From: an uncultured Oxalobacteraceae bacterium
Lineage (GTDB): Bacteria; Pseudomonadota; Gammaproteobacteria; Burkholderiales; Burkholderiaceae_D
Reading direction: 5' to 3'
DNA length: 64,000 bases
Assembly: GCA_965650885.1 (NCBI GenBank)
Contig: CBFGQI010000009.1
Span: forward strand, 185-64,184
How positions within the stretch are numbered: the stretch's first letter is position 1; every line of letters begins with the position of its first letter. Positions 1 through 64,000 of the stretch are shown one piece after another. The translations under genes and the position numbers were made by a program. Below the pieces are notes generated by a model. The model was not told the origin of the DNA and did not search any database. It saw only the letters and a program-made list of their open reading frames with translations.

Positions 1-1385
1 CCGTTCTCGCAGCAGGCAGTCACCGTGACCATCCCCGCCTCGTTCGACCCGGCGGCGCGCGAGCTGACCGCCGAAGCGGCGCGGGCGGCCGGCTACGATG
101 CCATGACCCTGCTGGAAGAACCGCAGGCAGCCCTGTACAGCTGGATCCAGAATAGCGATGGCCGCTGGCGCAAGGAAGTGAAGCCGGGCGACATCATCCT
201 GGTGGTGGACGTGGGCGGCGGCACCAGCGACTTTTCGCTGATCGCCATCCTCGAGCGCGACGGCGTGCTGGAACCGCACCGCGTGGCGGTAGGCGACCAT
301 ATCCTGCTGGGCGGCGACAATATGGACCTGGCGCTGGCCCACCTGGTGGCGCGCAAGCTGGCCGCCAACGGCACCCAGCTCGATGCCTGGCAGATGCGTG
401 CACTGACTTACGGCTGCCGCAGCGCGAAGGAAAACCTGCTGGCCGATGCCCAGGCGGAAACCTGGCCGATCGTGGTGCCGAGCCGCGGCTCGAAACTGAT
501 CGGCGGTTCGATCCGTACCGAACTGACGCGCGCCGAAGTGTCGGGCTTCATCACCGACGGTTTCTTCCCCCAGGTGGAAGCGTCGGCGCGTCCCGCCGTG
601 CGCACCCGCGCCGGCCTGACCCAGCTTGGCCTGCCTTATGCGCAGGATGCCGCCATCACCAAACACCTGGCAGCCTTCCTGGCCCGCCAGGCCGGCGCCA
701 CGGCGGCACTGGAAGGCTTTGCCGGCAGCGCCAGCGCGGAGCACAGTTTCCTGCATCCGAGCGCGGTGCTGTTCAATGGCGGCGTGTTCAAGTCTGAGCT
801 GCTGGCCAGGCGCGTGATGGACACCATCAACGGCTGGCTGGCGGCGGAGGGCGCGGAATCCGCCCGCATGCTGGGCGGCGCCGACCTGGACCTGGCCGTG
901 GCGCGCGGTGCGGCTTATTACAGCTACGTGCGGCGTGGCGCCGGCGTGCGCATCCGCGGCGGCACGGCGCGTTCCTATTATGTGGCGGTGGAATCGTCGA
1001 TGCCTGCCATCCCGGGCATGGAGCCGCCGATCCAGGCACTGTGCGTCGCCCCCTTCGGCATGGAAGAAGGCAGCGAGCTGGAATTGCCGGGTCAGGAATT
1101 CGGCCTGGTGGTGGGCGAGCCGGTGCACTTCCGCTTCTTCGGTTCCTCCGTGCGCCGCCAGGACCAGATCGGCACCGTGCTCGATTTCTGGGGCCCGGAC
1201 GAACTGATTGAACTCAACGAAATCCAGGCTACGCTGTCGCCGGAAGGCCGCGCCGTTGGCGAAGTGGTGCAAGTCCACCTGCACGCCTACGCCAGCGAGG
1301 CCGGAACGCTGGAACTGCTGGCGGTGGCGCAGGATGGCCAACGCTGGAAGGTCGAATTCGACGTGCGCGGCGCCGGCGAAGGCCA

Positions 1386-1389
<4 letters not shown>
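1..1389 (+). CDS. Hsp70-family (actin-like ATPase fold) protein, 5' end cut by window edge
   Basis: Reading frame is open from nt 1. Hsp70 nucleotide-binding motifs are present (TIPASFD, LLEEPQAALY, VVDVGGGTSDFS, LGGDNMDLALA), followed by a beta-rich C-terminal part. Its stop overlaps the next start as ATGA at 1386-1389. Confidence 0.8.
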
Positions 1390-4215
<2,826 letters not shown>

Positions 4216-4223
<8 letters not shown>

Positions 4224-4851
4224 TGGCGCCGCGCGCCGCCTGCTCCTGCTGCTGCGCGACGAAACCGTCGAAGGCCGCCAGCACGCCATCGTAGCGGTGC
4301 GGCGCGTGTTCCAGTTGCGCCAGCGCGTAGCATGCCGCTTCCAGCGTCGAGAGCTGGTCGGGTGCGTGCGCCTTGCGGATCAGGTAATGCGACGGCGGCG
4401 TGCCGCGCAGCGGCAGGCGCGGCAAAGCCTGCAAGGCCGGGTTCAGGTACAGCATCTTGCGGCTCTTGCGCCAGGTGGCGTCCAGCACCACCAGGCGCAG
4501 TTGGGCAGGCGGCGTGCCCGCACGGTACGGCGGCGGCGCGGCGATGCCGAGCGAACGGTCGCCGGGCGTGTCGGGGTACAGCAGCACCGGCTGCCGGCCA
4601 TCCTGGCCCAGCAAGCCTTGCAGATGGTTCGCCTCGAACTGCTCGCCGGTTTCGATGCGGCTGCCCGGCAGGCACAGATGCAACAGGCGCGCACTGCCCT
4701 TGGCGTTGGCCACTTCCATCGGATGCTGCAGGATCAGGACGTCGACTTCGCTTGGCGCCGGCGACGCCCAGTGGCAGATGCAGGTGGCGGCGGGGCGCAG
4801 GCAGGTGGCGCACATCGGTCGCCGCGGCAGGATACTCATGCCGCGGATCAT
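4216..4851 (-). CDS. DTW-domain protein (tRNA-uridine aminocarboxypropyltransferase family, TapT/TuaA-like)
   Basis: N-terminal Cys cluster (CATCLRPAATCIC) and a D-x-T-W motif (VVLDATWRKSRKM). Alternative ATG at 4839. The start lies 3 nt after the tssA stop. Confidence 0.75.
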
Positions 4852-4854
4852 ACA

Positions 4855-5739
4855 CTAGGCCGATGGTCGCGCGCCCAGCAATTCTTCCAGCTGCGCGATC
4901 TGCGCCGGATCCTTGACCACGGCACGCAGCCACTCGTGCAGCGGCAATTCGCCCCAGCTGGCCGCCTTGTCGGCCAGGTAGGCGACGGGACTATGCGGCT
5001 CGCTGCGGCGGAAGAACTCCGCCACCAGGCGCAGCTGCGCCAGCGCCTGCGCGCGCGACTGCGGCATGGCGGGCTGGCCGGCAGCGTAGCCGCCGCCGGT
5101 GCCGCTGGCACCGCCGGCGCCGGCAGCGGTAGCGCCGCCACTGGCCGACGGCGCATTGCACTCCGCATCGGCAACGGCCTGCTGCAGGGCTTCACGCGCC
5201 GGCCCGAAAGCTGGACCGGCGGCGCCCAGGCGGGCGTCGACGACGGCTTGCAATTGCTGCAGGGCCGACAAGCAATGCCGCGCATCGTGCAGGCAAGCCT
5301 CGGCATCGCCTTCGCATGGGTAATCGCGCGCCAGCGCCGGGGTGCGCCCCAGCAGCCAGGCCAGGTTGCCGCTGCGCTGCTCATGCTCGCCGCCTTCGGG
5401 CAAGGGGTGGACATGCTCCCAGAACCGCTCGCACAGGCCGGCCAGCAGCAGGAAGCCATCGCCCAGCCCGCGCAGGCGGTGGGTGTGGGCACGCGCTTCC
5501 GCCAGCCACACCGCCAGGCGCAAATCCTTGCTGCGCGAGCGCAGCAGCTCGGCGCAGCGGTTTGCCACCAATGGCCAATCGGCGCTATGCAATGGCGCGG
5601 TCCACTCGCCCTGTTCCAGCGTCGGGTCGTCCTGCCGCCGCGCGGCCGCGATGGCATCCATGCAGGCGTCGAACGACACATCTTCCCCGCAGGGCTGGCT
5701 GACGCTGACCGGCACCAGTAAATCCTCATTGGTAAACAT
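4855..5739 (-). CDS. tssA: T6SS TssA/ImpA-family protein (short, N-terminal ImpA domain type)
   Basis: ImpA_N-like N-terminus (PVSVSQPCGEDVSFDACMDAI ... SKDLRLAVWLAEA). Last T6SS gene after clpV. GGGGGA RBS upstream of the ATG. Confidence 0.75.
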   Translation of the reverse strand: MFTNEDLLVPVSVSQPCGEDVSFDACMDAIAAARRQDDPTLEQGEWTAPLHSADWPLVANRCAELLRSRSKDLRLAVWLAEARAHTHRLRGLGDGFLLLAGLCERFWEHVHPLPEGGEHEQRSGNLAWLLGRTPALARDYPCEGDAEACLHDARHCLSALQQLQAVVDARLGAAGPAFGPAREALQQAVADAECNAPSASGGATAAGAGGASGTGGGYAAGQPAMPQSRAQALAQLRLVAEFFRRSEPHSPVAYLADKAASWGELPLHEWLRAVVKDPAQIAQLEELLGARPSA

Positions 5740-5747
5740 GGTTCCCC

Positions 5748-8354
5748 CTACCTGGTCGTGATGCGGAACTGGCCCTGGCGCGTGACGCCGGCCCGGATCT
5801 TCGCCAGCGGCGCGCCTTCCGCCATGCGTGCCAGCAGCACGTCGGCCAGGCCGGGCAACAGGCTGCCATGCAGGATATTGTCGATATTGCGCGCGCCCGA
5901 ATCGGTTTCGGTGCAGCGCGCCAGTACCGCCTGCACCAATGCCTCATCCCAGCAGAATTCCGCGTGGTGCTGCTCGCCGATGCGCTGGCCGATGCGGCCC
6001 AGCTTGAGCGCGATGACCTGGGCCAGCGCCTCGTCGGAAATCGGATAGTAGGGCACCACCTGCAGCCGGCCCAGGAAGGCGGGCTTGAAATGGCGCACCA
6101 ACTGCGGCCGCAGCAGCGTATCGAGTTGCTCCGGCGTCGGCAGCGGCGCGTCGCCGCGGTTCAGGCAGGCCTGCATGATGGCGCCCGAACCCAGGTTCGA
6201 CGTCAGCACGATGACGGTATTGCTGAAGTCGACCAGTTGCCCTTCCGCGTCTTCCAGCGTGCCGCGGTCGAACACCTGGTAGAACAGTTCCAGCACATCG
6301 GGATGCGCCTTGTCGGCTTCGTCGAGCAGCACCACGCAATACGGGTTGCGCCGCACCGCCTCGGTCAGCACGCCGCCCTCCCCGTAGCCGACGTAGCCAG
6401 GGGGCGAGCCTTTCAGGCCGGCCACGCTGTGCGGCTCCTGGTATTCGCTCATGTTGATGGTGACCAGCTTGCGCTCCCCGCCGAACAGCAGGTCGGCCAG
6501 GGCCAGCGCCGTCTCGGTCTTGCCGACACCGGACGGGCCGGTCAGCAGGAACACGCCTTTCGGCTTGCGCGGGTCGTCCAGGCCGGCGCGCGCGGTGCGC
6601 ATGCGCTGGACGATGGCGGCCACCGCATGCGCCTGTCCAAGCACGCGCGACTCCAGCGCGGGCTTGAGCTGCTGCACGGTGCGGATCTCGTCGCGCAGCA
6701 TACGCCCGACCGGAATGCCGGTCCATGCCGCGACCACGCCGGCGACCACGTGGCGGTCGACCTCCAGCGGCACCATCGGCGATTCGCGCTGCAAGGCTTG
6801 CAGCTCCTGTTGCGCACCGGCCGCCGCGGCCGCGTCGCCCTGCTGGCGCAGCGCCACCACGCGGCTGCACAAGTCGCGCTCGCGCTCGTGGCGCGCCGCC
6901 AGCTCGGCGTGCCAGGCTTGCAGGCTGCCCCGTTCGTCACGCAGGGCCGGCAGCGGTGACGGCGGAGCGCCATCCTGCCCGGCCCCGGCCTGCGCATCGC
7001 GCTCCAGCGCGGCAATGCGCACCGACAGGCGCGCGATCTGGCACGCGGCATCCTCCAGCAGCGCCGGCGGGGCGCACTGGCCCAGGGCGACCCGGGCGCA
7101 GGCCGTATCGAGCACGCCGACCGCCTTGTCCGGCAACTGGCGGCTGTTGATGTAGCGGTGGGCAAGGCGCACCGCTGCCGTCACGGCGTCGTCGCGCACG
7201 CGCACGCCGAAATGGCGCTCCATCAGCGGCACCATGGCACGCAGCATGGCCGCCGCGGTCTCCTCGTCCGGCTCCTCCACCTTGACCACCTGGAAGCGCC
7301 GCGCCAGCGCGGCGTCCTTCTCGAAATAGCGCTTGTATTCGCTCCAAGTCGTGGCGGCGATGGTGCGCAGTTCGCCGCGCGCCAGCGCAGGCTTGAGCAG
7401 GTTGGCGGCGTCGCCCTGCCCCGGCGCGCCGCCGGCACCGATCATCGTATGCGCTTCGTCAATGAACAGCACCACCGGATGCGGGCTGCTGCGCACCTCG
7501 TCGATCACATTCTTCAGGCGCGCCTCGAATTCGCCGCGTACGCTGGCGCCAGCCTGCAATAGCGCCAGGTCGAGCGCATGCAGCGCAACATTCTGCAGGG
7601 GCGGCGGCACCTCGCCGGCGGCGATACGCAGGGCCAGCCCTTCCACCACGGCGGTCTTGCCCACGCCCGCCTCGCCGGTCAGGATGGGATTGTTCTGGCG
7701 CCGGCGCAGCAGGATGTCCATCAATTGCCGCACTTGCGCCTCCCGCCCCACCACCGGATCGAGCTTGCCGTCGCGCGCCAGCTGGCACAGGTTGACCGTG
7801 TACTGGGCCAGCGCGGGCGCGGGCGTCGGCGCCGTCAACGCCTGCGCGCCGTCGGCCGGCAGCGCAGCCACGGCGTCTTCGGCCGAACCGGCGGTATATT
7901 TTTCCAGCCGGTGCTTCAAGCCATCGACCGGAAAGCGCGCGAACAGGCCGGAGATGCGGGCGGCCTGCTGCGACAGTTCCGACTCGGTCAACAACGCCAG
8001 CAGCAGATGGCCGCTGCGTACCTGGTCCGGCTGCGGCAAGGCGAGCGAGGCGATCAGCCAGGCGTGCTCCAGCATCAGTTGCAGGCGCCGGGCAAACACC
8101 GGGACCCGGGCCGCGGCGAGCCGCACGGCGGCCAGCTCGCGCCGCAAGTCCGCTTCCAACGCCGTCGGGCTGACGTCGCAGCGCCGGGCGATCGCCAGCA
8201 CGTCGCAACCGGGCTGCTCCAGCAAGGCAAGCAGCAAATGCTCGACGTCGACTTCGCCGTGTCCCATGCCAATGGCGATGTTGGCAGCGCGGGTGGCGGC
8301 ATGGCGGCAGGTGCCGTTCAGCTTTCCGATCAGGGTTTTCAACTGGATACTCAT
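5748..8354 (-). CDS. clpV: T6SS AAA+ ATPase ClpV (TssH)
   Basis: Clp N-domain followed by two Walker A boxes (GEAGVGKT, GPSGVGKT). 868 aa. Sits inside the T6SS operon. Confidence 0.95.
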   Translation of the reverse strand: MSIQLKTLIGKLNGTCRHAATRAANIAIGMGHGEVDVEHLLLALLEQPGCDVLAIARRCDVSPTALEADLRRELAAVRLAAARVPVFARRLQLMLEHAWLIASLALPQPDQVRSGHLLLALLTESELSQQAARISGLFARFPVDGLKHRLEKYTAGSAEDAVAALPADGAQALTAPTPAPALAQYTVNLCQLARDGKLDPVVGREAQVRQLMDILLRRRQNNPILTGEAGVGKTAVVEGLALRIAAGEVPPPLQNVALHALDLALLQAGASVRGEFEARLKNVIDEVRSSPHPVVLFIDEAHTMIGAGGAPGQGDAANLLKPALARGELRTIAATTWSEYKRYFEKDAALARRFQVVKVEEPDEETAAAMLRAMVPLMERHFGVRVRDDAVTAAVRLAHRYINSRQLPDKAVGVLDTACARVALGQCAPPALLEDAACQIARLSVRIAALERDAQAGAGQDGAPPSPLPALRDERGSLQAWHAELAARHERERDLCSRVVALRQQGDAAAAAGAQQELQALQRESPMVPLEVDRHVVAGVVAAWTGIPVGRMLRDEIRTVQQLKPALESRVLGQAHAVAAIVQRMRTARAGLDDPRKPKGVFLLTGPSGVGKTETALALADLLFGGERKLVTINMSEYQEPHSVAGLKGSPPGYVGYGEGGVLTEAVRRNPYCVVLLDEADKAHPDVLELFYQVFDRGTLEDAEGQLVDFSNTVIVLTSNLGSGAIMQACLNRGDAPLPTPEQLDTLLRPQLVRHFKPAFLGRLQVVPYYPISDEALAQVIALKLGRIGQRIGEQHHAEFCWDEALVQAVLARCTETDSGARNIDNILHGSLLPGLADVLLARMAEGAPLAKIRAGVTRQGQFRITTR

Positions 8355-8809
8355 GCGATGCCTCCGCGCTTGATGGAATAGTGCAGCGACGATGGCTGCA
8401 AGGCGGCACTGAAGCTGACCGCTTCACAGGTGCCCTGCGCCCGCAGCATGCCGCTGATGACGATATCGATGCGATTGACGGTGCCGGGCGATCCGGCCAG
8501 TGCGACTTCCACATTGCACAGGCGCGGCTCGTAGCGCTCCACTGCCTGCCGCACGCAGCCGCAGATGCGTCCGCGGTCTTCGCTGCCGCTATGCGACAGG
8601 CCGGCGAAATCGGCCAGGCCGAAGTTCAGGATCGAGGCGGCGCACTCAGGGTAGGCCTGCAGCAGTTGCTGCGGCAGCGCCGTACGGGTATTGAGCAGGA
8701 TTTCCAGGTCGCGTGCCACGCTATCCTTCAATTGTTCCTGCGACAGGAAGCGCCCGCCGGCGTGGCTTCCCAGCAAGCGCTCCAGCAATCCTGGCCTGTA
8801 GCCGTCCAT
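8351..8809 (-). CDS. tssE: T6SS baseplate protein TssE (gp25-like)
   Basis: Motifs LLERLL ... DSVARDLEILLNTR ... NFGLADFAGLS. Start chosen at the internal ATG (8809) with a GGAGA RBS. Its stop overlaps the clpV start as ATGA. Confidence 0.85.
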   Translation of the reverse strand: MDGYRPGLLERLLGSHAGGRFLSQEQLKDSVARDLEILLNTRTALPQQLLQAYPECAASILNFGLADFAGLSHSGSEDRGRICGCVRQAVERYEPRLCNVEVALAGSPGTVNRIDIVISGMLRAQGTCEAVSFSAALQPSSLHYSIKRGGIA

Positions 8810-8821
8810 GGCGCATCTCCG

Positions 8822-8856
8822 AAAAAAACGGCTGCAGCGCTGGCGCGCCGCAGCCG
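8822..8856 (-). terminator. Intrinsic terminator/attenuator hairpin between hcp and tssE
   Basis: On the minus strand: GCGGCTGCGGCGC-GCCA-GCGCTGCAGCCG followed by T7. The 12-bp stem has one mismatch. It starts 16 nt after the hcp stop. Confidence 0.65.
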
Positions 8857-8871
8857 CAACTCCCTCCAAAA

Positions 8872-9363
8872 TCAGACGATGCGGTTGGCCGCCAAGTCCC
8901 AGCCGCCCGAGGTGTTGCCGCCCACGCCGCCGGAAATGCGTTGTTGCGTGTACTTCCAGCGCACTTTGGAGAACTTCATGCCCACTTCCTCGGTCAGGAT
9001 GTCGCCCTCGCTTACCGACGGCGACACCGCGCCGATCAGCACGTTATCCAGTTCGATTTCGAAGTATTTGACCCGCTCGCCCTGCGCATCGGCACGCATG
9101 AATTCCAGCTTGGCCTTGGGGATGGTGCGCCCGGCCGCACAGGTTTGCAGCAGGATCGGCGAAGCCAGGTCGGCCAGCTTGGTGATCACGACATCGCGGT
9201 GCTCGCAACGCTCGGCCGTATGGCCGCCGCCGGTGGAGGACGTGGCCGAACGCGGCTGCTCAACCGCCCAGCTGACCGATTTGCACTCGATCCAGTCCTT
9301 GTGGCGGTCATCGGCCGATTCGCCCTTGATGCCGTCGATATGCAGGTAGACGTCAATTGCCAT
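8872..9363 (-). CDS. hcp: T6SS inner tube protein Hcp (TssD)
   Basis: MAIDVYLHIDGIKGESADDRHKDWIECKSVSWAVEQP is a classic Hcp N-terminus. 163 aa. Confidence 0.95.
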   Translation of the reverse strand: MAIDVYLHIDGIKGESADDRHKDWIECKSVSWAVEQPRSATSSTGGGHTAERCEHRDVVITKLADLASPILLQTCAAGRTIPKAKLEFMRADAQGERVKYFEIELDNVLIGAVSPSVSEGDILTEEVGMKFSKVRWKYTQQRISGGVGGNTSGGWDLAANRIV

Positions 9364-9377
9364 CGCAATACTCCTTT

Positions 9378-10859
9378 TCAGTGGTTGGTGGTTTGCGGCA
9401 GTTCCGCCACGAGGCGGAGCGACACCGTCAGCTCGTCGAGCTGGAAGTGGGGCCGCAGGAAACTCACGGCCCGGAATACGCCGGGACGCCCCGGCATCTC
9501 GCTGACCTGGACCGATGCTTCGCGCAGCGGAAACAGTGCTTTCTGTTCCTGGCTGGCGTTATCGTCCAGCAGCACGTATTTCATCAGCCAGCGGTTCAGG
9601 AAGTCTTCGACATTGGCGGCGGCGGCGAAGCTGCCGATCTTGTCGCGCATCATGGCCTTCATGTAGTGCGCGATGCGCGACACGGCAAAGATGTATTGCA
9701 ACTGGGACGACAGCACGGCATTGGCATTGGCGGCCTCGGAGCTGTAACGCATGGTCTTTTGCGCCGACTGCGCGCCGAAAAAGGCGGCATAGGCAGTGTT
9801 CTTGCAATGGACCAGGGAAATGAAGCCCAGATCGCTCAGTTCCTTCTCGCGCCGGTCGGTGATGGCCACCTCGGTCGGGCATTTCAGCGCCACCTCGCCT
9901 TCGTCGGTCTTGAAGGTATGGGTCGGCAAGTCGTCCACCAGGCCGCCGCCCTCCACGCCACGGATGGCGGCGCACCAGCCGAACTGCTCGTGCGCCTTGG
10001 TCAAGCGGGCGCCAAACGCATAGGCGGCATTGCACCACAGGTATTTATGGTGGTCGCGGCCGTCCACCTCCTCGACGAAATTGAAGCCTTCCACCGTGGT
10101 ACCGTCGACGGGATTGTAGGGCAGGCGACCGAGGAAGCGCGGCAGCGTCAAGCCCACGTAGCGTGCATCTTCGGATTCGCGGAACGCCTTCCACTTCGCG
10201 TATTCGACGGTATCGAACACCTTGGCCAGGTCCCGCGGCTTGCCCAGGTCGCCGTAGCTCTCCAGGCCGAACAGTTCGGGCGCCGCTGCGCTGATGAACG
10301 GTGCGTGGGCCGCCGCTGCCAGGTGCGACATCTGTTCGATGAAATAGATATCTTCCGGCTGCCGCGAAATCTCGAAGTCCCCCAGCAGCGCCGCATACGG
10401 CGAACCGCCGAAGGTGCCGAATTCCTCCTCATAGACTTTCTTGAAGATGGTGCTCTGGTCGAACTCCAGCGCGCTCTGGAAATCGCGTACCAGTTCGCGC
10501 TTGCTGGCGTTCAGCATGCGCACTTTCAGCGTCGGTCCGCTTGCCGTGTTGCGCACCAGGTAATGCAGGCCGGTCCAGCTGCGTTCGAGGTTCTGGAACG
10601 CCGGCGTGTGCATGATGGCGCTCAACTGGTCGGAGATCATGCGGTCCAGCTCCGCCACCCGCGCATCGATGGTGGCCGACAGGTTATGCGACATCTGCAC
10701 GCTGCCCTGCACCACCTGGCGCGCCAGCTCACCGATGATGTGGCGCGCGCGTTCGTGTTCGCTGCTGGACTTGGCCACCTTGCTTTCCTCGACAATGCGG
10801 TCCAGCAGGTCGCCCTCTTCCGCTACGGCCGGCGCGGCGGCCATCAATTGCGCACTCAT
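9378..10859 (-). CDS. tssC: T6SS contractile sheath large subunit TssC (VipB)
   Basis: Roughly 490 aa with sheath motifs (GDFEISRQPEDIYFIEQMSHLAAAAHAPFISAA). ATG at 10859 is preceded by a GGAGGA RBS. Confidence 0.95.
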   Translation of the reverse strand: MSAQLMAAAPAVAEEGDLLDRIVEESKVAKSSSEHERARHIIGELARQVVQGSVQMSHNLSATIDARVAELDRMISDQLSAIMHTPAFQNLERSWTGLHYLVRNTASGPTLKVRMLNASKRELVRDFQSALEFDQSTIFKKVYEEEFGTFGGSPYAALLGDFEISRQPEDIYFIEQMSHLAAAAHAPFISAAAPELFGLESYGDLGKPRDLAKVFDTVEYAKWKAFRESEDARYVGLTLPRFLGRLPYNPVDGTTVEGFNFVEEVDGRDHHKYLWCNAAYAFGARLTKAHEQFGWCAAIRGVEGGGLVDDLPTHTFKTDEGEVALKCPTEVAITDRREKELSDLGFISLVHCKNTAYAAFFGAQSAQKTMRYSSEAANANAVLSSQLQYIFAVSRIAHYMKAMMRDKIGSFAAAANVEDFLNRWLMKYVLLDDNASQEQKALFPLREASVQVSEMPGRPGVFRAVSFLRPHFQLDELTVSLRLVAELPQTTNH

Positions 10860-10860
10860 G

Positions 10861-11355
10861 TCATTCCTCCTTGGGCGCAATGGCCGCCAACTGTTCCGTG
10901 TTTTGCAGCACTTCGCTCAGCAGATCTTCCAGCCGGTCGTTGCCTGCCAGCTTGTTGCGCAGGTCGGCCAGCTTGCCGCGCGCCTCGAGCAGCTTGCCCA
11001 GTGGCTCGACCTGGTGCACGATCGCTTCCGGCCGGAAGTCCTGCATCGACTGGAAGCGCAGCTGCACCGGGAATTCCCCTGCGCCGCCCAAGCGGTTCTC
11101 CACCTGGAAATTCAGTACCGGGTCGACCCCGGCCAGCACTTCGTCGAAGTTGTTGCTGTCGATATTGACGAAGTTGCGCTCCTTCAGCCGCTTTGGCGGC
11201 AGCGCCGGGTTGCCCCCAAAATCGCCCATGACACCGACCACGAAGGGCAGTTCCTTGTTTTCCATGGCATCGCCGACTTCCACGTCATAGGTCATCTGCA
11301 CGCGCGGCGGACGGACCTTGGTCAGGCGTTTCTGCACACTGTCACGATTTGCCAT
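10861..11355 (-). CDS. tssB: T6SS contractile sheath small subunit TssB (VipA)
   Basis: MANRDSVQKRL..RVQMTYDVEVGDAMENKELPFVVGVMGDF. The internal ATG at 11355 was chosen over the longer Arg/Pro-rich ORF start. Confidence 0.95.
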   Translation of the reverse strand: MANRDSVQKRLTKVRPPRVQMTYDVEVGDAMENKELPFVVGVMGDFGGNPALPPKRLKERNFVNIDSNNFDEVLAGVDPVLNFQVENRLGGAGEFPVQLRFQSMQDFRPEAIVHQVEPLGKLLEARGKLADLRNKLAGNDRLEDLLSEVLQNTEQLAAIAPKEE

Positions 11356-11365
11356 TTGCTGCTCC

Positions 11366-11947
11366 TTATTTGAGTGCACCGAAGGGATCGGCGTTGGTGG
11401 AGGGATTGGGCGCAGTGCGCGGCGCCGGCACCTTGATCGGTGGCGCGGCCTTCCTGGGCTGGCGCGGGGCGCCGGCAACCGGCACCAGCACATCTTCGCC
11501 CAGCGTGGTGCGCAGCATGCGCGCCAGTTCCTGCGCTTCGCTGCGCACCGTGCCGCCCAGATTGCTTTGCCGGCTCAAGTCCGCCAGCGAGCGTATCGAC
11601 AAACGCAGGCCGCTGACAGCGACGATGCTGAGCGCCTGTTTGTCGCTTGGGTCACGTTGCAGCGCCTCCTGCGCCTGCACGATGGCTTCACTGTAGTTGC
11701 CGCGGTCGAAGCGCATTTGCGCCATTTGCAGCCATGGCGCCTTATCCGCCGGGTAGCTCGCCGCCGCAGCTTTCAGCGCCGCCTGCGACTTTTCCGGTTC
11801 GCCGGCCGCGGCGGCGCGGTCGGCATCGGCCATCATGCTTTCCAGCGATTGCTGAACGGCCCTCTCGCTGCGTGGCAGCGGAGCTTCTGTGGCGCAGCCT
11901 GCCAGCGTGGCGACGCCTATCAGCGTTGCAATCAATGATTTGCGCAT
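11366..11947 (-). CDS. T6SS-associated lipoprotein, helical/TPR-like with Pro-rich tail
   Basis: Signal peptide with lipobox (LIGVATLAGC). Strong RBS (GAAGGAGGGA). First gene of the tssB operon. Function unknown. Confidence 0.6.
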   Translation of the reverse strand: MRKSLIATLIGVATLAGCATEAPLPRSERAVQQSLESMMADADRAAAAGEPEKSQAALKAAAASYPADKAPWLQMAQMRFDRGNYSEAIVQAQEALQRDPSDKQALSIVAVSGLRLSIRSLADLSRQSNLGGTVRSEAQELARMLRTTLGEDVLVPVAGAPRQPRKAAPPIKVPAPRTAPNPSTNADPFGALK

Positions 11948-12042
11948 CGTTCCCTCCTTCTGCAAAGTGAAGGCCATTATCGAAGCGATGCGTGCGCTTG
12001 CCATTGCGTTGTCTCAAACAGCAGGGACTTGGCTGCCGCGCT

Positions 12043-12075
12043 GTTTGCGACAGCGCAAACGCGCACCGCGTGCGC
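12043..12075. promoter_or_regulatory. Two adjacent palindromes in the divergent T6SS promoter region (candidate operator)
   Basis: GTTTGCG-acag-CGCAAAC (12043-12060) is immediately followed by GCGCAC-cgc-GTGCGC (12061-12075). Both lie between the lipoprotein/tssB operon and tssK. Confidence 0.3.
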
Positions 12076-12110
12076 CCAGCTCTAATGGATACTCAACCAA
12101 GGAGGCCGGC

Positions 12111-13415
12111 ATGACATACCCCGCGAAAGTCCTCTGGAGCGAAGGCCTGTTCCTGCGGCCGCAGCACTTCCAGCAGCAGGACCGTTACCACGAAGCCCGC
12201 ATGCACGCCGCATTGCTTGCGGCGCAGCCAATGTTATGGGGTGTGCAGCTGGTCGAGTGGGACGCGGCGGCGCTGGCCAACGGCAAGCTGCGCCTGCTGG
12301 CCTTGCGTGCCATTTTCCGCGAAGGCGAAATATTCGACGCGCCAGCCGGCGATCCGCTGCCTCCGGTCATCGAGCTTGACGCGCTGCCGCCGGAGATGCA
12401 GGAAGTGACCTACCATGCCGCGCTGCCGTCGCTGGCATCGGAACGCTTCCAGCAGAGCGAGCACGAAACGGCGGACCTGTTCAGCGAAGCCTTGCCGGCC
12501 GGACTGACCTACTTGCGCAAACAGGTACGGCTGGTGTCGGACATGGAGCCGCGCGGCGCATACGACAGCTTTCCCCTGCTGCGCCTGCGCCGCGCCGTGT
12601 CGGGCAGTTTCGAGCACGATCCCTCGTTCATGCCGCCCACTCTCTCGATCGGCGCCACGGCCCGCCTCAAACTGCTGCTGGACCAGCTGATGGATGCCCT
12701 GCAGGCCAAGGCGAATGCCCTGCAAGGCCATCTGCGCGAGCCAAGCCGCAACGTGATCGAGTTCCGCGGCAGCGACGTCTCCTCGTTCTGGCTGCTGCAT
12801 ACCGTGTCCACATCGGCGGCGACGCTGCTGCACCTGTTGCGCCATCCCGCGCTGCATCCGGAACGGCTGTACCAGGCCATGCTTGGCCTGGCGGGTGGCC
12901 TGATGACCTATTCGCGCAAGGTGCACCTGGGCAGCCTGCCGGCCTATGACCATGCCGCACCCGGGCCCGCCTTCCTGCAATTGGACGCGCTGATCCGCGA
13001 ATTGCTCGACACCGTGATCTCCGCGCGCTATTTCGCCATCGCGCTGCGCGAGGAAAAGCCTGGCTACCACATCGGCAAGCTCGATTCCGGCAAGATCGGC
13101 GCCGGCGCCACACTCTACCTGGCCATGGCCGCCGCCATGCCGCTGCTGGAACTGGTCGATGCGGTGCCGCTGCGCGTCAAGGCGGGCGCACCGGACGACG
13201 TGGAGCAGTGCGTGCTGTCGGCCATGCCGGGCGTCAAGCTGGTGCATGCCCCCCAGGTGCCCTCCGCCATCCCGGTGCGTCCCGACACCTGCTATTTCGC
13301 GCTGGAGAACCGCGGCGTGCTGTACGAGCAGATGCTCAAGGCGCAATCGATTTCCATCTACGTGCCCGCAGGGATCAAGGAACTGCGGCTCGAACTCCTG
13401 GTGGTGACAGCATGA
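12111..13415 (+). CDS. tssK: T6SS baseplate protein TssK
   Basis: N-terminal signature VLWSEGLFLRPQHFQQQDRY. AAGGAGG RBS at 12099-12105. Confidence 0.9.
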   Translation: MTYPAKVLWSEGLFLRPQHFQQQDRYHEARMHAALLAAQPMLWGVQLVEWDAAALANGKLRLLALRAIFREGEIFDAPAGDPLPPVIELDALPPEMQEVTYHAALPSLASERFQQSEHETADLFSEALPAGLTYLRKQVRLVSDMEPRGAYDSFPLLRLRRAVSGSFEHDPSFMPPTLSIGATARLKLLLDQLMDALQAKANALQGHLREPSRNVIEFRGSDVSSFWLLHTVSTSAATLLHLLRHPALHPERLYQAMLGLAGGLMTYSRKVHLGSLPAYDHAAPGPAFLQLDALIRELLDTVISARYFAIALREEKPGYHIGKLDSGKIGAGATLYLAMAAAMPLLELVDAVPLRVKAGAPDDVEQCVLSAMPGVKLVHAPQVPSAIPVRPDTCYFALENRGVLYEQMLKAQSISIYVPAGIKELRLELLVVTA

Positions 13416-14158
13416 GCCATTTCATCGAACGGCGCGCAGCGCCGCCCCAGCAACGCGCGCCGGCCCTGGTGGACTTGATGCACGAGGGCTTCCACATGCT
13501 TTCCCTGCTGCGCCATGGCAGCGTGCCGCCGGGGGAGGCGGAATTCGCGGCCGCCATCCGCGGCTTCCTCGATACCGTCGGCAGCGAGGCGCGCGCGCAG
13601 CACATTGCCGCGGAAGACATCGAGGCGGCCCAGTACGCATTCTGCGCCGCGCTGGATGAAGCGATCCTGGCGTCGCGCTTCCCGCTGCGCAGCGCATGGG
13701 AACGCAGGCCCTTGCAATTGCTGCTGTTCGGCGACCAGCTCGCCGGCGAGCACTTCTTCGACAAGCTGGAGCAATTGCGCCTGCGCGGCAGCGAAAGGCT
13801 GCAAGCCTTGCAGGTCTTCCATATGTGCCTGCTGCTTGGCTTCAAAGGGCGCTACGCGCTGGACGGCGCCGACCGGCTGGCCTACCTGGCCGCCCGGCTG
13901 GGCGACGAAATCGCCCACCTGCGCGGCAAGGGAAAGGGCTTTGCGCCGCGCGCCGCGCGACCCGATAACGTCGCCCATAAGCTGCAAAGCAACGGCCCTT
14001 TGTGGATCGCCGGCGCCGTCTTCGGGCTGGCCGCCGCGTCCGCGTTCGGGGCCATGCGCTACTCGCTGGACAGCACCACCGATGCCGCGCTGGCCGGCTA
14101 CCAGGATGTCGTCAAGCAGCCGCCGCGCCAGGCCACGCTGCACGTGACCCTGCCTTGA
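13412..14158 (+). CDS. tssL: T6SS membrane complex protein TssL (DotU family), no peptidoglycan-binding extension
   Basis: ATGA overlap with the tssK stop. DotU-like cytoplasmic domain plus a single C-terminal TM segment (LWIAGAVFGLAAASAFGA). Confidence 0.85.
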   Translation: MSHFIERRAAPPQQRAPALVDLMHEGFHMLSLLRHGSVPPGEAEFAAAIRGFLDTVGSEARAQHIAAEDIEAAQYAFCAALDEAILASRFPLRSAWERRPLQLLLFGDQLAGEHFFDKLEQLRLRGSERLQALQVFHMCLLLGFKGRYALDGADRLAYLAARLGDEIAHLRGKGKGFAPRAARPDNVAHKLQSNGPLWIAGAVFGLAAASAFGAMRYSLDSTTDAALAGYQDVVKQPPRQATLHVTLP

Positions 14159-14164
14159 ACGGCA

Positions 14165-14929
14165 TCAGTCGGCGACGCGGAACTCGATGCGCCGGTTGCG
14201 CGCCCGGCCGTCGGCGCTGGTATTGTCCGCCACCGGCTGGTCCGGCCCGGCGCCGGCAATCGCAATGCTGGCCGCGGCGATACCCTTGCCGGCCAGGTAG
14301 CTGCGCACGGCACCGGCGCGCGCCAGGCTGAGCGACAGGTTGGCTTCGCGCGAGCCGGTATTGTCCGTGTGGCCGATCACTTCCACCTTGCGTTCGCCGA
14401 TCTGCATCATCGCCGCCGCCATTTCGTCCAGGATCTGCAGGCCGGAGGGCCGGAGCACGGCTTGTCCGCTTTCAAACTCGATGATGCGGCGCGCCAGCGC
14501 GCCATCGAGCACCTTCTGCGCAGGTGCGTTGACGCGCAAGCCATTGCTGATCGTGTAGCTCGGGTTCAGGCTGTTGGCCAGTGCGCTGGCCACCTGCTGG
14601 CGCAGCGCTTCGTTGGCGACGTCGCCACGGATCCCGACCCGGTTGCCTTCCACCGCCAACTGGCCCTGCGCCACTTGCTTCAACGGCTCGGACAGCAACT
14701 TCTGCATATGGCTGCTCCAGTTGGGCGGCGCCACGACATTGCCGACCACCAGTTGGTCCACCACACGCGCGGCGCCGTACAAGGACCGCAAGCGCTGCAC
14801 GATGGCCGCCTTGGTCGCCTCGTCCGGCACTGTGCCGGAAACCACCACAGGCAGGCTGCTGCCGGCTGGCGCCACCTGCGCGGCAGCCGCAGTGCAAATG
14901 ACACAGGTGATCGCGGCAAGGGGTCGCAT
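14165..14929 (-). CDS. BON-domain / OmpA-C-like peptidoglycan-binding protein (TagN/TagL-like accessory candidate)
   Basis: Signal peptide and BON-like repeats. OmpA_C motif (GHTDNTGSREANLSLSLARAGAVRSYL ... NRRIEF). Confidence 0.85.
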   Translation of the reverse strand: MRPLAAITCVICTAAAAQVAPAGSSLPVVVSGTVPDEATKAAIVQRLRSLYGAARVVDQLVVGNVVAPPNWSSHMQKLLSEPLKQVAQGQLAVEGNRVGIRGDVANEALRQQVASALANSLNPSYTISNGLRVNAPAQKVLDGALARRIIEFESGQAVLRPSGLQILDEMAAAMMQIGERKVEVIGHTDNTGSREANLSLSLARAGAVRSYLAGKGIAAASIAIAGAGPDQPVADNTSADGRARNRRIEFRVAD

Positions 14930-14944
14930 GGTTCCGTCTCCCAG

Positions 14945-15883
14945 TCAGCAAAAGGTTTCTCCGAACAGCCGTATGGCAGCGGGCAATCCAAGCTGCTCCT
15001 GCTCGAGGCAAGCGGCCAGGCGCTGCAAGGCGGGTTCGCCGCCGAGCTCCTGCTCGACCCAGGCGCAGTCGCTGAGGAACACCATGCTTTCCTGCGCCGT
15101 GTCCGGATCGATGACGGCGCGCAGGCTGGCCGGGTTGGCGCCATCCAAGCCCAGGACCAGGGCCGGCTGGCCGCCGGCGCGGGCCAGGAACATGGCCAAT
15201 TCCAGGTCCTGGCGCGTCAACAGCGGCGCCGCCAAGGTCATCCAGAACGAGGCGACCGCCAGCCGCAATGCCGCGTCGTGCGGCAGGGGCAAGGCCAGGC
15301 AGCGCGACGGCAGCGGCGCGCGCCGGCGCAGCGGCGACAGCAGCAGCCCCAATGCGAGCAGCAGGCGCCGCGCCCGTGCGCTGCCGGACCGGCCCGGCAG
15401 CGACGCTTCCAGGTCGGCCAGGCAGGCGCCGGCCAGGTAGCCGTCCAATTGCGCGCGCCCCGCCGCCAGGTCCGGCAGGCCGCCCGGCGCGAGGCCTTCG
15501 GGCCGCCGCACCTCGGCCGCACCGGCGGCCGCCGCCAGCCCGGCCCAGGCCGGCGCCAGGGCCAGCGGGCTGCACGGCAGGAAGTCGCGCGGCTGCGCCA
15601 CCTGGTGCACCCACAGGCAGGCAAACGGGAAGCGCCGCGCCGACTGGTCGCGGCTGGCCAGCAGGTGCCCGGCGACGACCTGGCGCGAACGCGTCCCGAC
15701 GAAGGCGAAATCGAGCGGCGCACATGCATCGTAATGTTGCCGCCAGCGCGGATTGGCCGCCAGGCCTTGCATGGCGTTGGCCAGCCATTGGTCGGTCAGT
15801 TCCACCAGCACCTGGTCGCCCGGCGAACGCACGAAGTCGCCGCATTCCGGCAACTTGCCGAAGTAGGCAATGCGGCCCGTCAT
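14945..15883 (-). CDS. tagF: T6SS-associated protein TagF
   Basis: N-terminal YFGKLPECGDFV signature. ATGA overlap with the tssM stop. Confidence 0.85.
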   Translation of the reverse strand: MTGRIAYFGKLPECGDFVRSPGDQVLVELTDQWLANAMQGLAANPRWRQHYDACAPLDFAFVGTRSRQVVAGHLLASRDQSARRFPFACLWVHQVAQPRDFLPCSPLALAPAWAGLAAAAGAAEVRRPEGLAPGGLPDLAAGRAQLDGYLAGACLADLEASLPGRSGSARARRLLLALGLLLSPLRRRAPLPSRCLALPLPHDAALRLAVASFWMTLAAPLLTRQDLELAMFLARAGGQPALVLGLDGANPASLRAVIDPDTAQESMVFLSDCAWVEQELGGEPALQRLAACLEQEQLGLPAAIRLFGETFC

Positions 15884-18800
15884 GGCGCGCTTCCTTTGCC
15901 GGCGACCGACTCGGGCAGGCGCATGCCGCGGAAGCCGCCGGCCTCCTGCCCGCCACCGGCCGCGCTGGTGATGCGCAGGTCCACCGTGACGGCAATGGCG
16001 CCATTATTCCAGCGCAGTTCATGCACGCCGCCCTCCTTGCGCGTGCGCGCGGCCGAGTCGATCATCCGGCGCATGCCGGCGGCGCCGCTTTCGCTGAACA
16101 GTTCCACCACCTTGCCGTCGGGCGTGACGCCGCTGATCCGTACCGCGCCGGTGCCTTGCGGTCCCGGATAGACCATATTCGTCCATTGCGGCACGCCGTT
16201 ACGAAAGCGCAGCAGCTGGCCATCGATCTCCAGCGAATATTCGGCAAGTCCGGCGGCGCCGTGCGGCAACAGCTGGAACACCGTCTGCGGCGATGCCGCC
16301 ACGCCTCCGGCTGACAGGGGCGCCATCCATGCCGGGAAGCGCTGCAAGGTCTGCGGCGCAATGCTGATCCCCATGTCGGCCCAGGTGCGCGGCGCCAGCA
16401 CGTCGCCGCGCCGCACCACCAGCGCGCCAAGCGAGCCGGCGACGAACTTGGCGATGGCCCCATCCGGCCCGAACACCTGGCCGATCTCGGCCTGGCTGGC
16501 CTCCGCGCTCCCGCCTGGCGCGAAGGGAAACTTGGCTGCCAGCGTGCGCATGAAGGGCTGGTAGACTTGCGCCTGCCATGTCTTGTTGATTTCCGCTTCC
16601 GTGGGGCCCACCAGGCCCGCAAACGCCTGCATCAGCGGCCTGACCAGCAAAGGACGGATGGCCAGCTTCTGCGCCTCGGTCATGCCCGCCATCATCTGCT
16701 CGTCCACGTGGCGCACCGCATCGGCCAGCTCGGAGCCGTTGCCTTCCAGCGTCTGCTGCATCAATTGCCGGGCACCGGGACCCGGGTCGCCCTGGTTACG
16801 TATGCCGTTCAGCCGTGCCCGCAAGCGCGACAGGTGCTCGAGATATGTGCGCATCAGGGAGGCATCCTTGTCGCGCGTCGCCAGCAGGCCGGCCAGCGGC
16901 GCAAACTCGCGGCCAAGGGAGCCAGCCTGCGGCAGCGCCGCCGCCACCGCAGCGGCCGCGGGCGCCCGCTCGAACAGGCGCGATTTGATCCATTGCGCCA
17001 GCCCCGGATCGGCCTGGCGCATGGTGCCGTCCTGCAGGCCCAGGTGGTCCCAGCCCGTTTGCGCGACCACCGTGCTCCACACTTTCAGCAGCGGCGAAAT
17101 CGTGGGGTCGCCCAGGCGGTTCATGGCTTCCACCGTACGCGGGAAGTCCGGCATGCCGGCAATTGCCACGCCCTGCAGGAAGGCTTGCCATTCCCTGGCA
17201 TATTCGGCCTTGTAGCTTTCGGTGAGTGCCTTCTGCACCTGTTCCGGACTGCCTTCCAGCGTCAAGTCGTTGCGCTCCGCTGTTTTCAGCACCCAGTCGC
17301 TCGATTGCAGGGTACTGTTTGCCGCCTCGCTGATCGCCGCGCGCACATAGCCTTCCCAGGCTTCGCGGGTGAACGCCCCGGAAACCGCATGGCTGCCCAG
17401 CACCAGCGCGCGGTCTTGCTCGCCAACGATGCGCGACACCGTCATGGCGGGATAGCGCGTGCTGGCGCGGGCCTTGATCCCGGCGTAGACGCGTTCGCGC
17501 GCCGTCATGCCGCGCACCAGCTGCCGCAAGTGTTCGCGCGCCGCGTCGACCAGTGCCAGCCTGGGCTCGATGCGCGGCCAGGCCGGGTCGTTGACCTGGG
17601 TCAGGTAAAAGGCCAACAAGGATTCGGCGCTGCGCAACAGCTGCTCACGCGGCATCGCCCCGCGGTTGGTTTCCAGCCAGGTGCGCCAATGGCGCGTCAA
17701 CTGGTCGCCGAGGTGGCTGGTTTCGGCATGGGATTTATCGGCCAGCATCAGGTAGGCTTTCAAGGCATTGTATGCATCTTCCACCTTGCCAGGTTCCCGT
17801 CCGGACAATTGCGCTTCCAGGCTGCCGGCGACCGGTTTCAGCAGGATCTCCGCCATCCCTTTGAAATATTCGCTGCGCAGCTTTCGCTCCAGTGTATGGC
17901 CCTGGTACAGGCCCAGTCCCAACAGCCATGGGGTTTCGCGGTCCAGCTTATCGAGCTGCTCGATCCGATCCTGCAACAGTTGCAGCGCTTCCAGGCGCGA
18001 TTGCAGGTCCGGCCGCTGCGCTTGCAGCTTGACGACCTTGTCCAGGTCCGCCGCCGCATGCGCGACCAACTGCGCATTGCCGGAGTACGCCCAGGTCCAG
18101 GCGCCCAGCAGCGCGCCCAGCAGGAGCGTCGCGACTGCCAAGCCGCCATTGCGCAACAGCCGCTGCCTGCGGCTGGCGTATTGCGAGACCAGGTCCTTGT
18201 CGGCAAAGATCACGTCGCGGAACAGGCGTGACAGGAAATAGCCGGCCGCCGCGGCGGGGCGTGCGGCACCATCGGCCGGCCGGGCCAGGCCGAAGCGCTG
18301 GGCGACGCGCTGGGATTGCGTGCACAAGGGATGCCCCTCCTGCAACGCGCTGGTGAAGTAGTAGCCCCGGAACACCGGCCGGAACTGGAAAGGGTTGTCT
18401 TCGAACAGCGTCGCGAGGAAGGCCTTCAGCGGGGCACGCAGGGCGGCAAATTCCAGGGGAAAGGTATGCACGCCGGCAGGCACCAGTTCGCGGCGGCGCT
18501 GCGTCATGGTGGCGACGGCCATATCGCGCAGGCCGTCGCACAATTCATCGAAACTCTGTTCGAAGAACGCCAGCATGTCGCGGCAGCCCGCCTTCTGGCG
18601 GAACGGCATCGTTGCGCCCCACGGGCGCTCGCGCTCCGGCGTATCGGCATCGATGAAGAATTCGGCAAATCCCGCCACCAGGTCGGCTTTGGTGAACATC
18701 ACGTACACGGGCGCGAAGACTTCCAGCTTTTCGATCAAGTCCTGCACGCGCTGGCGCAGGCTGCGCGCCAGCGCCAGCACGGCCTCGGGATCTTCGCCGC

Positions 18801-19473
18801 GCAGCTCGGCGATGCTGACGGCGATGATGATGCCGTTGACCGGTGCCCGCGGCCTGTGCTTCTTCAGCAAGCCAAGGAAGCCGTGCCACTCTTCCCTGTC
18901 GGCGGCTTGCACCGCATAACGGCCAGCCGTATCGAGCAGGATGCCTTGCGCCGTGAAGAACCAGTCGCAATGGCGCGTACCGCCGACACCCTGGATCGCC
19001 CTCGGATCCGAAAAGGGGAATTGCAGGCCGGATTGCGTAATGGCGCTGCTCTTGCCCGCCGCCGGGTTGCCGATCACCATATACCAAGGGAGTTCGTACA
19101 GCGCGCGGGCACCGGTGGCGCGGCCAAGGCGCGAATTCCTGATGGTGCCGACGGCTTCCGCCATCGCATTGCGCACCGCTTCGAGGTCGGCCTCGGCACG
19201 CCTTTCGGCAGGCGCCACAGGTTCGGCTTCGCGCCGCCGCGCCAGGTAGCGGCGCGCGCCCCAAACCGCCAGGGCCAGCAGGGCGAGCGCCGCGACGGCC
19301 GCCACCGCCCATACCAGCGCAAGTTGCAGGAGTTCGGCGCCGAGGAAGAACAGGCCCGCCACCAGGGCGAGAGCCAGGACGTTCAAAGTGCGCCTGTCTG
19401 TCAGCAGGTACCAGGTTCGTTGCAGCATGATGGGCTGAGAAAAGGTGGGCAGGTTGGCCGATGTTGCCACCAA
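15880..19473 (-). CDS. tssM: T6SS membrane complex protein TssM (IcmF)
   Basis: N-terminal TM segments, Walker A (GNPAAGKSS) and an IcmF-type periplasmic region, ~1190 aa. Start is uncertain: TTG at 19473 or ATG at 19428. Confidence 0.95.
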   Translation of the reverse strand: MVATSANLPTFSQPIMLQRTWYLLTDRRTLNVLALALVAGLFFLGAELLQLALVWAVAAVAALALLALAVWGARRYLARRREAEPVAPAERRAEADLEAVRNAMAEAVGTIRNSRLGRATGARALYELPWYMVIGNPAAGKSSAITQSGLQFPFSDPRAIQGVGGTRHCDWFFTAQGILLDTAGRYAVQAADREEWHGFLGLLKKHRPRAPVNGIIIAVSIAELRGEDPEAVLALARSLRQRVQDLIEKLEVFAPVYVMFTKADLVAGFAEFFIDADTPERERPWGATMPFRQKAGCRDMLAFFEQSFDELCDGLRDMAVATMTQRRRELVPAGVHTFPLEFAALRAPLKAFLATLFEDNPFQFRPVFRGYYFTSALQEGHPLCTQSQRVAQRFGLARPADGAARPAAAAGYFLSRLFRDVIFADKDLVSQYASRRQRLLRNGGLAVATLLLGALLGAWTWAYSGNAQLVAHAAADLDKVVKLQAQRPDLQSRLEALQLLQDRIEQLDKLDRETPWLLGLGLYQGHTLERKLRSEYFKGMAEILLKPVAGSLEAQLSGREPGKVEDAYNALKAYLMLADKSHAETSHLGDQLTRHWRTWLETNRGAMPREQLLRSAESLLAFYLTQVNDPAWPRIEPRLALVDAAREHLRQLVRGMTARERVYAGIKARASTRYPAMTVSRIVGEQDRALVLGSHAVSGAFTREAWEGYVRAAISEAANSTLQSSDWVLKTAERNDLTLEGSPEQVQKALTESYKAEYAREWQAFLQGVAIAGMPDFPRTVEAMNRLGDPTISPLLKVWSTVVAQTGWDHLGLQDGTMRQADPGLAQWIKSRLFERAPAAAAVAAALPQAGSLGREFAPLAGLLATRDKDASLMRTYLEHLSRLRARLNGIRNQGDPGPGARQLMQQTLEGNGSELADAVRHVDEQMMAGMTEAQKLAIRPLLVRPLMQAFAGLVGPTEAEINKTWQAQVYQPFMRTLAAKFPFAPGGSAEASQAEIGQVFGPDGAIAKFVAGSLGALVVRRGDVLAPRTWADMGISIAPQTLQRFPAWMAPLSAGGVAASPQTVFQLLPHGAAGLAEYSLEIDGQLLRFRNGVPQWTNMVYPGPQGTGAVRISGVTPDGKVVELFSESGAAGMRRMIDSAARTRKEGGVHELRWNNGAIAVTVDLRITSAAGGGQEAGGFRGMRLPESVAGKGSAP

Positions 19474-19498
19474 GCCGGACCACGCCTCTTGAGCCGCC

Positions 19499-20224
19499 TC
19501 AAGCCCTCGTCTCGCGTGAGCGCAATTCGGTATGGCCGAAGTCCATCATGGTCCAGCGGCCGCCCCACACCATGCCGACCGATTCGGCCACCTGCCCATA
19601 CAACTGATAGCCGCGCATGGCCCAGGGATCGCGTTCGCTGATCACCAGCTTGCCTGCGCGGACGAAGGCGCAATCCGCAGCCAGTCCGTATTGATGGAAG
19701 CTCTGGAAGGCGCGCGCATTGCTGACATGGTTGCCGGCCGCCGCCAGCCGTTCCTGCCGCTCCGGACTGCGGTAACCCTCCAGCAGCGCCATCTCGTAAC
19801 CGTGGCGTTCCCGCATCACGTTGAATACCACCAGCAGCCGCTGCGCGAAGTCCTGGTCCAGGCGCTGCCAATCGCGGTCGGCCTGCGACAGCATGGGCCG
19901 CAACAACTCCACGTCGGCGCTGGCGAAGGCCAGCGGCGGCGGGGGCGGCGGCGGCACCAGCTGCTCGCCGTGCAGCAAAGCGGTAATGAGCGGGTCGGCA
20001 CTGCGCTGACCGTCGTCGAACACGGGAAGCATCTGCCGCGGACGCAGCCAACGCACCAGCAAAGGCGGCATGCCTGCCAGGAAGGCGGTGCCGGCGCCGA
20101 TCAGCAGCAGGCGGCGCTGGCGCCGGCAGGGCTTGCGCCTGGGTGGAAAGAGCAACAGCCAGCCAGTGGCGCTGGCAGCGACGAAGATGCCGGCAACGAT
20201 AAATGGCAACATGGTGCGTTCCAT
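19499..20224 (-). CDS. Membrane-anchored peptidase M15 (VanY/L,D-endopeptidase-like; TagX-like)
   Basis: N-terminal TM segment (MLPFIVAGIFVAASATGWLLLF). Zn-binding H-x6-D (SFHQYGLAAD) and a second His (DFGHTE). Directly upstream of tssM in the same orientation. Alternative ATG at 20212. Confidence 0.75.
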   Translation of the reverse strand: MERTMLPFIVAGIFVAASATGWLLLFPPRRKPCRRQRRLLLIGAGTAFLAGMPPLLVRWLRPRQMLPVFDDGQRSADPLITALLHGEQLVPPPPPPPLAFASADVELLRPMLSQADRDWQRLDQDFAQRLLVVFNVMRERHGYEMALLEGYRSPERQERLAAAGNHVSNARAFQSFHQYGLAADCAFVRAGKLVISERDPWAMRGYQLYGQVAESVGMVWGGRWTMMDFGHTELRSRETRA

Positions 20225-20315
20225 CAATACGAAAGCGCATGAGGCGCGCGACACTTGCATCCTATGCCGTCCTGCATCCGGATGGGTCGAGCAAGATCAA
20301 GCTTTGGGAGGACTT

Positions 20316-20864
20316 ATGCGGCCGGACTTGTTTGCGGGGTCCGCCATGCGCGACGATAGCCACCGGCTCCTGGCGCGACTGGCAAATGGTGGCAGCGTGC
20401 CGGCGCCGGCACGGGACTGGGCCTGGAATGCGCCGCACAAGGCGCGCATCGTTGCAGTGGCGGCCTTGCTGGCTGCCGGCATATCAGCCTGGGCCTGGCT
20501 GCGGGACGACGGCGGCGCAACGCCGCCCCAGGCAGCACCGCGTCAGCCGTCCGCCGGCATGGGGAATGCCGGCGCCGCGCCGCCGCAGCCCGCAACCATC
20601 GTCTATGCCGCTTCGCCTCAGGGTCCGCAGGCGGCATCGATTCCCGTTGCCGCCACCGTCGGCGAGGCGGCCTCCCCAGCTGCCGCCGCGCCCGCGCCAA
20701 CGGTGTCAAAACCCGGCCGCCAGCGCCCGGCCAAGCCGGCCGCCGAGCAGCGCGGGCGGCCCAGCGTTCCAGCGCAGGAAAACGACGAGGATGTCACCCT
20801 GCTCACGGCGATGCTCAAGCATGCCACGCCTCAGAAGCCGGCGCCTGAGCCGCCAAAGCAATGA
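20316..20864 (+). CDS. Hypothetical single-pass membrane protein, Pro/Ala-rich
   Basis: GGGAGGA RBS before the ATG at 20316. One TM segment (IVAVAALLAAGISAWAW), then low-complexity P/A sequence. The 3' end overlaps the convergent hydrolase gene by 50 nt. Confidence 0.45.
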   Translation: MRPDLFAGSAMRDDSHRLLARLANGGSVPAPARDWAWNAPHKARIVAVAALLAAGISAWAWLRDDGGATPPQAAPRQPSAGMGNAGAAPPQPATIVYAASPQGPQAASIPVAATVGEAASPAAAAPAPTVSKPGRQRPAKPAAEQRGRPSVPAQENDEDVTLLTAMLKHATPQKPAPEPPKQ

Positions 20865-21609
20865 TGAAGTCGGCCATCGTCTGGAGCGTTGCTTCCGGCT
20901 GTTCGATGTGCGGGCTGTGGCCGCAGCCAGGCAGCACCCGCTGCCGCGCGCCTGGCACGCCGCGCTCGATGGCATCCAGTTGCGCCTGCGAGCCATACTG
21001 GTCGGCGCTGCCCTGCACTGCCAGCAAGGGGCAAGCGACGGCCGGCAGCAGGTGTTCGATATTCCAGTGCTGGAACGGCGGCGCCAGCCAGGTATCAGCC
21101 CATGAGCCGAACACCTCTCCCGCCTTGCTGCCGTGATAGCGTGACAAGCCGCGCAGCTTGCCGGCCGCATGGGCGCAGACCGCCGAGCGGATGCCGTCCA
21201 GCGTAATCTCTTCCACGAAAACGTGCGCCGCGGCGGTGACGACGCCGCGCAAGCCCGGCGGCCGCCCTGCCGCGTAGATCAATGCAATGCTGCCGCCATC
21301 CGAGTGGCCGACGACGATATGTTCGCGGCCCCGCGCCAGGCGGTCCATCACTGCCGGCAGTTCGGACAGCGCAGATTGGTGCAGGTAATGAATGCTGCGC
21401 GTTTCCCTTTGCGGCGACGATTGGCCGTAGCCAAGCCGGTCATAGACCAGGCCCGCGCAACCGGTGGCTGCGCACAAGCGCTCCGGAAAGCCCTTCCACA
21501 TGGCGATGCAGCCAAGCCCTTCGTGCAGGAACACCAGCAATGGTTTGTGCCGGTCGCCCTCGATCAGCTCGTAGTGCAGTTGCGTCCCGCCCAGCTCCAA
21601 TTGGGGCAT
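20815..21609 (-). CDS. Alpha/beta-fold hydrolase
   Basis: HEG oxyanion region (LVFLHEGLG) and nucleophile elbow G-H-S-D-G (VVGHSDGGSIA). 264 aa. Confidence 0.85.
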   Translation of the reverse strand: MPQLELGGTQLHYELIEGDRHKPLLVFLHEGLGCIAMWKGFPERLCAATGCAGLVYDRLGYGQSSPQRETRSIHYLHQSALSELPAVMDRLARGREHIVVGHSDGGSIALIYAAGRPPGLRGVVTAAAHVFVEEITLDGIRSAVCAHAAGKLRGLSRYHGSKAGEVFGSWADTWLAPPFQHWNIEHLLPAVACPLLAVQGSADQYGSQAQLDAIERGVPGARQRVLPGCGHSPHIEQPEATLQTMADFIIALAAQAPASEAWHA

Positions 21610-21618
21610 GTCCGGCTC

Positions 21619-24600
21619 CTAGTGCAAGGCGAAGTCGACGCGGCCGGCGGCGCCGGCTTTGGGCGCGATCAGGAAAATGCGCTCCGGCGACACCTGCCCC
21701 TGCTTCACCAGCCAGTCCTTGGCCGCCTGCGCGCGGCGGTTGCCGAGCGCGATGAAATCATCGTCGTCCAAGCTGAGATTGGCCAGCATCAGCTTTTCCA
21801 TTTCTTCGGCCGGCAGCGATTTCGCCAGGCCCAGGGCATTGCGCGGTTTGGCGAAAGTCTCGTCCTTGTATGCGCGCGCCAGCAGGACGCCATATTCGTC
21901 CTTCGCCACCACCACGCCACCTTCCGGAAGTGCCGCGCCGCGTGCCTGGATATCGCGCGTCTTGAGCTGCCGTAGCTTGCGTTCGAGCGCGACGCGCCGC
22001 AGTGCATCCGCCTCGGCGTCCGCATCGAAGCGGCCGATGATGTCCAGCTTCAAGCCCGGACGTTCGCCCAGCGCCTTCGCCAGCGATTTGAGCTTGCCTT
22101 CCGACGCCGGCAGCAGTGCCGCGCGTGCCGGTTCGAATTCCAGCATCGACAATTCCTCGCCGCCGCCGAACAGCGATCCGAGCAGGGCGAACGGCGCGGC
22201 AACGGCTTTCGTGACCGCGTTGCCGATCACCTTGAGGATGATGCCGCCCAGCGAGAATTGCGGATCGTCCAGCGATCCGCCGATCGGCACATTGATGTCG
22301 ATCACACCATTGCGGTCGCTCAGCAAGGCGACGGCCAATTGCACCGGCAGCTTGGTCGCTTCGGGATTGGTGCTTTCCTTGCCGAAGGTGAGCTGGTCCA
22401 GCAGCAGGCGGTTCTCGGCCTTCAACTGGCGGTTCTCCAGCTGATAGGCCACTTCGAAGGTCAGCTTCCCCTTCTCGATGCCGTAGCCAACGTATTTGTC
22501 GGCGTAGGCCGAGAGCTGCGACAGTTCCATGCCGCGCACATCCGCGCGCAGGTCGAGCGACAATTCCTGTTTCAGCGGATGGATACGGCCGGCGATCAGC
22601 AACGGTGCGCCGCTCACGTTGCCGCGCAAATCCACGTTGGCGCTATGCGCCGGATCGGATGACAGACCGCTTACCGTGCCGCCCAGCTCCTTCAGGTTGG
22701 CGCTGTAGTTCGGCTTGATGAAGTTGTCGGTGAAGCGCACGCGCCCGCCCGAGAGCAAGAGCTTGCCGATGCGGATGGGCGGCAGCGGCTCGGCGGCGGC
22801 CGGCGGCGCAGCAGGTGGCGCAACTTGCGGCGCGGCCTGCGCCACCCGGTTCGACTTGCTCTTGGCCTCTTTGGCAGCTTGCGCACGCGCACCGGCTTCG
22901 GTCAGGCTCCTGCCTTCCTCGCCTTCCCTGCGCGTCACGTCCTGCACATTCATCCGGCCGTTCGGGTCGATGATGACGCGGGCGAAGAAGTCGTGCAGTG
23001 CCACGCGCTCGATATTCAGCGCGAATGGTTTGAAGTTGACGTCCATGCCGCCGAAGGCCAGCGATTTCCAGCTGAGGAAGTCGTTCGAACTTGACTTGTC
23101 GACAGTGGACAGGCGGTCCACGCTGACATCGCCCTTGAAGCCGCCGGCGACCGCACCATCCTGCCCGGTTTCCAGGCGCAGGCGGGCCTTGCTCGAAACG
23201 GCAGCCTGCAGCAGGCGCAAATTGACGTAATCGGTCACGTAAGGCTGAAGCGGCAACAGGTCGAAGTTCTTCAAATCGAGAGCCAGGTCGGCTTTCAACG
23301 GCGACGGCGCCAGTTGTCCCTTCAACTCCAATCGTCCCTTGTTGATGCCTGTCTTCAGCGACACCTCGGCCATGGTGCCCGGCACGCTGGAATAGCCTTT
23401 CACGGTCAGCGCCAAGGGCGACAGCTTGAAAATGGTCGGTTCGCTATGGAAGTCTTCCTGCAGGCGCGCCGCCCAATCGTTGATCTCCACTTTGCCGACC
23501 TTGATTTGAAGCGGCGCTTCAGTTCCGGGCTTGACCGGCGGCTTCGCGCCCGCCGGTGTGGGCGCGGCTGCGGCCTTGCCTTGGTGGACGTCGATGTCCG
23601 CACTGTGCGAGGCAAGCGAGGCGATGTCCAGCGTGCGCTTGCCGCTGTCGAACGCGATGTCCCGTGCGTGCAAACCAAACTTCGCCAGGTCGGCACGCAG
23701 TTTTCCCTGCGGGCTTTCGTCGGCATAGCGCAGCGCCGCGCCATTGACCGTAAGTTCCTTCAGCAGCACCAGCGGGCCGTTCGCGGCGCCAGCCGGCTTG
23801 GCGTCCGGCTGGGCGGCCGGCGCGCCGGTCTGCCCCGAAGCTGGCGATGCGGCCGGCACCAGCTGCGCCAGGTTCAGTTTCCCATCCTTGCTGCGCTGGA
23901 CGTCCAAGGCCAAGCCATCGATGCCGACCTGCGCAATCTCGAATCGCTGCGCCAGCAGATCCAGCTTGCCCAGCTTGACTTTCAGCGCGTCGAGGCTGGC
24001 CACCTGCTTGCCATCGAGCTGCTGCAATTGCACGCCCGACAGGCTGGCTTCGCCGCCAAATACCAGCGATGCCGGCTTGTCTTTCGGCTGCACCACGCTC
24101 AGCTTGAGGGCCGCGTCGAGCTGCGCCGACGGCAGCTTGAAGCCGGGTTTGAACGGCAGGTAGCCCACATAGGCTGTCAGGTCGACCTTGTCGAGCCTGA
24201 GTTCGAGCGCATAATCTTTCGGATCCGCGAACGGCCGCGCTTTGCCCTGCAGCTGCACTGGCGCACCGTTGATGTTGGCGCTGAATAGCGGCTCGACGAA
24301 AATCGTGACATCCGCCGGCAGCGACGAGACGAACGGCAAACCCAGTTTCAATTCCCGCACCTGATGCGTGACCCCGGCCGGCTTATCGTCAAACGCCAGG
24401 GCGCCCTCCTCCAGCTGGATATTGTTGACCGAGAAGCGCGCCGGTTCAGGCGATGGCGGCTGGCTGGCGATCAGTTGCAGGATGTCGTCGATGTTGTAGC
24501 GGTTGTCGGCATTGCGCGCCAGATGCACGTACGGCTTGGTCAGCCGCACCTCTTGCACTACCGGCGCCAGGCGCGCCACCGATTGCCACGACAGGTTGGC

Positions 24601-24858
24601 GCCCAGCCGATCAAAGCTGGCAAGAACGGTGCCGCCGTCCTGCTCCATCAGCTTCAGGCCGCGCACCGAGGCGCTGAGTGTGAACGGGTTGAACGACACT
24701 TCTTCGATACTGAGCTGGCGGTGCAGTTTTTCCTCGGCCAGCCGGGCGGCCTGCGACTTGACGATTGCCGGCACGGCAAGGAAGCCGATGCCTGCGTACG
24801 CCAGCAGCAGCCCGGCCAAACTGCCCGGGACAAGGTATTTCAAGGGTGGGATCTTCAT
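21619..24858 (-). CDS. DUF748 / AsmA-like large envelope protein
   Basis: N-terminal TM anchor, ~1000 aa of beta-rich repeats and a C-terminal OmpA-like tail (NRRAQAAKDWLVKQG). DUF748 assignment is from memory of the family. Confidence 0.7.
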   Translation of the reverse strand: MKIPPLKYLVPGSLAGLLLAYAGIGFLAVPAIVKSQAARLAEEKLHRQLSIEEVSFNPFTLSASVRGLKLMEQDGGTVLASFDRLGANLSWQSVARLAPVVQEVRLTKPYVHLARNADNRYNIDDILQLIASQPPSPEPARFSVNNIQLEEGALAFDDKPAGVTHQVRELKLGLPFVSSLPADVTIFVEPLFSANINGAPVQLQGKARPFADPKDYALELRLDKVDLTAYVGYLPFKPGFKLPSAQLDAALKLSVVQPKDKPASLVFGGEASLSGVQLQQLDGKQVASLDALKVKLGKLDLLAQRFEIAQVGIDGLALDVQRSKDGKLNLAQLVPAASPASGQTGAPAAQPDAKPAGAANGPLVLLKELTVNGAALRYADESPQGKLRADLAKFGLHARDIAFDSGKRTLDIASLASHSADIDVHQGKAAAAPTPAGAKPPVKPGTEAPLQIKVGKVEINDWAARLQEDFHSEPTIFKLSPLALTVKGYSSVPGTMAEVSLKTGINKGRLELKGQLAPSPLKADLALDLKNFDLLPLQPYVTDYVNLRLLQAAVSSKARLRLETGQDGAVAGGFKGDVSVDRLSTVDKSSSNDFLSWKSLAFGGMDVNFKPFALNIERVALHDFFARVIIDPNGRMNVQDVTRREGEEGRSLTEAGARAQAAKEAKSKSNRVAQAAPQVAPPAAPPAAAEPLPPIRIGKLLLSGGRVRFTDNFIKPNYSANLKELGGTVSGLSSDPAHSANVDLRGNVSGAPLLIAGRIHPLKQELSLDLRADVRGMELSQLSAYADKYVGYGIEKGKLTFEVAYQLENRQLKAENRLLLDQLTFGKESTNPEATKLPVQLAVALLSDRNGVIDINVPIGGSLDDPQFSLGGIILKVIGNAVTKAVAAPFALLGSLFGGGEELSMLEFEPARAALLPASEGKLKSLAKALGERPGLKLDIIGRFDADAEADALRRVALERKLRQLKTRDIQARGAALPEGGVVVAKDEYGVLLARAYKDETFAKPRNALGLAKSLPAEEMEKLMLANLSLDDDDFIALGNRRAQAAKDWLVKQGQVSPERIFLIAPKAGAAGRVDFALH

Positions 24859-26783
24859 ATCCCATTATTGTAATCGCACACTCCTTTCGGGAAGATCCGG
24901 TTGAGCCAGGTTTTCTGCGCATCGGTAAAGCGTACCGAGGGGCCGTAGGTACCGTCGGCAAGCGCCTGCGCCACGGGCTTCAGCCGGCACTTGAAGGTAT
25001 CACCCCGGATCGAATCGCCCGCCGCCATGCGCGGGCTGCCATGGATCGGGAAAGCCTGGGTGCAGGCGCCAGGCTTGCCGCCATCCAGGATGCCGCTCCA
25101 CGCATCGGGGCCGGAGCCGATCGCCGTCCCCGCGCTATCGACGCAGCGGTCGGCAAATTCCGCCGGCGCACTACCGCTGGCGAGATATTTGTCCAGCACG
25201 CCCAGCGCCTTCACGACCTGCCCCGGCAAATCGGTGTCGGGCCGCGCGAACCAGATCACCTGCCGTTTCGCCGCCACCGGATTGGCGGCCAGCAGGCGGG
25301 CGCGTACCGAAAACGCTTGCCGCGCATTGTGCATGTCCAGCTCTGCCTCACGGTAAGGGCGCAAGTCGATCATCGGGATGCCGAGCTGCTTGCCGGTGAA
25401 GACATGCCCGGAGTCGAACGCCGCGCGAATTGCGCGCTGATCCGCTTCACGGCGCGGCGCCGGCATCCCCTCCGGATCCCGGCAGGTGGCACTGCGGTGC
25501 ATATTGGCCGAATCGAAGGGATCGCTATCCTGCTTCCATGGCACGAAGTCGCGCTGCTCTTTCCAGCTGCCCACGCAAGCATTGACGCGCAGGAACTCAT
25601 CCGCCTCGATCCTGCCAGCCACCAGCGCCGTAAGGCCGTACTGCACGCCCACGTTATCGATCGGGATGGGCGCGAAGCCCTCGGCATCGGTCCCATAGAA
25701 TTGCTCCAGGTCGTTCCAATGCGTCCACTTCACCTTGGCGAAAGCTTCGGGCTCGTAGCCATAGGAAGCGATTGCCTTATCGAAGCGGCTGTCGCGGAAA
25801 TGCGGGTTCAGCACCGTCGGCATGGCAAAGCGCCAGCCATTGATGCATTCCGTCGAACCGGGCTTGCCGGTGATCGGGTTGCGCGCGGTGTCGCTGGCAT
25901 TCATGCCTTCCACCAGCGACTGCCGGCTCCACGTCGCCCATGGGGAGCTGGGGTCGCGCGCCACCTCGTCCCGGAAGTATTGGCCCAGCAAAGGACAATC
26001 GGAGATCGGGATCGACTGCGTCACCATGTCCGGGTAGGACTGCACCGGAATGCCGGCATCGAACAAGCCCGGGCGGTTTTGCGCGAACATATACTGCTGC
26101 ACCGCGCCGCCCGAACCGCCGATGCCGATGGTGTACACCGGCTTGCCATAGCTGGCCGCGAAGTAAGCCTTGGTTTGCGCCGCCGTCTCCTCGGCCAGGC
26201 GCATGTTGTAATGCACCCCGGTCTCATTCCCTGACGAGCTGGCGATGGCGTAGCCTTCCGCCAGCAGCTTGGGCATCAGCTGCTTCTCCGAACTATTCAG
26301 CGCATCGTTGAACCACATGGCCAAGCCCTGCTGGTGCCCGATGCCGACGCCACCGCGCATCCAGTAAATGAGCTTATGGTTCCAGGGCGCCCGCTCCAGC
26401 ATCGCGATGGTGTAGATGAAGCGGTTGATGGTGCCAGCCTCCACCCGTACCACGAAAGGAATGGTCGATCCATTCACGACAATCATCTTCATGTCCGGCG
26501 GCGGCAGTTTATAACCGTTCTCCATATCGAACGGCTTGAAGCCCGAACCGGTGAAGTAGAAATGCTGGATGCGCTTCTTGATCGCGCACTGGCTGCTGTG
26601 ACCAACCAGCCTGCCGGCTTCGTCGCGTACCGGATGCCCGATGCCCTGCTGGTTGTCGGCCAGCGGCTGGCCGAGGCCCGATTCCACTGTGCGGCAGATG
26701 AAGGGCTGCTGCTGGTGCGCTTGCGGGGTGCTGCATCCTGCCAGGGTGACAGCCGCCAGAGCGGCCAGAATCCAAGCTTTCAT
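24855..26783 (-). CDS. Lipoprotein, probable alpha/beta hydrolase
   Basis: Lipobox (AAVTLAGCS) and a G-G-S-G-G nucleophile-elbow-like motif (IGIGGSGGAVQQY). ATGA overlap with the downstream DUF748 gene. Precise family not recognised. Confidence 0.6.
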   Translation of the reverse strand: MKAWILAALAAVTLAGCSTPQAHQQQPFICRTVESGLGQPLADNQQGIGHPVRDEAGRLVGHSSQCAIKKRIQHFYFTGSGFKPFDMENGYKLPPPDMKMIVVNGSTIPFVVRVEAGTINRFIYTIAMLERAPWNHKLIYWMRGGVGIGHQQGLAMWFNDALNSSEKQLMPKLLAEGYAIASSSGNETGVHYNMRLAEETAAQTKAYFAASYGKPVYTIGIGGSGGAVQQYMFAQNRPGLFDAGIPVQSYPDMVTQSIPISDCPLLGQYFRDEVARDPSSPWATWSRQSLVEGMNASDTARNPITGKPGSTECINGWRFAMPTVLNPHFRDSRFDKAIASYGYEPEAFAKVKWTHWNDLEQFYGTDAEGFAPIPIDNVGVQYGLTALVAGRIEADEFLRVNACVGSWKEQRDFVPWKQDSDPFDSANMHRSATCRDPEGMPAPRREADQRAIRAAFDSGHVFTGKQLGIPMIDLRPYREAELDMHNARQAFSVRARLLAANPVAAKRQVIWFARPDTDLPGQVVKALGVLDKYLASGSAPAEFADRCVDSAGTAIGSGPDAWSGILDGGKPGACTQAFPIHGSPRMAAGDSIRGDTFKCRLKPVAQALADGTYGPSVRFTDAQKTWLNRIFPKGVCDYNNGI

Positions 26784-26917
26784 GGCGCCTCCTCCTTGGC
26801 CAACAAGTCTACCCCATTTAAGCTTGCGCGCCGCAGGCTGTGGCGACACCATCGCCACTCAGGACAAAGAGCCCGGCTTATATGACAGAATACTGGTTTA
26901 ACTGTGTAAGGGCACCT

Positions 26918-27247
26918 ATGCAATTCCCCAGCTTTAGCGACAAATTTTCGGACAACCTGTCTCTCTTGCCCGCCGTGGATACGGTTGCCGCAATCGAGCT
27001 TCTCGACCAATCAGGTACTCCGGTGGCAAAGATCGAAAACAAGCCAGGCCAGGCGGGATCGCTGCGCGTATATTCCTGGCTCGCCGAAGCTTTCGGCGCG
27101 ATCAGCCCGGAGGCGGCGGAAGTAGGCGTCAGGATTTATGCCGAACACACGCAAGATGCCCGCGCCAACCCAGGAAAGCATCCCAACATTGACCGCCTGT
27201 TCGACATCAAGACGCCGGGTCAAACCCTGCAGGTGAAACGCCTGTAG
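26918..27247 (+). CDS. Small conserved hypothetical protein (DUF2322-like)
   Basis: Motifs LLPAVDTVAAIELLD...PGQAGSLRVYSWLAEAFG...ANPGKHPNIDRL. Family name is from memory. The start is one of three candidates: 26840 GTG, 26882 ATG or 26918 ATG. Confidence 0.5.
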   Translation: MQFPSFSDKFSDNLSLLPAVDTVAAIELLDQSGTPVAKIENKPGQAGSLRVYSWLAEAFGAISPEAAEVGVRIYAEHTQDARANPGKHPNIDRLFDIKTPGQTLQVKRL

Positions 27248-27273
27248 GCCCATCCTCCGCGCCCGCCAAAGCA

Positions 27274-27303
27274 AAAAGCCCAACCGGTTAAGGCTGGGCT
27301 TTT
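27274..27303. terminator. Bidirectional intrinsic terminator hairpin (A-tract/stem/T-tract), tRNA-Asn module copy 1
   Basis: aaaagcccaacc-ggttaa-ggctgggctttt. It lies between the convergent DUF2322-like gene and tRNA-Asn. Confidence 0.7.
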
Positions 27304-27311
27304 CTATGTCC

Positions 27312-27387
27312 TGGCTCCCCGACCTGGACTCGAACCAGGGACCTGCGGATTAACAGTCCGTCGCTCTACCGACTGAGCTATCAGGGA
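27312..27387 (-). tRNA. tRNA-Asn (anticodon GTT), copy 1
   Basis: Reverse complement TCCCTGATAGCTCAGTCGGTAGAGCGACGGACTGTTAATCCGCAGGTCCCTGGTTCGAGTCCAGGTCGGGGAGCCA folds as a cloverleaf. Anticodon loop is CTGTTAA and CCA is encoded. Confidence 0.95.
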
Positions 27388-27398
27388 AAAGAGGCCGC

Positions 27399-27427
27399 AT
27401 TATAGCCAGCCTTTTTGAACCTGACAA
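27399..27427 (-). promoter_or_regulatory. Sigma70-type promoter for tRNA-Asn copy 1
   Basis: Minus strand TTGTCA-17 nt-TATAAT. The -10 element ends 11 nt before the mature 5' end. Confidence 0.6.
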
Positions 27428-27510
27428 GAGCTTGCAAAAAAAGAATCCCAAGGCAACAATGACGGCCGTGATATTTTTTTTGCAACACTGCCAGCCGAGG
27501 AACCTGTTTG

Positions 27511-28998
27511 ATGCGATTGCGCTTATCCGTAACACCCAGCTTGTTATTGTGCTTAGCCGCCGGCGCCAGCCATGCTGCGCCAGAGGCGGCCACGACCTCC
27601 CCCGCCGACTGGACCGCGCTCGCCACGCGAGACGTCCAGTTCGCCGTCGACGCCCTGCGCCGCAACCATGCCGGCGCGATTGCGGGTCAGTACGACATCG
27701 TCGCATCGCTGGAGACCAGTTCCCGCAGTGCTTTACTGGAAGCGGAGCAGGCAACAACCGAGCGCGATTACAGGCGGACGCTGGCGCGCCTCATCTTCAG
27801 CTTTGCCGATCCGCATACCAGCGTCAACCTGAACCAGTTGAAAATCCGGGCCTGGAACGGCCTGGTGCTGGACCGCAGCGGCGACCAGTACCGCGTGGTC
27901 TGGTCGGAACCGGGCTGGCCGCATCCCCTGCCGCCGGTGAACGCGGTCGCGCAGAGCTGCGACGGCGTCTGGACCGGCAGTTTCCTGAAGTTCGGCGTCG
28001 CGCCGTTCATCCCGTATGGCGCCGAGTTTCCCGCCGCAGCCAGCACCGCAGCGCGCCAGGCGATGTTCGACAATGGCCTGGTGATCCCGCCCAAACAATG
28101 CACGTTTGCGCTGCCCGACGGCAGTGTGCGCGCCTATGCATTGCCGCTGCGCGAAGCTTCCGAGATCGGCGACGAGCATGTACAAAAGATGCGCAAGCAA
28201 TTCATCGCGAAAGCGCGTCCGCCAGGGCTTTATCCGCTCGCGCGCGGCATGCATTGGGTCGGCATGCCCGACTTCAACGGAGCCAAGTCCGGTCCCGCCT
28301 ATGAACAGCTCTATCCCGAGCTGGAAAAACTGCACAAGGCAAACTGGATCGTCTTCGATTTGCGCGGCAATGGCGGCGGCGACTCCTCATGGGGCAGCCG
28401 TGCGCTGGAGGCCCTGTACGGCAAGGAATACAGCCGGCAGCTGGGCGAACTGCCGGCGTACGCCAAGTACCTGATCGCCGACCAGGCGACCATCGGCTTG
28501 TACAAACACTATGCCACCGCGCCCGAGTTTGCCGCCTCGCGCGACGAATTCGGCGCCGCCTTGCGCAAGCTGGAGGCCGGCATGGCCAATGGCGACAAGC
28601 TGGTGCAGGTGTATGGCGCCACCGCCGCGGAGCATGCGGCGACAGCCGCCAAGGTGCGCCAGCGTCCCAGCGGTCCGCGCATCGCCGCCGTCATCGACCG
28701 CAATTGCTTCAGCTCGTGCATGAACTTCCTGCAGCAATTGCGCGGCATCGGCGATACCGTGGTGCTGGGCGAAACGACCTGGGGCTATTCGCCGACCGGC
28801 GAAATCAACCGCTTCGAGCTGCCAAGCGGTAAAGGAACGCTGTTCATCCCGTCGGCACTCTATTCGTCCACGCAAGCCACGCGCGAGCCATTCGTGCCGG
28901 ACCTGGCTTATCCAGGCGACATGACGGATGACGATCGGTTGATGAAGTGGGTGGCGGCCGAACTGGCCAGGCTGAAATCGGGGCGGAAGCCGCGGTGA
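27511..28998 (+). CDS. S41-family (C-terminal processing/tail-specific type) peptidase, secreted
   Basis: Signal peptide (SLLLCLAAGASHA) and the FDLRGNGGGDS motif typical of S41. Confidence 0.75.
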   Translation: MRLRLSVTPSLLLCLAAGASHAAPEAATTSPADWTALATRDVQFAVDALRRNHAGAIAGQYDIVASLETSSRSALLEAEQATTERDYRRTLARLIFSFADPHTSVNLNQLKIRAWNGLVLDRSGDQYRVVWSEPGWPHPLPPVNAVAQSCDGVWTGSFLKFGVAPFIPYGAEFPAAASTAARQAMFDNGLVIPPKQCTFALPDGSVRAYALPLREASEIGDEHVQKMRKQFIAKARPPGLYPLARGMHWVGMPDFNGAKSGPAYEQLYPELEKLHKANWIVFDLRGNGGGDSSWGSRALEALYGKEYSRQLGELPAYAKYLIADQATIGLYKHYATAPEFAASRDEFGAALRKLEAGMANGDKLVQVYGATAAEHAATAAKVRQRPSGPRIAAVIDRNCFSSCMNFLQQLRGIGDTVVLGETTWGYSPTGEINRFELPSGKGTLFIPSALYSSTQATREPFVPDLAYPGDMTDDDRLMKWVAAELARLKSGRKPR

Positions 28999-29001
28999 AG
29001 G

Positions 29002-29033
29002 CGTCACGCCGGGCCCGCGAGCCCGGCGTGACG
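29002..29033. terminator. Perfect 13-bp hairpin between convergent S41 and TonB-receptor genes
   Basis: cgtcacgccgggc-ccgcga-gcccggcgtgacg. There is no clear U-tract on either side. Confidence 0.5.
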
Positions 29034-29046
29034 GTACGGCTGTTAC

Positions 29047-31230
29047 TTAGAACGAGCCTTTGAACTGCACGCCAAACTGACGTGGCTCATTGATGAAGCC
29101 GGTCAGGTTGTTGAAGTCGATGGCGCCGGTGATGCGGCGCTGGTCGGTGATGTTGCGTGCGAAGGCTGCCACTTCATACTTGCCGCCGGCCCAGTTGTAG
29201 CCCACGCGCAGGCCGCCTTCGGTCAGCGGTGCGCCGGTGAATTCAACTGCTTCGTACAGGAAGAAGTTCACCTTGGAACGGTAAGACCAGTCGGTCAGCA
29301 CGAACAGGTTGCCTTCGGCCAGCGGGTAGTTGTAGCGGGCGGTCAGGTTGACGATCCACTTCGGTGCCTGTGGCAGGTCGTTGCCGTCGATGACTACGCG
29401 GCCAGCGGCGTTGATCGGGTCCAGCACGGTGCACTGGGCGCACTTGTTCACCGACAGCGCAGGATCGCGGATCTCGGTGAAGTTGTACGAGGCGCTCGCC
29501 GAAACCTTGAAGTCGTTGGTGACGAAGCCTTCGATCTCGCCTTCGATACCGCGGCCCTTGGTCTTGGCAGCGTTGATCAGCTTGGTGACGTTGGAATTGC
29601 CGCCGACCACGGTCAGCTGCTGGTTCTTCACGTCGTAGTCGTACACGCTCAGGGAAGCGCGGGCGCGGCGGTTCCACAGGTCGGCCTTCACGCCGGCTTC
29701 GATCGACGTGATGGTTTCAGCATCAGCCACGGTGATCGGCACGGAGGTGGAAGGAGCCGCGATCGATGGCGCGCGGAAGCCAGTGGCGTAGCGGGCATAC
29801 ACGCTGACGTCGTTGTTCAGCTTATAGGTGCCGCTCAGGTCCCAGTTGAACTTGTCCTTGGACAGGTTGGCGCTCTTCGGACCCACCAGCACGGTGCCGG
29901 TGGTTTCCAGCACGTCGAAGTCCTTCTTGTCGTCGGTGTAGCGCACGCCGCCGCGCACGGTGAACGCATCGTTCACGGCATAGTTCACGGAACCGAACAG
30001 CGCGTACGCTTCGTTCTTCTGCTGCGACTTCACGCGGGTGGTGCGGTTGCCGGCAACGTTGAAGTTATCCTGGCCAGCCACAGCCTTCTCGTCGAAGTAG
30101 TACACGCCTGCCTGCCAGTTCACCGGGCCGGTGTACTTGGACTCGACGCGGAACTCTTGCGAGTACTGCTTGATGTCGGGTACGAAGGCGGCGGTGGCAA
30201 CCTGGAACGGCACGGCCGGCGCGTTGGTCGGGTTGCCGCCGTCGATGTCGCCGGCCGAGTTGTACTTGGCCACGGTCTCGTAACCGGTGATCGAGTACAG
30301 CTTGTGCGCGCCCAGGTCCCAGCTCATGCGCAGGCTGGCGCCCTGGGTCTTCAGTTCCTGGTCTTCACGGCCGTTGATGGCGATCTTTTCCGGATCGAAG
30401 CCGTCGACGAAGGTGTTGGAACCCTTCTTGATGATGTTGGCGCGGAACAGGCGCGAGCTGCCGGTGGTCTGGCGCTGGTGCACGTTGAACAGGGCATTGA
30501 ACACGCCGTTCGGCTGGTACAGCACCTGCACGCGCTCGGCGTGCTCGTTGTAGCCTTCCAGCGCGTCCTTCTGGCCGGTGTAGGTGTTGTCGACGATGTC
30601 GTCGCGATGCTGGCGCAGGGTCGATACGCGCAGCGCCCATTCCTTCGACAGCGGCACGTTGGCGGCTGCTTCCAGGTTGATGGTGGCGTCGGTCGCGTAG
30701 GAAACGTTATAGAAGCCTTCCACGCCGCGCAGGCTTGGCTTGGCCGATTCGAACTTGACCACGCCGGCCGGGGTGTTGCGGCCGAACAGGGTGCCTTGCG
30801 GGCCGCGCAGCACTTCCACGTTGGCCAGGTCGTACATCGGGTAACCCTTCAGGATCGGGTTCTCCTGCACCACGTCGTCGTAAATCAGCGAAACCGGCTG
30901 CGAGGCGAACACGGCGAAGTCGGCGTTACCGTAGCCGCGGATGTAGAAGCGCGGGAATACGCGGCCGGTCGACGACTCGACGTTCAGCGATGGGGTCTTG
31001 CCCGCCAGGACGCGGATGTCCTGGCCGCCGGACAACAGGATGTCCAGCTTTTCGTCCTTGATCATGGACACGGACACCGGCACTTCGCGGATATTCTCGG
31101 CGCGGCGCTGCGCGGTCACGGTCACTACTTCCAGCTGGCCTGCCGGGGCTTGGGTGGCTTCCTGGGCCATGGCGGTCATCTGCACGGTGGCCAGCGTCAC
31201 GGCCAGATGCATCTTGGACAACTTCATCAT
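29047..31230 (-). CDS. TonB-dependent outer-membrane receptor
   Basis: Signal peptide, plug motifs (LEVVTVTAQRR..IREVPVSVS, VEVLRGPQGTLFGRN), a long beta-barrel and a terminal Phe. ATG at 31230 with an AAGGAAA RBS. Confidence 0.9.
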   Translation of the reverse strand: MMKLSKMHLAVTLATVQMTAMAQEATQAPAGQLEVVTVTAQRRAENIREVPVSVSMIKDEKLDILLSGGQDIRVLAGKTPSLNVESSTGRVFPRFYIRGYGNADFAVFASQPVSLIYDDVVQENPILKGYPMYDLANVEVLRGPQGTLFGRNTPAGVVKFESAKPSLRGVEGFYNVSYATDATINLEAAANVPLSKEWALRVSTLRQHRDDIVDNTYTGQKDALEGYNEHAERVQVLYQPNGVFNALFNVHQRQTTGSSRLFRANIIKKGSNTFVDGFDPEKIAINGREDQELKTQGASLRMSWDLGAHKLYSITGYETVAKYNSAGDIDGGNPTNAPAVPFQVATAAFVPDIKQYSQEFRVESKYTGPVNWQAGVYYFDEKAVAGQDNFNVAGNRTTRVKSQQKNEAYALFGSVNYAVNDAFTVRGGVRYTDDKKDFDVLETTGTVLVGPKSANLSKDKFNWDLSGTYKLNNDVSVYARYATGFRAPSIAAPSTSVPITVADAETITSIEAGVKADLWNRRARASLSVYDYDVKNQQLTVVGGNSNVTKLINAAKTKGRGIEGEIEGFVTNDFKVSASASYNFTEIRDPALSVNKCAQCTVLDPINAAGRVVIDGNDLPQAPKWIVNLTARYNYPLAEGNLFVLTDWSYRSKVNFFLYEAVEFTGAPLTEGGLRVGYNWAGGKYEVAAFARNITDQRRITGAIDFNNLTGFINEPRQFGVQFKGSF

Positions 31231-31341
31231 GATTTTCCTTGTGGGTGGCTTTGTGGATGTCCCCCTACTCTCCCCACCGGCTGCGGTCTGTCGCCGCAAA
31301 AATAGCGCGCATTATATACCTACTATAAGATTTCAGCACTA

Positions 31342-31758
31342 TCACTTGATTGTCAGCGTGCTACCGACCGCGCCGGCATAGAACACCACCAGCTTGACCG
31401 GACCGCTGCCCACATTGCGGCCGTTGTGCAGGGTATTCACCACTTCCGCCAGGGCCTGTCCGGGCGCCAGGCGCTTCACCGAACCATCCTTCAGGCTCAC
31501 CTCCAGCTCGCCCTCCAGGATGTAAGCGAAGGAGGCGACCGGATGCAGGTGCCAGCCCGTTTCCGCGCCGGGCGCGATTTCGATCAGCATGGCGGTGACC
31601 TCGGCCTGCCCCCCTGGGTAAGCCAGCGCGGCCCCATTCCAGCTAGTGGGCGATTGCAGCAGTTTGGTGACTTTGACGGAAGCGGACTGTTCCAGCGCGA
31701 CAGCAGGCTGGGCAGCGAAGACGGCGAGCGCGGCAAGCGCGGCGGCGAAAGTTTTCAT
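31342..31758 (-). CDS. Secreted cupin-domain protein
   Basis: Signal peptide (ALAVFAAQPAVA) and cupin motif (GWHLHPVASFAYILEGELEV). Confidence 0.75.
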   Translation of the reverse strand: MKTFAAALAALAVFAAQPAVALEQSASVKVTKLLQSPTSWNGAALAYPGGQAEVTAMLIEIAPGAETGWHLHPVASFAYILEGELEVSLKDGSVKRLAPGQALAEVVNTLHNGRNVGSGPVKLVVFYAGAVGSTLTIK

Positions 31759-31877
31759 GGTTCTCCTCGGTTGGTTTATGCCGCATGATAGACGCAGGTC
31801 AAAGCCCATTCACATAAGCCTCCTAGACTGGCTTGATCCCCGCAACAAAGGGATCCCCGAACCGTCTAGGAGACATC

Positions 31878-34544
31878 ATGAAAAACTTTCCGCAAGAGAT
31901 GAGCCACGCCTCGGGCGCCACCTTGGCGCTGGAACCGACCCGCATCCTGATTGCGCTCAAACAGCCGAAAGAGCGTAGCACCGTTGAGCAGTTCCTGCAT
32001 AGCCAGGAACTGTTCCTGGAAGATGAGGCGGATGAAGGCATGGTGCCGGGCGAACGCGTCAACCACACCAGGACGCGCTACTTCGTGCAATCGCGCCGCC
32101 CGCTGGACGATGGCCGCCTGGCCAAGCTGGAGGAAGCCGGCGCTCAATTGGGCCTGGACTGGATCGGCCCCGTCTACCGCCATGCCGGACAGCGCGGTCG
32201 CCGGGCACTGATGGCGCCCCTGCCCCACGTGGCCCTGATCAAGCTGCGCCAACCGCGCGACGCCGCCGTCACGCTGCCCGAAGGCCTGGGCGCCAAGGGC
32301 GCGGCCGAGCCGATGATCCAGGAAGTGCCGGAAAAATCGCGCTACCTGAACGGCCACCGCTACTTCCAGATTTCCAACGTCAAGGAAATCAACGCGTACC
32401 AGTTGCGCGAGCGCCTGCGCCAGATCCCCAATGCGCCGATCGCCGATTTCCAGTTCGAGACCATGCCGCTGCTGACGCCCACGTCGATCGCCCCCAACGA
32501 CACCCTGTTCCCGCAGCAGTGGGACATGACGCGCATCGAAGCCGGCGGCCCCGGCACCACCGGCTGGGACATCACCACCGGCGTCGCCACCGCCGTGGTC
32601 TGCGTGCTCGATGAAGGCTGCGACCTGAAACACCCCGACCTGCGCTTCCATGCGAACGGTATCAACCTCGGCACCATGAGCGGCGACGGTTCACCCACCG
32701 GCAACCACGGCACGGCCTGCGCCGGCATCGTTGCCGCCACTTACAACAATGGCACCGGCGTGACCGGCGTGGCGGGCGATGCGCGCATCCTTCCGGTGGC
32801 GTTCGACGCCTGGACCGACGTCGAAGTGGCCGCCGGCATCAACTACGCTACGGCCAACGGCGCCAGCGTGATCAGCATGAGCTTTGGCTGGAATGGCTGG
32901 AGCCCGGCCATCATCGACCCGGCCATCCAGAACGCCTTCAACAATGACCTGGTGATGTGCGTCGCCACCCACAACTACAACGGCCCGATCACCTATCCCG
33001 CGACCAACCCGCTGGTGATCGCGGTCGGCGCCTCGGACGAGATCGACAACCGCAAGACCCCGATGAGCCCTGACGGCGAACCCTGGGGCTCCAACTTCGG
33101 CCCGCAAATCTCGGTGGTGTCGCCCGGCGTGCACATCCCGACCACCGATATCCAGGGCAGCGGCGGCTATGTCCCGGGCGATTACGACCTGGTGTTCAAC
33201 GGCACCTCGTCGGCCACGCCGCACGTGGCCGGCCTGGCCGCGCTGATCCGCAGCGTCTACCCTACGCTGAGCAATGTCGAAGTGCGCGCCCATATCGAAC
33301 GGACCGCGCAAAAGGTCGGCGCGGTGGCCTACGCCGAAACGGCCGGCAAGTCCAACGGCACCTGGAACCAGGAAATGGGCTACGGCCGCATCAACGTCTT
33401 CCGCGCGCTCGATGAAGCCGACGTGATGATCAAGGATGCCCCGGCCGATAGCGGCGCCGAGCCTTTCACCGGCGGCAATTTCTGGGACTTCTCCGACATC
33501 GTGGTGCGCATCAACGACGACAACGTGTTCGTGCCCGGCGACCCGCTGCAATCGAAGAACGTCGAACGCGGTCAGGCCAACTACATCTATGTGCGCGTGA
33601 CCAACAAGGGCGCGCGCGACGCCCGCAACGTGACGGTCAGCACGCGCATCACGCCCTATGTCGGGCTGCAATTCGTCTATCCGCCCGACTGGACCCAGGT
33701 GGACGCCATGCACGTCAGTCCGACCGGCATTACCACCAGCTTCGCCAGCGTCCCGGCAGGCGGCACGGCGATGGCCAAGTTCCGCATCGAGGCGGCCCAG
33801 GTCGAAACCCTGTACGGCTGGCAGACCGACCACCCGTGGCACCCTTGCCTGCTGGCGGTGGTCAATGCCGACAACGACTACGCCTTTGCCACCGCGCCTC
33901 TGAGCGGCGACCCGATCAGCGCGCGCCGCAACAACTTGGCCCAGCGCAACCTGACGGTAATCGACGTGCTGGCGGGCGCACACGCCAGCTTCCCCTTCGT
34001 GGCCGCCAGCCGCTACAACCGCGAAACCCGCATGACGCTGGTGATCGACCGCAGCCACCTGCCGGCCGACATGCCGCTCACGCTGTCGCTGGACGATGAC
34101 GGCGCAGCCTTCCCAGCCATCGACTTTGGCAACCAGTCCGACCCGTTGCCCGGCCAGCCCCATGGCGACGAAGACATGATGAAGGATTGCGGCCTGGTGT
34201 TCCTCGATGACACGCGCGTCAAGACCCGCTTTGGCTGCTGCTGCGGCATCCTGACCCTGGCCAAGGGCTCGCACTTCGATTGCCTGCCGCACCACAAGCT
34301 CGGCGAAGTGACGGTGGAAGCCGGCGATGTGGTGCTGCGCGGCGGCAAACGCTATGTCGACATCACCCGCTCGGTGGTCAAGGTCACGATGGAGAAGCAG
34401 CCAGCCATGATGTACCCGCTCGCGCTGCGCACCACCATTCCGTCCGCCGCGGCGCAGGGAGAGCAGTACCAGGTCAACGTGGCCCAGTTGAACGCCCAGG
34501 GAACGCCGGTCGGCGGCGCTTCCATGGTCTGCCACCTCGCCTGA
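31878..34544 (+). CDS. S8 (subtilisin-like) serine peptidase, no recognisable signal peptide, large C-terminal extension
   Basis: Catalytic triad motifs VCVLDEGCD, HGTACAGIVAA and GTSSATPHVAGLAAL. AGGAGA RBS. ~230-aa N-terminal region and ~380-aa C-terminal region. Confidence 0.9.
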   Translation: MKNFPQEMSHASGATLALEPTRILIALKQPKERSTVEQFLHSQELFLEDEADEGMVPGERVNHTRTRYFVQSRRPLDDGRLAKLEEAGAQLGLDWIGPVYRHAGQRGRRALMAPLPHVALIKLRQPRDAAVTLPEGLGAKGAAEPMIQEVPEKSRYLNGHRYFQISNVKEINAYQLRERLRQIPNAPIADFQFETMPLLTPTSIAPNDTLFPQQWDMTRIEAGGPGTTGWDITTGVATAVVCVLDEGCDLKHPDLRFHANGINLGTMSGDGSPTGNHGTACAGIVAATYNNGTGVTGVAGDARILPVAFDAWTDVEVAAGINYATANGASVISMSFGWNGWSPAIIDPAIQNAFNNDLVMCVATHNYNGPITYPATNPLVIAVGASDEIDNRKTPMSPDGEPWGSNFGPQISVVSPGVHIPTTDIQGSGGYVPGDYDLVFNGTSSATPHVAGLAALIRSVYPTLSNVEVRAHIERTAQKVGAVAYAETAGKSNGTWNQEMGYGRINVFRALDEADVMIKDAPADSGAEPFTGGNFWDFSDIVVRINDDNVFVPGDPLQSKNVERGQANYIYVRVTNKGARDARNVTVSTRITPYVGLQFVYPPDWTQVDAMHVSPTGITTSFASVPAGGTAMAKFRIEAAQVETLYGWQTDHPWHPCLLAVVNADNDYAFATAPLSGDPISARRNNLAQRNLTVIDVLAGAHASFPFVAASRYNRETRMTLVIDRSHLPADMPLTLSLDDDGAAFPAIDFGNQSDPLPGQPHGDEDMMKDCGLVFLDDTRVKTRFGCCCGILTLAKGSHFDCLPHHKLGEVTVEAGDVVLRGGKRYVDITRSVVKVTMEKQPAMMYPLALRTTIPSAAAQGEQYQVNVAQLNAQGTPVGGASMVCHLA

Positions 34545-34559
34545 GCGGGCAGCCCGGCG

Positions 34560-34817
34560 TCAGGCCCGCAGTTGGCGGTCGGCCGCCGTCTGCGGGCCGC
34601 GGTGGCGGCTTGGGTGGAATTGCCGCTGCGGCGCTTCGACGATGCCGTCATCGCTGTCCAGCAGGTTGACCAGCGATGCCAGCACCACTTTCTCGTCCGG
34701 CGAGTCCGCCTGCAGCACCAGGTCGCGCGCAATGTCGCGCAGGCGCCACTGCAGTTCCCGGCTCGCCACATCCTTTTCGAACAGCAGGCGCGCATCGGAT
34801 GCGGCACCGAACGCCAT
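34560..34817 (-). CDS. Hypothetical small protein or gene remnant
   Basis: 85-aa ORF from an ATG. The frame stays open with protein-like sequence for 36 further codons upstream (to 34926) but contains no ATG/GTG/TTG start. Confidence 0.3.
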   Translation of the reverse strand: MAFGAASDARLLFEKDVASRELQWRLRDIARDLVLQADSPDEKVVLASLVNLLDSDDGIVEAPQRQFHPSRHRGPQTAADRQLRA

Positions 34818-35104
34818 CGGTTGCAGGTAGGCGTCCAGTCCGGTGCTGACGAAGGCGCGCAGCAGCTTGCGGGTGCGCTCGGACTTCGCGGCCGGACCAT
34901 CGAGCAGCCGTTCGTTCGCACAGGGCGCGCGTCACAAGCGTTCCTCTGGATCCGTGACAGGTAATCCAGTTATCGGTGAAACACTTTTCTTGCGTCCGCC
35001 CGGCCCGGTTTCGCGACACGAAACACGGCCTTCATCGCAAACACATGGCAGTGGCAGCGCCCGCTCCCTAATCTTTCCGCATTCACAACCACCTGGAGCA
35101 AACC

Positions 35105-35752
35105 ATGAACCACACCTTCCTGGCGCTGGCCATCGCACTCGCCTTCGGCTGCCTCCCTGCCGCGCAGGCATCGGACACCAGCTCTGCCTTCAGCGCGGCG
35201 CGCCAGCAGTTCATCGCGGCCTCCGCCGGCGACACGTCGGCGCGCGACGCCGCCATCGAATCGTTCGGCAAGCTGGCCGGCGCCCAGCCCGGCAACCCGC
35301 TCTTCCTGGCCTACCAGGGCGCCGGTATTGCGCTCCAGGGCCGCGACGCCATGATGCCGTGGAATAAGCTGAAGTTCGCGGAACAGGGCGCCGACATGGT
35401 GGAGAAAGCGCTGGCCTTGCTGGCCGCCGAACATGACAGCCTGCTGCTGAACGGGACCCCGGCCAGCATCGAAACCCGCCTGGTCGCGGCCAATACCCTG
35501 CTTGCCCTGCCCGAGTTCATGAACCGCCGCCCGGGCGGCAAGCGCGCACTGCAAGCCGCGCTCGATTCGCCCGCCCTGGCGCAGTCGCCGGCGCCGGTGC
35601 GTGCCAGCGTGTTTACCGTCGCCGCCCGGGTCGCCGCCGAAGAGAAGCGCAGCGGCGACGAAATCGGCTACCTGCGCCAGGTGATCGCCACCCAGTCCGG
35701 CACGCCGCACGTCGCAAAGGCCGCGGCGCGCCTGAAGGAGATCGGCCAATGA
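35105..35752 (+). CDS. Secreted helical hypothetical protein (first gene of the ABC/FtsX cluster)
   Basis: Signal peptide (LALAIALAFGCLPAAQA). Its stop overlaps the next start (35749-35752). Confidence 0.55.
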   Translation: MNHTFLALAIALAFGCLPAAQASDTSSAFSAARQQFIAASAGDTSARDAAIESFGKLAGAQPGNPLFLAYQGAGIALQGRDAMMPWNKLKFAEQGADMVEKALALLAAEHDSLLLNGTPASIETRLVAANTLLALPEFMNRRPGGKRALQAALDSPALAQSPAPVRASVFTVAARVAAEEKRSGDEIGYLRQVIATQSGTPHVAKAAARLKEIGQ

Positions 35753-36447
35753 ACGCCGCCGAACCCCTGCTGTCGCTGCATGGCGCCAGCAAGTCTTACG
35801 CGCTGGGCGGCAATGTGATCCGCGCCCTGCAATCGGTGGACCTGGCACTGGCGCGCGGCGAGATCGCCGCCGTCACCGGGCCGTCCGGCAGCGGCAAGAG
35901 TACCCTGCTTAACCTGTGCGGCCTGCTGGACAAAGCCGATGGCGGCGAGCTGCTGTTCGATGGCGAACCGCTGCCGGCCGGGGACGAGGCGCGCCGCACC
36001 AGCTTGCGCCGCCAGGCCATCGGCTTCGTCTTCCAGGGGTTCAACCTGGTGCCGGTGATGACGGCGCATGACAACGTCGACTATCCCTTGTACCTGCTGG
36101 GGGTGCCGCCGGCCGAACGACGCCAGCGTGTGCAGGAAGCGCTGGCGCGTGTCGGCCTGCAGGGGCTGGGTGGCCATAAGCCGGACCAGTTGTCCGGCGG
36201 CCAGCGCCAGCGCGTGGCCATCGCTCGCGCCATCGTCAAGCGCCCCCGCTTGGTCATCGCCGACGAGCCCACCGCCAACCTCGACGCGCAGACCGCGTCC
36301 CAGATCATCGGCCTGATGCGCGCCCTGGCCCATCACGACGGCACCACCTTCCTGGTGGCCACGCACGACGACCGCATGCTGCCGCACTGCGACCGCTCGC
36401 TGATGCTGGACGATGGCGTACTCAAAGGAGCCCACCATGCGCATTGA
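35749..36447 (+). CDS. ABC transporter ATP-binding protein (LolD/MacB-type)
   Basis: Walker A (GPSGSGKST), signature (LSGGQRQR) and Walker B (LVIADEPT). Confidence 0.9.
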   Translation: MNAAEPLLSLHGASKSYALGGNVIRALQSVDLALARGEIAAVTGPSGSGKSTLLNLCGLLDKADGGELLFDGEPLPAGDEARRTSLRRQAIGFVFQGFNLVPVMTAHDNVDYPLYLLGVPPAERRQRVQEALARVGLQGLGGHKPDQLSGGQRQRVAIARAIVKRPRLVIADEPTANLDAQTASQIIGLMRALAHHDGTTFLVATHDDRMLPHCDRSLMLDDGVLKGAHHAH

Positions 36448-37678
36448 TTTCAAATGGCTGTCACTGGCGTGCCGCAACACCATGCGCAACCGGCGCCGGT
36501 CCCTGGTCACGCTGGCGATCGCCGCCACCGGCACGGCCGCGGCGCTGCTGGGCGGCGGCTTTGCCTTGTACACCTATGAATCGTTGGCGCAGGCCAGCGC
36601 GCGCGACACCGGCCACCTGGTACTGGCCGCGCCCGGTCAGTTCGACGGTACCGACAGCATGCCGCTCGAACACGGCCTGTCCGGCCGGGCCGGCCTCACG
36701 CGCGAACTGCTGGCACACCCGCGCGTGACACGCGTGCTGCCCCGCCTGCAGTTCTCCGGCTTGATCAGCAATGGCGACAAGAGCGAGATCTTCCTCGGCA
36801 CCGGCGTCGATGCGCGCCAGGAATTCCTCGTCAAAGGCCCCTTCATGAAACTTGAACAAGGCAGCCTGCTGGAGGGCGATAGCACACAGCCCGCACAGCG
36901 CGGCACCGGCATCGTCCTGGGCAAAGGCCTGGCGCGCATCCTGAACGCGAAACCGGGCAGCGACCTGACGCTGATGTCAACCACCACCGCCGGCAGCCTG
37001 AATGCTGTCGACGTGACCGTGACGGGCATCGTCAGCAGCGGCATTGCCGACATCGACAAGCGCCTCGCCATGGTGGACCTTGCGACCGCTCAGGCATTGC
37101 TGGTGACGGACAAGGTCAGCTACCTGAGCGTCTATCTTGACGACCTCGAACACAGCGAAGCCGTTGGCGCCGCCTGGAAAGCGCAATACGCCGGCAAGCT
37201 TGAAATCCGCACCTGGCTCCAACAAGCCGTGTTCTACCAGAGCGTAAAGGGCTTGTACGACCGCATCTTCGGCTTCCTCGGCGTGATCGTACTGGTGATC
37301 GTGCTGTTCGCCATCACCAACACGCTGTCGATGGCCGTGCTGGAACGTACCCGCGAAATCGGCACCCTGCGCGCGATGGGCACTACACCCGGCGAAGTCG
37401 CCCGCCTGTTCACGCTGGAAGGCCTGGTGCTGGGCGGCGGCGGCGCACTGCTTGGCATGGCGCTGGCGGCTGGCGTGGCGATGGCATTGCTGGTGCTGGG
37501 GATCCAGATGCCGCCGCCACCGGGACGCACTGGCGGCTACCCGCTGGTGGTCGTGGTCTCGCCTGCCATGTACGCCTGCGCCGGGCTGGCAGTGACCGTG
37601 CTCGCCGCCCTGGCTTCGCTGCTCGTCAGCCGCAAGGCTGCCAACCAATCCGTTGTGGAGGCACTCGCCCATGTTTAA
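36437..37678 (+). CDS. ABC transporter permease, FtsX/MacB-like
   Basis: TM1, a large periplasmic domain and three C-terminal TM segments. AAAGGAG RBS. Overlaps the ATPase gene. Confidence 0.85.
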   Translation: MRIDFKWLSLACRNTMRNRRRSLVTLAIAATGTAAALLGGGFALYTYESLAQASARDTGHLVLAAPGQFDGTDSMPLEHGLSGRAGLTRELLAHPRVTRVLPRLQFSGLISNGDKSEIFLGTGVDARQEFLVKGPFMKLEQGSLLEGDSTQPAQRGTGIVLGKGLARILNAKPGSDLTLMSTTTAGSLNAVDVTVTGIVSSGIADIDKRLAMVDLATAQALLVTDKVSYLSVYLDDLEHSEAVGAAWKAQYAGKLEIRTWLQQAVFYQSVKGLYDRIFGFLGVIVLVIVLFAITNTLSMAVLERTREIGTLRAMGTTPGEVARLFTLEGLVLGGGGALLGMALAAGVAMALLVLGIQMPPPPGRTGGYPLVVVVSPAMYACAGLAVTVLAALASLLVSRKAANQSVVEALAHV

Positions 37679-38375
37679 GACTTTGATCGCCGGCGCGCTG
37701 GCGCTTGCCGCGGGTGGCGCCGCGTCCCAGGACGTGGAGACCATCCTGCGCAAGGCCGATTCCTACCGGCTGCGCGATGCATCTTCCCAGGTCGACACCC
37801 TGGTGCAAACCTTCAAGGACGGCAAGCAGGATAAGGAAAAGCGCTACCAGGTGCTGATCCGCCCCGGCGGCAAGGCCCTGATCCTGTTCCGCTCCCCCGG
37901 CGAGGCCGGACAGAAGGTACTGATGTCCGGCGACGATTTCTGGATGCTGCTGCCGGGCAGCGCGCGGCCGATCCGCATCACGCCGCTGCAGAAACTGCTG
38001 GGCGACGCCGCGACCGGCGACATCGCCAACATGTCCTGGTCCGGCGACTACCAGGGCCGCGTCGCACGCGAAGCCGAGATCGACGGCGTTGCCTGTCTCG
38101 AACTGGAATTGACTGCCACGCGCAAGACCCTGAGCTACCAGCGCGTGGTGCTGCACGTCGCGAAAGCGGACTACCGGCCGGTGCATGCGGACCTGTACGC
38201 CACGTCCAACAAACGCCTCAAGCAGGCACGCTTCAGCCAGGACCGCATGGTGCTCGTGGACGAAATCAATACCGGGCGAGAAACCGTCGTCACAACGCTC
38301 GCGGCCAGGCCGCGCCAGTTCGGCGACGAATTGTTCAACCCCATGTACCTGAGCCGCTCCAATGCAGCACCGTAA
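37671..38375 (+). CDS. Outer-membrane lipoprotein-sorting (LolA-like) family protein
   Basis: Signal peptide and the motif GQKVLMSGDDFWMLLPGSARPIRI typical of the LolA-like family. Confidence 0.7.
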   Translation: MFKTLIAGALALAAGGAASQDVETILRKADSYRLRDASSQVDTLVQTFKDGKQDKEKRYQVLIRPGGKALILFRSPGEAGQKVLMSGDDFWMLLPGSARPIRITPLQKLLGDAATGDIANMSWSGDYQGRVAREAEIDGVACLELELTATRKTLSYQRVVLHVAKADYRPVHADLYATSNKRLKQARFSQDRMVLVDEINTGRETVVTTLAARPRQFGDELFNPMYLSRSNAAP

Positions 38376-39327
38376 GCAGGCCACACTGGCTTTGTCCATC
38401 GCCGCCGCAGCCGCGGCCCCCGGCGCCGCGCCGGCGGCGGACCTCGTCGCCAACGTCCGCGCCCAGTTGGGCACCCAATCCCTGCAGGCCGGCGAGCTAC
38501 GCTGGCAGGACGGGCCATTGCGCGCGGTCCTGACCGCAACCCGCGTCGACGGCGGCGAGTTGCGCCTGCGCGCCAACGAACTGGCCATCGACCACGCATT
38601 GGCCGGCGGCTTCCTGACGGCCGGAAAAAAGGTGATGGGCTGGGACGTCGGCTACGCCTTCCGCCCGCTCGACGTGGTGCAGCGTGAAGACCGCCGCGCC
38701 CTGAACCCGCTGGCCCTGGACGGCATCCCCATGCTCGCCTGGGAACGCTTCGACGCCGACAGCGCAACCACCGTCGTATGGGCCAACCCCGGCCGCGGCC
38801 GGGCCGACGCCACCGCACGCCAGCGCAATGACGAGGCCATCGCCATCCGCCATTACCGCCAGCGAGGCGCACGCGACGAATATGCCGTGCTGCGGCTGTC
38901 CGACCGCAATGGCATCGAAGCCGGCGCATCGTTCTCGCAAGTGGCCGGCGCCGGCCTGGAACTGCACGCCTCCCTGCTCTGGCAGCAGCGCCCGCGGCAC
39001 GGCGGCAAGGCACTCGCCGGATTCACCTGGACCACGGAAAGCAAGTTCTCGGTCGTGGGCGAAGCCTGGACCGACCGCAGCGCCGCGCCCGGCCAGCAAC
39101 GCAACCGCATGCTGCGCGCATCCCAGTATTTCGACGACGTGGAAGTGTCGGCCGACATGCTTTGGCAGCCACGCAGCGGTCCGCTCGCCGGCAGCCGCAT
39201 CGCCACCATCTCGGCCGGCTGGAAGAGCGGTCCCTGGATGGTGGCCGCCAGCTATCGCCACTACGGCGGCCTGGCCGGCCGCTACGCGCGACATGTCGCG
39301 CTGGCCAGCATCCAGCGCGGATTCTGA
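38362..39327 (+). CDS. Hypothetical secreted protein, probable outer-membrane beta-barrel
   Basis: Signal peptide (LALSIAAAAAAPGAAPAA), alternating beta-strand-like pattern and a C-terminal aromatic residue (QRGF). Confidence 0.5.
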   Translation: MQHRKQATLALSIAAAAAAPGAAPAADLVANVRAQLGTQSLQAGELRWQDGPLRAVLTATRVDGGELRLRANELAIDHALAGGFLTAGKKVMGWDVGYAFRPLDVVQREDRRALNPLALDGIPMLAWERFDADSATTVVWANPGRGRADATARQRNDEAIAIRHYRQRGARDEYAVLRLSDRNGIEAGASFSQVAGAGLELHASLLWQQRPRHGGKALAGFTWTTESKFSVVGEAWTDRSAAPGQQRNRMLRASQYFDDVEVSADMLWQPRSGPLAGSRIATISAGWKSGPWMVAASYRHYGGLAGRYARHVALASIQRGF

Positions 39328-39328
39328 A

Positions 39329-40111
39329 TCACATTTGGCGGAACAGGTGGGCGTACAGCGGAGAGACGCGCAACCTCTCCGGACGGCCGCGCAAGACCAG
39401 CGACAACTTGCCGCCCTCCTCCCGCATGGCGCTCAGCACGCAGGAAGCATTGACGATGGTGCCGCGATGCACCTGCCAGAATGCCTGCCCATCGAGCTGC
39501 GGCAGCAATTCCTTCAGGCTCATGCGGATCAGCACCTCGCTGTCGGCCGTCACCACGTTTACGTACTTGTCGGCCGCCTCGAAGTACACCACGTCGGCCA
39601 CCGGCACCATGCGCACCTGGTTGCCCACGGCGGCGCGGATCACCGTCAAGCGCTGCGCCACCGGCGCGGCCGTCGGCACACCCAGCGCGCGCAGTTGCGC
39701 CGCCAGCGCTTCCAGCCCGCCACCGGGCTTGTCCTGCAAACGCTGGCGCAGGCGGGCCACGGTGCGGCCCAGGCGCTCATCGCTGACAGGCTTCAGGACA
39801 TAATCGGCCGCCTCCTGGTCGAATGCCTGCACCGCGAATTCATCGTAGGCCGTTACGAACACGATCTGCGGGAATGGCGCCGGCCCGCTCCAGGCATCGG
39901 CCAGTTCTTCGGCCACCTCAAGCCCCGACTTGCCAGGCATTTTGATGTCGAGGAACAGGACCTGCGGCTGCAAGGCCGCGGCCTGCGCCAACGCCTCGAC
40001 GCCATTGCCGCAGTTCGCGACGATCGATAGTTCGGGCCATTGGCGCCGCAATGCGGCCTCCAGGGTGGCAGCCAGGATTGGCTCGTCTTCAGCAATCAGT
40101 GCGGTTGTCAT
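39329..40111 (-). CDS. LytTR/AlgR-family response regulator
   Basis: Receiver domain (LIAEDEP ... FLDIKMPG) plus a LytTR DNA-binding C-terminus. ATGA overlap with the kinase gene. Confidence 0.9.
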   Translation of the reverse strand: MTTALIAEDEPILAATLEAALRRQWPELSIVANCGNGVEALAQAAALQPQVLFLDIKMPGKSGLEVAEELADAWSGPAPFPQIVFVTAYDEFAVQAFDQEAADYVLKPVSDERLGRTVARLRQRLQDKPGGGLEALAAQLRALGVPTAAPVAQRLTVIRAAVGNQVRMVPVADVVYFEAADKYVNVVTADSEVLIRMSLKELLPQLDGQAFWQVHRGTIVNASCVLSAMREEGGKLSLVLRGRPERLRVSPLYAHLFRQM

Positions 40112-41199
40112 GGCAGATGGATACGTGCAGTTGCGCCCTGTGGCGCGGCTTCAAGCGACAAGGAGGCAAGCCCGCCATACAAGGCATTCAAGCGCTCCCG
40201 CACATTGGCAAGACCGAGGCCGGTACCGGGTTTGCCGGGACCGGCGTCCAGTCCGCGCCCCGTGTCGGACACCAGCAATTCCAGCCCGCTGCCGGCTGCG
40301 CGCGCAGCCACCAGGACGTGGCCGCCACCCAGGTTGGGCTCCACGCCATGGGCAATGGCATTCTCGACCAACGGCTGCAGCAGCATGGGCGGCAACTCAC
40401 GGTTGCGCAAATCGTCCGGCAACTCCAGCGCGAAGCTCAGGCGCGCGCCCATGCGCACCGACATCAGGCCAAGGTAAGCCTCCAGCAGCGCGAATTCCTG
40501 GCCCAGCGTGGTGCGTTCGGCACGCGCCGCGCTCAGGGTCGCACGCAGGTAGACGATCAACTGGTCCAGCATGGCCTGGGCGCGTGCCGGGTCCAGTGCG
40601 ATCAAGCCCTGCAGGTTGGCCAAGGTGTTGAACAGCATGTGCGGCTCGATCTGCGCCTGCAACAATTGCAGCTGCGCCTGCAGCGCCTGGCGCTCGACGG
40701 CTTCCGCCCGCGCTTTCTCCACGGCCGCTTCGGCACGTGCCTGCGACAGCCGGTCGCGGCCGGCGAAAAACACGGTCGCCGCGCCTGTCGCGAACACCGT
40801 GAACAGCAAGGCGCTGCGCCCGCGGTCACCACCGATCGCCCGCATGATGTTGGTCTCGACGCCCATCAGCCATCCCGCCAGCTTGGAGCCCAGGAACACG
40901 CCCGCGACCACGGCGACCGCCATCACCGGCACGAAGAACAGCCATCTGAACTTGTCCCGCTCGCCCAAAAGCGTAAAGCGCGCGAGGTCGATCAGCAGCC
41001 AGGTGATGGTGCCGATGCACATCGACACCAGCAGGTTCGGTCCGAAATTGCGCCCGCCGCCGAACACGAAAGTGATCAGGATGGCGCACAGCACATTGAA
41101 CACCGCCACATACATGCCGTCGATGGCGAGGCGGCGCAAGGGAAAGCGGGAAAGGATTATCTGCATGGCAAGCATTTTCGCCCTACGGGCGCCTGCCAT
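40108..41199 (-). CDS. Membrane sensor histidine kinase of the LytS/AlgZ (His_kinase) type
   Basis: N-terminal TM bundle, H-box (QIEPHMLFNTLANL) and HATPase motifs (LVENAIAHG, DTGRG, GLGLANV). Alternative ATGs at 41175 and 41166. Confidence 0.85.
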   Translation of the reverse strand: MAGARRAKMLAMQIILSRFPLRRLAIDGMYVAVFNVLCAILITFVFGGGRNFGPNLLVSMCIGTITWLLIDLARFTLLGERDKFRWLFFVPVMAVAVVAGVFLGSKLAGWLMGVETNIMRAIGGDRGRSALLFTVFATGAATVFFAGRDRLSQARAEAAVEKARAEAVERQALQAQLQLLQAQIEPHMLFNTLANLQGLIALDPARAQAMLDQLIVYLRATLSAARAERTTLGQEFALLEAYLGLMSVRMGARLSFALELPDDLRNRELPPMLLQPLVENAIAHGVEPNLGGGHVLVAARAAGSGLELLVSDTGRGLDAGPGKPGTGLGLANVRERLNALYGGLASLSLEAAPQGATARIHLP

Positions 41200-41243
41200 G
41201 CAATGCCTTTGCGACGAAACCGCGCCAAAACGGCGCCAAAGCC

Positions 41244-41444
41244 TTAAGCCAGGGCTTCCCTGGCCGCTTCTTCCGGCGTCAAGCCGTCATAGAACAGGTC
41301 CGTGAACCACTCCACCTGCTCCTCGATATGGTCCTGGGCTTCCTTTTGCGTGGCGCCGCCCTTGACCAGCCAGCCCTCCACCTCGATGCACCACTGGATC
41401 AGTTCCAGGGTTTCCGGATCGAGTTCTTCTTTCTTCTTCGCCAT
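41244..41444 (-). CDS. Small acidic hypothetical protein (66 aa)
   Basis: GGAGGA RBS. ORF lies immediately downstream of the tRNA-Asn copy 2 terminator. Confidence 0.45.
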   Translation of the reverse strand: MAKKKEELDPETLELIQWCIEVEGWLVKGGATQKEAQDHIEEQVEWFTDLFYDGLTPEEAAREALA

Positions 41445-41464
41445 GGCATCCTCCCGCGCAAAGC

Positions 41465-41496
41465 AAAAAGCCCAACCACGGAGGGCTGGGCTTTTT
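41465..41496. terminator. Bidirectional intrinsic terminator hairpin, tRNA-Asn module copy 2
   Basis: aaaaagcccaacc-acgga-gggctgggcttttt. Same stem as copies 1 and 3 with a different loop. Confidence 0.7.
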
Positions 41497-41504
41497 ATTG
41501 ATTC

Positions 41505-41580
41505 TGGCTCCCCGACCTGGACTCGAACCAGGGACCTGCGGATTAACAGTCCGTCGCTCTACCGACTGAGCTATCGGGGA
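41505..41580 (-). tRNA. tRNA-Asn (anticodon GTT), copy 2
   Basis: Identical to copy 1 except position 5 (C instead of T), which turns the 5:68 U-G wobble into C-G. Confidence 0.95.
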
Positions 41581-41591
41581 AAGGAGGCAGA

Positions 41592-41619
41592 ATTATAGCT
41601 GCCGTTCCACCTTTTGCAA
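41592..41619 (-). promoter_or_regulatory. Sigma70-type promoter for tRNA-Asn copy 2
   Basis: Minus strand TTGCAA-16 nt-TATAAT. The -10 element ends 11 nt before the mature 5' end. Confidence 0.55.
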
Positions 41620-41632
41620 ACCCTTTTTTACA

Positions 41633-42322
41633 TCACATGCCGAGGGACTTCAGCAGCTCGTCGGCATCGTCAGCGGCAACCGCATCGGCCGGCGCGGCTT
41701 CCTGCCTGGCCGCCTGTTCGCGCTCCAGCAGGACATCCGGGTCTTCGGCTTCCGTCTTCTCGAAATCGTGCAGCTTGATAAACTCCGTCCGGTCGATCGC
41801 CAGCTCGAGGTAGAAGATGTTGTTACGCTCGGTGAAGAAGGAGACCCGGCGCATTTCCGGACGGTCCAGCGGGGTATCCACGCTCAGGGTCACCTGCTTG
41901 TTCAACACCAGCATTTTCGGCTGGTTCTGCGTGATATTGGTGTGCAGTTCGCTGCGCACCTTGCCGGTGAAATCGCCGACGATCTGGTTCATCAGCTCAC
42001 CCATGATGTTCGCCACCTCGTCCGAGGTGAAGGAGCTGGCCAGCTCCGACTTCGGCATGCCCATGCTGAGCATATAGCGCTCATAAATCTCCATCGCGGC
42101 TTCGGCCGAGAAGTTCAGCACCACCAGGCCGGTAAAGCCGCCATCGAACAGCACGAAACAGCCGATATCGGGTTTCAGGCCAACCTTGGTGATGCGCTGC
42201 ACCATGGCCGAGTAGGTAATCCGGCTTTGCGACGCCACGTTCAGCACGCGGGTGACGGACGAGCAAAGGGTGGTCAGCAGGTCTTCGGTGCCGTACACCA
42301 CCCGCTCTTCTTTTGTAATCAT
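41633..42322 (-). CDS. DUF3334-like (CheX-like) hypothetical protein
   Basis: Motifs CFVLFDGGFTGLVVLNFS and GELMNQIVGDFTGKV. Family name is recalled from memory. An AT-rich promoter region lies upstream (42323-42477). Confidence 0.55.
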   Translation of the reverse strand: MITKEERVVYGTEDLLTTLCSSVTRVLNVASQSRITYSAMVQRITKVGLKPDIGCFVLFDGGFTGLVVLNFSAEAAMEIYERYMLSMGMPKSELASSFTSDEVANIMGELMNQIVGDFTGKVRSELHTNITQNQPKMLVLNKQVTLSVDTPLDRPEMRRVSFFTERNNIFYLELAIDRTEFIKLHDFEKTEAEDPDVLLEREQAARQEAAPADAVAADDADELLKSLGM

Positions 42323-42477
42323 TCTGCAAATGCTCCGGATTGAATCTTAGGGATAACTTGAAGAATAACTGATTCCGCTGCAAAAGCAAAAATGCTTATG
42401 TTTATTCTGATAATATTCAGTTTCATTCTTGCAATAAGGCCGGGGCGGCGCTCCTCTGTCGCGCCCCCCCCGCCGCG

Positions 42478-44886
42478 TCAGGACGGCAAGACGCCGTTCC
42501 AGGCTCCTTGGCCCCGGGCGTCAAGCGTCACCATGTGCACCTGCCCGCCGTAGCGGACCGGCACCCGGGTACCCGCCTTGCCGCGCAGTGAAAGGCGGCG
42601 CAAGCGCCCGGCCGACCACTCCACGTCGGCTTCGATACCGCCGCGCGCACGGATGCCGTGCATGGCACCTTCCGGCCAGGCTTTCGGCAGCGCCGCCAGC
42701 ACATGGATCTCGTCGCCCCACGATTGCAGCACCATTTCGATAATCCCCGCCGTGCCGCCGAAATTGCCGTCGATCTGGAATGGCGGGTGGGCATCGAACA
42801 TGTTCGGATAAGTGCGGTCGGGGCCCAGCAGTCCGAGCAGGATGGCGTGCGCACGGTCGCCGTCCCCCATCCGCGCCCACAGCGCCAGTCGCCACGCGGT
42901 GGCCCAGCCGGTCGACTTGTCGCCACGCGTATTGAGCGTGACCTTGGCCGCCTGCACCAGCTCCGGCGTGGCGAGCACGTTGGCCTGGCTGGACGGATAT
43001 ACCGCGTACAGGTGGGAGACGTGGCGGTGCTGTTGCTCCGGTGCCCCGGCATCCCAATCCTCCAGCCATTCCTGGAACTGGCCCTGCGCGCCGATGCGGT
43101 CGGCCGGCAGGCGCGCCAGCGTCGCCTCAAGCGATTGCTTTAGTGCGTTGTCGCCGTCGCCCAGCAAGGCGTGTGCGGCCAAGGTATGCCGGAACAGGTC
43201 GCGCAGGATCTGGCGGTCCATGGCGGGACCGGCACATATCGCCACGCCGTGGTGGTGCCTGTTCTCCGGCGAGATCGAGGGGGATGTGAGCAGGCCGCGC
43301 CCTTGCGGGTCCTCCACCATGGTGTCGATGAAGAACAGGCAAGCTCCTTTCATCAATGGATAAAGCCGGCGCAGCCAGGCTTCGTCGCGGTCGTACTCGT
43401 AGTGGTCCCACAAGGTATTACACAGCCACGCCCCACCGGTCGGCCAGATGCCCCACAGCGGCCCATCGATCGGCGCGCAGGCGCGCCACAAATCCGTATT
43501 GTGGTGGGTGACCCAGCCGCGTGCGCCATACGCCTTGCGCGCAGTGACCGCCCCCGTCACCGCCAGGTCCTCGACCATGCGCAGCACGGGTTCGACGCAT
43601 TCACCCAGGTTGGCCGGATCGGCCGGCCAGTAATTCATTTGGGTGTTGATGTTGATCGTGTACTTGCCACCCCACGGCGGATTGATGCCTTCGTTCCACA
43701 GGCCCTGCAGGTTGGCAGGCTGGCAGCCCGGCCGCGAGCAGGACATCAGCAGGTAGCGCGCATATTGCACATACAGCGCCGCCAGCGTCGGATCGGGCTG
43801 CGTTTCGGCGCTGGCGATGCGCTCGTTGGTCGGGCGCGCATCGTGGCCGCTGCCGAGACGGACCGAGAACCGGCGGAACAAGGCCTGGTGGGCCTTCAGG
43901 TGTTCCGCACGCAAACGCTCATAAGGCTTTTGCGCCGCTGCCGCGCAATCGCTGCGCACACGTGCCAGGGGATCGCCGCTCACATCGGCATAATTGACGT
44001 AACTGGTGGCGGCTGCTACCAGCAAGGTCACGTCGCGCGCGCCCCGCACCTGCAGCCGGTCGCCCACCACGGAAATCCTGCCGTTGCCGATCGCCTGCAC
44101 CCGCACCGCAAAGCGCAGTGCCGCCGGAACGCCGGACGATTCATGGTTGCGCCCCTCGATGAGCAAGGCGCCATCGCCATCTGCGCGAATGTTCAGCGTC
44201 GATGGGCGCGCGGCCTCGTTCAGGCTTTCGCGCAACTCCGCAGGCGCTTCCTTGATGCCATATTTCACTTCTCCCCCGTGCCGGTAGCCCAGGTCGAAGT
44301 CGAGCATTCCCTGTGCGGCGGACAGCCGTACCACGATCACCTGCGCCGGTGCGCTGGCAAACACTTCCCGCTTGTAGCGCACTTTGCCGGCGGCGTAGCT
44401 GGTGGTGGCGATTGCCGAATCGAGGCTGAGCGAGCGCCGATAAGCCGACGGCGATGCCGGAGCACGAATAAAGTCGATCAGGAGATCGCCCGCGGTACTG
44501 TACGGCATTTGCTGGTGGGCGATCATGGTCTTGCCGCACAGGTCGTGCGCTTCCTTGAACTTGCCTTGGTCGATCAGCGCGCGCACCTTCGGCAGCGCGG
44601 ACAGTGCTTCCGGCATATTCGGGTCATACGGCCCGCCGGCGAACAGCGTATCCTCGTTGAGTTGCAGCCGCTCCTGGCCGACGCGCCCGTAGACCATGGC
44701 GCCAAGCCGGCCATTCCCGACCGGCAGCGCCTCCACCCATGGCCCTGCCGGGCGGTCATACCAAAGTTCCAGGTCTTCGCGTTTGCCGCGCGTCGTGGCG
44801 CTGACTGCTGCCCCCGCGAGACCTGGAAATGCCGTTGCCAGACCAAGCGACACCATCAGGTGCCGCCGCTTTGCGTTCACGCCCAT
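42478..44886 (-). CDS. Glycoside hydrolase family 95 (alpha-L-fucosidase type)
   Basis: N-terminal signature LWYDRPAGPWVEALPVGNGRLGAMVYG..ERLQLNEDTLF. Twin-Arg-like leader (KRRHLM). 802 aa. Confidence 0.85.
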   Translation of the reverse strand: MGVNAKRRHLMVSLGLATAFPGLAGAAVSATTRGKREDLELWYDRPAGPWVEALPVGNGRLGAMVYGRVGQERLQLNEDTLFAGGPYDPNMPEALSALPKVRALIDQGKFKEAHDLCGKTMIAHQQMPYSTAGDLLIDFIRAPASPSAYRRSLSLDSAIATTSYAAGKVRYKREVFASAPAQVIVVRLSAAQGMLDFDLGYRHGGEVKYGIKEAPAELRESLNEAARPSTLNIRADGDGALLIEGRNHESSGVPAALRFAVRVQAIGNGRISVVGDRLQVRGARDVTLLVAAATSYVNYADVSGDPLARVRSDCAAAAQKPYERLRAEHLKAHQALFRRFSVRLGSGHDARPTNERIASAETQPDPTLAALYVQYARYLLMSCSRPGCQPANLQGLWNEGINPPWGGKYTININTQMNYWPADPANLGECVEPVLRMVEDLAVTGAVTARKAYGARGWVTHHNTDLWRACAPIDGPLWGIWPTGGAWLCNTLWDHYEYDRDEAWLRRLYPLMKGACLFFIDTMVEDPQGRGLLTSPSISPENRHHHGVAICAGPAMDRQILRDLFRHTLAAHALLGDGDNALKQSLEATLARLPADRIGAQGQFQEWLEDWDAGAPEQQHRHVSHLYAVYPSSQANVLATPELVQAAKVTLNTRGDKSTGWATAWRLALWARMGDGDRAHAILLGLLGPDRTYPNMFDAHPPFQIDGNFGGTAGIIEMVLQSWGDEIHVLAALPKAWPEGAMHGIRARGGIEADVEWSAGRLRRLSLRGKAGTRVPVRYGGQVHMVTLDARGQGAWNGVLPS

Positions 44887-44971
44887 CTTGCCTCCGTTAT
44901 TTTTTGGGATGGCAAATTATCCCTGTGCGCAGCGGCGGCACTGCTATGACTTATTTCACAAAAGGTATGCC

Positions 44972-46024
44972 TTACTGGGCCAGGTTGGTGCGCGCACCCG
45001 CTGTGGCAATCGCCTTGGCCTTCACATCCACACCGGCAATCGGCGTGTATGCATAGCCGGTCGCACCGTAAGACTGTGTGCTGCCCCAATTGGTCGCGTT
45101 GACCGCGCCGCTCGGCGTATCCCAGGTGATGCCGCTGCCGACATAGTTATTGCGCAGTTCCCAATAACCGATCCTGCTGCTATCGCGCGACGTGACCGGG
45201 TTCTTCACGTTCTCGAAATAGTTCGCTTCGATCAGGGCGACACCATCCATTCGCACGTTGATGCCGGACGTCAGCACGTTATTGAAGTAGTTGTTGAAGA
45301 TGTGGGTGCGGCCAAAACGCTGCAGCGGCAGGCGCGCTTTCACGTTCTCGAAGCGGTTGTTGTGGTAAGTGGTGCGGGCATTCACGTTTGCGGTATCGCT
45401 GTCGCTGTAGCCATTCAATGCCACCTTCTGGTAGTTGTAGACGTGGTTGTACGAAACCGTGATGTGGTGCGCGCCCTTCTTCATGTCGATGCCGCCATCG
45501 AAGGAAGCATCGCCCGCACCGGCACAGGATGTCAGCGAAGCGAAGATGGTGTTGTGGTCGATCCAGATATTGCTTGGCTGGCCCGACGACATGCCCTCGA
45601 TGGAAATCGAATCGGCCGCCTCACCGCCCGGCAACAAGCCGATCATCATGTTCTGCACGATGATGTTGTGGGCGTCGCCTGCGATATGGATGCCGAAATT
45701 GGCGCTCGAATCACCGGCGCCCTTGATCGTGATATTGCTCTTGTTTTTGATGTGCACCGTCTGCGCCGGCTTTTGCCATTGCGCGCAGACGTCGGTGATG
45801 GTGTTGTAGTCGAACTTGCCGGTGTAATTCAGCACCAGGCCCGAATTGTCGGTGTAGGCGTCGATCCTGGCCTGCATTTCCGCCATGGTCGCGACATTCA
45901 CGGGCGTCTTGCTGCCGCCACCGGTAGTGGCGGCGCCATAACCGATCGGGGCCGCCGTTGCGGATGCCGCCACTCCTGCCAGACCTACGGCTACAAGGTG
46001 CATCTTAAGCTGCGTTACCTTCAT
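44972..46024 (-). CDS. Pectate lyase (PL1-like), secreted
   Basis: Signal peptide, IWIDHNT, and RLPLQRFGRTHIFNNYF (the R-x-P-x-x-R..H..NN motif of PL1). Confidence 0.85.
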   Translation of the reverse strand: MKVTQLKMHLVAVGLAGVAASATAAPIGYGAATTGGGSKTPVNVATMAEMQARIDAYTDNSGLVLNYTGKFDYNTITDVCAQWQKPAQTVHIKNKSNITIKGAGDSSANFGIHIAGDAHNIIVQNMMIGLLPGGEAADSISIEGMSSGQPSNIWIDHNTIFASLTSCAGAGDASFDGGIDMKKGAHHITVSYNHVYNYQKVALNGYSDSDTANVNARTTYHNNRFENVKARLPLQRFGRTHIFNNYFNNVLTSGINVRMDGVALIEANYFENVKNPVTSRDSSRIGYWELRNNYVGSGITWDTPSGAVNATNWGSTQSYGATGYAYTPIAGVDVKAKAIATAGARTNLAQ

Positions 46025-46270
46025 TCGCCTGTCTCCTATTTGCGATTGTTGTTGAGGGAGCGGACCGGCCGGACCACTTTTGTAGAATGCGGTCAGGCCA
46101 ATTCCACTGTCAACCGAAACCAACCCTGTCATACCAAAAAACAACAATCGGACTTACCAAAACTCAATTTGGCCTGACCACGCCACGCCATCCGCGTCTG
46201 AAGGAAGGCTTAAGATTGCCCGCCCCGGCCGCGATTAGAATGCAGGCTGCGGCGTCAGACAGGAGGCGGT

Positions 46271-47197
46271 ATGGGCAAGGTGGGCAACTGGGTTCGCATG
46301 ATTCCGGCCTGGCTGGCCGTGCTGTGGCTGTGCGCCTGCGGAGGCGGCGGCGGGGCGTCCGACGCGGCGCATCTGGTGCCGGCCCCGGTCACAGCACCCA
46401 CGACCGCTGCGGGAAGCATCGAACACGTATCGGTCGCGAGTTCCGCGCTGGGCCGCTCCATGCCGGCGGCGGTCTATCTGCCGCCCGCCTATGATCCCGC
46501 GCAGCGCTACCCGGTGCTTTACCTGTTCTATGGTTATGGCGGTTATCCCGACGCCTGGTTCGACGCCGGCCTGGCGATCAACCGCACGGCGGACAAACTG
46601 ATCGCCGCCAATGCCATCGCGCCCTTGATCATGGTGGCTCCGGACTACGGCAACAGCTTCGGCGTCAATGCGGCGCCAGGCCAGCCTGGGGCCGCCGGCA
46701 TCACCGCCGGCCAATTCGAGGACTACCTGGTCGGCGAACTGCTGCCCTTCATCGATGCCCGTTTCAGCACGGATGCACGGCCGGCGCGGCGATATATAGG
46801 CGGCATCTCGATGGGCGGGTTCGCGGCGCTGCACCTGGGCTTGCGCCATCCAGCGCTATTCAGCAAAGTCGGGGCGCATAGCGCTGCACTGTGGGATTAC
46901 AGCGCCAGCGACCAATTCATCGGGCAGCGCAACTGGCTGTACGCCACGCCGGAACTGCGCGCGCAACGCGACCCATTTATGCTCGCGCAAACGGCCGACC
47001 TGCGCGGCCTCGTCTTCTACCTGGATGCCGGCACCGGCGACTTGCTGCGGCAGCAGGACGAAGCGATGGCCCGCGCATTGCAAAGCCGTGGCGCAGCCAT
47101 TGAATTCAAAGTCGGCAGCGGCGGACATGACGCGGCTTACTGGCGCAGCCAATTGGAAACCTACCTGCGCTTCTACAGCAAGCTTCCTGGCCCATGA
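46271..47197 (+). CDS. Esterase-family lipoprotein (esterase D / putative esterase fold)
   Basis: Lipobox (VLWLCACG) and G-x-S-x-G (IGGISMGGFAAL). AGGAGG RBS. Confidence 0.75.
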   Translation: MGKVGNWVRMIPAWLAVLWLCACGGGGGASDAAHLVPAPVTAPTTAAGSIEHVSVASSALGRSMPAAVYLPPAYDPAQRYPVLYLFYGYGGYPDAWFDAGLAINRTADKLIAANAIAPLIMVAPDYGNSFGVNAAPGQPGAAGITAGQFEDYLVGELLPFIDARFSTDARPARRYIGGISMGGFAALHLGLRHPALFSKVGAHSAALWDYSASDQFIGQRNWLYATPELRAQRDPFMLAQTADLRGLVFYLDAGTGDLLRQQDEAMARALQSRGAAIEFKVGSGGHDAAYWRSQLETYLRFYSKLPGP

Positions 47198-47275
47198 AGC
47201 CGCAACCCTCGCTCGCCAGGCAACTCACGGCCACGCCGACCATGCAGCTGGCGAAGCGCTGGACACCACGTCGCC

Positions 47276-47995
47276 TTACGCCCCGATCGACTTGATGACT
47301 TTACCCTGCTCGTCCAGCATCTGGATTTCGGCCTTTCCGTCGGCGGTCACCTGCAGCATCATACGGGTGCGGCCTTTGGCATCCTTCAGTTGCAGCATTG
47401 AGCCCTTTTCACCACTGTTTCCGAGCCAGATGCGGTTTTTGCCCAAGCGGCCTTCGTCGGACAACTTCTCCCAATAGGCGCGCCGCTCCGCTTCCGGCAG
47501 CTTGCGCGCTTCCTCGCCGAAACGCTTGATATCGTCCATGGAGGTGACTTTGAAGTTCGGCACGTCATTGATCAGGATACCTGTCATCTGATGGGTAGCG
47601 CTGTCAGTATTCAGAAGTTGCAGTGCCTGGTCCTGGCGGAAGCGGTCGAAAGTCAGCGACAACCCGGACGATACCTTGCCTTCGGCGGTGATGCTGCCCT
47701 TCTGGATCAGCCCCCCGTTCTCCGTGCCCTCCTCGTTGATGAACAACATGCCGGCGAAGGAGCGGCGATCGGGCCGCGCCCCCTCTACGCCCTGCTTGAA
47801 ATCACCCGGGAACTGGGCCTTGTTCGAGATGATGATCCGCTTGGTCCCGTCGGGCTCCACGACATTGATACGCCCGACCGTGATCTCATCGAAAACTTCC
47901 TTTCGTTCGCTCTTGGCACCCGTCAGCGCGAATACGGCGGCCAATGCGGCGGCCATGGTCGTTGCGCCGGACAGGAAGGTACGAAGCTGCGACAT
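47276..47995 (-). CDS. Hypothetical exported protein
   Basis: N-terminal signal/anchor (MAAALAAVFALTGA) and an AAGGAGA RBS. Lies 21 nt downstream of the XRE-TM gene. Lower-GC patch. Confidence 0.5.
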   Translation of the reverse strand: MSQLRTFLSGATTMAAALAAVFALTGAKSERKEVFDEITVGRINVVEPDGTKRIIISNKAQFPGDFKQGVEGARPDRRSFAGMLFINEEGTENGGLIQKGSITAEGKVSSGLSLTFDRFRQDQALQLLNTDSATHQMTGILINDVPNFKVTSMDDIKRFGEEARKLPEAERRAYWEKLSDEGRLGKNRIWLGNSGEKGSMLQLKDAKGRTRMMLQVTADGKAEIQMLDEQGKVIKSIGA

Positions 47996-48016
47996 GTGTG
48001 TCTCCTTATTTTTCGT

Positions 48017-48769
48017 TTAGAGGGATTGGGGCTTGTTGCGGATTCGGCGCAGGCGCCATTCGAGGAACAGGCTGACAAAGCCGCCCACGAAAATGGTCGC
48101 GCCAAGTACATGGATGATGCGGTTGCCGAAAGCCTTTTCGTGCTCGGTCTTGACCAGGTCAAAACGCCGGCGCCCGTTTTCCGCTTGCTCGACATAAAAA
48201 CTGCCGCGGTCCACCTTGGACTCGACGGTCACAGGCCGCACACGGTTGGCCTTGAATTCCGCTTGCCGTTTCAAAGCTTCTTCCATGGCAAACATCTGGG
48301 CTGCCGCCTTGAGGAAGAGGATTTCGTCATGTTTCTCAAAAATATTCTCCGCCTCGCCGGCCAGGATCACGCCCGGCGACATATAGCGGTAGACTTTATT
48401 CGAGAAGAAAATCCCGTCATTGGCAGCCAGCATCAGTGCGAAGCCAACGATCCAGGCCAACCCCGATCCAAACACCCAGCGCTTGTAGTTGTGCACCTGT
48501 ACCGCCACCGCGTCGGAGGTGAACTTGCTGACCTCAGGGATGTGGCGCAATGTCGTGTTGAGAATCTGCTTGTCCAGATCCTGCAGGAAGCTGGAAGCCT
48601 CCATGCCGAGGCCCGAGATAATCGTGCCGAACATCTCGGCCGAAGGCACCGACTTATCGTTTTCCAGCTTGGACAGGTACGACTGCTCGATCCCGATCGC
48701 CTCCGCGAATTGGGGCTGCGTCAGCCCTTTCTCCATCCGGATCTGTTTGAGTTTTTCGCCAAAATTCAT
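48017..48769 (-). CDS. Membrane-tethered XRE-family helix-turn-helix regulator
   Basis: HTH (LKQIRMEKGLTQPQFAEAIGIEQSYLSKLENDK). Two predicted TM segments flank a ~130-aa domain. Confidence 0.75.
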   Translation of the reverse strand: MNFGEKLKQIRMEKGLTQPQFAEAIGIEQSYLSKLENDKSVPSAEMFGTIISGLGMEASSFLQDLDKQILNTTLRHIPEVSKFTSDAVAVQVHNYKRWVFGSGLAWIVGFALMLAANDGIFFSNKVYRYMSPGVILAGEAENIFEKHDEILFLKAAAQMFAMEEALKRQAEFKANRVRPVTVESKVDRGSFYVEQAENGRRRFDLVKTEHEKAFGNRIIHVLGATIFVGGFVSLFLEWRLRRIRNKPQSL

Positions 48770-48941
48770 CGCACTCCTTTCCTAGACGTCATCGAATAGC
48801 CCGTATTCTTGGGCATTCCTACAGGACTTGGAAGATGAATATTGACGAATAGGCATGAATTTTTTGGCGGGAAGCATGCAGACTTCAAGAATCCAGCCAA
48901 AGCCGCGCTTGCCCGGAGCTCCGACGTGAGCCCCAAAAGCA

Positions 48942-48971
48942 AAAAGCCCAACCGGTTAAGGCTGGGCTTTT
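48942..48971. terminator. Bidirectional intrinsic terminator hairpin, tRNA-Asn module copy 3
   Basis: aaaagcccaacc-ggttaa-ggctgggctttt, identical to copy 1. Confidence 0.7.
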
Positions 48972-48979
48972 CTATATTC

Positions 48980-49055
48980 TGGCTCCCCGACCTGGACTCG
49001 AACCAGGGACCTGCGGATTAACAGTCCGTCGCTCTACCGACTGAGCTATCAGGGA
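48980..49055 (-). tRNA. tRNA-Asn (anticodon GTT), copy 3
   Basis: Sequence identical to copy 1. Lies 36 nt downstream of the aminotransferase stop. Confidence 0.95.
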
Positions 49056-49091
49056 TCAAATCTGACCGCGTTGCGATCAGAGACCAAGATA

Positions 49092-50294
49092 TTAAAGTAC
49101 CTTGGCGATGGCGTCAACTACCGTATCGATATTCTTCGAATTCAGCGCGGCCACGCAGATACGGCCGGTATCCACGGCATAGATCGACTGCTCGCGCAGC
49201 TTGCCCACCTGCTCCTTGGTCAGGCCGGAGTACGAGAACATGCCAACCTGTTCACGCACGAAGTCGAAATCGTGGCCTGGGGCCTTGACCTTCAGCTTCT
49301 GCACGAAGGCTTCGCGCATTTCCTTGATGCGTACGCGCATGCCGGCCAGTTCGTCTTCCCACATCTGGCGCAGTTCAGGGGTTGCCAGGGCGGTTGCTAC
49401 GACCTTGCCGCCGTGGACCGGTGGGTTGGAGTAGTTGGTGCGCACCACGCGCTTCAGTTGCGACAGCAGGCGCGCCGCTTCTTCGGCGGAGGAAGCCACC
49501 ACGCTCAGGGCGCCCACGCGCTCGCCGTACAGCGAGAAGGACTTGGAGAAGGAATTGGAGACCAGCAGCGGCACGCCGGTGGCGGCGAAGCGGCGCACCA
49601 CGGCGCCGTCTTCCGCGATGCCGGCGCCAAAGCCCTGGTAAGCCATGTCCAGGAACGGCACCAGGCCGCCGCCGACAACGGCAGCGATCACGTCATCCCA
49701 CTGGGCCTGGGTCAGGTCGGCGCCGGTCGGGTTATGGCAGCAAGCGTGCAGCACGACGATGGAACCGCGCGGCATGGCCTTCAGGGCGGCCAGCATGGCG
49801 GCGAAATTCACGCCATGGGTGGTTTCGTCGTAGTAGGCGTAGTTGTTGACCTTGAAACCGGCGCTTTCGAACAGTGCGCGGTGGTTTTCCCAGCTTGGGT
49901 TGCTGATGTAAACCTCGGAATCCGGCGAGAAGCGCTTCAGGAAGTCGGCGCCGATCTTCAGGGCACCGGTACCGCCCAGTGCCTGCACGGTGACGGCGCG
50001 TTTCTCTTGAATTACGGCGCTGTCGGCACCAAATACCAGCTCTTGCACAGCCTTGTCGTACGCTGCCAAGCCTTCGATCGGCAGGTAGGTACGCGGAGCG
50101 TGCTGTTCAATCAGGATTGCTTCCGCTTTTTCCACGCACTTCAGCAGCGGCACTTTGCCATTGTCGTCATAATAGACGCCTACGCCCAGGTTGATTTTCG
50201 CCGGGTTGGTGTCTGCGTTAAAGGCTTCGGTGATGCCGAGGATCGGGTCGCGCGGGGCCATCTCGATGGCGCTGAAAACGGATTGGTTCGTCAT
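49092..50294 (-). CDS. Class I aminotransferase of the AspC/TyrB (aromatic/aspartate) type
   Basis: Motifs [14 protein letters not shown] and NPTGADL, plus the PLP-Lys motif [19 protein letters not shown] at 50294. Confidence 0.9.
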
Positions 50295-50403
50295 GATAAG
50301 ATTGGAAACGTTTGGGGGCAGGTCAAAGCGTAGCATGCCGGCACCCGAAGAAAATCCGGTCAGGACCGCCGACAAACGCATATTCTATCAAAGGTCTGCA
50401 TTA

Positions 50404-52470
50404 ATGTCTGATTCCCAAAACACATCTACCCCGGCATCGGAAGTTATCACCTTCCCCAATTCGCCCTACCGCCTGCACCAGCCCTTCCCTCCAGCCGGCG
50501 ACCAGCCCACGGCGATTGATGGCCTGTGCGAGGGGATCGAGGATGGTTTGTCCTTCCAGACCCTGCTGGGCGTGACCGGTTCCGGCAAGACCTACACCAT
50601 GGCCAATGTGATCGCCCGCATGGGGCGCCCGGCCATCGTGTTCGCCCCGAACAAGACGCTGGCGGCGCAGCTGTACTCCGAATTCCGTGAGTTCTTCCCG
50701 GAAAATGCGGTGGAATACTTTGTGTCGTACTACGATTACTACCAGCCGGAAGCCTATGTGCCGCAGCGCGACCTGTTCATTGAAAAGGATTCGTCGATCA
50801 ATGAGCACATCGAGCAGATGCGCCTGTCCTGCACCAAGTCGCTGATGGAGCGGCGCGACGTGGTGATCGTGGCCACGGTGTCGGCGATTTACGGTATCGG
50901 TAACCCGAACGAATACCACCAGATGATCCTGACGCTGCGCGCCAAGGACCGCGTCTCGCAGCGCGACATCATCGCGCGCCTGATCCAGATGCAGTACACG
51001 CGCAATGAGATGGACTTTGGCCGCGGCACCTTCCGCGTGCGTGGCGATACCATCGATATCTTCCCGGCGGAACACGCCGACCTGGCAGTGCGGCTGGAAT
51101 TGTTCGATGACGAGCTGGAAACCATCCAGCTGTTCGACCCGCTGACCGGCAAGGTCAAACAGAAGATCCCGCGCTTCACTGTTTATCCGGGCTCGCACTA
51201 TGTGACGCCGCGCGCCACGGTGCTGCGTGCCATCGAGACCATCAAGGAAGAATTGCGCGAGCGCCTGGAGTTCTTCCGCCGCGAGAACAAGCTGGTGGAA
51301 GAGCAGCGCCTGGAGCAGCGCACGCGCTTCGACCTGGAAATGATGGCGGAAGTAGGCTTCACCAAGGGCATCGAGAACTATTCGCGCCACCTGTCCGGCG
51401 CCAAGCCGGGTGAGCCGCCACCGACCCTGGTCGACTACCTGCCGCGCGATGCGCTGATGTTCCTGGACGAGTCGCACGTGCTGGTGGGACAGCTGTCGGC
51501 CATGTATAACGGCGACCGCTCACGCAAGACCAACCTGGTGGATTATGGTTTCCGCCTGCCTTCCGCACTGGACAACCGGCCGCTGAAGTTTGAGGAGTTC
51601 GAGTCGAAGATGCGGCAGACCATCTTCGTTTCGGCCACGCCGGCCGAATATGAGAAGGCGCATGCCGGCGCCGTGGTCGAGCAAGTGGTGCGCCCGACCG
51701 GCCTGGTCGACCCGCAAGTGATCGTGCGCCCTGCCCGCACCCAGGTCGATGACCTGCTGGGCGAAATCAACGACCGCATCGAGAAGAACGAGCGCGTGCT
51801 GGTCACCACGCTGACCAAGCGCATGGCGGAGCAGCTGACCGAGTACCTGGGCGACCATGGCATCAAGGTGCGTTACCTGCACAGCGACGTCGATACGGTG
51901 GAGCGCGTGGAAATCCTGCGCGACCTGCGCATCGGTACGTTCGATGTGCTGGTGGGGATCAACCTGCTGCGCGAGGGCCTGGACTTGCCGGAAGTGTCGC
52001 TGGTGGCGATCCTGGATGCGGACAAGGAAGGCTTCCTGCGTTCGGAGCGCTCGCTGATCCAGACCATTGGCCGCGCGGCGCGTAACCTGAATGGTGTGGC
52101 GCTGCTTTACGCGGACAATATTACCGATTCGATGAAGCGTGCGATCGATGAGACCGAGCGGCGCCGGGCCAAGCAGATTGCCTATAACGAGAAGATGGGT
52201 ATCGTGCCGCGTGGGGTGAAGAAGATCATCAAGGACATGATCGATGGCGTCTACAGCGCTGCGGCCCGCGAGCAGCTGGAAGTGGCCGAGGAGGCTGCGA
52301 AGTACGAGGCCATGAGCGAGAAGCAGATCAGCAAGGAGATCAAGCGGCTGGAGAAGCTTATGCTCGATCATGCGAAGAATCTGGAGTTCGAGAAGGCGGC
52401 GCAGGTGCGCGATCAGTTGCACCATTTGAAGGAGCAGCTGTTTGGGGCGCCGGGGGCGGATGCGCTTTAG
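50404..52470 (+). CDS. uvrB: Excinuclease ABC subunit B
   Basis: Motifs GVTGSGKT and DESH. C-terminal UVR motif ([12 protein letters not shown]). 688 aa. Confidence 0.97.
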
Positions 52471-52611
52471 AACCGGTAAACCGGTGTCAGACCCAAGGGT
52501 CTGACACCGTCAACGCATCAGCCACGGGTCAAGGTTGGGTGCTTTGCATAACCCGCGGCTTCGAGACCGTTGGGTGTCAGACCCTTCGGGTCTGACCCCG
52601 CCTTACCGGTT
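52471..52611. repeat. MITE/REP-like element with two palindromic GTCAGACCC hairpins and ~24-nt imperfect terminal inverted repeats
   Basis: Hairpins ggtgtcagaccc-aa-gggtctgacacc (52483-52508) and gtcagaccc-ttc-gggtctgac (52576-52596). Ends are AACCGGTAAACCGGTGTCAGACCC and GGGTCTGACCCCGCCTTACCGGTT. It fills the whole uvrB/peroxiredoxin intergenic gap. Confidence 0.5.
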
Positions 52612-52612
52612 T

Positions 52613-53272
52613 TCAGGAAGGCTGCTTGACAATGCGCAGGTAAGGCTTCGGCGCCTTCCAGCCATTCGGGTAGATCGACTTGGCTTCTTCATCGCTGACC
52701 GAGCCGGCGATGATCACATCGTCCCCATCCTTCCAGTTCACCGGCGTCGCCACCTTGTGCTTGGCGGTCAGCTGCATCGAGTCCAGCACACGGAGGATCT
52801 CGTCGAAGTTGCGGCCCGTGGTCATCGGATAGGTCAGCATCAGCTTGATCTTCTTGTCCGGGCCAATGATGAACACCGAACGCACGGTGGCATTGGTGGC
52901 AGCGGTACGGCCGTCGGACGTGCCGGGCTCTTCGGCCGGCAGCATGTTATACAGCTTCGCCACGTTCAGGTCAGTGTCGCCAATCATCGGATATTTCACC
53001 GCAGCACCCTGGGTTTCTTCGATGTCCGCAGCCCACTTGCTGTGGTTTTCGACCGGGTCGATCGACAGGCCGATGATCTTGGTATTGCGCTTGGTGAACT
53101 CAGGCTCGATCTTGGCCATATAGCCCAACTCGGTAGTGCAGACGGGAGTAAAGTCCTTCGGATGCGAGAACAGGACGGCCCACTGGTCGCCAATCCACTC
53201 GTGGAAATCGATAGGGCCCTTGGTGGTCTGGGCTTTGAAATTCGGTGCGGTATCGTTGATGCGCAGGGACAT
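52613..53272 (-). CDS. 1-Cys peroxiredoxin (Prx6-like)
   Basis: Motif LFSHPKDFTPVCTTE. 219 aa from the ATG at 53272, with an AAAGGAG RBS. Confidence 0.9.
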   Translation of the reverse strand: MSLRINDTAPNFKAQTTKGPIDFHEWIGDQWAVLFSHPKDFTPVCTTELGYMAKIEPEFTKRNTKIIGLSIDPVENHSKWAADIEETQGAAVKYPMIGDTDLNVAKLYNMLPAEEPGTSDGRTAATNATVRSVFIIGPDKKIKLMLTYPMTTGRNFDEILRVLDSMQLTAKHKVATPVNWKDGDDVIIAGSVSDEEAKSIYPNGWKAPKPYLRIVKQPS

Positions 53273-53344
53273 GACAGCTCCTTTAATGATTGGCTTGGCG
53301 GGATCAATATCGTGCCATGCCGTCATTATCAAAGCAATACGTTT

Positions 53345-53659
53345 CTAGCTCAGCAAGTCACCAATTGCCGAGATGCCGTCTCCCAGCATGTCGACGATGT
53401 CTGCCCCCGCCCCGATTCCGTCGATGACGTCCATTGGGCTGATCCCGCCGCCATCCGCTGGCTGCGGCGCCTGCCGCGCCAAACGCGCCCGGGCCGCTTC
53501 CAAGCGCGCGTGCCCGGCCTCCCGCTGCGTGATCGCCTCCGGTGCCAACCGCACTTCGGGTGGCAAGTCGGCACCGCAATACAGGCATCGCGCAGCGCTT
53601 CGGTTCAACACGCCACGTGTGCAGACCGCGCATCGGAATTTGGGTTCGATGTCTTTCAT
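53345..53659 (-). CDS. Small zinc-ribbon-like protein with Gly/Asp-rich tail
   Basis: CxxC ... CxxC (FRCAVCTRG...RCLYCGADL). Tail is DVIDGIGAGADIVDMLGDGISAIGDLL. The ATG overlaps the upstream stop as ATGA. Confidence 0.5.
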   Translation of the reverse strand: MKDIEPKFRCAVCTRGVLNRSAARCLYCGADLPPEVRLAPEAITQREAGHARLEAARARLARQAPQPADGGGISPMDVIDGIGAGADIVDMLGDGISAIGDLLS

Positions 53660-53921
53660 CCGGTCGCCTTGCGCATGCCAGCCAGGTCACGGATGACCGG
53701 CCTGCCATATTGCTCCAGCGCGTCAAACATTTCGTTCACCATGGGAGTGATTAACCGCAACGCCTCTTCCTCCGTCAAGCCGCGGTAGTCCACAGGAAGT
53801 CGCGGTTGGACGAGCGCCGCAAGGGGTGCTTGTCGAATTTTTCGTGCCTGAATTCGGGGAAGCGGGCTTTCATCCCCTCGTCCACCAAGGACACAAGTAC
53901 TTTCCTGTAAAGTTTATTCAT
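53656..53921 (-). pseudogene. Frameshifted small gene, paralogous to the C-terminus of the 54540-55278 gene
   Basis: Frame 1 (MNKLYRKVLVSLVDEGMKARFPEF...) stops at 53775. The frame offset by one nucleotide continues VDYRGLTEEEALRLITPMVNEMFDALEQYGRPVIRDLAGM to 53656. The span is 266 nt, not a multiple of 3. Confidence 0.45.
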
Positions 53922-54531
53922 ACCTGTTAGCTGTCATGAAATCCCACACGTGCCCGGTCGCTTCGGTTCCAGGGAATACCGCAACATGATTGCGGAACGC
54001 TTCCATTGTTATCGAGAGGACGCACCCATCCGGATTGGACTTCAGGAATTTCTTCAGTTCCGCGACTGCTCGCCTGTCCATGCCTTTTGTCGGATTGACG
54101 TAATACAGCAGGGTCGGGTTCCGCGCAAGCCAGGAAAACGGGACGGTCTCCCAATTGGAAAAGAAGCACAGCAAGTCGCCATAAGCTGGCATGACTTGCG
54201 GCAGGCCGAGCATGCGCACGATCAGACGGCCGCGATCCGCAAGGAATTCCAACAAGCGCGGCGCAGGCACAAAATCAAGGTCGTGTGCACCATTGGACTC
54301 AACGAGGAATTGTGCTACGTCATGCGAGAGCGGCCGTGCAATATCCCTCTCCAAACCATACAGCCGCATGCTGCCGGCACTTTGCATCGACGTCGCCAGG
54401 CCAGCCAGGCATGCAACTTGTGCACGCAACAAATCGTGACCTGAAAGTCCGGAGTCCACGATCGTTGCGAACATCGAACCTGTCCGCAGGTAGCCGGCAT
54501 GCAGGTCGTCAAGGTATGTCGAATTTGCCAT
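53914..54531 (-). CDS. Hypothetical protein in the Rhs-downstream cassette array
   Basis: Intact 205-aa ORF from the ATG (a GTG alternative lies at 54543). Its stop overlaps the next ATG within TATGAATAA. No recognised domain. Confidence 0.5.
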   Translation of the reverse strand: MANSTYLDDLHAGYLRTGSMFATIVDSGLSGHDLLRAQVACLAGLATSMQSAGSMRLYGLERDIARPLSHDVAQFLVESNGAHDLDFVPAPRLLEFLADRGRLIVRMLGLPQVMPAYGDLLCFFSNWETVPFSWLARNPTLLYYVNPTKGMDRRAVAELKKFLKSNPDGCVLSITMEAFRNHVAVFPGTEATGHVWDFMTANRYE

Positions 54532-54539
54532 TCGTCGTT

Positions 54540-55278
54540 TCACACCTCAGGTGTTGAATGCAAAAACAAGGTTGATCCTCCGCACATGGACTCCGCCAGC
54601 TCACGCATAAAGGGCGCGCCACAGAGCTTGAGGGTATTGAACATATCGTCAACCAGAGGCCGAATGATTTGCTCGGCTTCCGCTTCAGTGAGTCCGCGGT
54701 AGTCATCGAACACATCGATTGGGGTAACCGGTGGTGGAAGCTGGTGGCGTTTGATTTCCCACGACCAGCGATTTCCGCACAATTCTCCCACCGGGATGAA
54801 GGCTTCATCGAGCGCAATGCTCTCACGTGTATATACCGCAAGCGCTGCAAGAAGGAATGCATGGCCGATTCATCATCGGGAAGGTGCACGGGCCGGAAGA
54901 ATGCGCGCGGCAAGTCAGCGATCCCCTGACCGAATACCAGTTGCCCATCACTGCCAAACGTTTCAGTACCCGCCAACATGGGCGGCACCATCTTTGCGGT
55001 ATGCCAGCCTCGCCCAGCGCATGCTTCACACACGCTGCGACCGCATCGTCCGATAATCTGTCCTCCATCACCGCATGCAGGTTCACGGGATGACGATATT
55101 GCATGCCCCAGGCCTGCCCGAGCGGAGCGAGCATCAAGGCAATACGAAAGCCTGCTTCGTCAATGCTGGGGGAGAGCACATGCACACCTCCATCCTTCCT
55201 TAATGAATGCAGTCTGGTCACACCAAGCTGCAGATAGTCACGGAAAAGGATATCTGTGCGAACAACGCTTAACGCCAT
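54540..55278 (-). pseudogene. Degraded cassette gene (at least two frame changes)
   Basis: Protein-like sequence moves between three minus-strand frames. MALSVVRTD...ALGEAG switches near 54990 to KMVPPMLAGTETFGSDGQLVF...HLPDDE. That switches near 54865 to IGHAFLLAALAVYTRES...DYRGLTEAEAEQIIRPLVDDMF. Confidence 0.45.
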
Positions 55279-55332
55279 GAAGTTGCCCCGTCGATGAATT
55301 TGCCGTCCGGCACTCGGCAAAAGGCCACCATA

Positions 55333-55764
55333 CTATTCGGCCTCGCCGTCCTTGACTTCCTCGTACAGGTCTTGTGTTTCTTCTTGCAGCTCTTCCAACG
55401 AATCCGGCTCGTCACCCCCATACGAAATACGTGCGTCGAAGTGCTTGGCCAGCGCCAAGCTGGCGATCATCACGGCCACGCAATCGCGCATGCTTCCGCC
55501 CCAGCTCATCGTAATGCAATAGTCGCGATCTCCTGCCAGGAGCGCAAGCTGTTCGGCATCGTCGATGATCTCGCGCGCGCTCTCGTACTGGAGCTCAAAG
55601 CCGGCGGGCTGTCCAAGAAGAGTACATGGCAGGTAGCCCGAATGTTCCATCGCTTCAAAGGAAGCACTTAGCTGGAAGTCAAAGCCGGTCTGGTCGATTG
55701 CTGCCTGCCAATCAGCCGGAGTAGGTACGCGGCCTTTGGAAATGAATGCGAACTGGTCGTTCAT
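55333..55764 (-). CDS. Hypothetical acidic protein (second immunity-type gene after the Rhs toxin)
   Basis: Intact 143-aa ORF with a highly acidic C-terminus (EELQEETQDLYEEVKDGEAE). Lower GC than the genome background. Confidence 0.5.
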   Translation of the reverse strand: MNDQFAFISKGRVPTPADWQAAIDQTGFDFQLSASFEAMEHSGYLPCTLLGQPAGFELQYESAREIIDDAEQLALLAGDRDYCITMSWGGSMRDCVAVMIASLALAKHFDARISYGGDEPDSLEELQEETQDLYEEVKDGEAE

Positions 55765-55788
55765 ATAGTCTCGCGAAAAGTGCAGCGT

Positions 55789-56304
55789 TTACCAATCTTT
55801 CGGCTCGCGGGCGAACCCGATCTCAATTCCCCGCTTGATTTGCTCGCGCAGTTCGCGATCGGGATAAAACCCTCGGGCACCAAGGTAAGCAAAATAGGCT
55901 TCAGGAGAGTTGATCGACGAGAACCATGGGATCGCGTTCTGATCAATGGCCGAGAGGATCAAATCCAGCGACGCGCAAATTTCTTCGTGTGTTTCAACCT
56001 CGAACACAATTCCCGCCTGCGGACGCTCGGGAAAATCCGCCGACAAGGTGCCTCCGATCAGGCCCAAACGGACGGGAAACTCCTGGAACTGCCCTGTCTC
56101 CTGGTCATCAATCCAAGGACTCAGGATCGTCACGTACACTCGCAAGTGCGCCCCGCCCGCGATTATTTCCGACCAGAGTACATCGTACAGCGGACCACGC
56201 TTTCTCCAGTAATAGAACTTCTTTTCAACAGCGAAGCCCCTGCGCCTCATCTTGTTGTTAAAGCCTCCCTCTGCGACCTTATCAAGTTGCGAAAATGTCG
56301 TCAC
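55789..56304 (-). CDS. Probable cognate immunity protein (DUF4304-like)
   Basis: GTG start 16 nt after the Rhs stop with a GAGGAAAG RBS. N-terminal pattern (..RRRGFAVEKKFYYWRKRG...LRVYVT) resembles the DUF4304 family often found next to polymorphic toxins; family recalled from memory. Confidence 0.55.
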   Translation of the reverse strand: MTTFSQLDKVAEGGFNNKMRRRGFAVEKKFYYWRKRGPLYDVLWSEIIAGGAHLRVYVTILSPWIDDQETGQFQEFPVRLGLIGGTLSADFPERPQAGIVFEVETHEEICASLDLILSAIDQNAIPWFSSINSPEAYFAYLGARGFYPDRELREQIKRGIEIGFAREPKDW

Positions 56305-56320
56305 GAACTTTCCTCTTCAG

Positions 56321-59300
56321 TCATGGAATAGCGACACCGACCGTATAAACGCGTGTCTTGAACCTGCGCTGATATTCCGCGCGCTTCGCGCCCGGCATAC
56401 CCAAATTGCCGATGCCGGATTGTACTCCAGCCCCTGTCTTCAAGTCGAAGGCTACGGCTGGTCGCTTCTTATAGTAAACCAGGACATCGATACGATATGA
56501 ACCCTTTTGTCCATAATATGCACTGCGCCCCCCTGACATACGCGACACTTCTGCAAATACAGAGATGTTGCGAGTGATACTTCCATTTGCCAGCCATTTA
56601 TTCAGCCGCTCGATTTCACGGCTTAAGAACGCGTGTGCCAAGGTTCCTTTCTTCCGCTTTGAGACTTTCTGCCCGGACGTACTATTAATTGCGTCGTCAA
56701 CTGCCCCGATACACGCTTCAAGGACAAGCTCGCCGATCAGGCCGAAATCACCCTTCTTCGGATCGCCGATCAGGAATTTCCGGACCATGTGCTGCATGAT
56801 GGCGGTGGCCGAACTGGACATCGTGCCTTGTATATTGCTGACCGCACTCAGCTCCATGCTGTTCGTTTCGCCACTCGGATCAGTGTTCGCGATCGGATCC
56901 AAAGCAGCGTACACGTAGCGATGCAGCGACAATGGCAAGTCAAGGTCGCCTTCATATGGGTCGACCGATATGAAACGACCTTCCTCGGCGCTGTACCAGC
57001 GTGCACGGTTGTATTGCAGCCCGATATCGGCGTCGAAATACTCATTAGCAAAGCCGTAGCCGCTACTAGACTGCGATGCGCCAGTGCGTTCGCCAAAAGC
57101 GCCAAACTCATGGTTGGATTTAAGCGCACCATTTGAGCCAACAACTTGCCTTACGCTGCCGATGGCATCGGTAAGGAAGTATGTTTGTTGCGCACCTTGG
57201 TCGGCAATGAGCTCATTACTCCAAATATGGCGCAGCACTTCACTTCCGCCTCGGTCCTCTTCCAGTACTTGCGCATAGTCGAACGTGCTATCGACCAGGT
57301 AGTCGGTAACCGCTTCCTCCCCACCGTCAATCGGGACGATTTTTCTAACGCGGTTGCCATCCGCGTCATAGCGGAATAGCGCAACCGTCTTCGCGGCGCC
57401 GGCACTGGCACCCTGCCGGACTTCGATGAGGCGCCCACCCGAATCCCAGTTGAAAAATTGACCGTTCGTGCCGGTGATCTTGCTCAGCAGGTTACCGCGT
57501 GGGTCCCAAACATAAGAAGTTTGCACGGTACTGCCGCTTAGTGTCGAACGCTGCGAAGACAACAGACGGTCATTGACATCGTACATATAGCTAGTGACTT
57601 CGGAGCCGGCTTCGGTCGTTTCTACTTTTTTCAGCCGGTTGCCAACCGTGTCATATGCATAATCGCTAGTGCGAACCGTTGTGCCGTTTCGGGCTGTGAC
57701 GCGCTCTTGGACCAACCGACCAGCGCCATCGTAGGCATATTGCAAGGTGCGCGCAGGAGAGCTCAAGTCATCACCGATCAGGGTGCTGTTTTGGTCATAT
57801 TCCTGGACAGCAGTCCGTTTGCCATTTGCCGACAGCGTATAGCGCACTGCAAACTGTAAGGACCCATCGGCCGCAACATGCGTTATCTGGATAATGCGTC
57901 CGGCTTGATTGTAGGCATAACGTGTAGTCAGCCCGTTCGGCCGTACAAAGGAAGCGACACGCCCTGCGGCGTCGTAGACGTATGAATGCTTGCCGCCAGA
58001 TGGATCGGTGACGGCCAATACGCGACCCGCCGCGTCATTGGTGTATCTCACCGTTGCAGTTTTGGTAGTACGTTCGATCACGTTGCCGTTTGCGTCATAC
58101 GCATAGGCGATATAACTACCGTCGGGATTTTCCTGCCGTACCAACTGATCCTGCTGGTCGTAATGGAAGCTTGTGGTCCCTGAACGTAAACCAGAGTTCC
58201 CGACGTTGGCAACATTGATTGTCAACGGCATGCCGGCAGCCGAATATGTGCGTGCAATCCGCGCGCCGTCGGGTCGGACGGTCAAGATTAGTCGATTGTC
58301 GGCGTCATACGCATGCTGGGTCACTCCTTGGTCAGCATCAATGACTTGACCGAGATTGCCGTGCACGTCGTACGAAAACACACGCCTTTGCCCACCTGGC
58401 GCGACATGAGCGAGAAGGCGACCTTTGGCGTCGTACTCCCAGGTGGTAGTCCGGCCTTCACTGTCGACTTGGGCGACTTTATTCCCCACGCTATCGTATT
58501 CATACGTCGTGGCGAGAGTAGTTTGCCCCACGGTCTGGCGCACTTTTTTGAGGCGCCCCAGTGCATCGTTTTCGTACTCGATACGGCTGCCATCAGCGGC
58601 GACTTCAGCCAACTTCGCCCCGTTCGCTGCCCACGACACTTCCTTCGATTCCCCGGAAGAGGTTGTAACTTTGACTGGCCTGTTAAGGGCATCGTAGGTG
58701 TAGTTAGTTACTTCACCTGCGCCATTGGTAACGGAGATACGGTTACCGGCTGCATCGTAGGCATAAAGGCTGGTCCGTCCCTCTTCATCGGTTTCTTCAA
58801 CGACTTGGCCAGCAGCGTCAAACTTGCTGGTGCTCCGCCGTCCCGCGCCATCGATGTTGGCAACTATCCTACCGGCCGCATCATATTCAGCACCCTCACT
58901 CAAACCGGTTGGATAGGTGGTGCGAACCAGGCGATTCAGCGCGTCATATTCATAGCGGGTGACGCGACCCTGACGGTCAGTCATACTGACGCGGTTTCCT
59001 TCCGCATCGAAGGATTGCGCCTCCCATGTACCGTCGGGGTACGTCTTTTTCACCGGCTTTCCGCGCGCGTCGTACTCAAAGGTAGTACGCCTGCCGGCCG
59101 CATCAATCGATGCCGTCAGCAAACCGCCAGCGTTGTACTCCGCTTTCGTCACGACGGACATAGCGTCTGTGGCTTCAACTACCCGGCCCTCTGCATCGCG
59201 TTTCAGGGCATACCCCTCGATCACAGGGTCGGTCTTTCCGGCCACTTTACGCTGCCATGAACGGCTCAACTCTTTTCCGTTGGCATCAAACGTTGATGTC

Positions 59301-62300
59301 CGCACGTTGCCGTCGGGGCCGGTAACCTTGACAGGATTGCCTTTGGCATCGTAAGCAAAAGTTGTGGTGGCGTTGACCAAACTCATGCTTGCGATGTTGC
59401 CTTGGCTGCCGAAACCAACGCTGCTTGTCCTTCCCAGGGGTTCAAAAATGGCGTAGCCATTCTCTCCGTAGTTGAAGCTCGTCTTGTTGCCGCGCGCATC
59501 TTCCGTCGTCATCAGCAGAGTACCTGACCCGTCATACTCCCACTTGTTGGTATGCCCAAGGGGATTCACTTCGGTCAGTTGCTTACCGCCGGAACTGAAC
59601 GTCCGTGTCGTGACGTTGCCTAAGGGATCGGCAGCACTCGTCTGGTTACCGTTGGCATCGTAAGTAAAGACCGATTTATTCTGCAACGCGTCAATGACTT
59701 CAGTAATATTTCCCGCCGCGTCATACTGATACGATGTCTGGTTGCCGCGCCTGTCCTTGACCACTTCGCGGTTGTTGGCGATATCGTGGTTCAATTCAAT
59801 CGCCTTGCCGGTGCTATCGAACACCGCTATGACCCGGCCTTCTTCGTCATAGACGTAGCGGGACATGAGGGCCCCCATCGGGTCCGTGTATTCAGTCATG
59901 CCATGGGTGCGGTTATAACTAAAGCGCGATACGGCGCCCACGCGATCCGATACCGCAGTCAAGTCTCCACTGGCATCATAGGTATAGCGGATGGCTTTAC
60001 CGGCAGGATCGGTAATCGACGCGATTCTCCCCTTGGCGTCGCGTAAAAACGCTACAGACTGCCCACTACTGTGCAAGATTCCGTTCTGGCCATAGGTCAG
60101 GACATTACCAACTGGATCCTTGATCTGGACAATACCAACACCCTCGCGGATGTAGTAGACATAGTTATCTTCCGTGGTGAGCTTGAACTCTTTCGGATTC
60201 CAGGTCTCCAGATTATCCATGTCGTACAGCTGTCCGCCTTGCGCTATGACGGTTGGCACATTGATGATTTCCAACCGGCTGTTAGTGCCAGGTAAGGGAT
60301 GTAGCTCAATATTGACTGGTGGCACCTGGACAAAAGCGCATTCATCCCGATTCTTTGCGACAAACCTCTCCACACGCCCATCTGGAAGCGTCAGGTTAAT
60401 CTTTCGCTTTCCTGATGGCACGATGCAAAGCGTGAGTACCTGCGAGTGTGCAACGACATTCCATTGCAGTCCCAAAACCATGTTCTTCTGCAATTTGACA
60501 CTTTGGTAGTCAACACTCCATCCATAGCCAAAGTCCAGTGCCTCATTCTTGCGTCGTGAATCGTAAGTGCGCGTCACGCGGATCGGGATGCCTGATGCTT
60601 CAACATTCAAGTCCTCGAAGGTCAATGCAAACTGACCAATCTTCAGGTCACGGTAAACATCTAACGTCACCATTTGCGTCTGCTGCCGGCCATTGGCGTC
60701 GACTACGTTCAGTACCATCTCGTAAATGCCATTCGACAGCTGAGTAGGATCCAGCTTACCCAGCACGCCATTGGCCACAGCGCTGGTGCCGCGCGCAATT
60801 TCGCTCCATGCATTGCCGCCAGCGGGGCGCAGCAGCAGTTGGTAGTAGGCCAGGTTGGTCGCCGTGGCAGTGCCGGTCACGTTGACCGGCGCGGTCACTT
60901 CGGCGTCATCCACCGGGGCGGTGATTTGCGCGACCGGCGTGGTGCTGTCGGCCGGATCGCGCACGCTGTAGGTGCCGACGCGTGTGGTCGTGCTGATGCT
61001 GTCGGTAATCTTGGCCGTGATCTGGTGCGCGCCGATGGCGGTGCCGGTCACGGTGGCGCGGCCTTCCACCGTCAGTGCCACTTCCTGGCCGTCGATGGTC
61101 AGGCTGCGTGTGACGTTGCCGCTGCCACCGGTGCTCAGCACGTCGATGGTGACGGTCTCGCCCAGGTTGATCACCTGCGGCGTGATCTTCAGGTTGGCGT
61201 CGAGCGGCACTTGCTGGCCGACGGTGAGCTGGTAGCGCTGTTCGGCGTAGGCGCGGCCATTGTCGGCGCGCACGGTGACGTTCCAGGTGCCGGCTACCGG
61301 CTTGGTCCAGCTGATCACGCCGTCGGCGGAAATCGCCATGCCGGTCGGTGCTTCGCGCAGCGCATAGGCCAGCGCGGCGCCTTTCGGGTCGGTGGCTTGC
61401 ACCGCGTAGTTATACAGCTGGTTGGCGCCGCCGTTGATGACCGGAGCGCTGGTGATGACCGGGGCGCCGGCCACGGCGCCGCTATCGAAGCCGCCGCTGG
61501 TATCCAGTCCGGCGGCGATGGTGCCGGTCAGGATGTCGCAAGCACCGCTGCCCTGCCCTGCGGCCAGGCGCGCCAGGAACAGGCCGCTGGCCACGTCGGC
61601 CTGTCCTGCGTAAAAGCTCCAGCGCGTGGTGCTGCCGGTTTCGCCAAGCAGGCTGGCGAGCGTGTCGTTGACCGGCTGCGCTGCCTGCGCGGCGGGTGCG
61701 GCGGCAGTTGCCGCTTGCGCAGGTTCGGCCAGGGCCAGCCAGGTGGTGCCGTTCGGCAGATACAGGGCGGATGTCGCGTAGCCGGCTTCGCCATGCAGGC
61801 GGTAGCTGCCGGCGCCGTTGGCGTCTTCCATCACCAACCCGTGGCCATTCCAGTTGCCGATATTGACTGGGGCTTGTGCCACCAGTGCGCGGCTGCCGGC
61901 CGCGACGGTGTTCTGGATGTCGGCAGCTGCTGCGGCGGCGATGTCCACTTGCGGCAGTACGCTGGCCGCATTGGCGGACGTGACCGCGAAGACTTTACTG
62001 CCGGCGCTGGCGGCGGCATTCAGCGCCTTGACCGGCGAGGCTGCCTGGCCCGGCGTTTGCGCGCTGGTGAACAGCTTGGCCAGCACCAGGTGGCCGTAAG
62101 CGGCATTGCGTTCATTGGCTTGCCTGGTATAGGCGGCAGGCGCCAGGCCGCCGCTGTTCTGCGCCACGGCGCTGTCCAGTCGGTCGATGTCCAGCACCAC
62201 GCCGGGGAAGCGCACCTTGTTGACGATGCCCAGCACCATTTCGGGCTGGGCTTGCGCCACGGCACGGCCGTAGGATGGCAGGCGCTGTTCCACTACACGC

Positions 62301-63979
62301 GCTGCGCGCTGGAACACGCCGGCGTTGGCGTCCACCGTGGCAAAGTAGCCCAGGGCTGCGTGGTACAGCAGGTCGCCGCTGACGTCGTCGCGCGTCAGGC
62401 CGGCGGCCTGGCCGCTGGCCAGCTTGGCCTGGGTGGCGTTCAGCCGTGCCTTGAGCGCGGCCAACTGGCCGGCTGCCACGCCTTGCGCGTCGATGGCGAC
62501 GGCATGGTAGTCGCCGGCGTGCGCGCCGAATGCGGACTCATTCCAGGTGCCGCTGGACGGATCGAAACTGGCGATGCCGCCCACCACGTCGCTGCCCAGC
62601 ACGAAGCTGCCGCCGCTGGCGACCACTTCGCCGTCGGCGCGGATTTCGGCTTTCACGCGTACCAGGTAGCCCGGCACTTCCATCGGCAGCTCGTCCGGCT
62701 GGATCGGGCTGCCGTCGGCATGCGCCTTGGGCATGTAGGAGGCCAGCACGTCGGCGTCGGCCTGGCTGGCCGGGGCGAAGCTCAGGGTCAGGCGCTTGTT
62801 GGCCACCGCCGCCAGGCTGCCGCTGTAGCTGACGGCCGGCGTGTTGGCTGCTTGCGCAGCGGCGCTGGCAAACAGCTGGAGGCGGAATTGCCAGCGCAGG
62901 TTGTCCGGCAGCGTGTTGACGATGGCGCCTTGCGCCACCTTGGCGTATGGCAGGCTGCCCAGCAGGATGCCGTAATTGCGCGCGGCGATATGGCGGTTGC
63001 CCAGCACGTCGCCCACCGTGAGGTCGGCGCCCTGCTGGCCCAGGTATCCGTTCAGGCGCGTCTTGAAGTCGGTGTAGCCGGCTTGCAGGTTTGGCAGGTT
63101 CAGGTTTTGCGCATAGTCGGGCGTGCAGACCGCTCCCTGGCGCACCTGGCTGAGCAAGCCCGCTTCATTCAGGCTGACGGCATTGGCCAGGTCCAGGCCG
63201 GCCTTGCTGTCCATCTGCTTGAAGCTGGCATCCAGCGGCACCCAGGCGCCCGGCGTCTTGTTCACGCCGCCGCGGCTTGGCGAATAGTCGACATAGGCTT
63301 CAACCCACACATGTTCCAGCTGTAGCGCGCCTACCTGGCCCGCCTGCGCGACGGCGCGGTGCGGGATGCCGGATTGCGCCAGCAAGGCTTGCGCCGCGGC
63401 GGCGCTGTCCACGTCCAGCCAGTTCTGCACTTTCGCCAGCGGCACTTCGATGGTGCCGTACACATAGCGCGAAGGAATGCCGGCGGCGCGGTTCAGCGCG
63501 ATCAGCAGGCCGGCGGTGTCGGTGGCATTGCCCCGCCGTGCCAGCAGCGTGGCGTCGGCATCCTGCATGGCGCCGAAGCCGGGCGCGTAGGCGATATTGT
63601 TGCGCACCCAGTTGTAGATGGCGACCGGGCTGTTGCCCAGCTGGGCGGCCAGTGCGCGCACGGCGGGTGTCAGCACCACTTCGCCCTGCTCCGCCAGGTC
63701 GCCCGGCTGCACCGTATCGGGCAGGATAGCATCCGGCAGCGTAATGCCGCTCAGCGAGCCGGCCGCCGCCAGCAGCACCGAACGCGGGAAACGCCTTTCA
63801 TGCTGGCGCGCGGTCATGGCTACCGGCGGTGCCGCCTTCTTTTGCCTGCCCCACGCATGGCCTTTCCCTTGCGCGCCCTGGCCCGACAGGCTTGAATGCT
63901 GCTTCATCAGCTTGGCCAGCTGGTTCAGCGCCGGCTGCAGGCTGCCCTTGCCGACCGCCGCTGCGTCCAGTGCGGCCAT
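56321..63979 (-). CDS. Giant Rhs/YD-repeat polymorphic toxin with N-terminal transglutaminase-like and Ig-like domains; 5' end unresolved
   Basis: Dozens of YD repeats (YxYDxxGNxx), an Rhs core end (RYVYAALDPIANTDPSGE), a transglutaminase-like segment (LLIALNRAAGIPSRYVYG...HVWVEAYV...PLDASF) and a putative Ig domain (VITSAPVINGGANQLYNYAVQATDP). The frame is still open at nt 64000. Candidate starts are 63979, 63907 and 63817. Confidence 0.9.
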   Translation of the reverse strand: MAALDAAAVGKGSLQPALNQLAKLMKQHSSLSGQGAQGKGHAWGRQKKAAPPVAMTARQHERRFPRSVLLAAAGSLSGITLPDAILPDTVQPGDLAEQGEVVLTPAVRALAAQLGNSPVAIYNWVRNNIAYAPGFGAMQDADATLLARRGNATDTAGLLIALNRAAGIPSRYVYGTIEVPLAKVQNWLDVDSAAAAQALLAQSGIPHRAVAQAGQVGALQLEHVWVEAYVDYSPSRGGVNKTPGAWVPLDASFKQMDSKAGLDLANAVSLNEAGLLSQVRQGAVCTPDYAQNLNLPNLQAGYTDFKTRLNGYLGQQGADLTVGDVLGNRHIAARNYGILLGSLPYAKVAQGAIVNTLPDNLRWQFRLQLFASAAAQAANTPAVSYSGSLAAVANKRLTLSFAPASQADADVLASYMPKAHADGSPIQPDELPMEVPGYLVRVKAEIRADGEVVASGGSFVLGSDVVGGIASFDPSSGTWNESAFGAHAGDYHAVAIDAQGVAAGQLAALKARLNATQAKLASGQAAGLTRDDVSGDLLYHAALGYFATVDANAGVFQRAARVVEQRLPSYGRAVAQAQPEMVLGIVNKVRFPGVVLDIDRLDSAVAQNSGGLAPAAYTRQANERNAAYGHLVLAKLFTSAQTPGQAASPVKALNAAASAGSKVFAVTSANAASVLPQVDIAAAAAADIQNTVAAGSRALVAQAPVNIGNWNGHGLVMEDANGAGSYRLHGEAGYATSALYLPNGTTWLALAEPAQAATAAAPAAQAAQPVNDTLASLLGETGSTTRWSFYAGQADVASGLFLARLAAGQGSGACDILTGTIAAGLDTSGGFDSGAVAGAPVITSAPVINGGANQLYNYAVQATDPKGAALAYALREAPTGMAISADGVISWTKPVAGTWNVTVRADNGRAYAEQRYQLTVGQQVPLDANLKITPQVINLGETVTIDVLSTGGSGNVTRSLTIDGQEVALTVEGRATVTGTAIGAHQITAKITDSISTTTRVGTYSVRDPADSTTPVAQITAPVDDAEVTAPVNVTGTATATNLAYYQLLLRPAGGNAWSEIARGTSAVANGVLGKLDPTQLSNGIYEMVLNVVDANGRQQTQMVTLDVYRDLKIGQFALTFEDLNVEASGIPIRVTRTYDSRRKNEALDFGYGWSVDYQSVKLQKNMVLGLQWNVVAHSQVLTLCIVPSGKRKINLTLPDGRVERFVAKNRDECAFVQVPPVNIELHPLPGTNSRLEIINVPTVIAQGGQLYDMDNLETWNPKEFKLTTEDNYVYYIREGVGIVQIKDPVGNVLTYGQNGILHSSGQSVAFLRDAKGRIASITDPAGKAIRYTYDASGDLTAVSDRVGAVSRFSYNRTHGMTEYTDPMGALMSRYVYDEEGRVIAVFDSTGKAIELNHDIANNREVVKDRRGNQTSYQYDAAGNITEVIDALQNKSVFTYDANGNQTSAADPLGNVTTRTFSSGGKQLTEVNPLGHTNKWEYDGSGTLLMTTEDARGNKTSFNYGENGYAIFEPLGRTSSVGFGSQGNIASMSLVNATTTFAYDAKGNPVKVTGPDGNVRTSTFDANGKELSRSWQRKVAGKTDPVIEGYALKRDAEGRVVEATDAMSVVTKAEYNAGGLLTASIDAAGRRTTFEYDARGKPVKKTYPDGTWEAQSFDAEGNRVSMTDRQGRVTRYEYDALNRLVRTTYPTGLSEGAEYDAAGRIVANIDGAGRRSTSKFDAAGQVVEETDEEGRTSLYAYDAAGNRISVTNGAGEVTNYTYDALNRPVKVTTSSGESKEVSWAANGAKLAEVAADGSRIEYENDALGRLKKVRQTVGQTTLATTYEYDSVGNKVAQVDSEGRTTTWEYDAKGRLLAHVAPGGQRRVFSYDVHGNLGQVIDADQGVTQHAYDADNRLILTVRPDGARIARTYSAAGMPLTINVANVGNSGLRSGTTSFHYDQQDQLVRQENPDGSYIAYAYDANGNVIERTTKTATVRYTNDAAGRVLAVTDPSGGKHSYVYDAAGRVASFVRPNGLTTRYAYNQAGRIIQITHVAADGSLQFAVRYTLSANGKRTAVQEYDQNSTLIGDDLSSPARTLQYAYDGAGRLVQERVTARNGTTVRTSDYAYDTVGNRLKKVETTEAGSEVTSYMYDVNDRLLSSQRSTLSGSTVQTSYVWDPRGNLLSKITGTNGQFFNWDSGGRLIEVRQGASAGAAKTVALFRYDADGNRVRKIVPIDGGEEAVTDYLVDSTFDYAQVLEEDRGGSEVLRHIWSNELIADQGAQQTYFLTDAIGSVRQVVGSNGALKSNHEFGAFGERTGASQSSSGYGFANEYFDADIGLQYNRARWYSAEEGRFISVDPYEGDLDLPLSLHRYVYAALDPIANTDPSGETNSMELSAVSNIQGTMSSSATAIMQHMVRKFLIGDPKKGDFGLIGELVLEACIGAVDDAINSTSGQKVSKRKKGTLAHAFLSREIERLNKWLANGSITRNISVFAEVSRMSGGRSAYYGQKGSYRIDVLVYYKKRPAVAFDLKTGAGVQSGIGNLGMPGAKRAEYQRRFKTRVYTVGVAIP
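56324..56866 (-). other. C-terminal variable toxin domain of the Rhs protein (181 aa after the DPIANTDPSGE core-end motif), PD-(D/E)xK nuclease-like
   Basis: The domain begins TNSMELSAV right after the Rhs core terminus. Candidate catalytic pattern is E (FAEVS) ... D (YRIDVLV) ... D-x-K (AFDLKTG). Confidence 0.5.
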
Positions 63980-64000
63980 GGCCGCCTTCAGTTCCGCATT

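Follow-up and report, generated by a model that had tools for sequence, protein, structure and literature searches.

The locus comprises 13 intact genes at positions 4855–20260 of the window, by which we mean the whole 64 kb stretch of DNA analyzed. The genes were identified with Pfam and NCBIfam equivalog models, and this agreed with a preliminary description of a thirteen-gene T6SS locus, except that the locus, previously said to end at 20224, extends to 20260 with the M15 peptidase gene (Table 1). All seven core or accessory proteins scanned with the equivalog models passed the NCBIfam cutoffs. Both flanks carry unrelated genes, as had been proposed: the left flank encodes a DTW-domain protein and an HSP70-like pair, the right flank an alpha/beta hydrolase and a DUF748/AsmA-like protein. 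No vgrG or baseplate module is linked to the Rhs gene that was put forward earlier as a possible effector at the window's right edge; the neighbor upstream of it encodes a 3016-aa CarboxypepD_reg/Vgb_lyase protein.

Table 1. Features of the T6SS locus in the window
Feature	Position	Strand	Description
tssA	4855..5739	-	294 aa, short form; PF06812 ImpA_N 124.5 bits; TIGR03363 281 vs cutoff 160.85
clpV / tssH	5748..8354	-	868 aa; TIGR03345 TssH 1172.7 bits vs cutoff 884.95
tssE	8351..8809	-	152 aa, gp25-like baseplate subunit; PF04965; TIGR03357 104.5 bits vs cutoff 53.2
hcp	8872..9363	-	163 aa, tube protein; PF05638 141 bits
tssC	9378..10859	-	493 aa, large sheath subunit; PF05943 and PF18945
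tssB	10861..11355	-	164 aa (also in the ENA gene call), small sheath subunit; PF05591 189 bits
TPR-repeat lipoprotein	11366..11947	-	193 aa, lipobox LAGC; TPR Pfam matches
Divergent intergenic (promoter) region	11948..12110	.	Between the TPR-tssB and tssK-tssL operons
tssK	12111..13415	+	434 aa, baseplate-to-membrane-complex connector; PF05936 404 bits; TIGR03353 412 vs cutoff 100
tssL	13412..14158	+	248 aa, DotU-type; PF09850; TIGR03349 176 bits vs cutoff 89.95
OmpA/BON peptidoglycan-binding protein, TagN-like accessory	14165..14929	-	254 aa; PF00691 OmpA and PF04972 BON
tagF	14945..15883	-	312 aa; PF09867; TIGR03373 94 bits vs cutoff 41.2
tssM	15880..19473	-	1182-1197 aa by start codon; four IcmF domains; TIGR03348 706 bits vs cutoff 388
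Palindrome TTGAGCCGCCTCAA	19489..19502	.	Directly upstream of tssM; regex scan
Peptidase_M15_4 / VanY-like peptidoglycan peptidase, TagX-like accessory	19499..20260	-	253 aa; PF13539 43 bits

Alignment showed that TssA has an internal deletion relative to the 330–342 aa type-B TssA proteins of Janthinobacterium and Massilia. TssL carries no peptidoglycan-binding extension, and TssM is called as 1182 aa in the ENA contigs. The TPR lipoprotein, encoded at the head of the tssB operon, matched no T6SS-specific NCBIfam model; type A and type B clusters (both described below) and those of Burkholderiales outgroups all keep its gene 5' of tssB. The OmpA/BON gene adjoins tagF in type A and type B clusters alike, and homologues of the M15 peptidase, which has a hydrophobic N-terminus, adjoin tssM in both and in Burkholderia/Paraburkholderia clusters. 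The T6SS of Acinetobacter baumannii/baylyi reportedly also lacks TssJ and has TagF, TagN and the peptidoglycan hydrolase TagX; its vgrG genes are said to lie away from the main cluster. The window locus shares with it the absence of tssJ and the presence of TagF, an OmpA-type peptidoglycan-binding accessory protein and a peptidoglycan peptidase, but the analogy drawn in the preliminary description stood at the Pfam-domain level only, for both OmpA/BON with TagN and M15 with TagX. The Acinetobacter cluster, in contrast, reportedly keeps tssF and tssG between tssE and tssM.

The tssE stop and clpV start overlap in an ATGA at 8354–8351 of the minus strand (GGCATCGCATGAGTATC), and this junction sequence bore out the earlier statement that no room is left for a tssF-tssG pair. 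Moreover, tblastn across all frames of the 64 kb detected no TssF or TssG of either the A or the B lineage, neither of two VgrG types, no PAAR and no TssJ (A-lineage TssF/G were searched at E ≤ 10, the others at E ≤ 1e-3), so that the absences reported before held for the whole window. Every window ORF of at least 600 aa was otherwise assigned, and no tssF or tssG was identified from the metagenome samples of this organism. The proposed comparison of synteny in related Oxalobacteraceae and Burkholderiales showed that the layout is recurrent, with tssE abutting clpV in 15 Oxalobacteraceae loci from seven genera. A 2.9 kb tssF-tssG insert separates the two genes in type A Oxalobacteraceae, Burkholderia, Xanthomonas and other outgroups.

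In a neighbor-joining tree of concatenated TssB, TssC, TssK and ClpV, the type B clade, the type A clade and the clade uniting them each received 100/100 bootstrap support. The window locus falls within type B, a monophyletic T6SS lineage in Oxalobacteraceae that is sister to the complete type A. Type-B TssC proteins share the diagnostic motif LVHCKNT[A/S]YAAFFG, and all other clusters examined, type A included, have D at the [A/S] position. In our local set the corresponding codon pattern was present in all 20 type-B loci with tssC and in none of 230 other loci. Among GTDB species genomes it was found in at least 119 stretches, of which the named ones all come from Oxalobacteraceae genera and the rest are MAGs with only higher-rank labels; the type-B layout is shared by no fewer than 119 related species from soil and water. 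Both tssE and clpV are covered in 54 of the first 80 such loci; the genes abut in 51 of the 54, and in none does tssF/G lie between them.

Type A clusters of Oxalobacteraceae and the related clusters of Burkholderia/Paraburkholderia, Cupriavidus, Achromobacter and Xanthomonas contain the same gene families as the window, including the TPR lipoprotein 5' of tssB, tagF, the OmpA/BON gene and the M15 peptidase by tssM. They also share the operon core TPR-tssB-tssC-hcp-tssE...clpV with divergent tssK-tssL, and identities to the window proteins were 80–83% for TssC, 72–75% for Hcp and 62–64% for ClpV. Unlike the window, type A has tssF-tssG between tssE and clpV and often vgrG beside tssL; its tssA and its tagN-tagF-tssM block lie downstream of clpV and are oppositely oriented.

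In relatives, tssF-tssG was found elsewhere in the genome in three forms. The three closest genomes each hold a full type A cluster in addition to type B: Pseudoduganella sp. R-43 (type A L137 at 2.10 Mb, type B L007 at 5.01 Mb), Pseudoduganella MAG SMAGNO151 (L128 and L008) and P. violaceinigra (L152 and L310). As vgrG adjoins tssL in L128 and L152, these are second loci with tssF, tssG and vgrG, of the kind that by the preliminary description would speak for an ordinary split cluster and refute a reduced baseplate. Massilia/Telluria species carry a stand-alone module, tssK-PAAR / tssE-tssF-tssG, which in Telluria sp. B2 accompanies type B and sits amid housekeeping genes. Janthinobacterium, Duganella and Rugamonas have a divergent tssF-tssG-vgrG-effector-PAAR module, exemplified by tssE | tssF-tssG-vgrG-Tle3-Tla3-Tla3-PAAR in J. 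fluminis, about 750 kb from the type-B cluster, and by tssF-tssG-vgrG-DUF2169-PAAR toxin in R. fusca. In the TssF tree, the B-lineage proteins grouped apart as the sister clade of the A lineage (100/100), mirroring the main-cluster tree; B-lineage tssF is physically beside type-B genes in BJB404 and Rugamonas sp. CCM 8940. By matching of assembly accessions among the matches listed, at least 47 of the 119 type-B assemblies have a tssF locus elsewhere, and none of the 119 was shown to lack one.

Since relatives encode the missing parts elsewhere, the locus very probably represents the main cluster of a proteobacterial T6SS that is split and lacks TssJ; it is part of a paralogous lineage, type B, that is restricted to Oxalobacteraceae. 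We take it to be i4b-like in the Boyer/Barret/SecReT6 classification. The preliminary description had left a split system and a reduced or non-canonical baseplate as alternatives and was thus partly supported: comparative genomics strongly favors the split, by which tssF, tssG, vgrG and PAAR of this organism would be encoded at another locus. With at least 119 species sharing the layout, the observation is real, yet the system appears to be split, not reduced. In the predicted machine, the cluster would provide the membrane complex (TssL and TssM with TagF, the TagN-like peptidoglycan anchor and the TagX-like peptidoglycan peptidase), the TssB-TssC sheath, the Hcp tube, the recycling ATPase ClpV and the cap/priming protein TssA, as well as TssE and TssK, two of the four wedge parts of the baseplate; the wedge parts TssF and TssG and the spike proteins VgrG and PAAR would come from the other locus. 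At TssL/TssM, TssK would dock the wedge (TssE/F/G) together with the VgrG hub, TssA would prime Hcp and TssBC polymerization, contraction would expel Hcp, VgrG, PAAR and effectors, and ClpV would recycle the sheath.

As to the source of the missing parts, we give roughly even chances to a complete paralogous type A cluster (tssE-tssF-tssG-clpV, vgrG beside tssL), since such a cluster is present in each of the three closest genomes. Both systems would then share the TssF/TssG wedge, although this may be sterically implausible at just 46–60% identity between the TssK and TssE proteins of the two paralogues. A somewhat less probable variant of the split is that a dedicated, divergent locus, tssF(B)-tssG(B)-vgrG-effector-PAAR, lies at another site in the genome, making type B independent of type A. 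B-lineage TssF/TssG modules that co-diverged with type-B clusters do exist, and type A occurs together with B-lineage tssF in BJB426, BJB404 and D. violaceipulchra; moreover, the main-cluster tree nests the window's clade beside Duganella/Rugamonas type-B clusters, so that their common ancestor probably carried such a module. Against it, no gene of this kind was found in the approximately 14 kb left of the cluster or the 44 kb right of it. Nor was any protein named Pseudoduganella, Massilia or Telluria among the best 120 matches to B-lineage TssF, although the database includes P. violaceinigra proteins; with 120 matches listed and a protein that evolves fast, this absence is weak evidence.

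It is very unlikely that the locus is a non-functional remnant, namely a decaying type A duplicate that lost tssF-tssG and no longer fires. Some type-B loci have indeed degraded further, losing tssE and tssK (Janthinobacterium sp. CG3 also lacks clpV and tssA, and there the DTW gene comes straight after hcp), and the complete type A system of the closest genomes would fit this reading. However, every ORF here is intact and every scanned protein passed its cutoff, and the tssF/G-less architecture is under purifying selection: dN/dS against the two closest genomes ranged over 0.04–0.26 in the 11 genes computed (all 13 except tssM and that of the M15 peptidase), with 0.14–0.19 for tssE and 0.09–0.12 for tssK. 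These ratios argue against a decaying relic, as does the family-wide persistence of a monophyletic architecture. A homologue in Janthinobacterium HH102, cluster Jab4_02740-02860, is transcribed and controlled by JAI-1 quorum sensing (Haack et al. 2016, PMC5080296). In addition, tssE, where gone from the main cluster, reappears beside tssF-tssG.

Very improbable is a non-canonical baseplate that needs no TssF/TssG and is built from TssE and TssK alone or with an unrecognised substitute. Bare absence of the two genes from the window would suit it, but TssF and TssG form the core of the wedge, to which TssE, TssK and VgrG bind, and the two are encoded elsewhere in every relative that could be examined, which makes a reduced baseplate unlikely; nothing supported this option. 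Nor does the locus hold a suitably sized gene of unknown function, the TPR lipoprotein and the M15 peptidase alone having no T6SS-specific model. Finally, the chance that a segment between tssE and clpV was dropped in assembly or windowing, a possibility raised in the preliminary description, is negligible, because six separate ENA metagenome assemblies (ERZ27321110-21) carry the identical locus, ClpV protein and ATGA junction, and isolate genomes, among them the complete R-43 and Telluria B2 chromosomes, likewise have tssE directly next to clpV in their homologous loci.

Multi-locus systems are already known: about 9% of T6SSi are encoded in several loci, and VgrG lies away from the main locus in 35% of replicons (Abby et al. 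2016, PMC4793230). Like these and orphan vgrG/hcp/PAAR islands, type B has core and spike genes off the main cluster that would act in trans. It differs in that the relocated set includes the wedge core tssF-tssG, in some genera also tssE and tssK, that these wedge genes are fused to vgrG-effector-PAAR islands, and that the split is ancient, fixed across a family lineage and coexists with a complete paralogous cluster. More interesting than the split itself is the possible borrowing of the type A baseplate wedge by type B.

The HH102 cluster, described as one of two T6SS clusters, has the order impL impM ompA impK impJ vasD hyp impB impC hcp impF vasG impA (PMC5080296). It belongs to the type-B lineage and matches the window in gene order and in having no impG/impH (tssF/tssG) between impF and vasG, a gap that passed without comment in that paper. 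Unlike the window, it has vasD (tssJ) upstream of impJ (tssK). In most other type-B clusters tssJ likewise occupies the tssK-side intergenic position, which in the window holds none; TssJ (PF12790) was found there in locus L015, and tblastn matched TssJ in many type-B loci but not in the window, L007, L008 or L310. The two clusters also share a TTGAN6TCAA palindrome: the TTGAN6/7TCAA JAI-1 quorum-sensing motif was reported upstream of the HH102 cluster (PMC5080296), and TTGAGCCGCCTCAA, upstream of tssM, is its sole occurrence in our 64 kb. As about 0.4 chance occurrences are expected per window by our estimate, this candidate JAI-1 site is suggestive only.

We called the locus genes by ORF listing and GC3 filtering, followed by Pfam and NCBIfam searches, and obtained 13 intact genes in window 4855-20260 (Table). 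The preliminary description had reported a thirteen-gene T6SS locus lacking tssF, tssG, vgrG, PAAR and tssJ, with unrelated genes on both flanks, and the gene calls, profile matches and six-frame searches of the 64 kb bore this out; its left limit was correct, and its right limit, placed at 20224, was moved to 20260. The ATGA in which the tssE stop overlaps the clpV start was likewise confirmed in the sequence. According to Pfam, nine core components were full-length, i.e., TssA, TssB, TssC, Hcp, TssE, TssH/ClpV, TssK, TssL, and TssM, and the curated NCBIfam equivalog cutoffs were exceeded by TssA, TssE, TssK, TssL, TagF, TssH, and TssM. TagF was identified by PF09867 and by TIGR03373 above cutoff. 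The genes with OmpA+BON and Peptidase_M15_4 domains were syntenic with tssM and tagF, and they were compared with Acinetobacter TagN/TagX by domain only. The gene order, tssM-tagF-tagN / tssL-tssK / TPR-tssB-tssC-hcp-tssE-clpV-tssA with tssE abutting clpV, was that of the Oxalobacteraceae lineage devoid of tssF and tssG between tssE and clpV, here named type B; its sister lineage keeping both genes is named type A.

Features of the window, with coordinates in additional loci where available
Feature	Window coordinates	Strand	Other coordinates
Two-gene HSP70-like operon and DUF2760 gene (left flank)	25-4223		locus L001 14132-19388
tssA, clpV, tssE, hcp, tssC, tssB, TPR lipoprotein	4855-11947	minus	
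tssC (lineage marker)	9378-10859	minus	
tssK-tssL	12111-14158	plus	
OmpA/BON gene, tagF, tssM, Peptidase_M15_4 gene	14165-20260	minus	
TTGAGCCGCCTCAA	19489-19502		
Low-GC stretch downstream of Rhs	52500-56320		
Rhs ORF, cut by the right end of the window	56321-64000	minus	metagenome locus L371 1807-9984

Some smaller features of the locus were also recorded. TssA had 294 aa in the window, against 330-342 aa in Janthinobacterium and most Massilia type-B loci, and the TssA alignment (A4) showed that a central segment of about 50 aa is missing in the window's clade and in some Duganella, Rugamonas, and Zemynaea loci. On the left flank, one HSP70-like gene ends in a DUF3731 "DnaK-related" C-terminal domain, and a DTW-domain gene sits between the HSP70-like operon and tssA. 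This DTW gene is kept downstream of type-B clusters in several genera, and thus marks a conserved chromosomal site. The additional DNA between tssA and the DTW gene in Janthinobacterium type-B loci was considered as a baseplate site and rejected, as it encodes a solute-binding protein, a lipocalin, and an MCP.

Next, the missing components were sought in the window. The TssF and TssG of a neighbouring complete cluster had no tblastn match in the 64 kb at E ≤ 10, and neither did the divergent TssF/TssG of the type-B lineage, two VgrG types, PAAR, and TssJ at E ≤ 1e-3. VgrG or PAAR Pfam domains were absent from every large ORF of the window, and all its ORFs of at least 600 aa were otherwise assigned (HSP70-like/DUF3731, DUF748/AsmA, tannase-like, TonB receptor, subtilase, GH95, UvrB, and Rhs). 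Some 14 kb on the left side of the cluster and 44 kb on its right side contained no tssF, tssG, or vgrG, and no degraded tssF/tssG remnants were detected in the window or in 15 type-B loci. TssJ was also without a match in the type-B loci of the window's clade, those of Pseudoduganella sp. R-43 (L007), MAG SMAGNO151 (L008), and P. violaceinigra (L310). A tssJ gene lies upstream of tssK in most other type-B loci; the window's small clade has lost it, unlike most type-B clusters. The Oxalobacteraceae type A clusters (that of R-43, L137, and others) are similarly devoid of tssJ, their tssK lying only about 300 bp from the TPR gene, and the Burkholderiales and Xanthomonas outgroup clusters have it. 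Since neither T6SS cluster of the window's clade encodes TssJ, their gene content suggests that both machines may be TssJ-independent.

To place the locus among its relatives, GTDB species genomes were scanned with ClpV and the layout around each match was compared. This comparison of synteny, proposed in the preliminary description, revealed the tssF/G-less layout in 15 Oxalobacteraceae loci from Pseudoduganella, Janthinobacterium, Duganella, Massilia, Rugamonas, Telluria, and Zemynaea, and the same DTW gene often lay downstream of the cluster. In these type-B loci, tssE abuts clpV, tssA directly follows clpV, and tssM-tagF-tagN lies on the far side of tssL-tssK. In type A, found in Oxalobacteraceae, Burkholderia, Paraburkholderia, Cupriavidus, Achromobacter, Xanthomonas, and others, 2.9 kb encoding TssF and TssG separates tssE from clpV. 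A neighbor-joining tree of concatenated TssB, TssC, TssK, and ClpV placed type B, with the window inside it, in one clade whose sister group comprises Oxalobacteraceae type A and Undibacterium, and all three nodes had bootstrap values of 100/100. TssC offered a lineage marker, LVHCKNT[A/S]YAAFFG in type B, with Asp at the variable position in every other cluster examined. The corresponding degenerate DNA pattern matched 20 of 20 type-B loci with tssC and none of 230 other loci, and in GTDB species genomes it retrieved at least 119 stretches, the named ones all from Oxalobacteraceae genera and the rest from MAGs labelled at higher rank. Among the first 80 pattern-matched loci, 54 covered both tssE and clpV: the two genes were abutting in 51 of these and separated by 430-814 bp in the other three, and tssF/tssG lay between them in none. 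In this one bacterial family, a cluster without tssF/G is an architecture of ancient origin that has been conserved and is under selection. Two further motifs, GGHTAERCEH of Hcp and FFRRTEPH of TssA, occur in type A or outgroup clusters as well and were therefore dropped as markers of type B.

The closest relatives were Pseudoduganella sp. R-43, MAG SMAGNO151, and P. violaceinigra DSM 15887, with 79-96% protein identity for most genes and lower values for TagF (69-75%) and the TPR protein (73-80%). Gene losses were seen in some other type-B clusters (L262, L275, L283, L285, L291, L292, L304, L305, L313, L317, and L321; L282). Some of these had no tssE match between hcp and clpV; that hcp abuts clpV was confirmed in J. 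fluminis, D. fentianensis, D. qianjiadongensis, and three Rugamonas species. The type-B cluster of R. fusca and R. brunnea has also lost tssK. In Janthinobacterium sp. CG3, the DTW gene directly follows hcp, and this type-B copy is probably degraded, as clpV and tssA are missing.

The core genes absent from the window were found elsewhere in the genomes of its relatives. A TssF scan showed that R-43 carries a complete type A cluster at 2.10-2.13 Mb, with the layout tssL-tssK / TPR-tssB-tssC-hcp-tssE-tssF-tssG-clpV / tssA-tagN-tagF-tssM, and its type B at 5.01-5.03 Mb. The same type A cluster was present in SMAGNO151 and P. violaceinigra, on contigs other than those of type B, and in both vgrG adjoins tssL. 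More generally, VgrG and PAAR genes in the relatives were located beside type A tssL or inside tssF-tssG-vgrG modules. Twenty-three Massilia/Telluria species have a stand-alone baseplate module in place of the full type A cluster, and at least 12 of them also carry type B. In Telluria sp. B2 (locus L148, 6303-12882), one strand of this module carries tssK, PAAR, and a 459-aa gene with no Pfam match, and the opposite strand carries tssE-tssF-tssG; the intact module lies in a complete chromosome, in a housekeeping-gene neighbourhood with glmU, glmS, and a molybdo-hydroxylase gene, at a distance of 3.4 Mb from type B. The TssF trees assigned its TssF to the A lineage, one of two sister TssF clades that mirror the main-cluster tree, and the Massilia-group module appears to be the remaining core of a type A cluster.

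The second TssF clade came to light through Rugamonas sp. CCM 8940, where a divergent tssF, 46-48% identical to A-lineage TssF, adjoins TPR-tssB. The A-lineage scan comprised the best 80 matches, all of at least 74% identity, and B-lineage genes fall outside it; that J. fluminis, TND4EL3, and others were not on that list was therefore misleading, and it was the divergent tssF beside a type-B cluster that exposed the B lineage. A search with CCM 8940 TssF recovered a distinct, fast-evolving clade (bootstrap 100/100), with a mean identity of 55% within it and 51% to the A lineage, whose own mean is 78%. With a comparable spread of genera in both lineages, TssF evolves much faster in B than in A. 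Its genes were found as tssE / tssF-tssG-vgrG-Tle3-Tla3-Tla3-PAAR in J. fluminis, 750 kb away from the main cluster, as tssF-tssG-vgrG-DUF2169-PAAR/RES toxin in R. fusca, where no tssE or tssK was detected next to tssF-tssG, and as tssF-tssG-vgrG between the tssM-tagF-tagN and tssK-tssL-tssJ blocks of type B on one contig of BJB404. Hence, the B-lineage wedge genes co-diverged with type B and moved into spike-effector islands.

Matching by assembly accession, an A-lineage tssF locus was present in at least 39 of 119 type-B assemblies and a B-lineage one in at least eight more, and none of the 119 was shown to lack tssF by scans that comprised the best 80 matches each; a second locus with the missing core genes is thus carried by the three closest genomes and by at least 47 of the 119. 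These loci favour the split system that had been put forward as one reading of the locus, and the window very probably contains the main cluster of such a system, with TssF, TssG, VgrG, and PAAR supplied in trans. Regarding the source in the window organism itself, which is represented by metagenome contigs, we give an even chance to a paralogous type A cluster, which would provide these subunits. The other source considered, and a somewhat less likely one, is a dedicated B-lineage module, as in J. fluminis and R. fusca. Four ENA matches to R-43 TssF in the protein collection, P0002 (87%), P0004 (82%), P0067, and P0061, were traced, and all came from other samples; they are uninformative, since the A-lineage TssF of the window organism is expected to be at least 90% identical to entry P0001 and hidden in its 79-member cluster. 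Among the 120 best matches to B-lineage TssF, none was named Pseudoduganella, Massilia, or Telluria, and this weakly favours a reliance of these groups on A-lineage TssF/TssG. It is conceivable, although we lean somewhat against it, that type B of the window's clade and of Massilia/Telluria is devoid of own-lineage TssF/TssG and builds its baseplate with the type A wedge core. Type A of Massilia/Telluria would then have shrunk to tssK-PAAR / tssE-tssF-tssG and been kept only for wedge supply, and core structural subunits would be shared obligately by two T6SSs that have diverged.

That the cluster is a relic is very unlikely: its 13 genes are intact, and dN/dS against the two closest genomes was 0.04-0.26 for 11 of the 13 (Nei-Gojobori; tssM and the M15 gene left out), including the baseplate genes tssE (0.14-0.19) and tssK (0.09-0.12). 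A baseplate working with no TssF/TssG at all, a reading compatible with the window alone, is highly improbable beside the second loci of the relatives. Finally, an assembly artefact, raised earlier as the dropping of a segment between tssE and clpV, can be dismissed with near certainty, as contigs of six separate ENA metagenome assemblies (ERZ27321110-21) carry an identical ClpV together with the same gene neighbours and junction.

The core genes of T6SSs are commonly viewed as one co-inherited block, and clusters without tssF/tssG are annotated "incomplete". The result for the window is more modest, as it very probably holds the main cluster of a split system, a known kind of machine and not a new one. 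What goes beyond an ordinary split is how old and widespread the tssF/G-less lineage is, that wedge genes are fused with effector islands, and that paralogous systems possibly share the wedge. The genes for the wedge and spike of type B have been relocated to effector islands, or these parts may be taken from a paralogous system. The scoring of T6SS completeness is affected in Oxalobacteraceae from soil, the rhizosphere, and fresh water, including Janthinobacterium, Duganella, Massilia, and Pseudoduganella. Types A and B are also a natural system for asking how far TssF/TssG can be swapped between diverged machines, and the linkage of tssF-tssG to a vgrG-effector set raises the question of whether baseplate supply couples to payload choice.

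Our literature search found no description of the type-B lineage or of tssF-tssG relocation. Abby et al. 2016 reported that about 9% of T6SSi are spread over several loci and that VgrG is often encoded apart (PMC4793230), and the two papers that deal with strain SLB01 go no further than scattered T6SS genes and "an incomplete operon". The same gene order as in the window was described by Haack et al. 2016 in Janthinobacterium HH102, as one of two T6SS clusters and activated by JAI-1; the paper is silent on the missing impG/impH (PMC5080296). In the window, TTGAGCCGCCTCAA, the sole TTGAN6-7TCAA palindrome in the 64 kb, is located just upstream of tssM, between it and the M15 peptidase gene, and resembles the JAI-1 quorum-sensing motif of the homologous HH102 cluster (TTGAN6TCAA). 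About 0.4 chance occurrences per window were estimated, so this match is suggestive only.

The Rhs gene at the right edge had been named as a possible effector encoded with a baseplate or spike module. We recovered the full gene from ENA contigs via the downstream 171-aa gene; it encodes a protein of 2725 aa, in which a transglutaminase-like domain at the N-terminus is accompanied by DUF6531 and RHS/YD repeats. A module upstream of it was rejected, as its neighbour encodes a 3016-aa CarboxypepD_reg/Vgb_lyase repeat protein, with no vgrG, tssF, or PAAR, and Rhs is thus not evidently a cargo locus of the window's T6SS. The stretch downstream of Rhs has a low GC content, 54-56% against 62-72% elsewhere, and contains small ORFs without a Pfam match (171 and 143 aa among them) that resemble immunity genes or orphan cassettes. 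Different metagenome samples carry different sets of these small ORFs (L371 and L373 against L372 and against L374), suggesting a variable cassette array.

Follow-up and report, generated by a model that had tools for sequence, protein, structure and literature searches.

An Rhs shell is usually regarded as an interchangeable and conserved container, and most of the diversity between strains is placed in the small C-terminal tip. In the 64,000-nt stretch of DNA analysed in this study (the window), an rhs gene on the minus strand changes in base composition far upstream of its tip. A sequence-only reading of this DNA had proposed that a native N-terminal module is fused to an imported block of shell, toxin, and immunity genes. 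The locus raises the question of which part of an Rhs toxin gene is exchanged between strains, where the joint lies, and whether the exchanged part is foreign.

GC3 step and borders of the block

The features of the locus were as follows.

53,345–53,659, minus strand: first conserved-flank gene, 104 aa, with a Cys-rich zinc-ribbon-like N-terminus (GC3 0.76); 3′ edge of the variable block
53,914–54,543, minus strand: cassette ORF, 209 aa (GC3 0.62)
54,509–55,033, minus strand: cassette ORF, 174 aa, fragments of which recur in relatives L011 (twice) and L002 at 36–43% identity
54,823–55,320: overlapping 165-aa ORF lacking homologue support (GC3 0.60)
55,333–55,764, minus strand: extra cassette ORF, 143 aa, candidate orphan immunity gene (GC3 0.66)
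55,789–56,304, minus strand: putative cognate immunity gene, 171 aa, starting 17 nt past the rhs stop codon (GC3 0.64)
56,321–56,839, minus strand: C-terminal toxin tip, ~171 aa plus stop, of an uncharacterised Rhs-CT family with a PD-(D/E)xK-like motif set
56,840–60,724, minus strand: YD-repeat (Rhs) shell (Pfam RHS_repeat; GC3 0.60)
56,870–57,100, minus strand: Rhs-associated core domain (TIGR03696, residues 2294–2370, 57.7 bits against a cut-off of 32.5)
60,503–60,646, minus strand: DUF6531 plug region of the shell (Pfam, 27 bits)
60,620–60,850, minus strand: junction zone in which composition and divergence change (GC3 changepoint and mismatch-rate breakpoints)
60,851–64,000, minus strand: conserved N-terminal module of the Rhs protein, of native composition (GC 0.69, GC3 0.85)
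63,227–63,631, minus strand: transglutaminase-like domain, in-window residues 117–251 (Pfam PF01841, E 9e-17)

The rhs frame was open to base 64,000. Its codon numbers (1053 and 1085 below) are in-window numbers, because the window ends inside the ORF and ~190 further codons lie upstream, judged from the starts of homologues.

The mean raw GC over 60-nt lines was 0.688 ± 0.049 at 60,841–64,000 and 0.549 ± 0.056 at 53,661–60,660. The 120-nt profile fell from 0.68–0.70 to 0.51 between 60,880 and 60,640, and the 300-nt profile gave the same picture. Five 60-nt lines counted by hand in the sequence-only reading were exact (0.683, 0.767, 0.433, 0.433, and 0.467); the three low lines came from the lower tail of the values in that region, and the drop had therefore been overstated. 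The in-frame GC3 of the rhs gene changed from 0.850 to 0.601 across a maximum-likelihood changepoint at codon 1053 (window position 60,823; 2-lnL interval 60,850–60,760). The log-likelihood ratio (LLR) was 97.9, whereas 200 shuffles gave a mean of 2.6 and at most 8.9. The computed profiles confirmed an abrupt switch inside the gene. It had been placed at 60,650–60,780, near codon ~1085; the GC3 changepoint was at codon 1053. No second GC3 changepoint was detected within the shell and tip, including the core/tip boundary (best LLR 1.8).

GC3 was 0.60–0.66 in four small ORFs measured downstream of the rhs gene, reaching to ~53.9 kb, and 0.76–0.83 in the following genes (the 104-aa ORF, peroxiredoxin, uvrB, aminotransferase, and others), with the native level back at 53,659. 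These values delimit a low-GC3 block at ~53.7–60.8 kb, in line with the earlier claim that the lower GC runs on through the immunity-like genes to ~53.7 kb. The intragenic GC3 step would be a clean example of a recombination-joint marker.

The step could also be a by-product of protein composition, with no foreign DNA, since the N-terminal region is Ala/Gly-rich and the YD shell is Tyr/Asp/Asn/Thr-rich. The raw GC of the rhs gene dropped by 14.3 points (0.688 to 0.545), of which 5.8 points (~40%) were reproduced by the shell amino acids under N-terminal codon usage. Codon usage made up the remaining 8.5 points, and its share of only ~60% counts against replacement of the block. Total GC also fell at the junction in all relatives, and the N-terminal part in Undibacterium was GC-richer than its host. 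However, GC3 itself stepped from 0.85 to 0.60, and the unrelated downstream ORFs were equally low. The shell of L002 had a GC3 of about 0.85, which indicates that low GC3 is not intrinsic to shells, and synonymous divergence saturated at the same point as the step. Protein composition is a very improbable full explanation, contradicted by GC3 and dS, and stands as a partial contributor.

Divergence along the gene and probable replacement of the block

The same gene was present in six Duganella/Pseudoduganella genomes and one metagenome contig; the comparison set comprised only nine sequences. In five of the six genomes (L001–L004 and L006) it was found at the same chromosomal place, beside the 104-aa gene, peroxiredoxin, and uvrB where the locus reaches it. 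The 104-aa protein had 53–67% identity in five relatives. Nucleotide synteny with these five genomes returned at window positions 53,623–53,663, continued through peroxiredoxin, and reached through uvrB in four loci (L001, L002, L004, and L006). The variable cassette stretch among these loci was 0.5–4.5 kb long, and its gene content was completely different between strains.

The N-terminal ~1,050 codons had a protein identity of 84–91% among five genomes and 72–74% to the sixth (L005). The N-terminal dS (0.42–0.53) matched that of uvrB (0.40–0.47). Identity was about 70% at residues 1086–1400. Shells were 44–49% identical between relatives with saturated synonymous sites (pS 0.72–0.81), dS estimates being noisy for repetitive shells aligned at 45% identity, and tips were 13–30% identical in the same protein comparison. 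The tip of this strain showed no relationship to the tip of any relative of the gene (13–21% identity). No blastn similarity to relatives was found beyond ~59,700, in agreement with saturation. The two halves of the gene had different closest relatives, as had been expected: a genome scan matched the N-terminal part at 87–88% to Duganella/Pseudoduganella genomes, and the shell matched nothing above 53–58% among 5.8 billion proteins. The closest N-terminal relative, L011 (about 87–88% nucleotide identity), had another shell (58% identity over the alignment) and another toxin (DNase_NucA_NucB).

The mismatch-rate breakpoints against seven relatives (L001–L006 and L011) all fell at 60,560–60,752, and dS was intermediate at the hinge (about 1.0–1.6 at codons 1041–1120). 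The same junction, with some drop in total GC, was seen in every relative. It lay inside a hinge conserved at the protein level (..GIYEMVLNVVDANGRQQTQMVTLDVYRDLKIGQF..RTYDS..FGYGWSVDYQ..), whose sequence was kept even in Undibacterium.

Rapid divergence of the shell and tip in place, by diversifying selection or local hypermutation, would involve no replacement. The shell identity of 44–49% is near the floor of 34–40% set by the repeat motif across phyla, and saturation alone therefore cannot date the split. L003 and L004 provided a control pair. Their N-terminal dS was 0.51, like that of other pairs, and their shell dS was 0.79. They shared the immunity gene, had protein identities of 89% in the shell and 92% in the tip, and were collinear at 86% nucleotide identity. 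In contrast, L003 and L006 had a similar N-terminal dS (0.46) and saturated shells (48% identity). As L003 and L004 share the whole block at flank-level divergence, shells evolve at ordinary rates when co-inherited. In addition, tips belonged to different families (DNase_NucA_NucB in L011), and the downstream genes were non-homologous. Fast evolution in place is contradicted by the control pair as a full explanation and is considered highly unlikely.

An N-terminal part at uvrB-level divergence, together with saturated shells, unrelated tips, and differing cassettes, suggested that the block was replaced repeatedly. The gene probably encodes a Sec-exported Rhs polymorphic toxin of the inactive transglutaminase-to-RHS type in a Duganella/Pseudoduganella-like genome, in which the whole 3′ block is replaced from strain to strain behind a vertically inherited N-terminal module. 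Composition, dS, breakpoints, and the synteny edge agreed on a native module joined to a ~7-kb shell-toxin-immunity block that is foreign in composition and history. The proposed fusion was not a one-off event in this genome, but recurrent replacement at a conserved joint.

The swapped unit would consist of the shell plug, YD shell, tip, cognate immunity gene, and extra cassettes, ~7.1 kb at window ~53,660–60,800. Crossovers would rely on homology in the vertically inherited flanks, namely the 5′ ~1,050 codons in the window and the housekeeping genes downstream, and the 5′ joint would be marked by the protein-conserved hinge where the N-terminal module passes into the shell. Imported blocks would be very old, mutually distant lineages, and the block of this strain would keep the codon usage of a lower-GC background, giving the sharp GC3 step. 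Inter-strain competition would maintain block diversity.

A site-specific mobile element was also considered. No att-like direct repeats or tRNA genes were found at the block borders (the nearest tRNA gene was 4.6 kb off), and no integrase or transposase families were found among the small ORFs tested. This candidate was set aside in favour of homologous recombination, which would be the likely mechanism.

A donor of the shell (1,295-aa query) was not found among 5.8 billion proteins. The best match had 53% identity (58% over the aligned part) and was L011, a member of the same locus family and not a donor. A second copy of the shell class of this strain was not found in the same 5.8 billion proteins either. 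The import is therefore deduced from the discontinuity, and not observed directly.

The divergent blocks might also have always resided within the high-GC lineage as an ancient balanced polymorphism, without foreign import. Non-recombining alleles would then miss GC-biased gene conversion or codon selection and drift AT-ward. Block GC3 in the six related genomes was at or below the host level, varying between 0.55 and 0.87; no lower-GC donor was found, and the junction was at one place in all strains, all of which would fit such a history. However, the block of L002 was at a host-like GC3 of ~0.85, and cassette content was wholly different between strains. Mosaicism between genera of different GC also demonstrably exists in the family: in Undibacterium hunanense, GC3 was 0.70–0.83 in the 5′ part, 0.41–0.66 in host genes, and 0.34–0.51 in the 3′ part, with the step at a different position from that in this gene. 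A balanced polymorphism would still need block replacement by flank recombination, and only the origin of the low GC3 would differ. It is given a small chance.

The GC drop at the same point in all relatives could reflect an old shared junction with an in situ process, such as lost GC-biased gene conversion where divergent alleles can no longer recombine, and this observation counts against replacement.

Domains of the Rhs protein and its cassettes

The rhs homologues begin MFRNSTMQRIIAS...AFAQ. The start pattern of L001 and L003–L007, MFR[NH]..[LM]QR[IL]..AS..LLA.F....[AP]..A[FYL]AQ, was signal-peptide-like by eye and lies outside the window in this strain. It looks as if the ~190 codons beyond base 64,000 carry a Sec signal peptide, as in the homologues. 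The transglutaminase-like domain had Ala at the catalytic Cys position in seven of the seven sequences covering it, and the motif read GNATD, GSATD, or GNAFD across all homologues. A PDB search gave a weak match to 3isr. By its catalytic Cys-to-Ala change, the domain is a predicted inactive transglutaminase. No Ig-type Pfam family was found at E ≤ 0.01 in residues ~850–1085, before the shell, where a He_PIG-type pattern was seen by eye only.

The shell contained RHS repeats of PF05593 (18 stretches, E 9e-113) and TIGR01643 (11 stretches, E 4e-91). The Rhs core end (..ALDPIANTDPSGE..) aligned with ..DPSG[LMNR].. of all relatives, directly before the variable tip. The score for the NCBIfam RHS element core equivalog NF041261 was far under the cut-off (226.7 against 2000 bits). 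No PAAR domain was found in the protein with Pfam and NCBIfam profiles, and the upstream neighbour in relatives was not vgrG, so the gene differed from T6SS PAAR-Rhs effectors. This neighbour, outside the window here, was a 3016-aa NHL/CarboxypepD_reg (NHL/beta-propeller) protein, for which matches to teneurin NHL and TTR were weak.

Pfam, NCBIfam, and PDB sequence searches gave no match for the tip. An exhaustive phmmer search found 36 tip relatives, some of which form the C-terminus of an RHS protein, with the conserved motifs GTxAH, AExF, GxDV, and FDLKTG. AlphaFold, run on the tip as a single sequence, gave a model with a pLDDT of 50. From its PD-(D/E)xK-like motifs, the tip may be a nuclease. 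It was 55% identical to P0121, itself behind an orphan Rhs core end, and the gene immediately following P0121 matched the 171-aa ORF at 52% identity. Tip and 171-aa ORF thus recur elsewhere as neighbours behind an orphan Rhs core end. The shell would encapsulate the PD-(D/E)xK-like toxin, which would be released at the conserved ..DPxxxxDPSGE core end, and the 171-aa protein would shield the producer.

No family match was obtained for the 171-aa ORF and the other small ORFs in Pfam, NCBIfam, and PDB sequence searches. The cassette array of L011, which has a different main toxin (DNase_NucA_NucB), includes a 143-aa gene with 82% identity to the 143-aa ORF. Orphan rhs core or tip fragments were not found downstream by tblastn of eight Rhs proteins against 53,601–56,320 (E ≤ 0.01).

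Comparison with known polymorphic toxins

CdiA of contact-dependent inhibition, also a large delivery protein, resembles this system in its conserved N-terminal part, replaceable internal modules, CT toxin/immunity pair, and downstream orphan cassettes. It differs in its fold, which is built of filamentous haemagglutinin repeats, in its two-partner secretion, and in its joint, which is VENN. Teneurin and Tc-toxin BC share the YD-repeat shell encapsulating a C-terminal toxin, and Pfam TEN_YD-shell matched relatives of the rhs gene. Unlike them, this protein contained no beta-propeller or TcB/SpvB domains by Pfam.

The statement that only the tip and immunity gene are foreign in classical rhs loci was an oversimplification. 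Enterobacterial rhs elements, diversified by C-terminal displacement, have a core that is atypical in composition too, being G+C-rich, and an A+T-rich tip (Hill and co-workers; Jackson et al. 2009, PMC2935791). There, the break coincides with the hyperconserved core end, and tips that have been displaced together with partial cores pile up downstream (PMC2935791). The present locus is similar in its YD repeats, variable tip with immunity gene, intragenic mosaicism, and low-G+C trough extending downstream, and recombination at a conserved motif is likewise proposed for the exchange (PMC2935791). In contrast to those loci (PMC2935791), the N-terminal part is conserved here (84–91%), cores are 44–49% identical, and the break is at the N-terminal/shell joint, with no second step at the tip, no orphan core fragments, and the RHS_core equivalog below cut-off.

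In Sec-dependent RHS toxins, a surface-anchoring role has been suggested for the inactive transglutaminase (Zhang, Aravind et al. 2012, PMC3482391). The signal-peptide-like start (seen in homologues here), transglutaminase with a broken triad, RHS repeats, and variable C-terminal toxin are consistent with those proteins, which would suggest a Sec-dependent route. Bacterial Ig-type domains sometimes lie between transglutaminase and RHS in these toxins, whereas none were found here by Pfam. That study gives the domain architecture only, without whole-shell replacement or a compositional junction (PMC3482391). T6SS effector islands, such as rhsP2 of Pseudomonas aeruginosa, are gained, lost, and exchanged whole by homologous recombination in conserved flanking genes (PMC11751169). 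In common with rhsP2 islands, an effector-immunity block is exchanged between strains at a fixed chromosomal locus, and the core genes on its flanks would serve as crossover substrate (PMC11751169). However, the whole rhs gene moves there with hcp, vgrG, and adaptor, while one crossover zone is intragenic here and there is no T6SS context. The inactive transglutaminase-to-RHS architecture and GC-mosaic rhs loci were already known; what sets this locus apart is that replacement extends to the whole shell.

In related strains, the N-terminal module is at housekeeping-level divergence, yet the shells are as unlike as those of another genus. The boundary of the polymorphic cassette shifts about 1,300 codons upstream. 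Should the pattern hold across Sec-dependent Rhs toxins outside T6SS, the shell, or its pairing with the cargo, may contribute to specificity. In that case, annotation and typing schemes built on the core as the constant portion of rhs genes would be misled, and natural N-terminal/shell chimeras would be at hand to ask which features of a shell the N-terminal module requires.

A bolder proposal, tentative and on balance unlikely, is that the shell is a specificity determinant kept hyper-diverse by frequency-dependent selection, for example in target or receptor recognition or in docking to the conserved upstream 3016-aa protein. The hinge would then be dedicated to recombination and correspond, at the 5′ side, to the PxxxxDPxGL or VENN joints, allowing entire shell-toxin-immunity units to pass between Oxalobacteraceae genera of different GC.

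Composition of the rhs gene and its downstream ORFs

The base composition of the rhs gene and its surroundings was calculated over the following features.

56,321–63,979, minus strand: rhs ORF, 2,552 codons counted from the first in-window ATG
53,345–53,659: 104-aa ORF, first gene of the conserved downstream flank, with GC3 in the 0.76–0.83 group

In a 120-nt profile, GC fell from 0.68–0.70 to 0.51 between 60,880 and 60,640. The in-frame GC3 of the rhs ORF fell from 0.850 to 0.601. The maximum-likelihood GC3 changepoint was codon 1053 (60,823; 2-lnL interval 60,850–60,760), with an LLR of 97.9 vs. at most 8.9 in 200 shuffles. A further GC3 step was sought at the core/tip boundary of the ORF, and none was found (LLR 1.8). 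GC3 was 0.60–0.66 in the four small ORFs that follow rhs and 0.76–0.83 in the next genes (104-aa ORF, 1-Cys peroxiredoxin, uvrB, aminotransferase, and others). The composition step in the rhs ORF is genuine.

The GC profile, calculated as a check on the sequence-only reading, thus confirmed its sharp discontinuity inside the rhs gene, with the GC3 break at codon 1053. Low GC also continued through the immunity-like genes to about 53.7 kb as claimed, with native values from 53,659. Its five 60-nt GC counts were all reproduced exactly on recount, and its three low-GC lines lay in the low tail of their own region's distribution. The 60-nt means were 0.688 ± 0.049 upstream of the step vs. 0.549 ± 0.056 in 53,661–60,660. 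By decomposition, 8.5 of the 14.3 points of the GC drop came from codon usage and the other 5.8 from the amino-acid composition of the shell.

Long ORFs antisense to the GC-rich N-terminal part, e.g., 60,674–63,325 (plus strand, 883 aa), are an artefact commonly seen in high-GC coding sequence and do not represent genes.

Divergence of the N-terminal module and the shell

One genome per species was scanned with the N-terminal 1,085 residues as query. The gene was found in six Duganella/Pseudoduganella genomes (73–88% identity) and in Undibacterium hunanense; two more genomes carried stand-alone transglutaminase-like homologues. GC dropped at the same junction in all six Duganella/Pseudoduganella genomes, and the gene had the same location in five of them. 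At these five loci, nucleotide similarity to the window returned at 53,623–53,663 and ran through the 104-aa ORF and peroxiredoxin; it extended through uvrB in the four loci reaching that far. The variable stretch behind the rhs stop codon was 0.5–4.5 kb.

Protein identity in N-terminal residues 60–1085 was 84–91% among five genomes and 72–74% to the sixth (L005). It was about 70% in residues 1086–1400, 44–49% in the shell body, and 13–30% in the tips. The exception was the pair L003/L004, with shells 89% and tips 92% identical. For uvrB, dS of the window against L001, L002, and L004 was 0.40–0.47. The N-terminal dS was 0.42–0.53 between the window and the five closest genomes, and 0.66 to L005. 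It rose to about 1.0–1.6 in codons 1041–1120 and was saturated beyond (pS 0.72–0.81). L003 and L004 had a shell dS of 0.79 and were collinear at 86% nucleotide identity through rhs and the immunity gene; L003 and L006 had the same N-terminal divergence, yet their shells were saturated. When the window was compared with seven relatives one by one, the breakpoints in mismatch rate all fell at 60,560–60,752. L011, a metagenome contig with the same gene family, was about 87–88% nucleotide-identical to the window in the N-terminal part, dropped to about 60% from the same point on, and encoded a different toxin (DNase_NucA_NucB). Among 5.8 billion proteins, none matched the window shell better than the L011 protein, which was 53% identical (58% when only the aligned part is counted). 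The two halves therefore differed in relatedness, the shell having no closer match than this and the N-terminal part being 73–88% identical to Duganella/Pseudoduganella.

The N-terminal module and the housekeeping genes downstream are of native origin and have been passed on vertically. The results supported repeated replacement of the ~7.1-kb stretch between them, comprising the shell, the tip, the immunity gene, and the additional cassettes, by blocks from old, mutually distant lineages. The earlier interpretation, a native N-terminal module fused to an imported ~7-kb block, was supported with refinements: recurrent replacement at a conserved joint takes the place of a one-off fusion, amino-acid composition has its share in the drop, and the classical rhs core differs in composition from what was assumed.

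Mode of exchange and origin of the codon usage

The block borders lacked att-like repeats, a tRNA gene, and an integrase. With borders of this kind, the block would most likely be swapped by homologous recombination within the conserved flanks. The protein hinge (about residues 1075–1190) straddled the 5′ joint and was kept even in Undibacterium. Three tRNA-Asn(GTT) genes lay on the minus strand over 22 kb (27,312–27,387; 41,505–41,580; and 48,980–49,055); the one at 48,980 was 4.6 kb from the variable block, away from its border.

Compositional mosaicism and tip displacement are classical for rhs loci; in enterobacteria a G+C-rich core is joined to an A+T-rich tip, each clade has its own N-terminal domain, which co-varies with the core, and displaced tips pile up downstream together with partial cores (PMC2935791). 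The premise that only the tip and immunity gene are foreign in classical loci was oversimplified, as the core is not compositionally "native" there either (PMC2935791). Unlike the enterobacterial loci, the window locus had its N-terminal part decoupled from the core, its break at the N-terminal/shell joint, no second break at the tip, and no orphan core fragments. Exchange of whole effector islands via recombination in flanking core genes is known (PMC11751169). In a limited literature search, no account turned up of a whole shell being replaced behind an N-terminal module that stays conserved.

The low GC3 was not intrinsic to shells, because the shell of L002, a Duganella/Pseudoduganella locus, had GC3 of about 0.85. 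The Undibacterium hunanense gene (L008, 10,220–16,339) had GC3 of 0.70–0.83 in the 5′ part and 0.34–0.51 in the 3′ part, with host genes at 0.41–0.66. The GC3-high part included the first ~350 shell residues. The gene is a mosaic opposite in sense to the window gene, and its step lay at about window-residue 1460, away from the hinge. The rhs family is mosaic across genera of differing GC. The low GC3 may also have arisen in situ, by drift towards AT where divergent alleles are unable to recombine. Given the L002 shell and the cross-genus mosaicism, the codon usage of the window block could plausibly stem from a period spent in a lower-GC host.

Protein architecture, toxin tip, and cassettes

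The rhs gene was cut by the window end, with the reading frame open to base 64,000. Homologues (L001 and L003–L007) have about 190 more codons at the 5′ end; their N-termini show an apparent Sec-type signal peptide, MFRNSTMQRIIAS...AFAQ, and a region predicted to be helical. The gene's real start is thus not the ATG found in the window at 63,979. Pfam/NCBIfam matches in the protein were as follows.

Residues 117–251: transglutaminase-like domain
Residues 1112–1159: DUF6531
18 matches: RHS repeats
Residues 2294–2370: Rhs-associated core domain, followed by ..ALDPIANTDPSGE.. and the tip

The 171-aa tip matched no Pfam/NCBIfam family. In every homologue spanning the transglutaminase domain, Ala replaced the catalytic Cys. 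This "inactive transglutaminase" architecture is known from Sec-dependent RHS polymorphic toxins, which the window protein resembles in this respect (PMC3482391). Pfam/NCBIfam detected no PAAR domain in the protein, and no T6SS neighbourhood surrounded the gene in relatives.

Stand-alone homologues of the N-terminal module (~1,030 aa, 40–43% identity, transglutaminase-like, without an Rhs part) occurred at L009 9,263–12,391 and L010 9,560–12,637, so the module exists as an independent protein family. The L010 homologue adjoined a NIDO and MG2 (alpha-2-macroglobulin-like) protein. Directly upstream of rhs in relatives, outside the window, was a conserved 3016-aa protein (L004 356–9,406; also L001–L003 and L006, at 85–89% identity) with CarboxypepD_reg repeats, NHL/beta-propeller repeats, and weak teneurin NHL and TTR-like matches. 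Judged by these domains, this protein and the YD shell resemble a teneurin-like or Tc-like unit split over two genes.

The tip was 55% identical to P0121, a protein whose reading frame continues that of an orphan Rhs core end; the gene after P0121 shared 52% identity with the 171-aa ORF of the window (55,789–56,304). This recurrence in adjacent positions identifies the tip and the 171-aa ORF as a predicted toxin–immunity pair. An exhaustive search gave 36 tip relatives, some at C-termini of other RHS proteins. The family conserved GTxAH, AExF, GxDV, and FDLKTG, a PD-(D/E)xK-like pattern, from which the tip is a predicted nuclease. The closest relative of the pair, on metagenome contigs L012 and L013, was a cassette of orphan Rhs core end, tip, and immunity gene. 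On L012 it lay ~2–7 kb from SymE-toxin/HTH genes, a primase, and a phage-type integrase, which suggests carriage on a mobile element.

Some downstream cassettes were common to strains with differing main toxins. The 143-aa ORF (55,333–55,764) was 82% identical in L011; the 174-aa ORF (54,509–55,033) had fragments twice in L011 (143-aa and 174-aa matches spanning 9,043–10,525) and once in L002 (17,929–18,096). The downstream cassettes fit an array of orphan immunity genes. The L011 array held an IS (rve integrase). The L003 array had a 2.16-kb insertion (18,551–20,710) relative to the otherwise collinear L004, so the array changes by indels besides whole-block replacement. A 99-nt non-coding stretch (53,790–53,888), just before the 104-aa ORF, was 76% identical to L002 17,637–17,735, directly after the rhs stop codon there. 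It is a candidate conserved element of the block's 3′ border, e.g., a terminator or recombination substrate.
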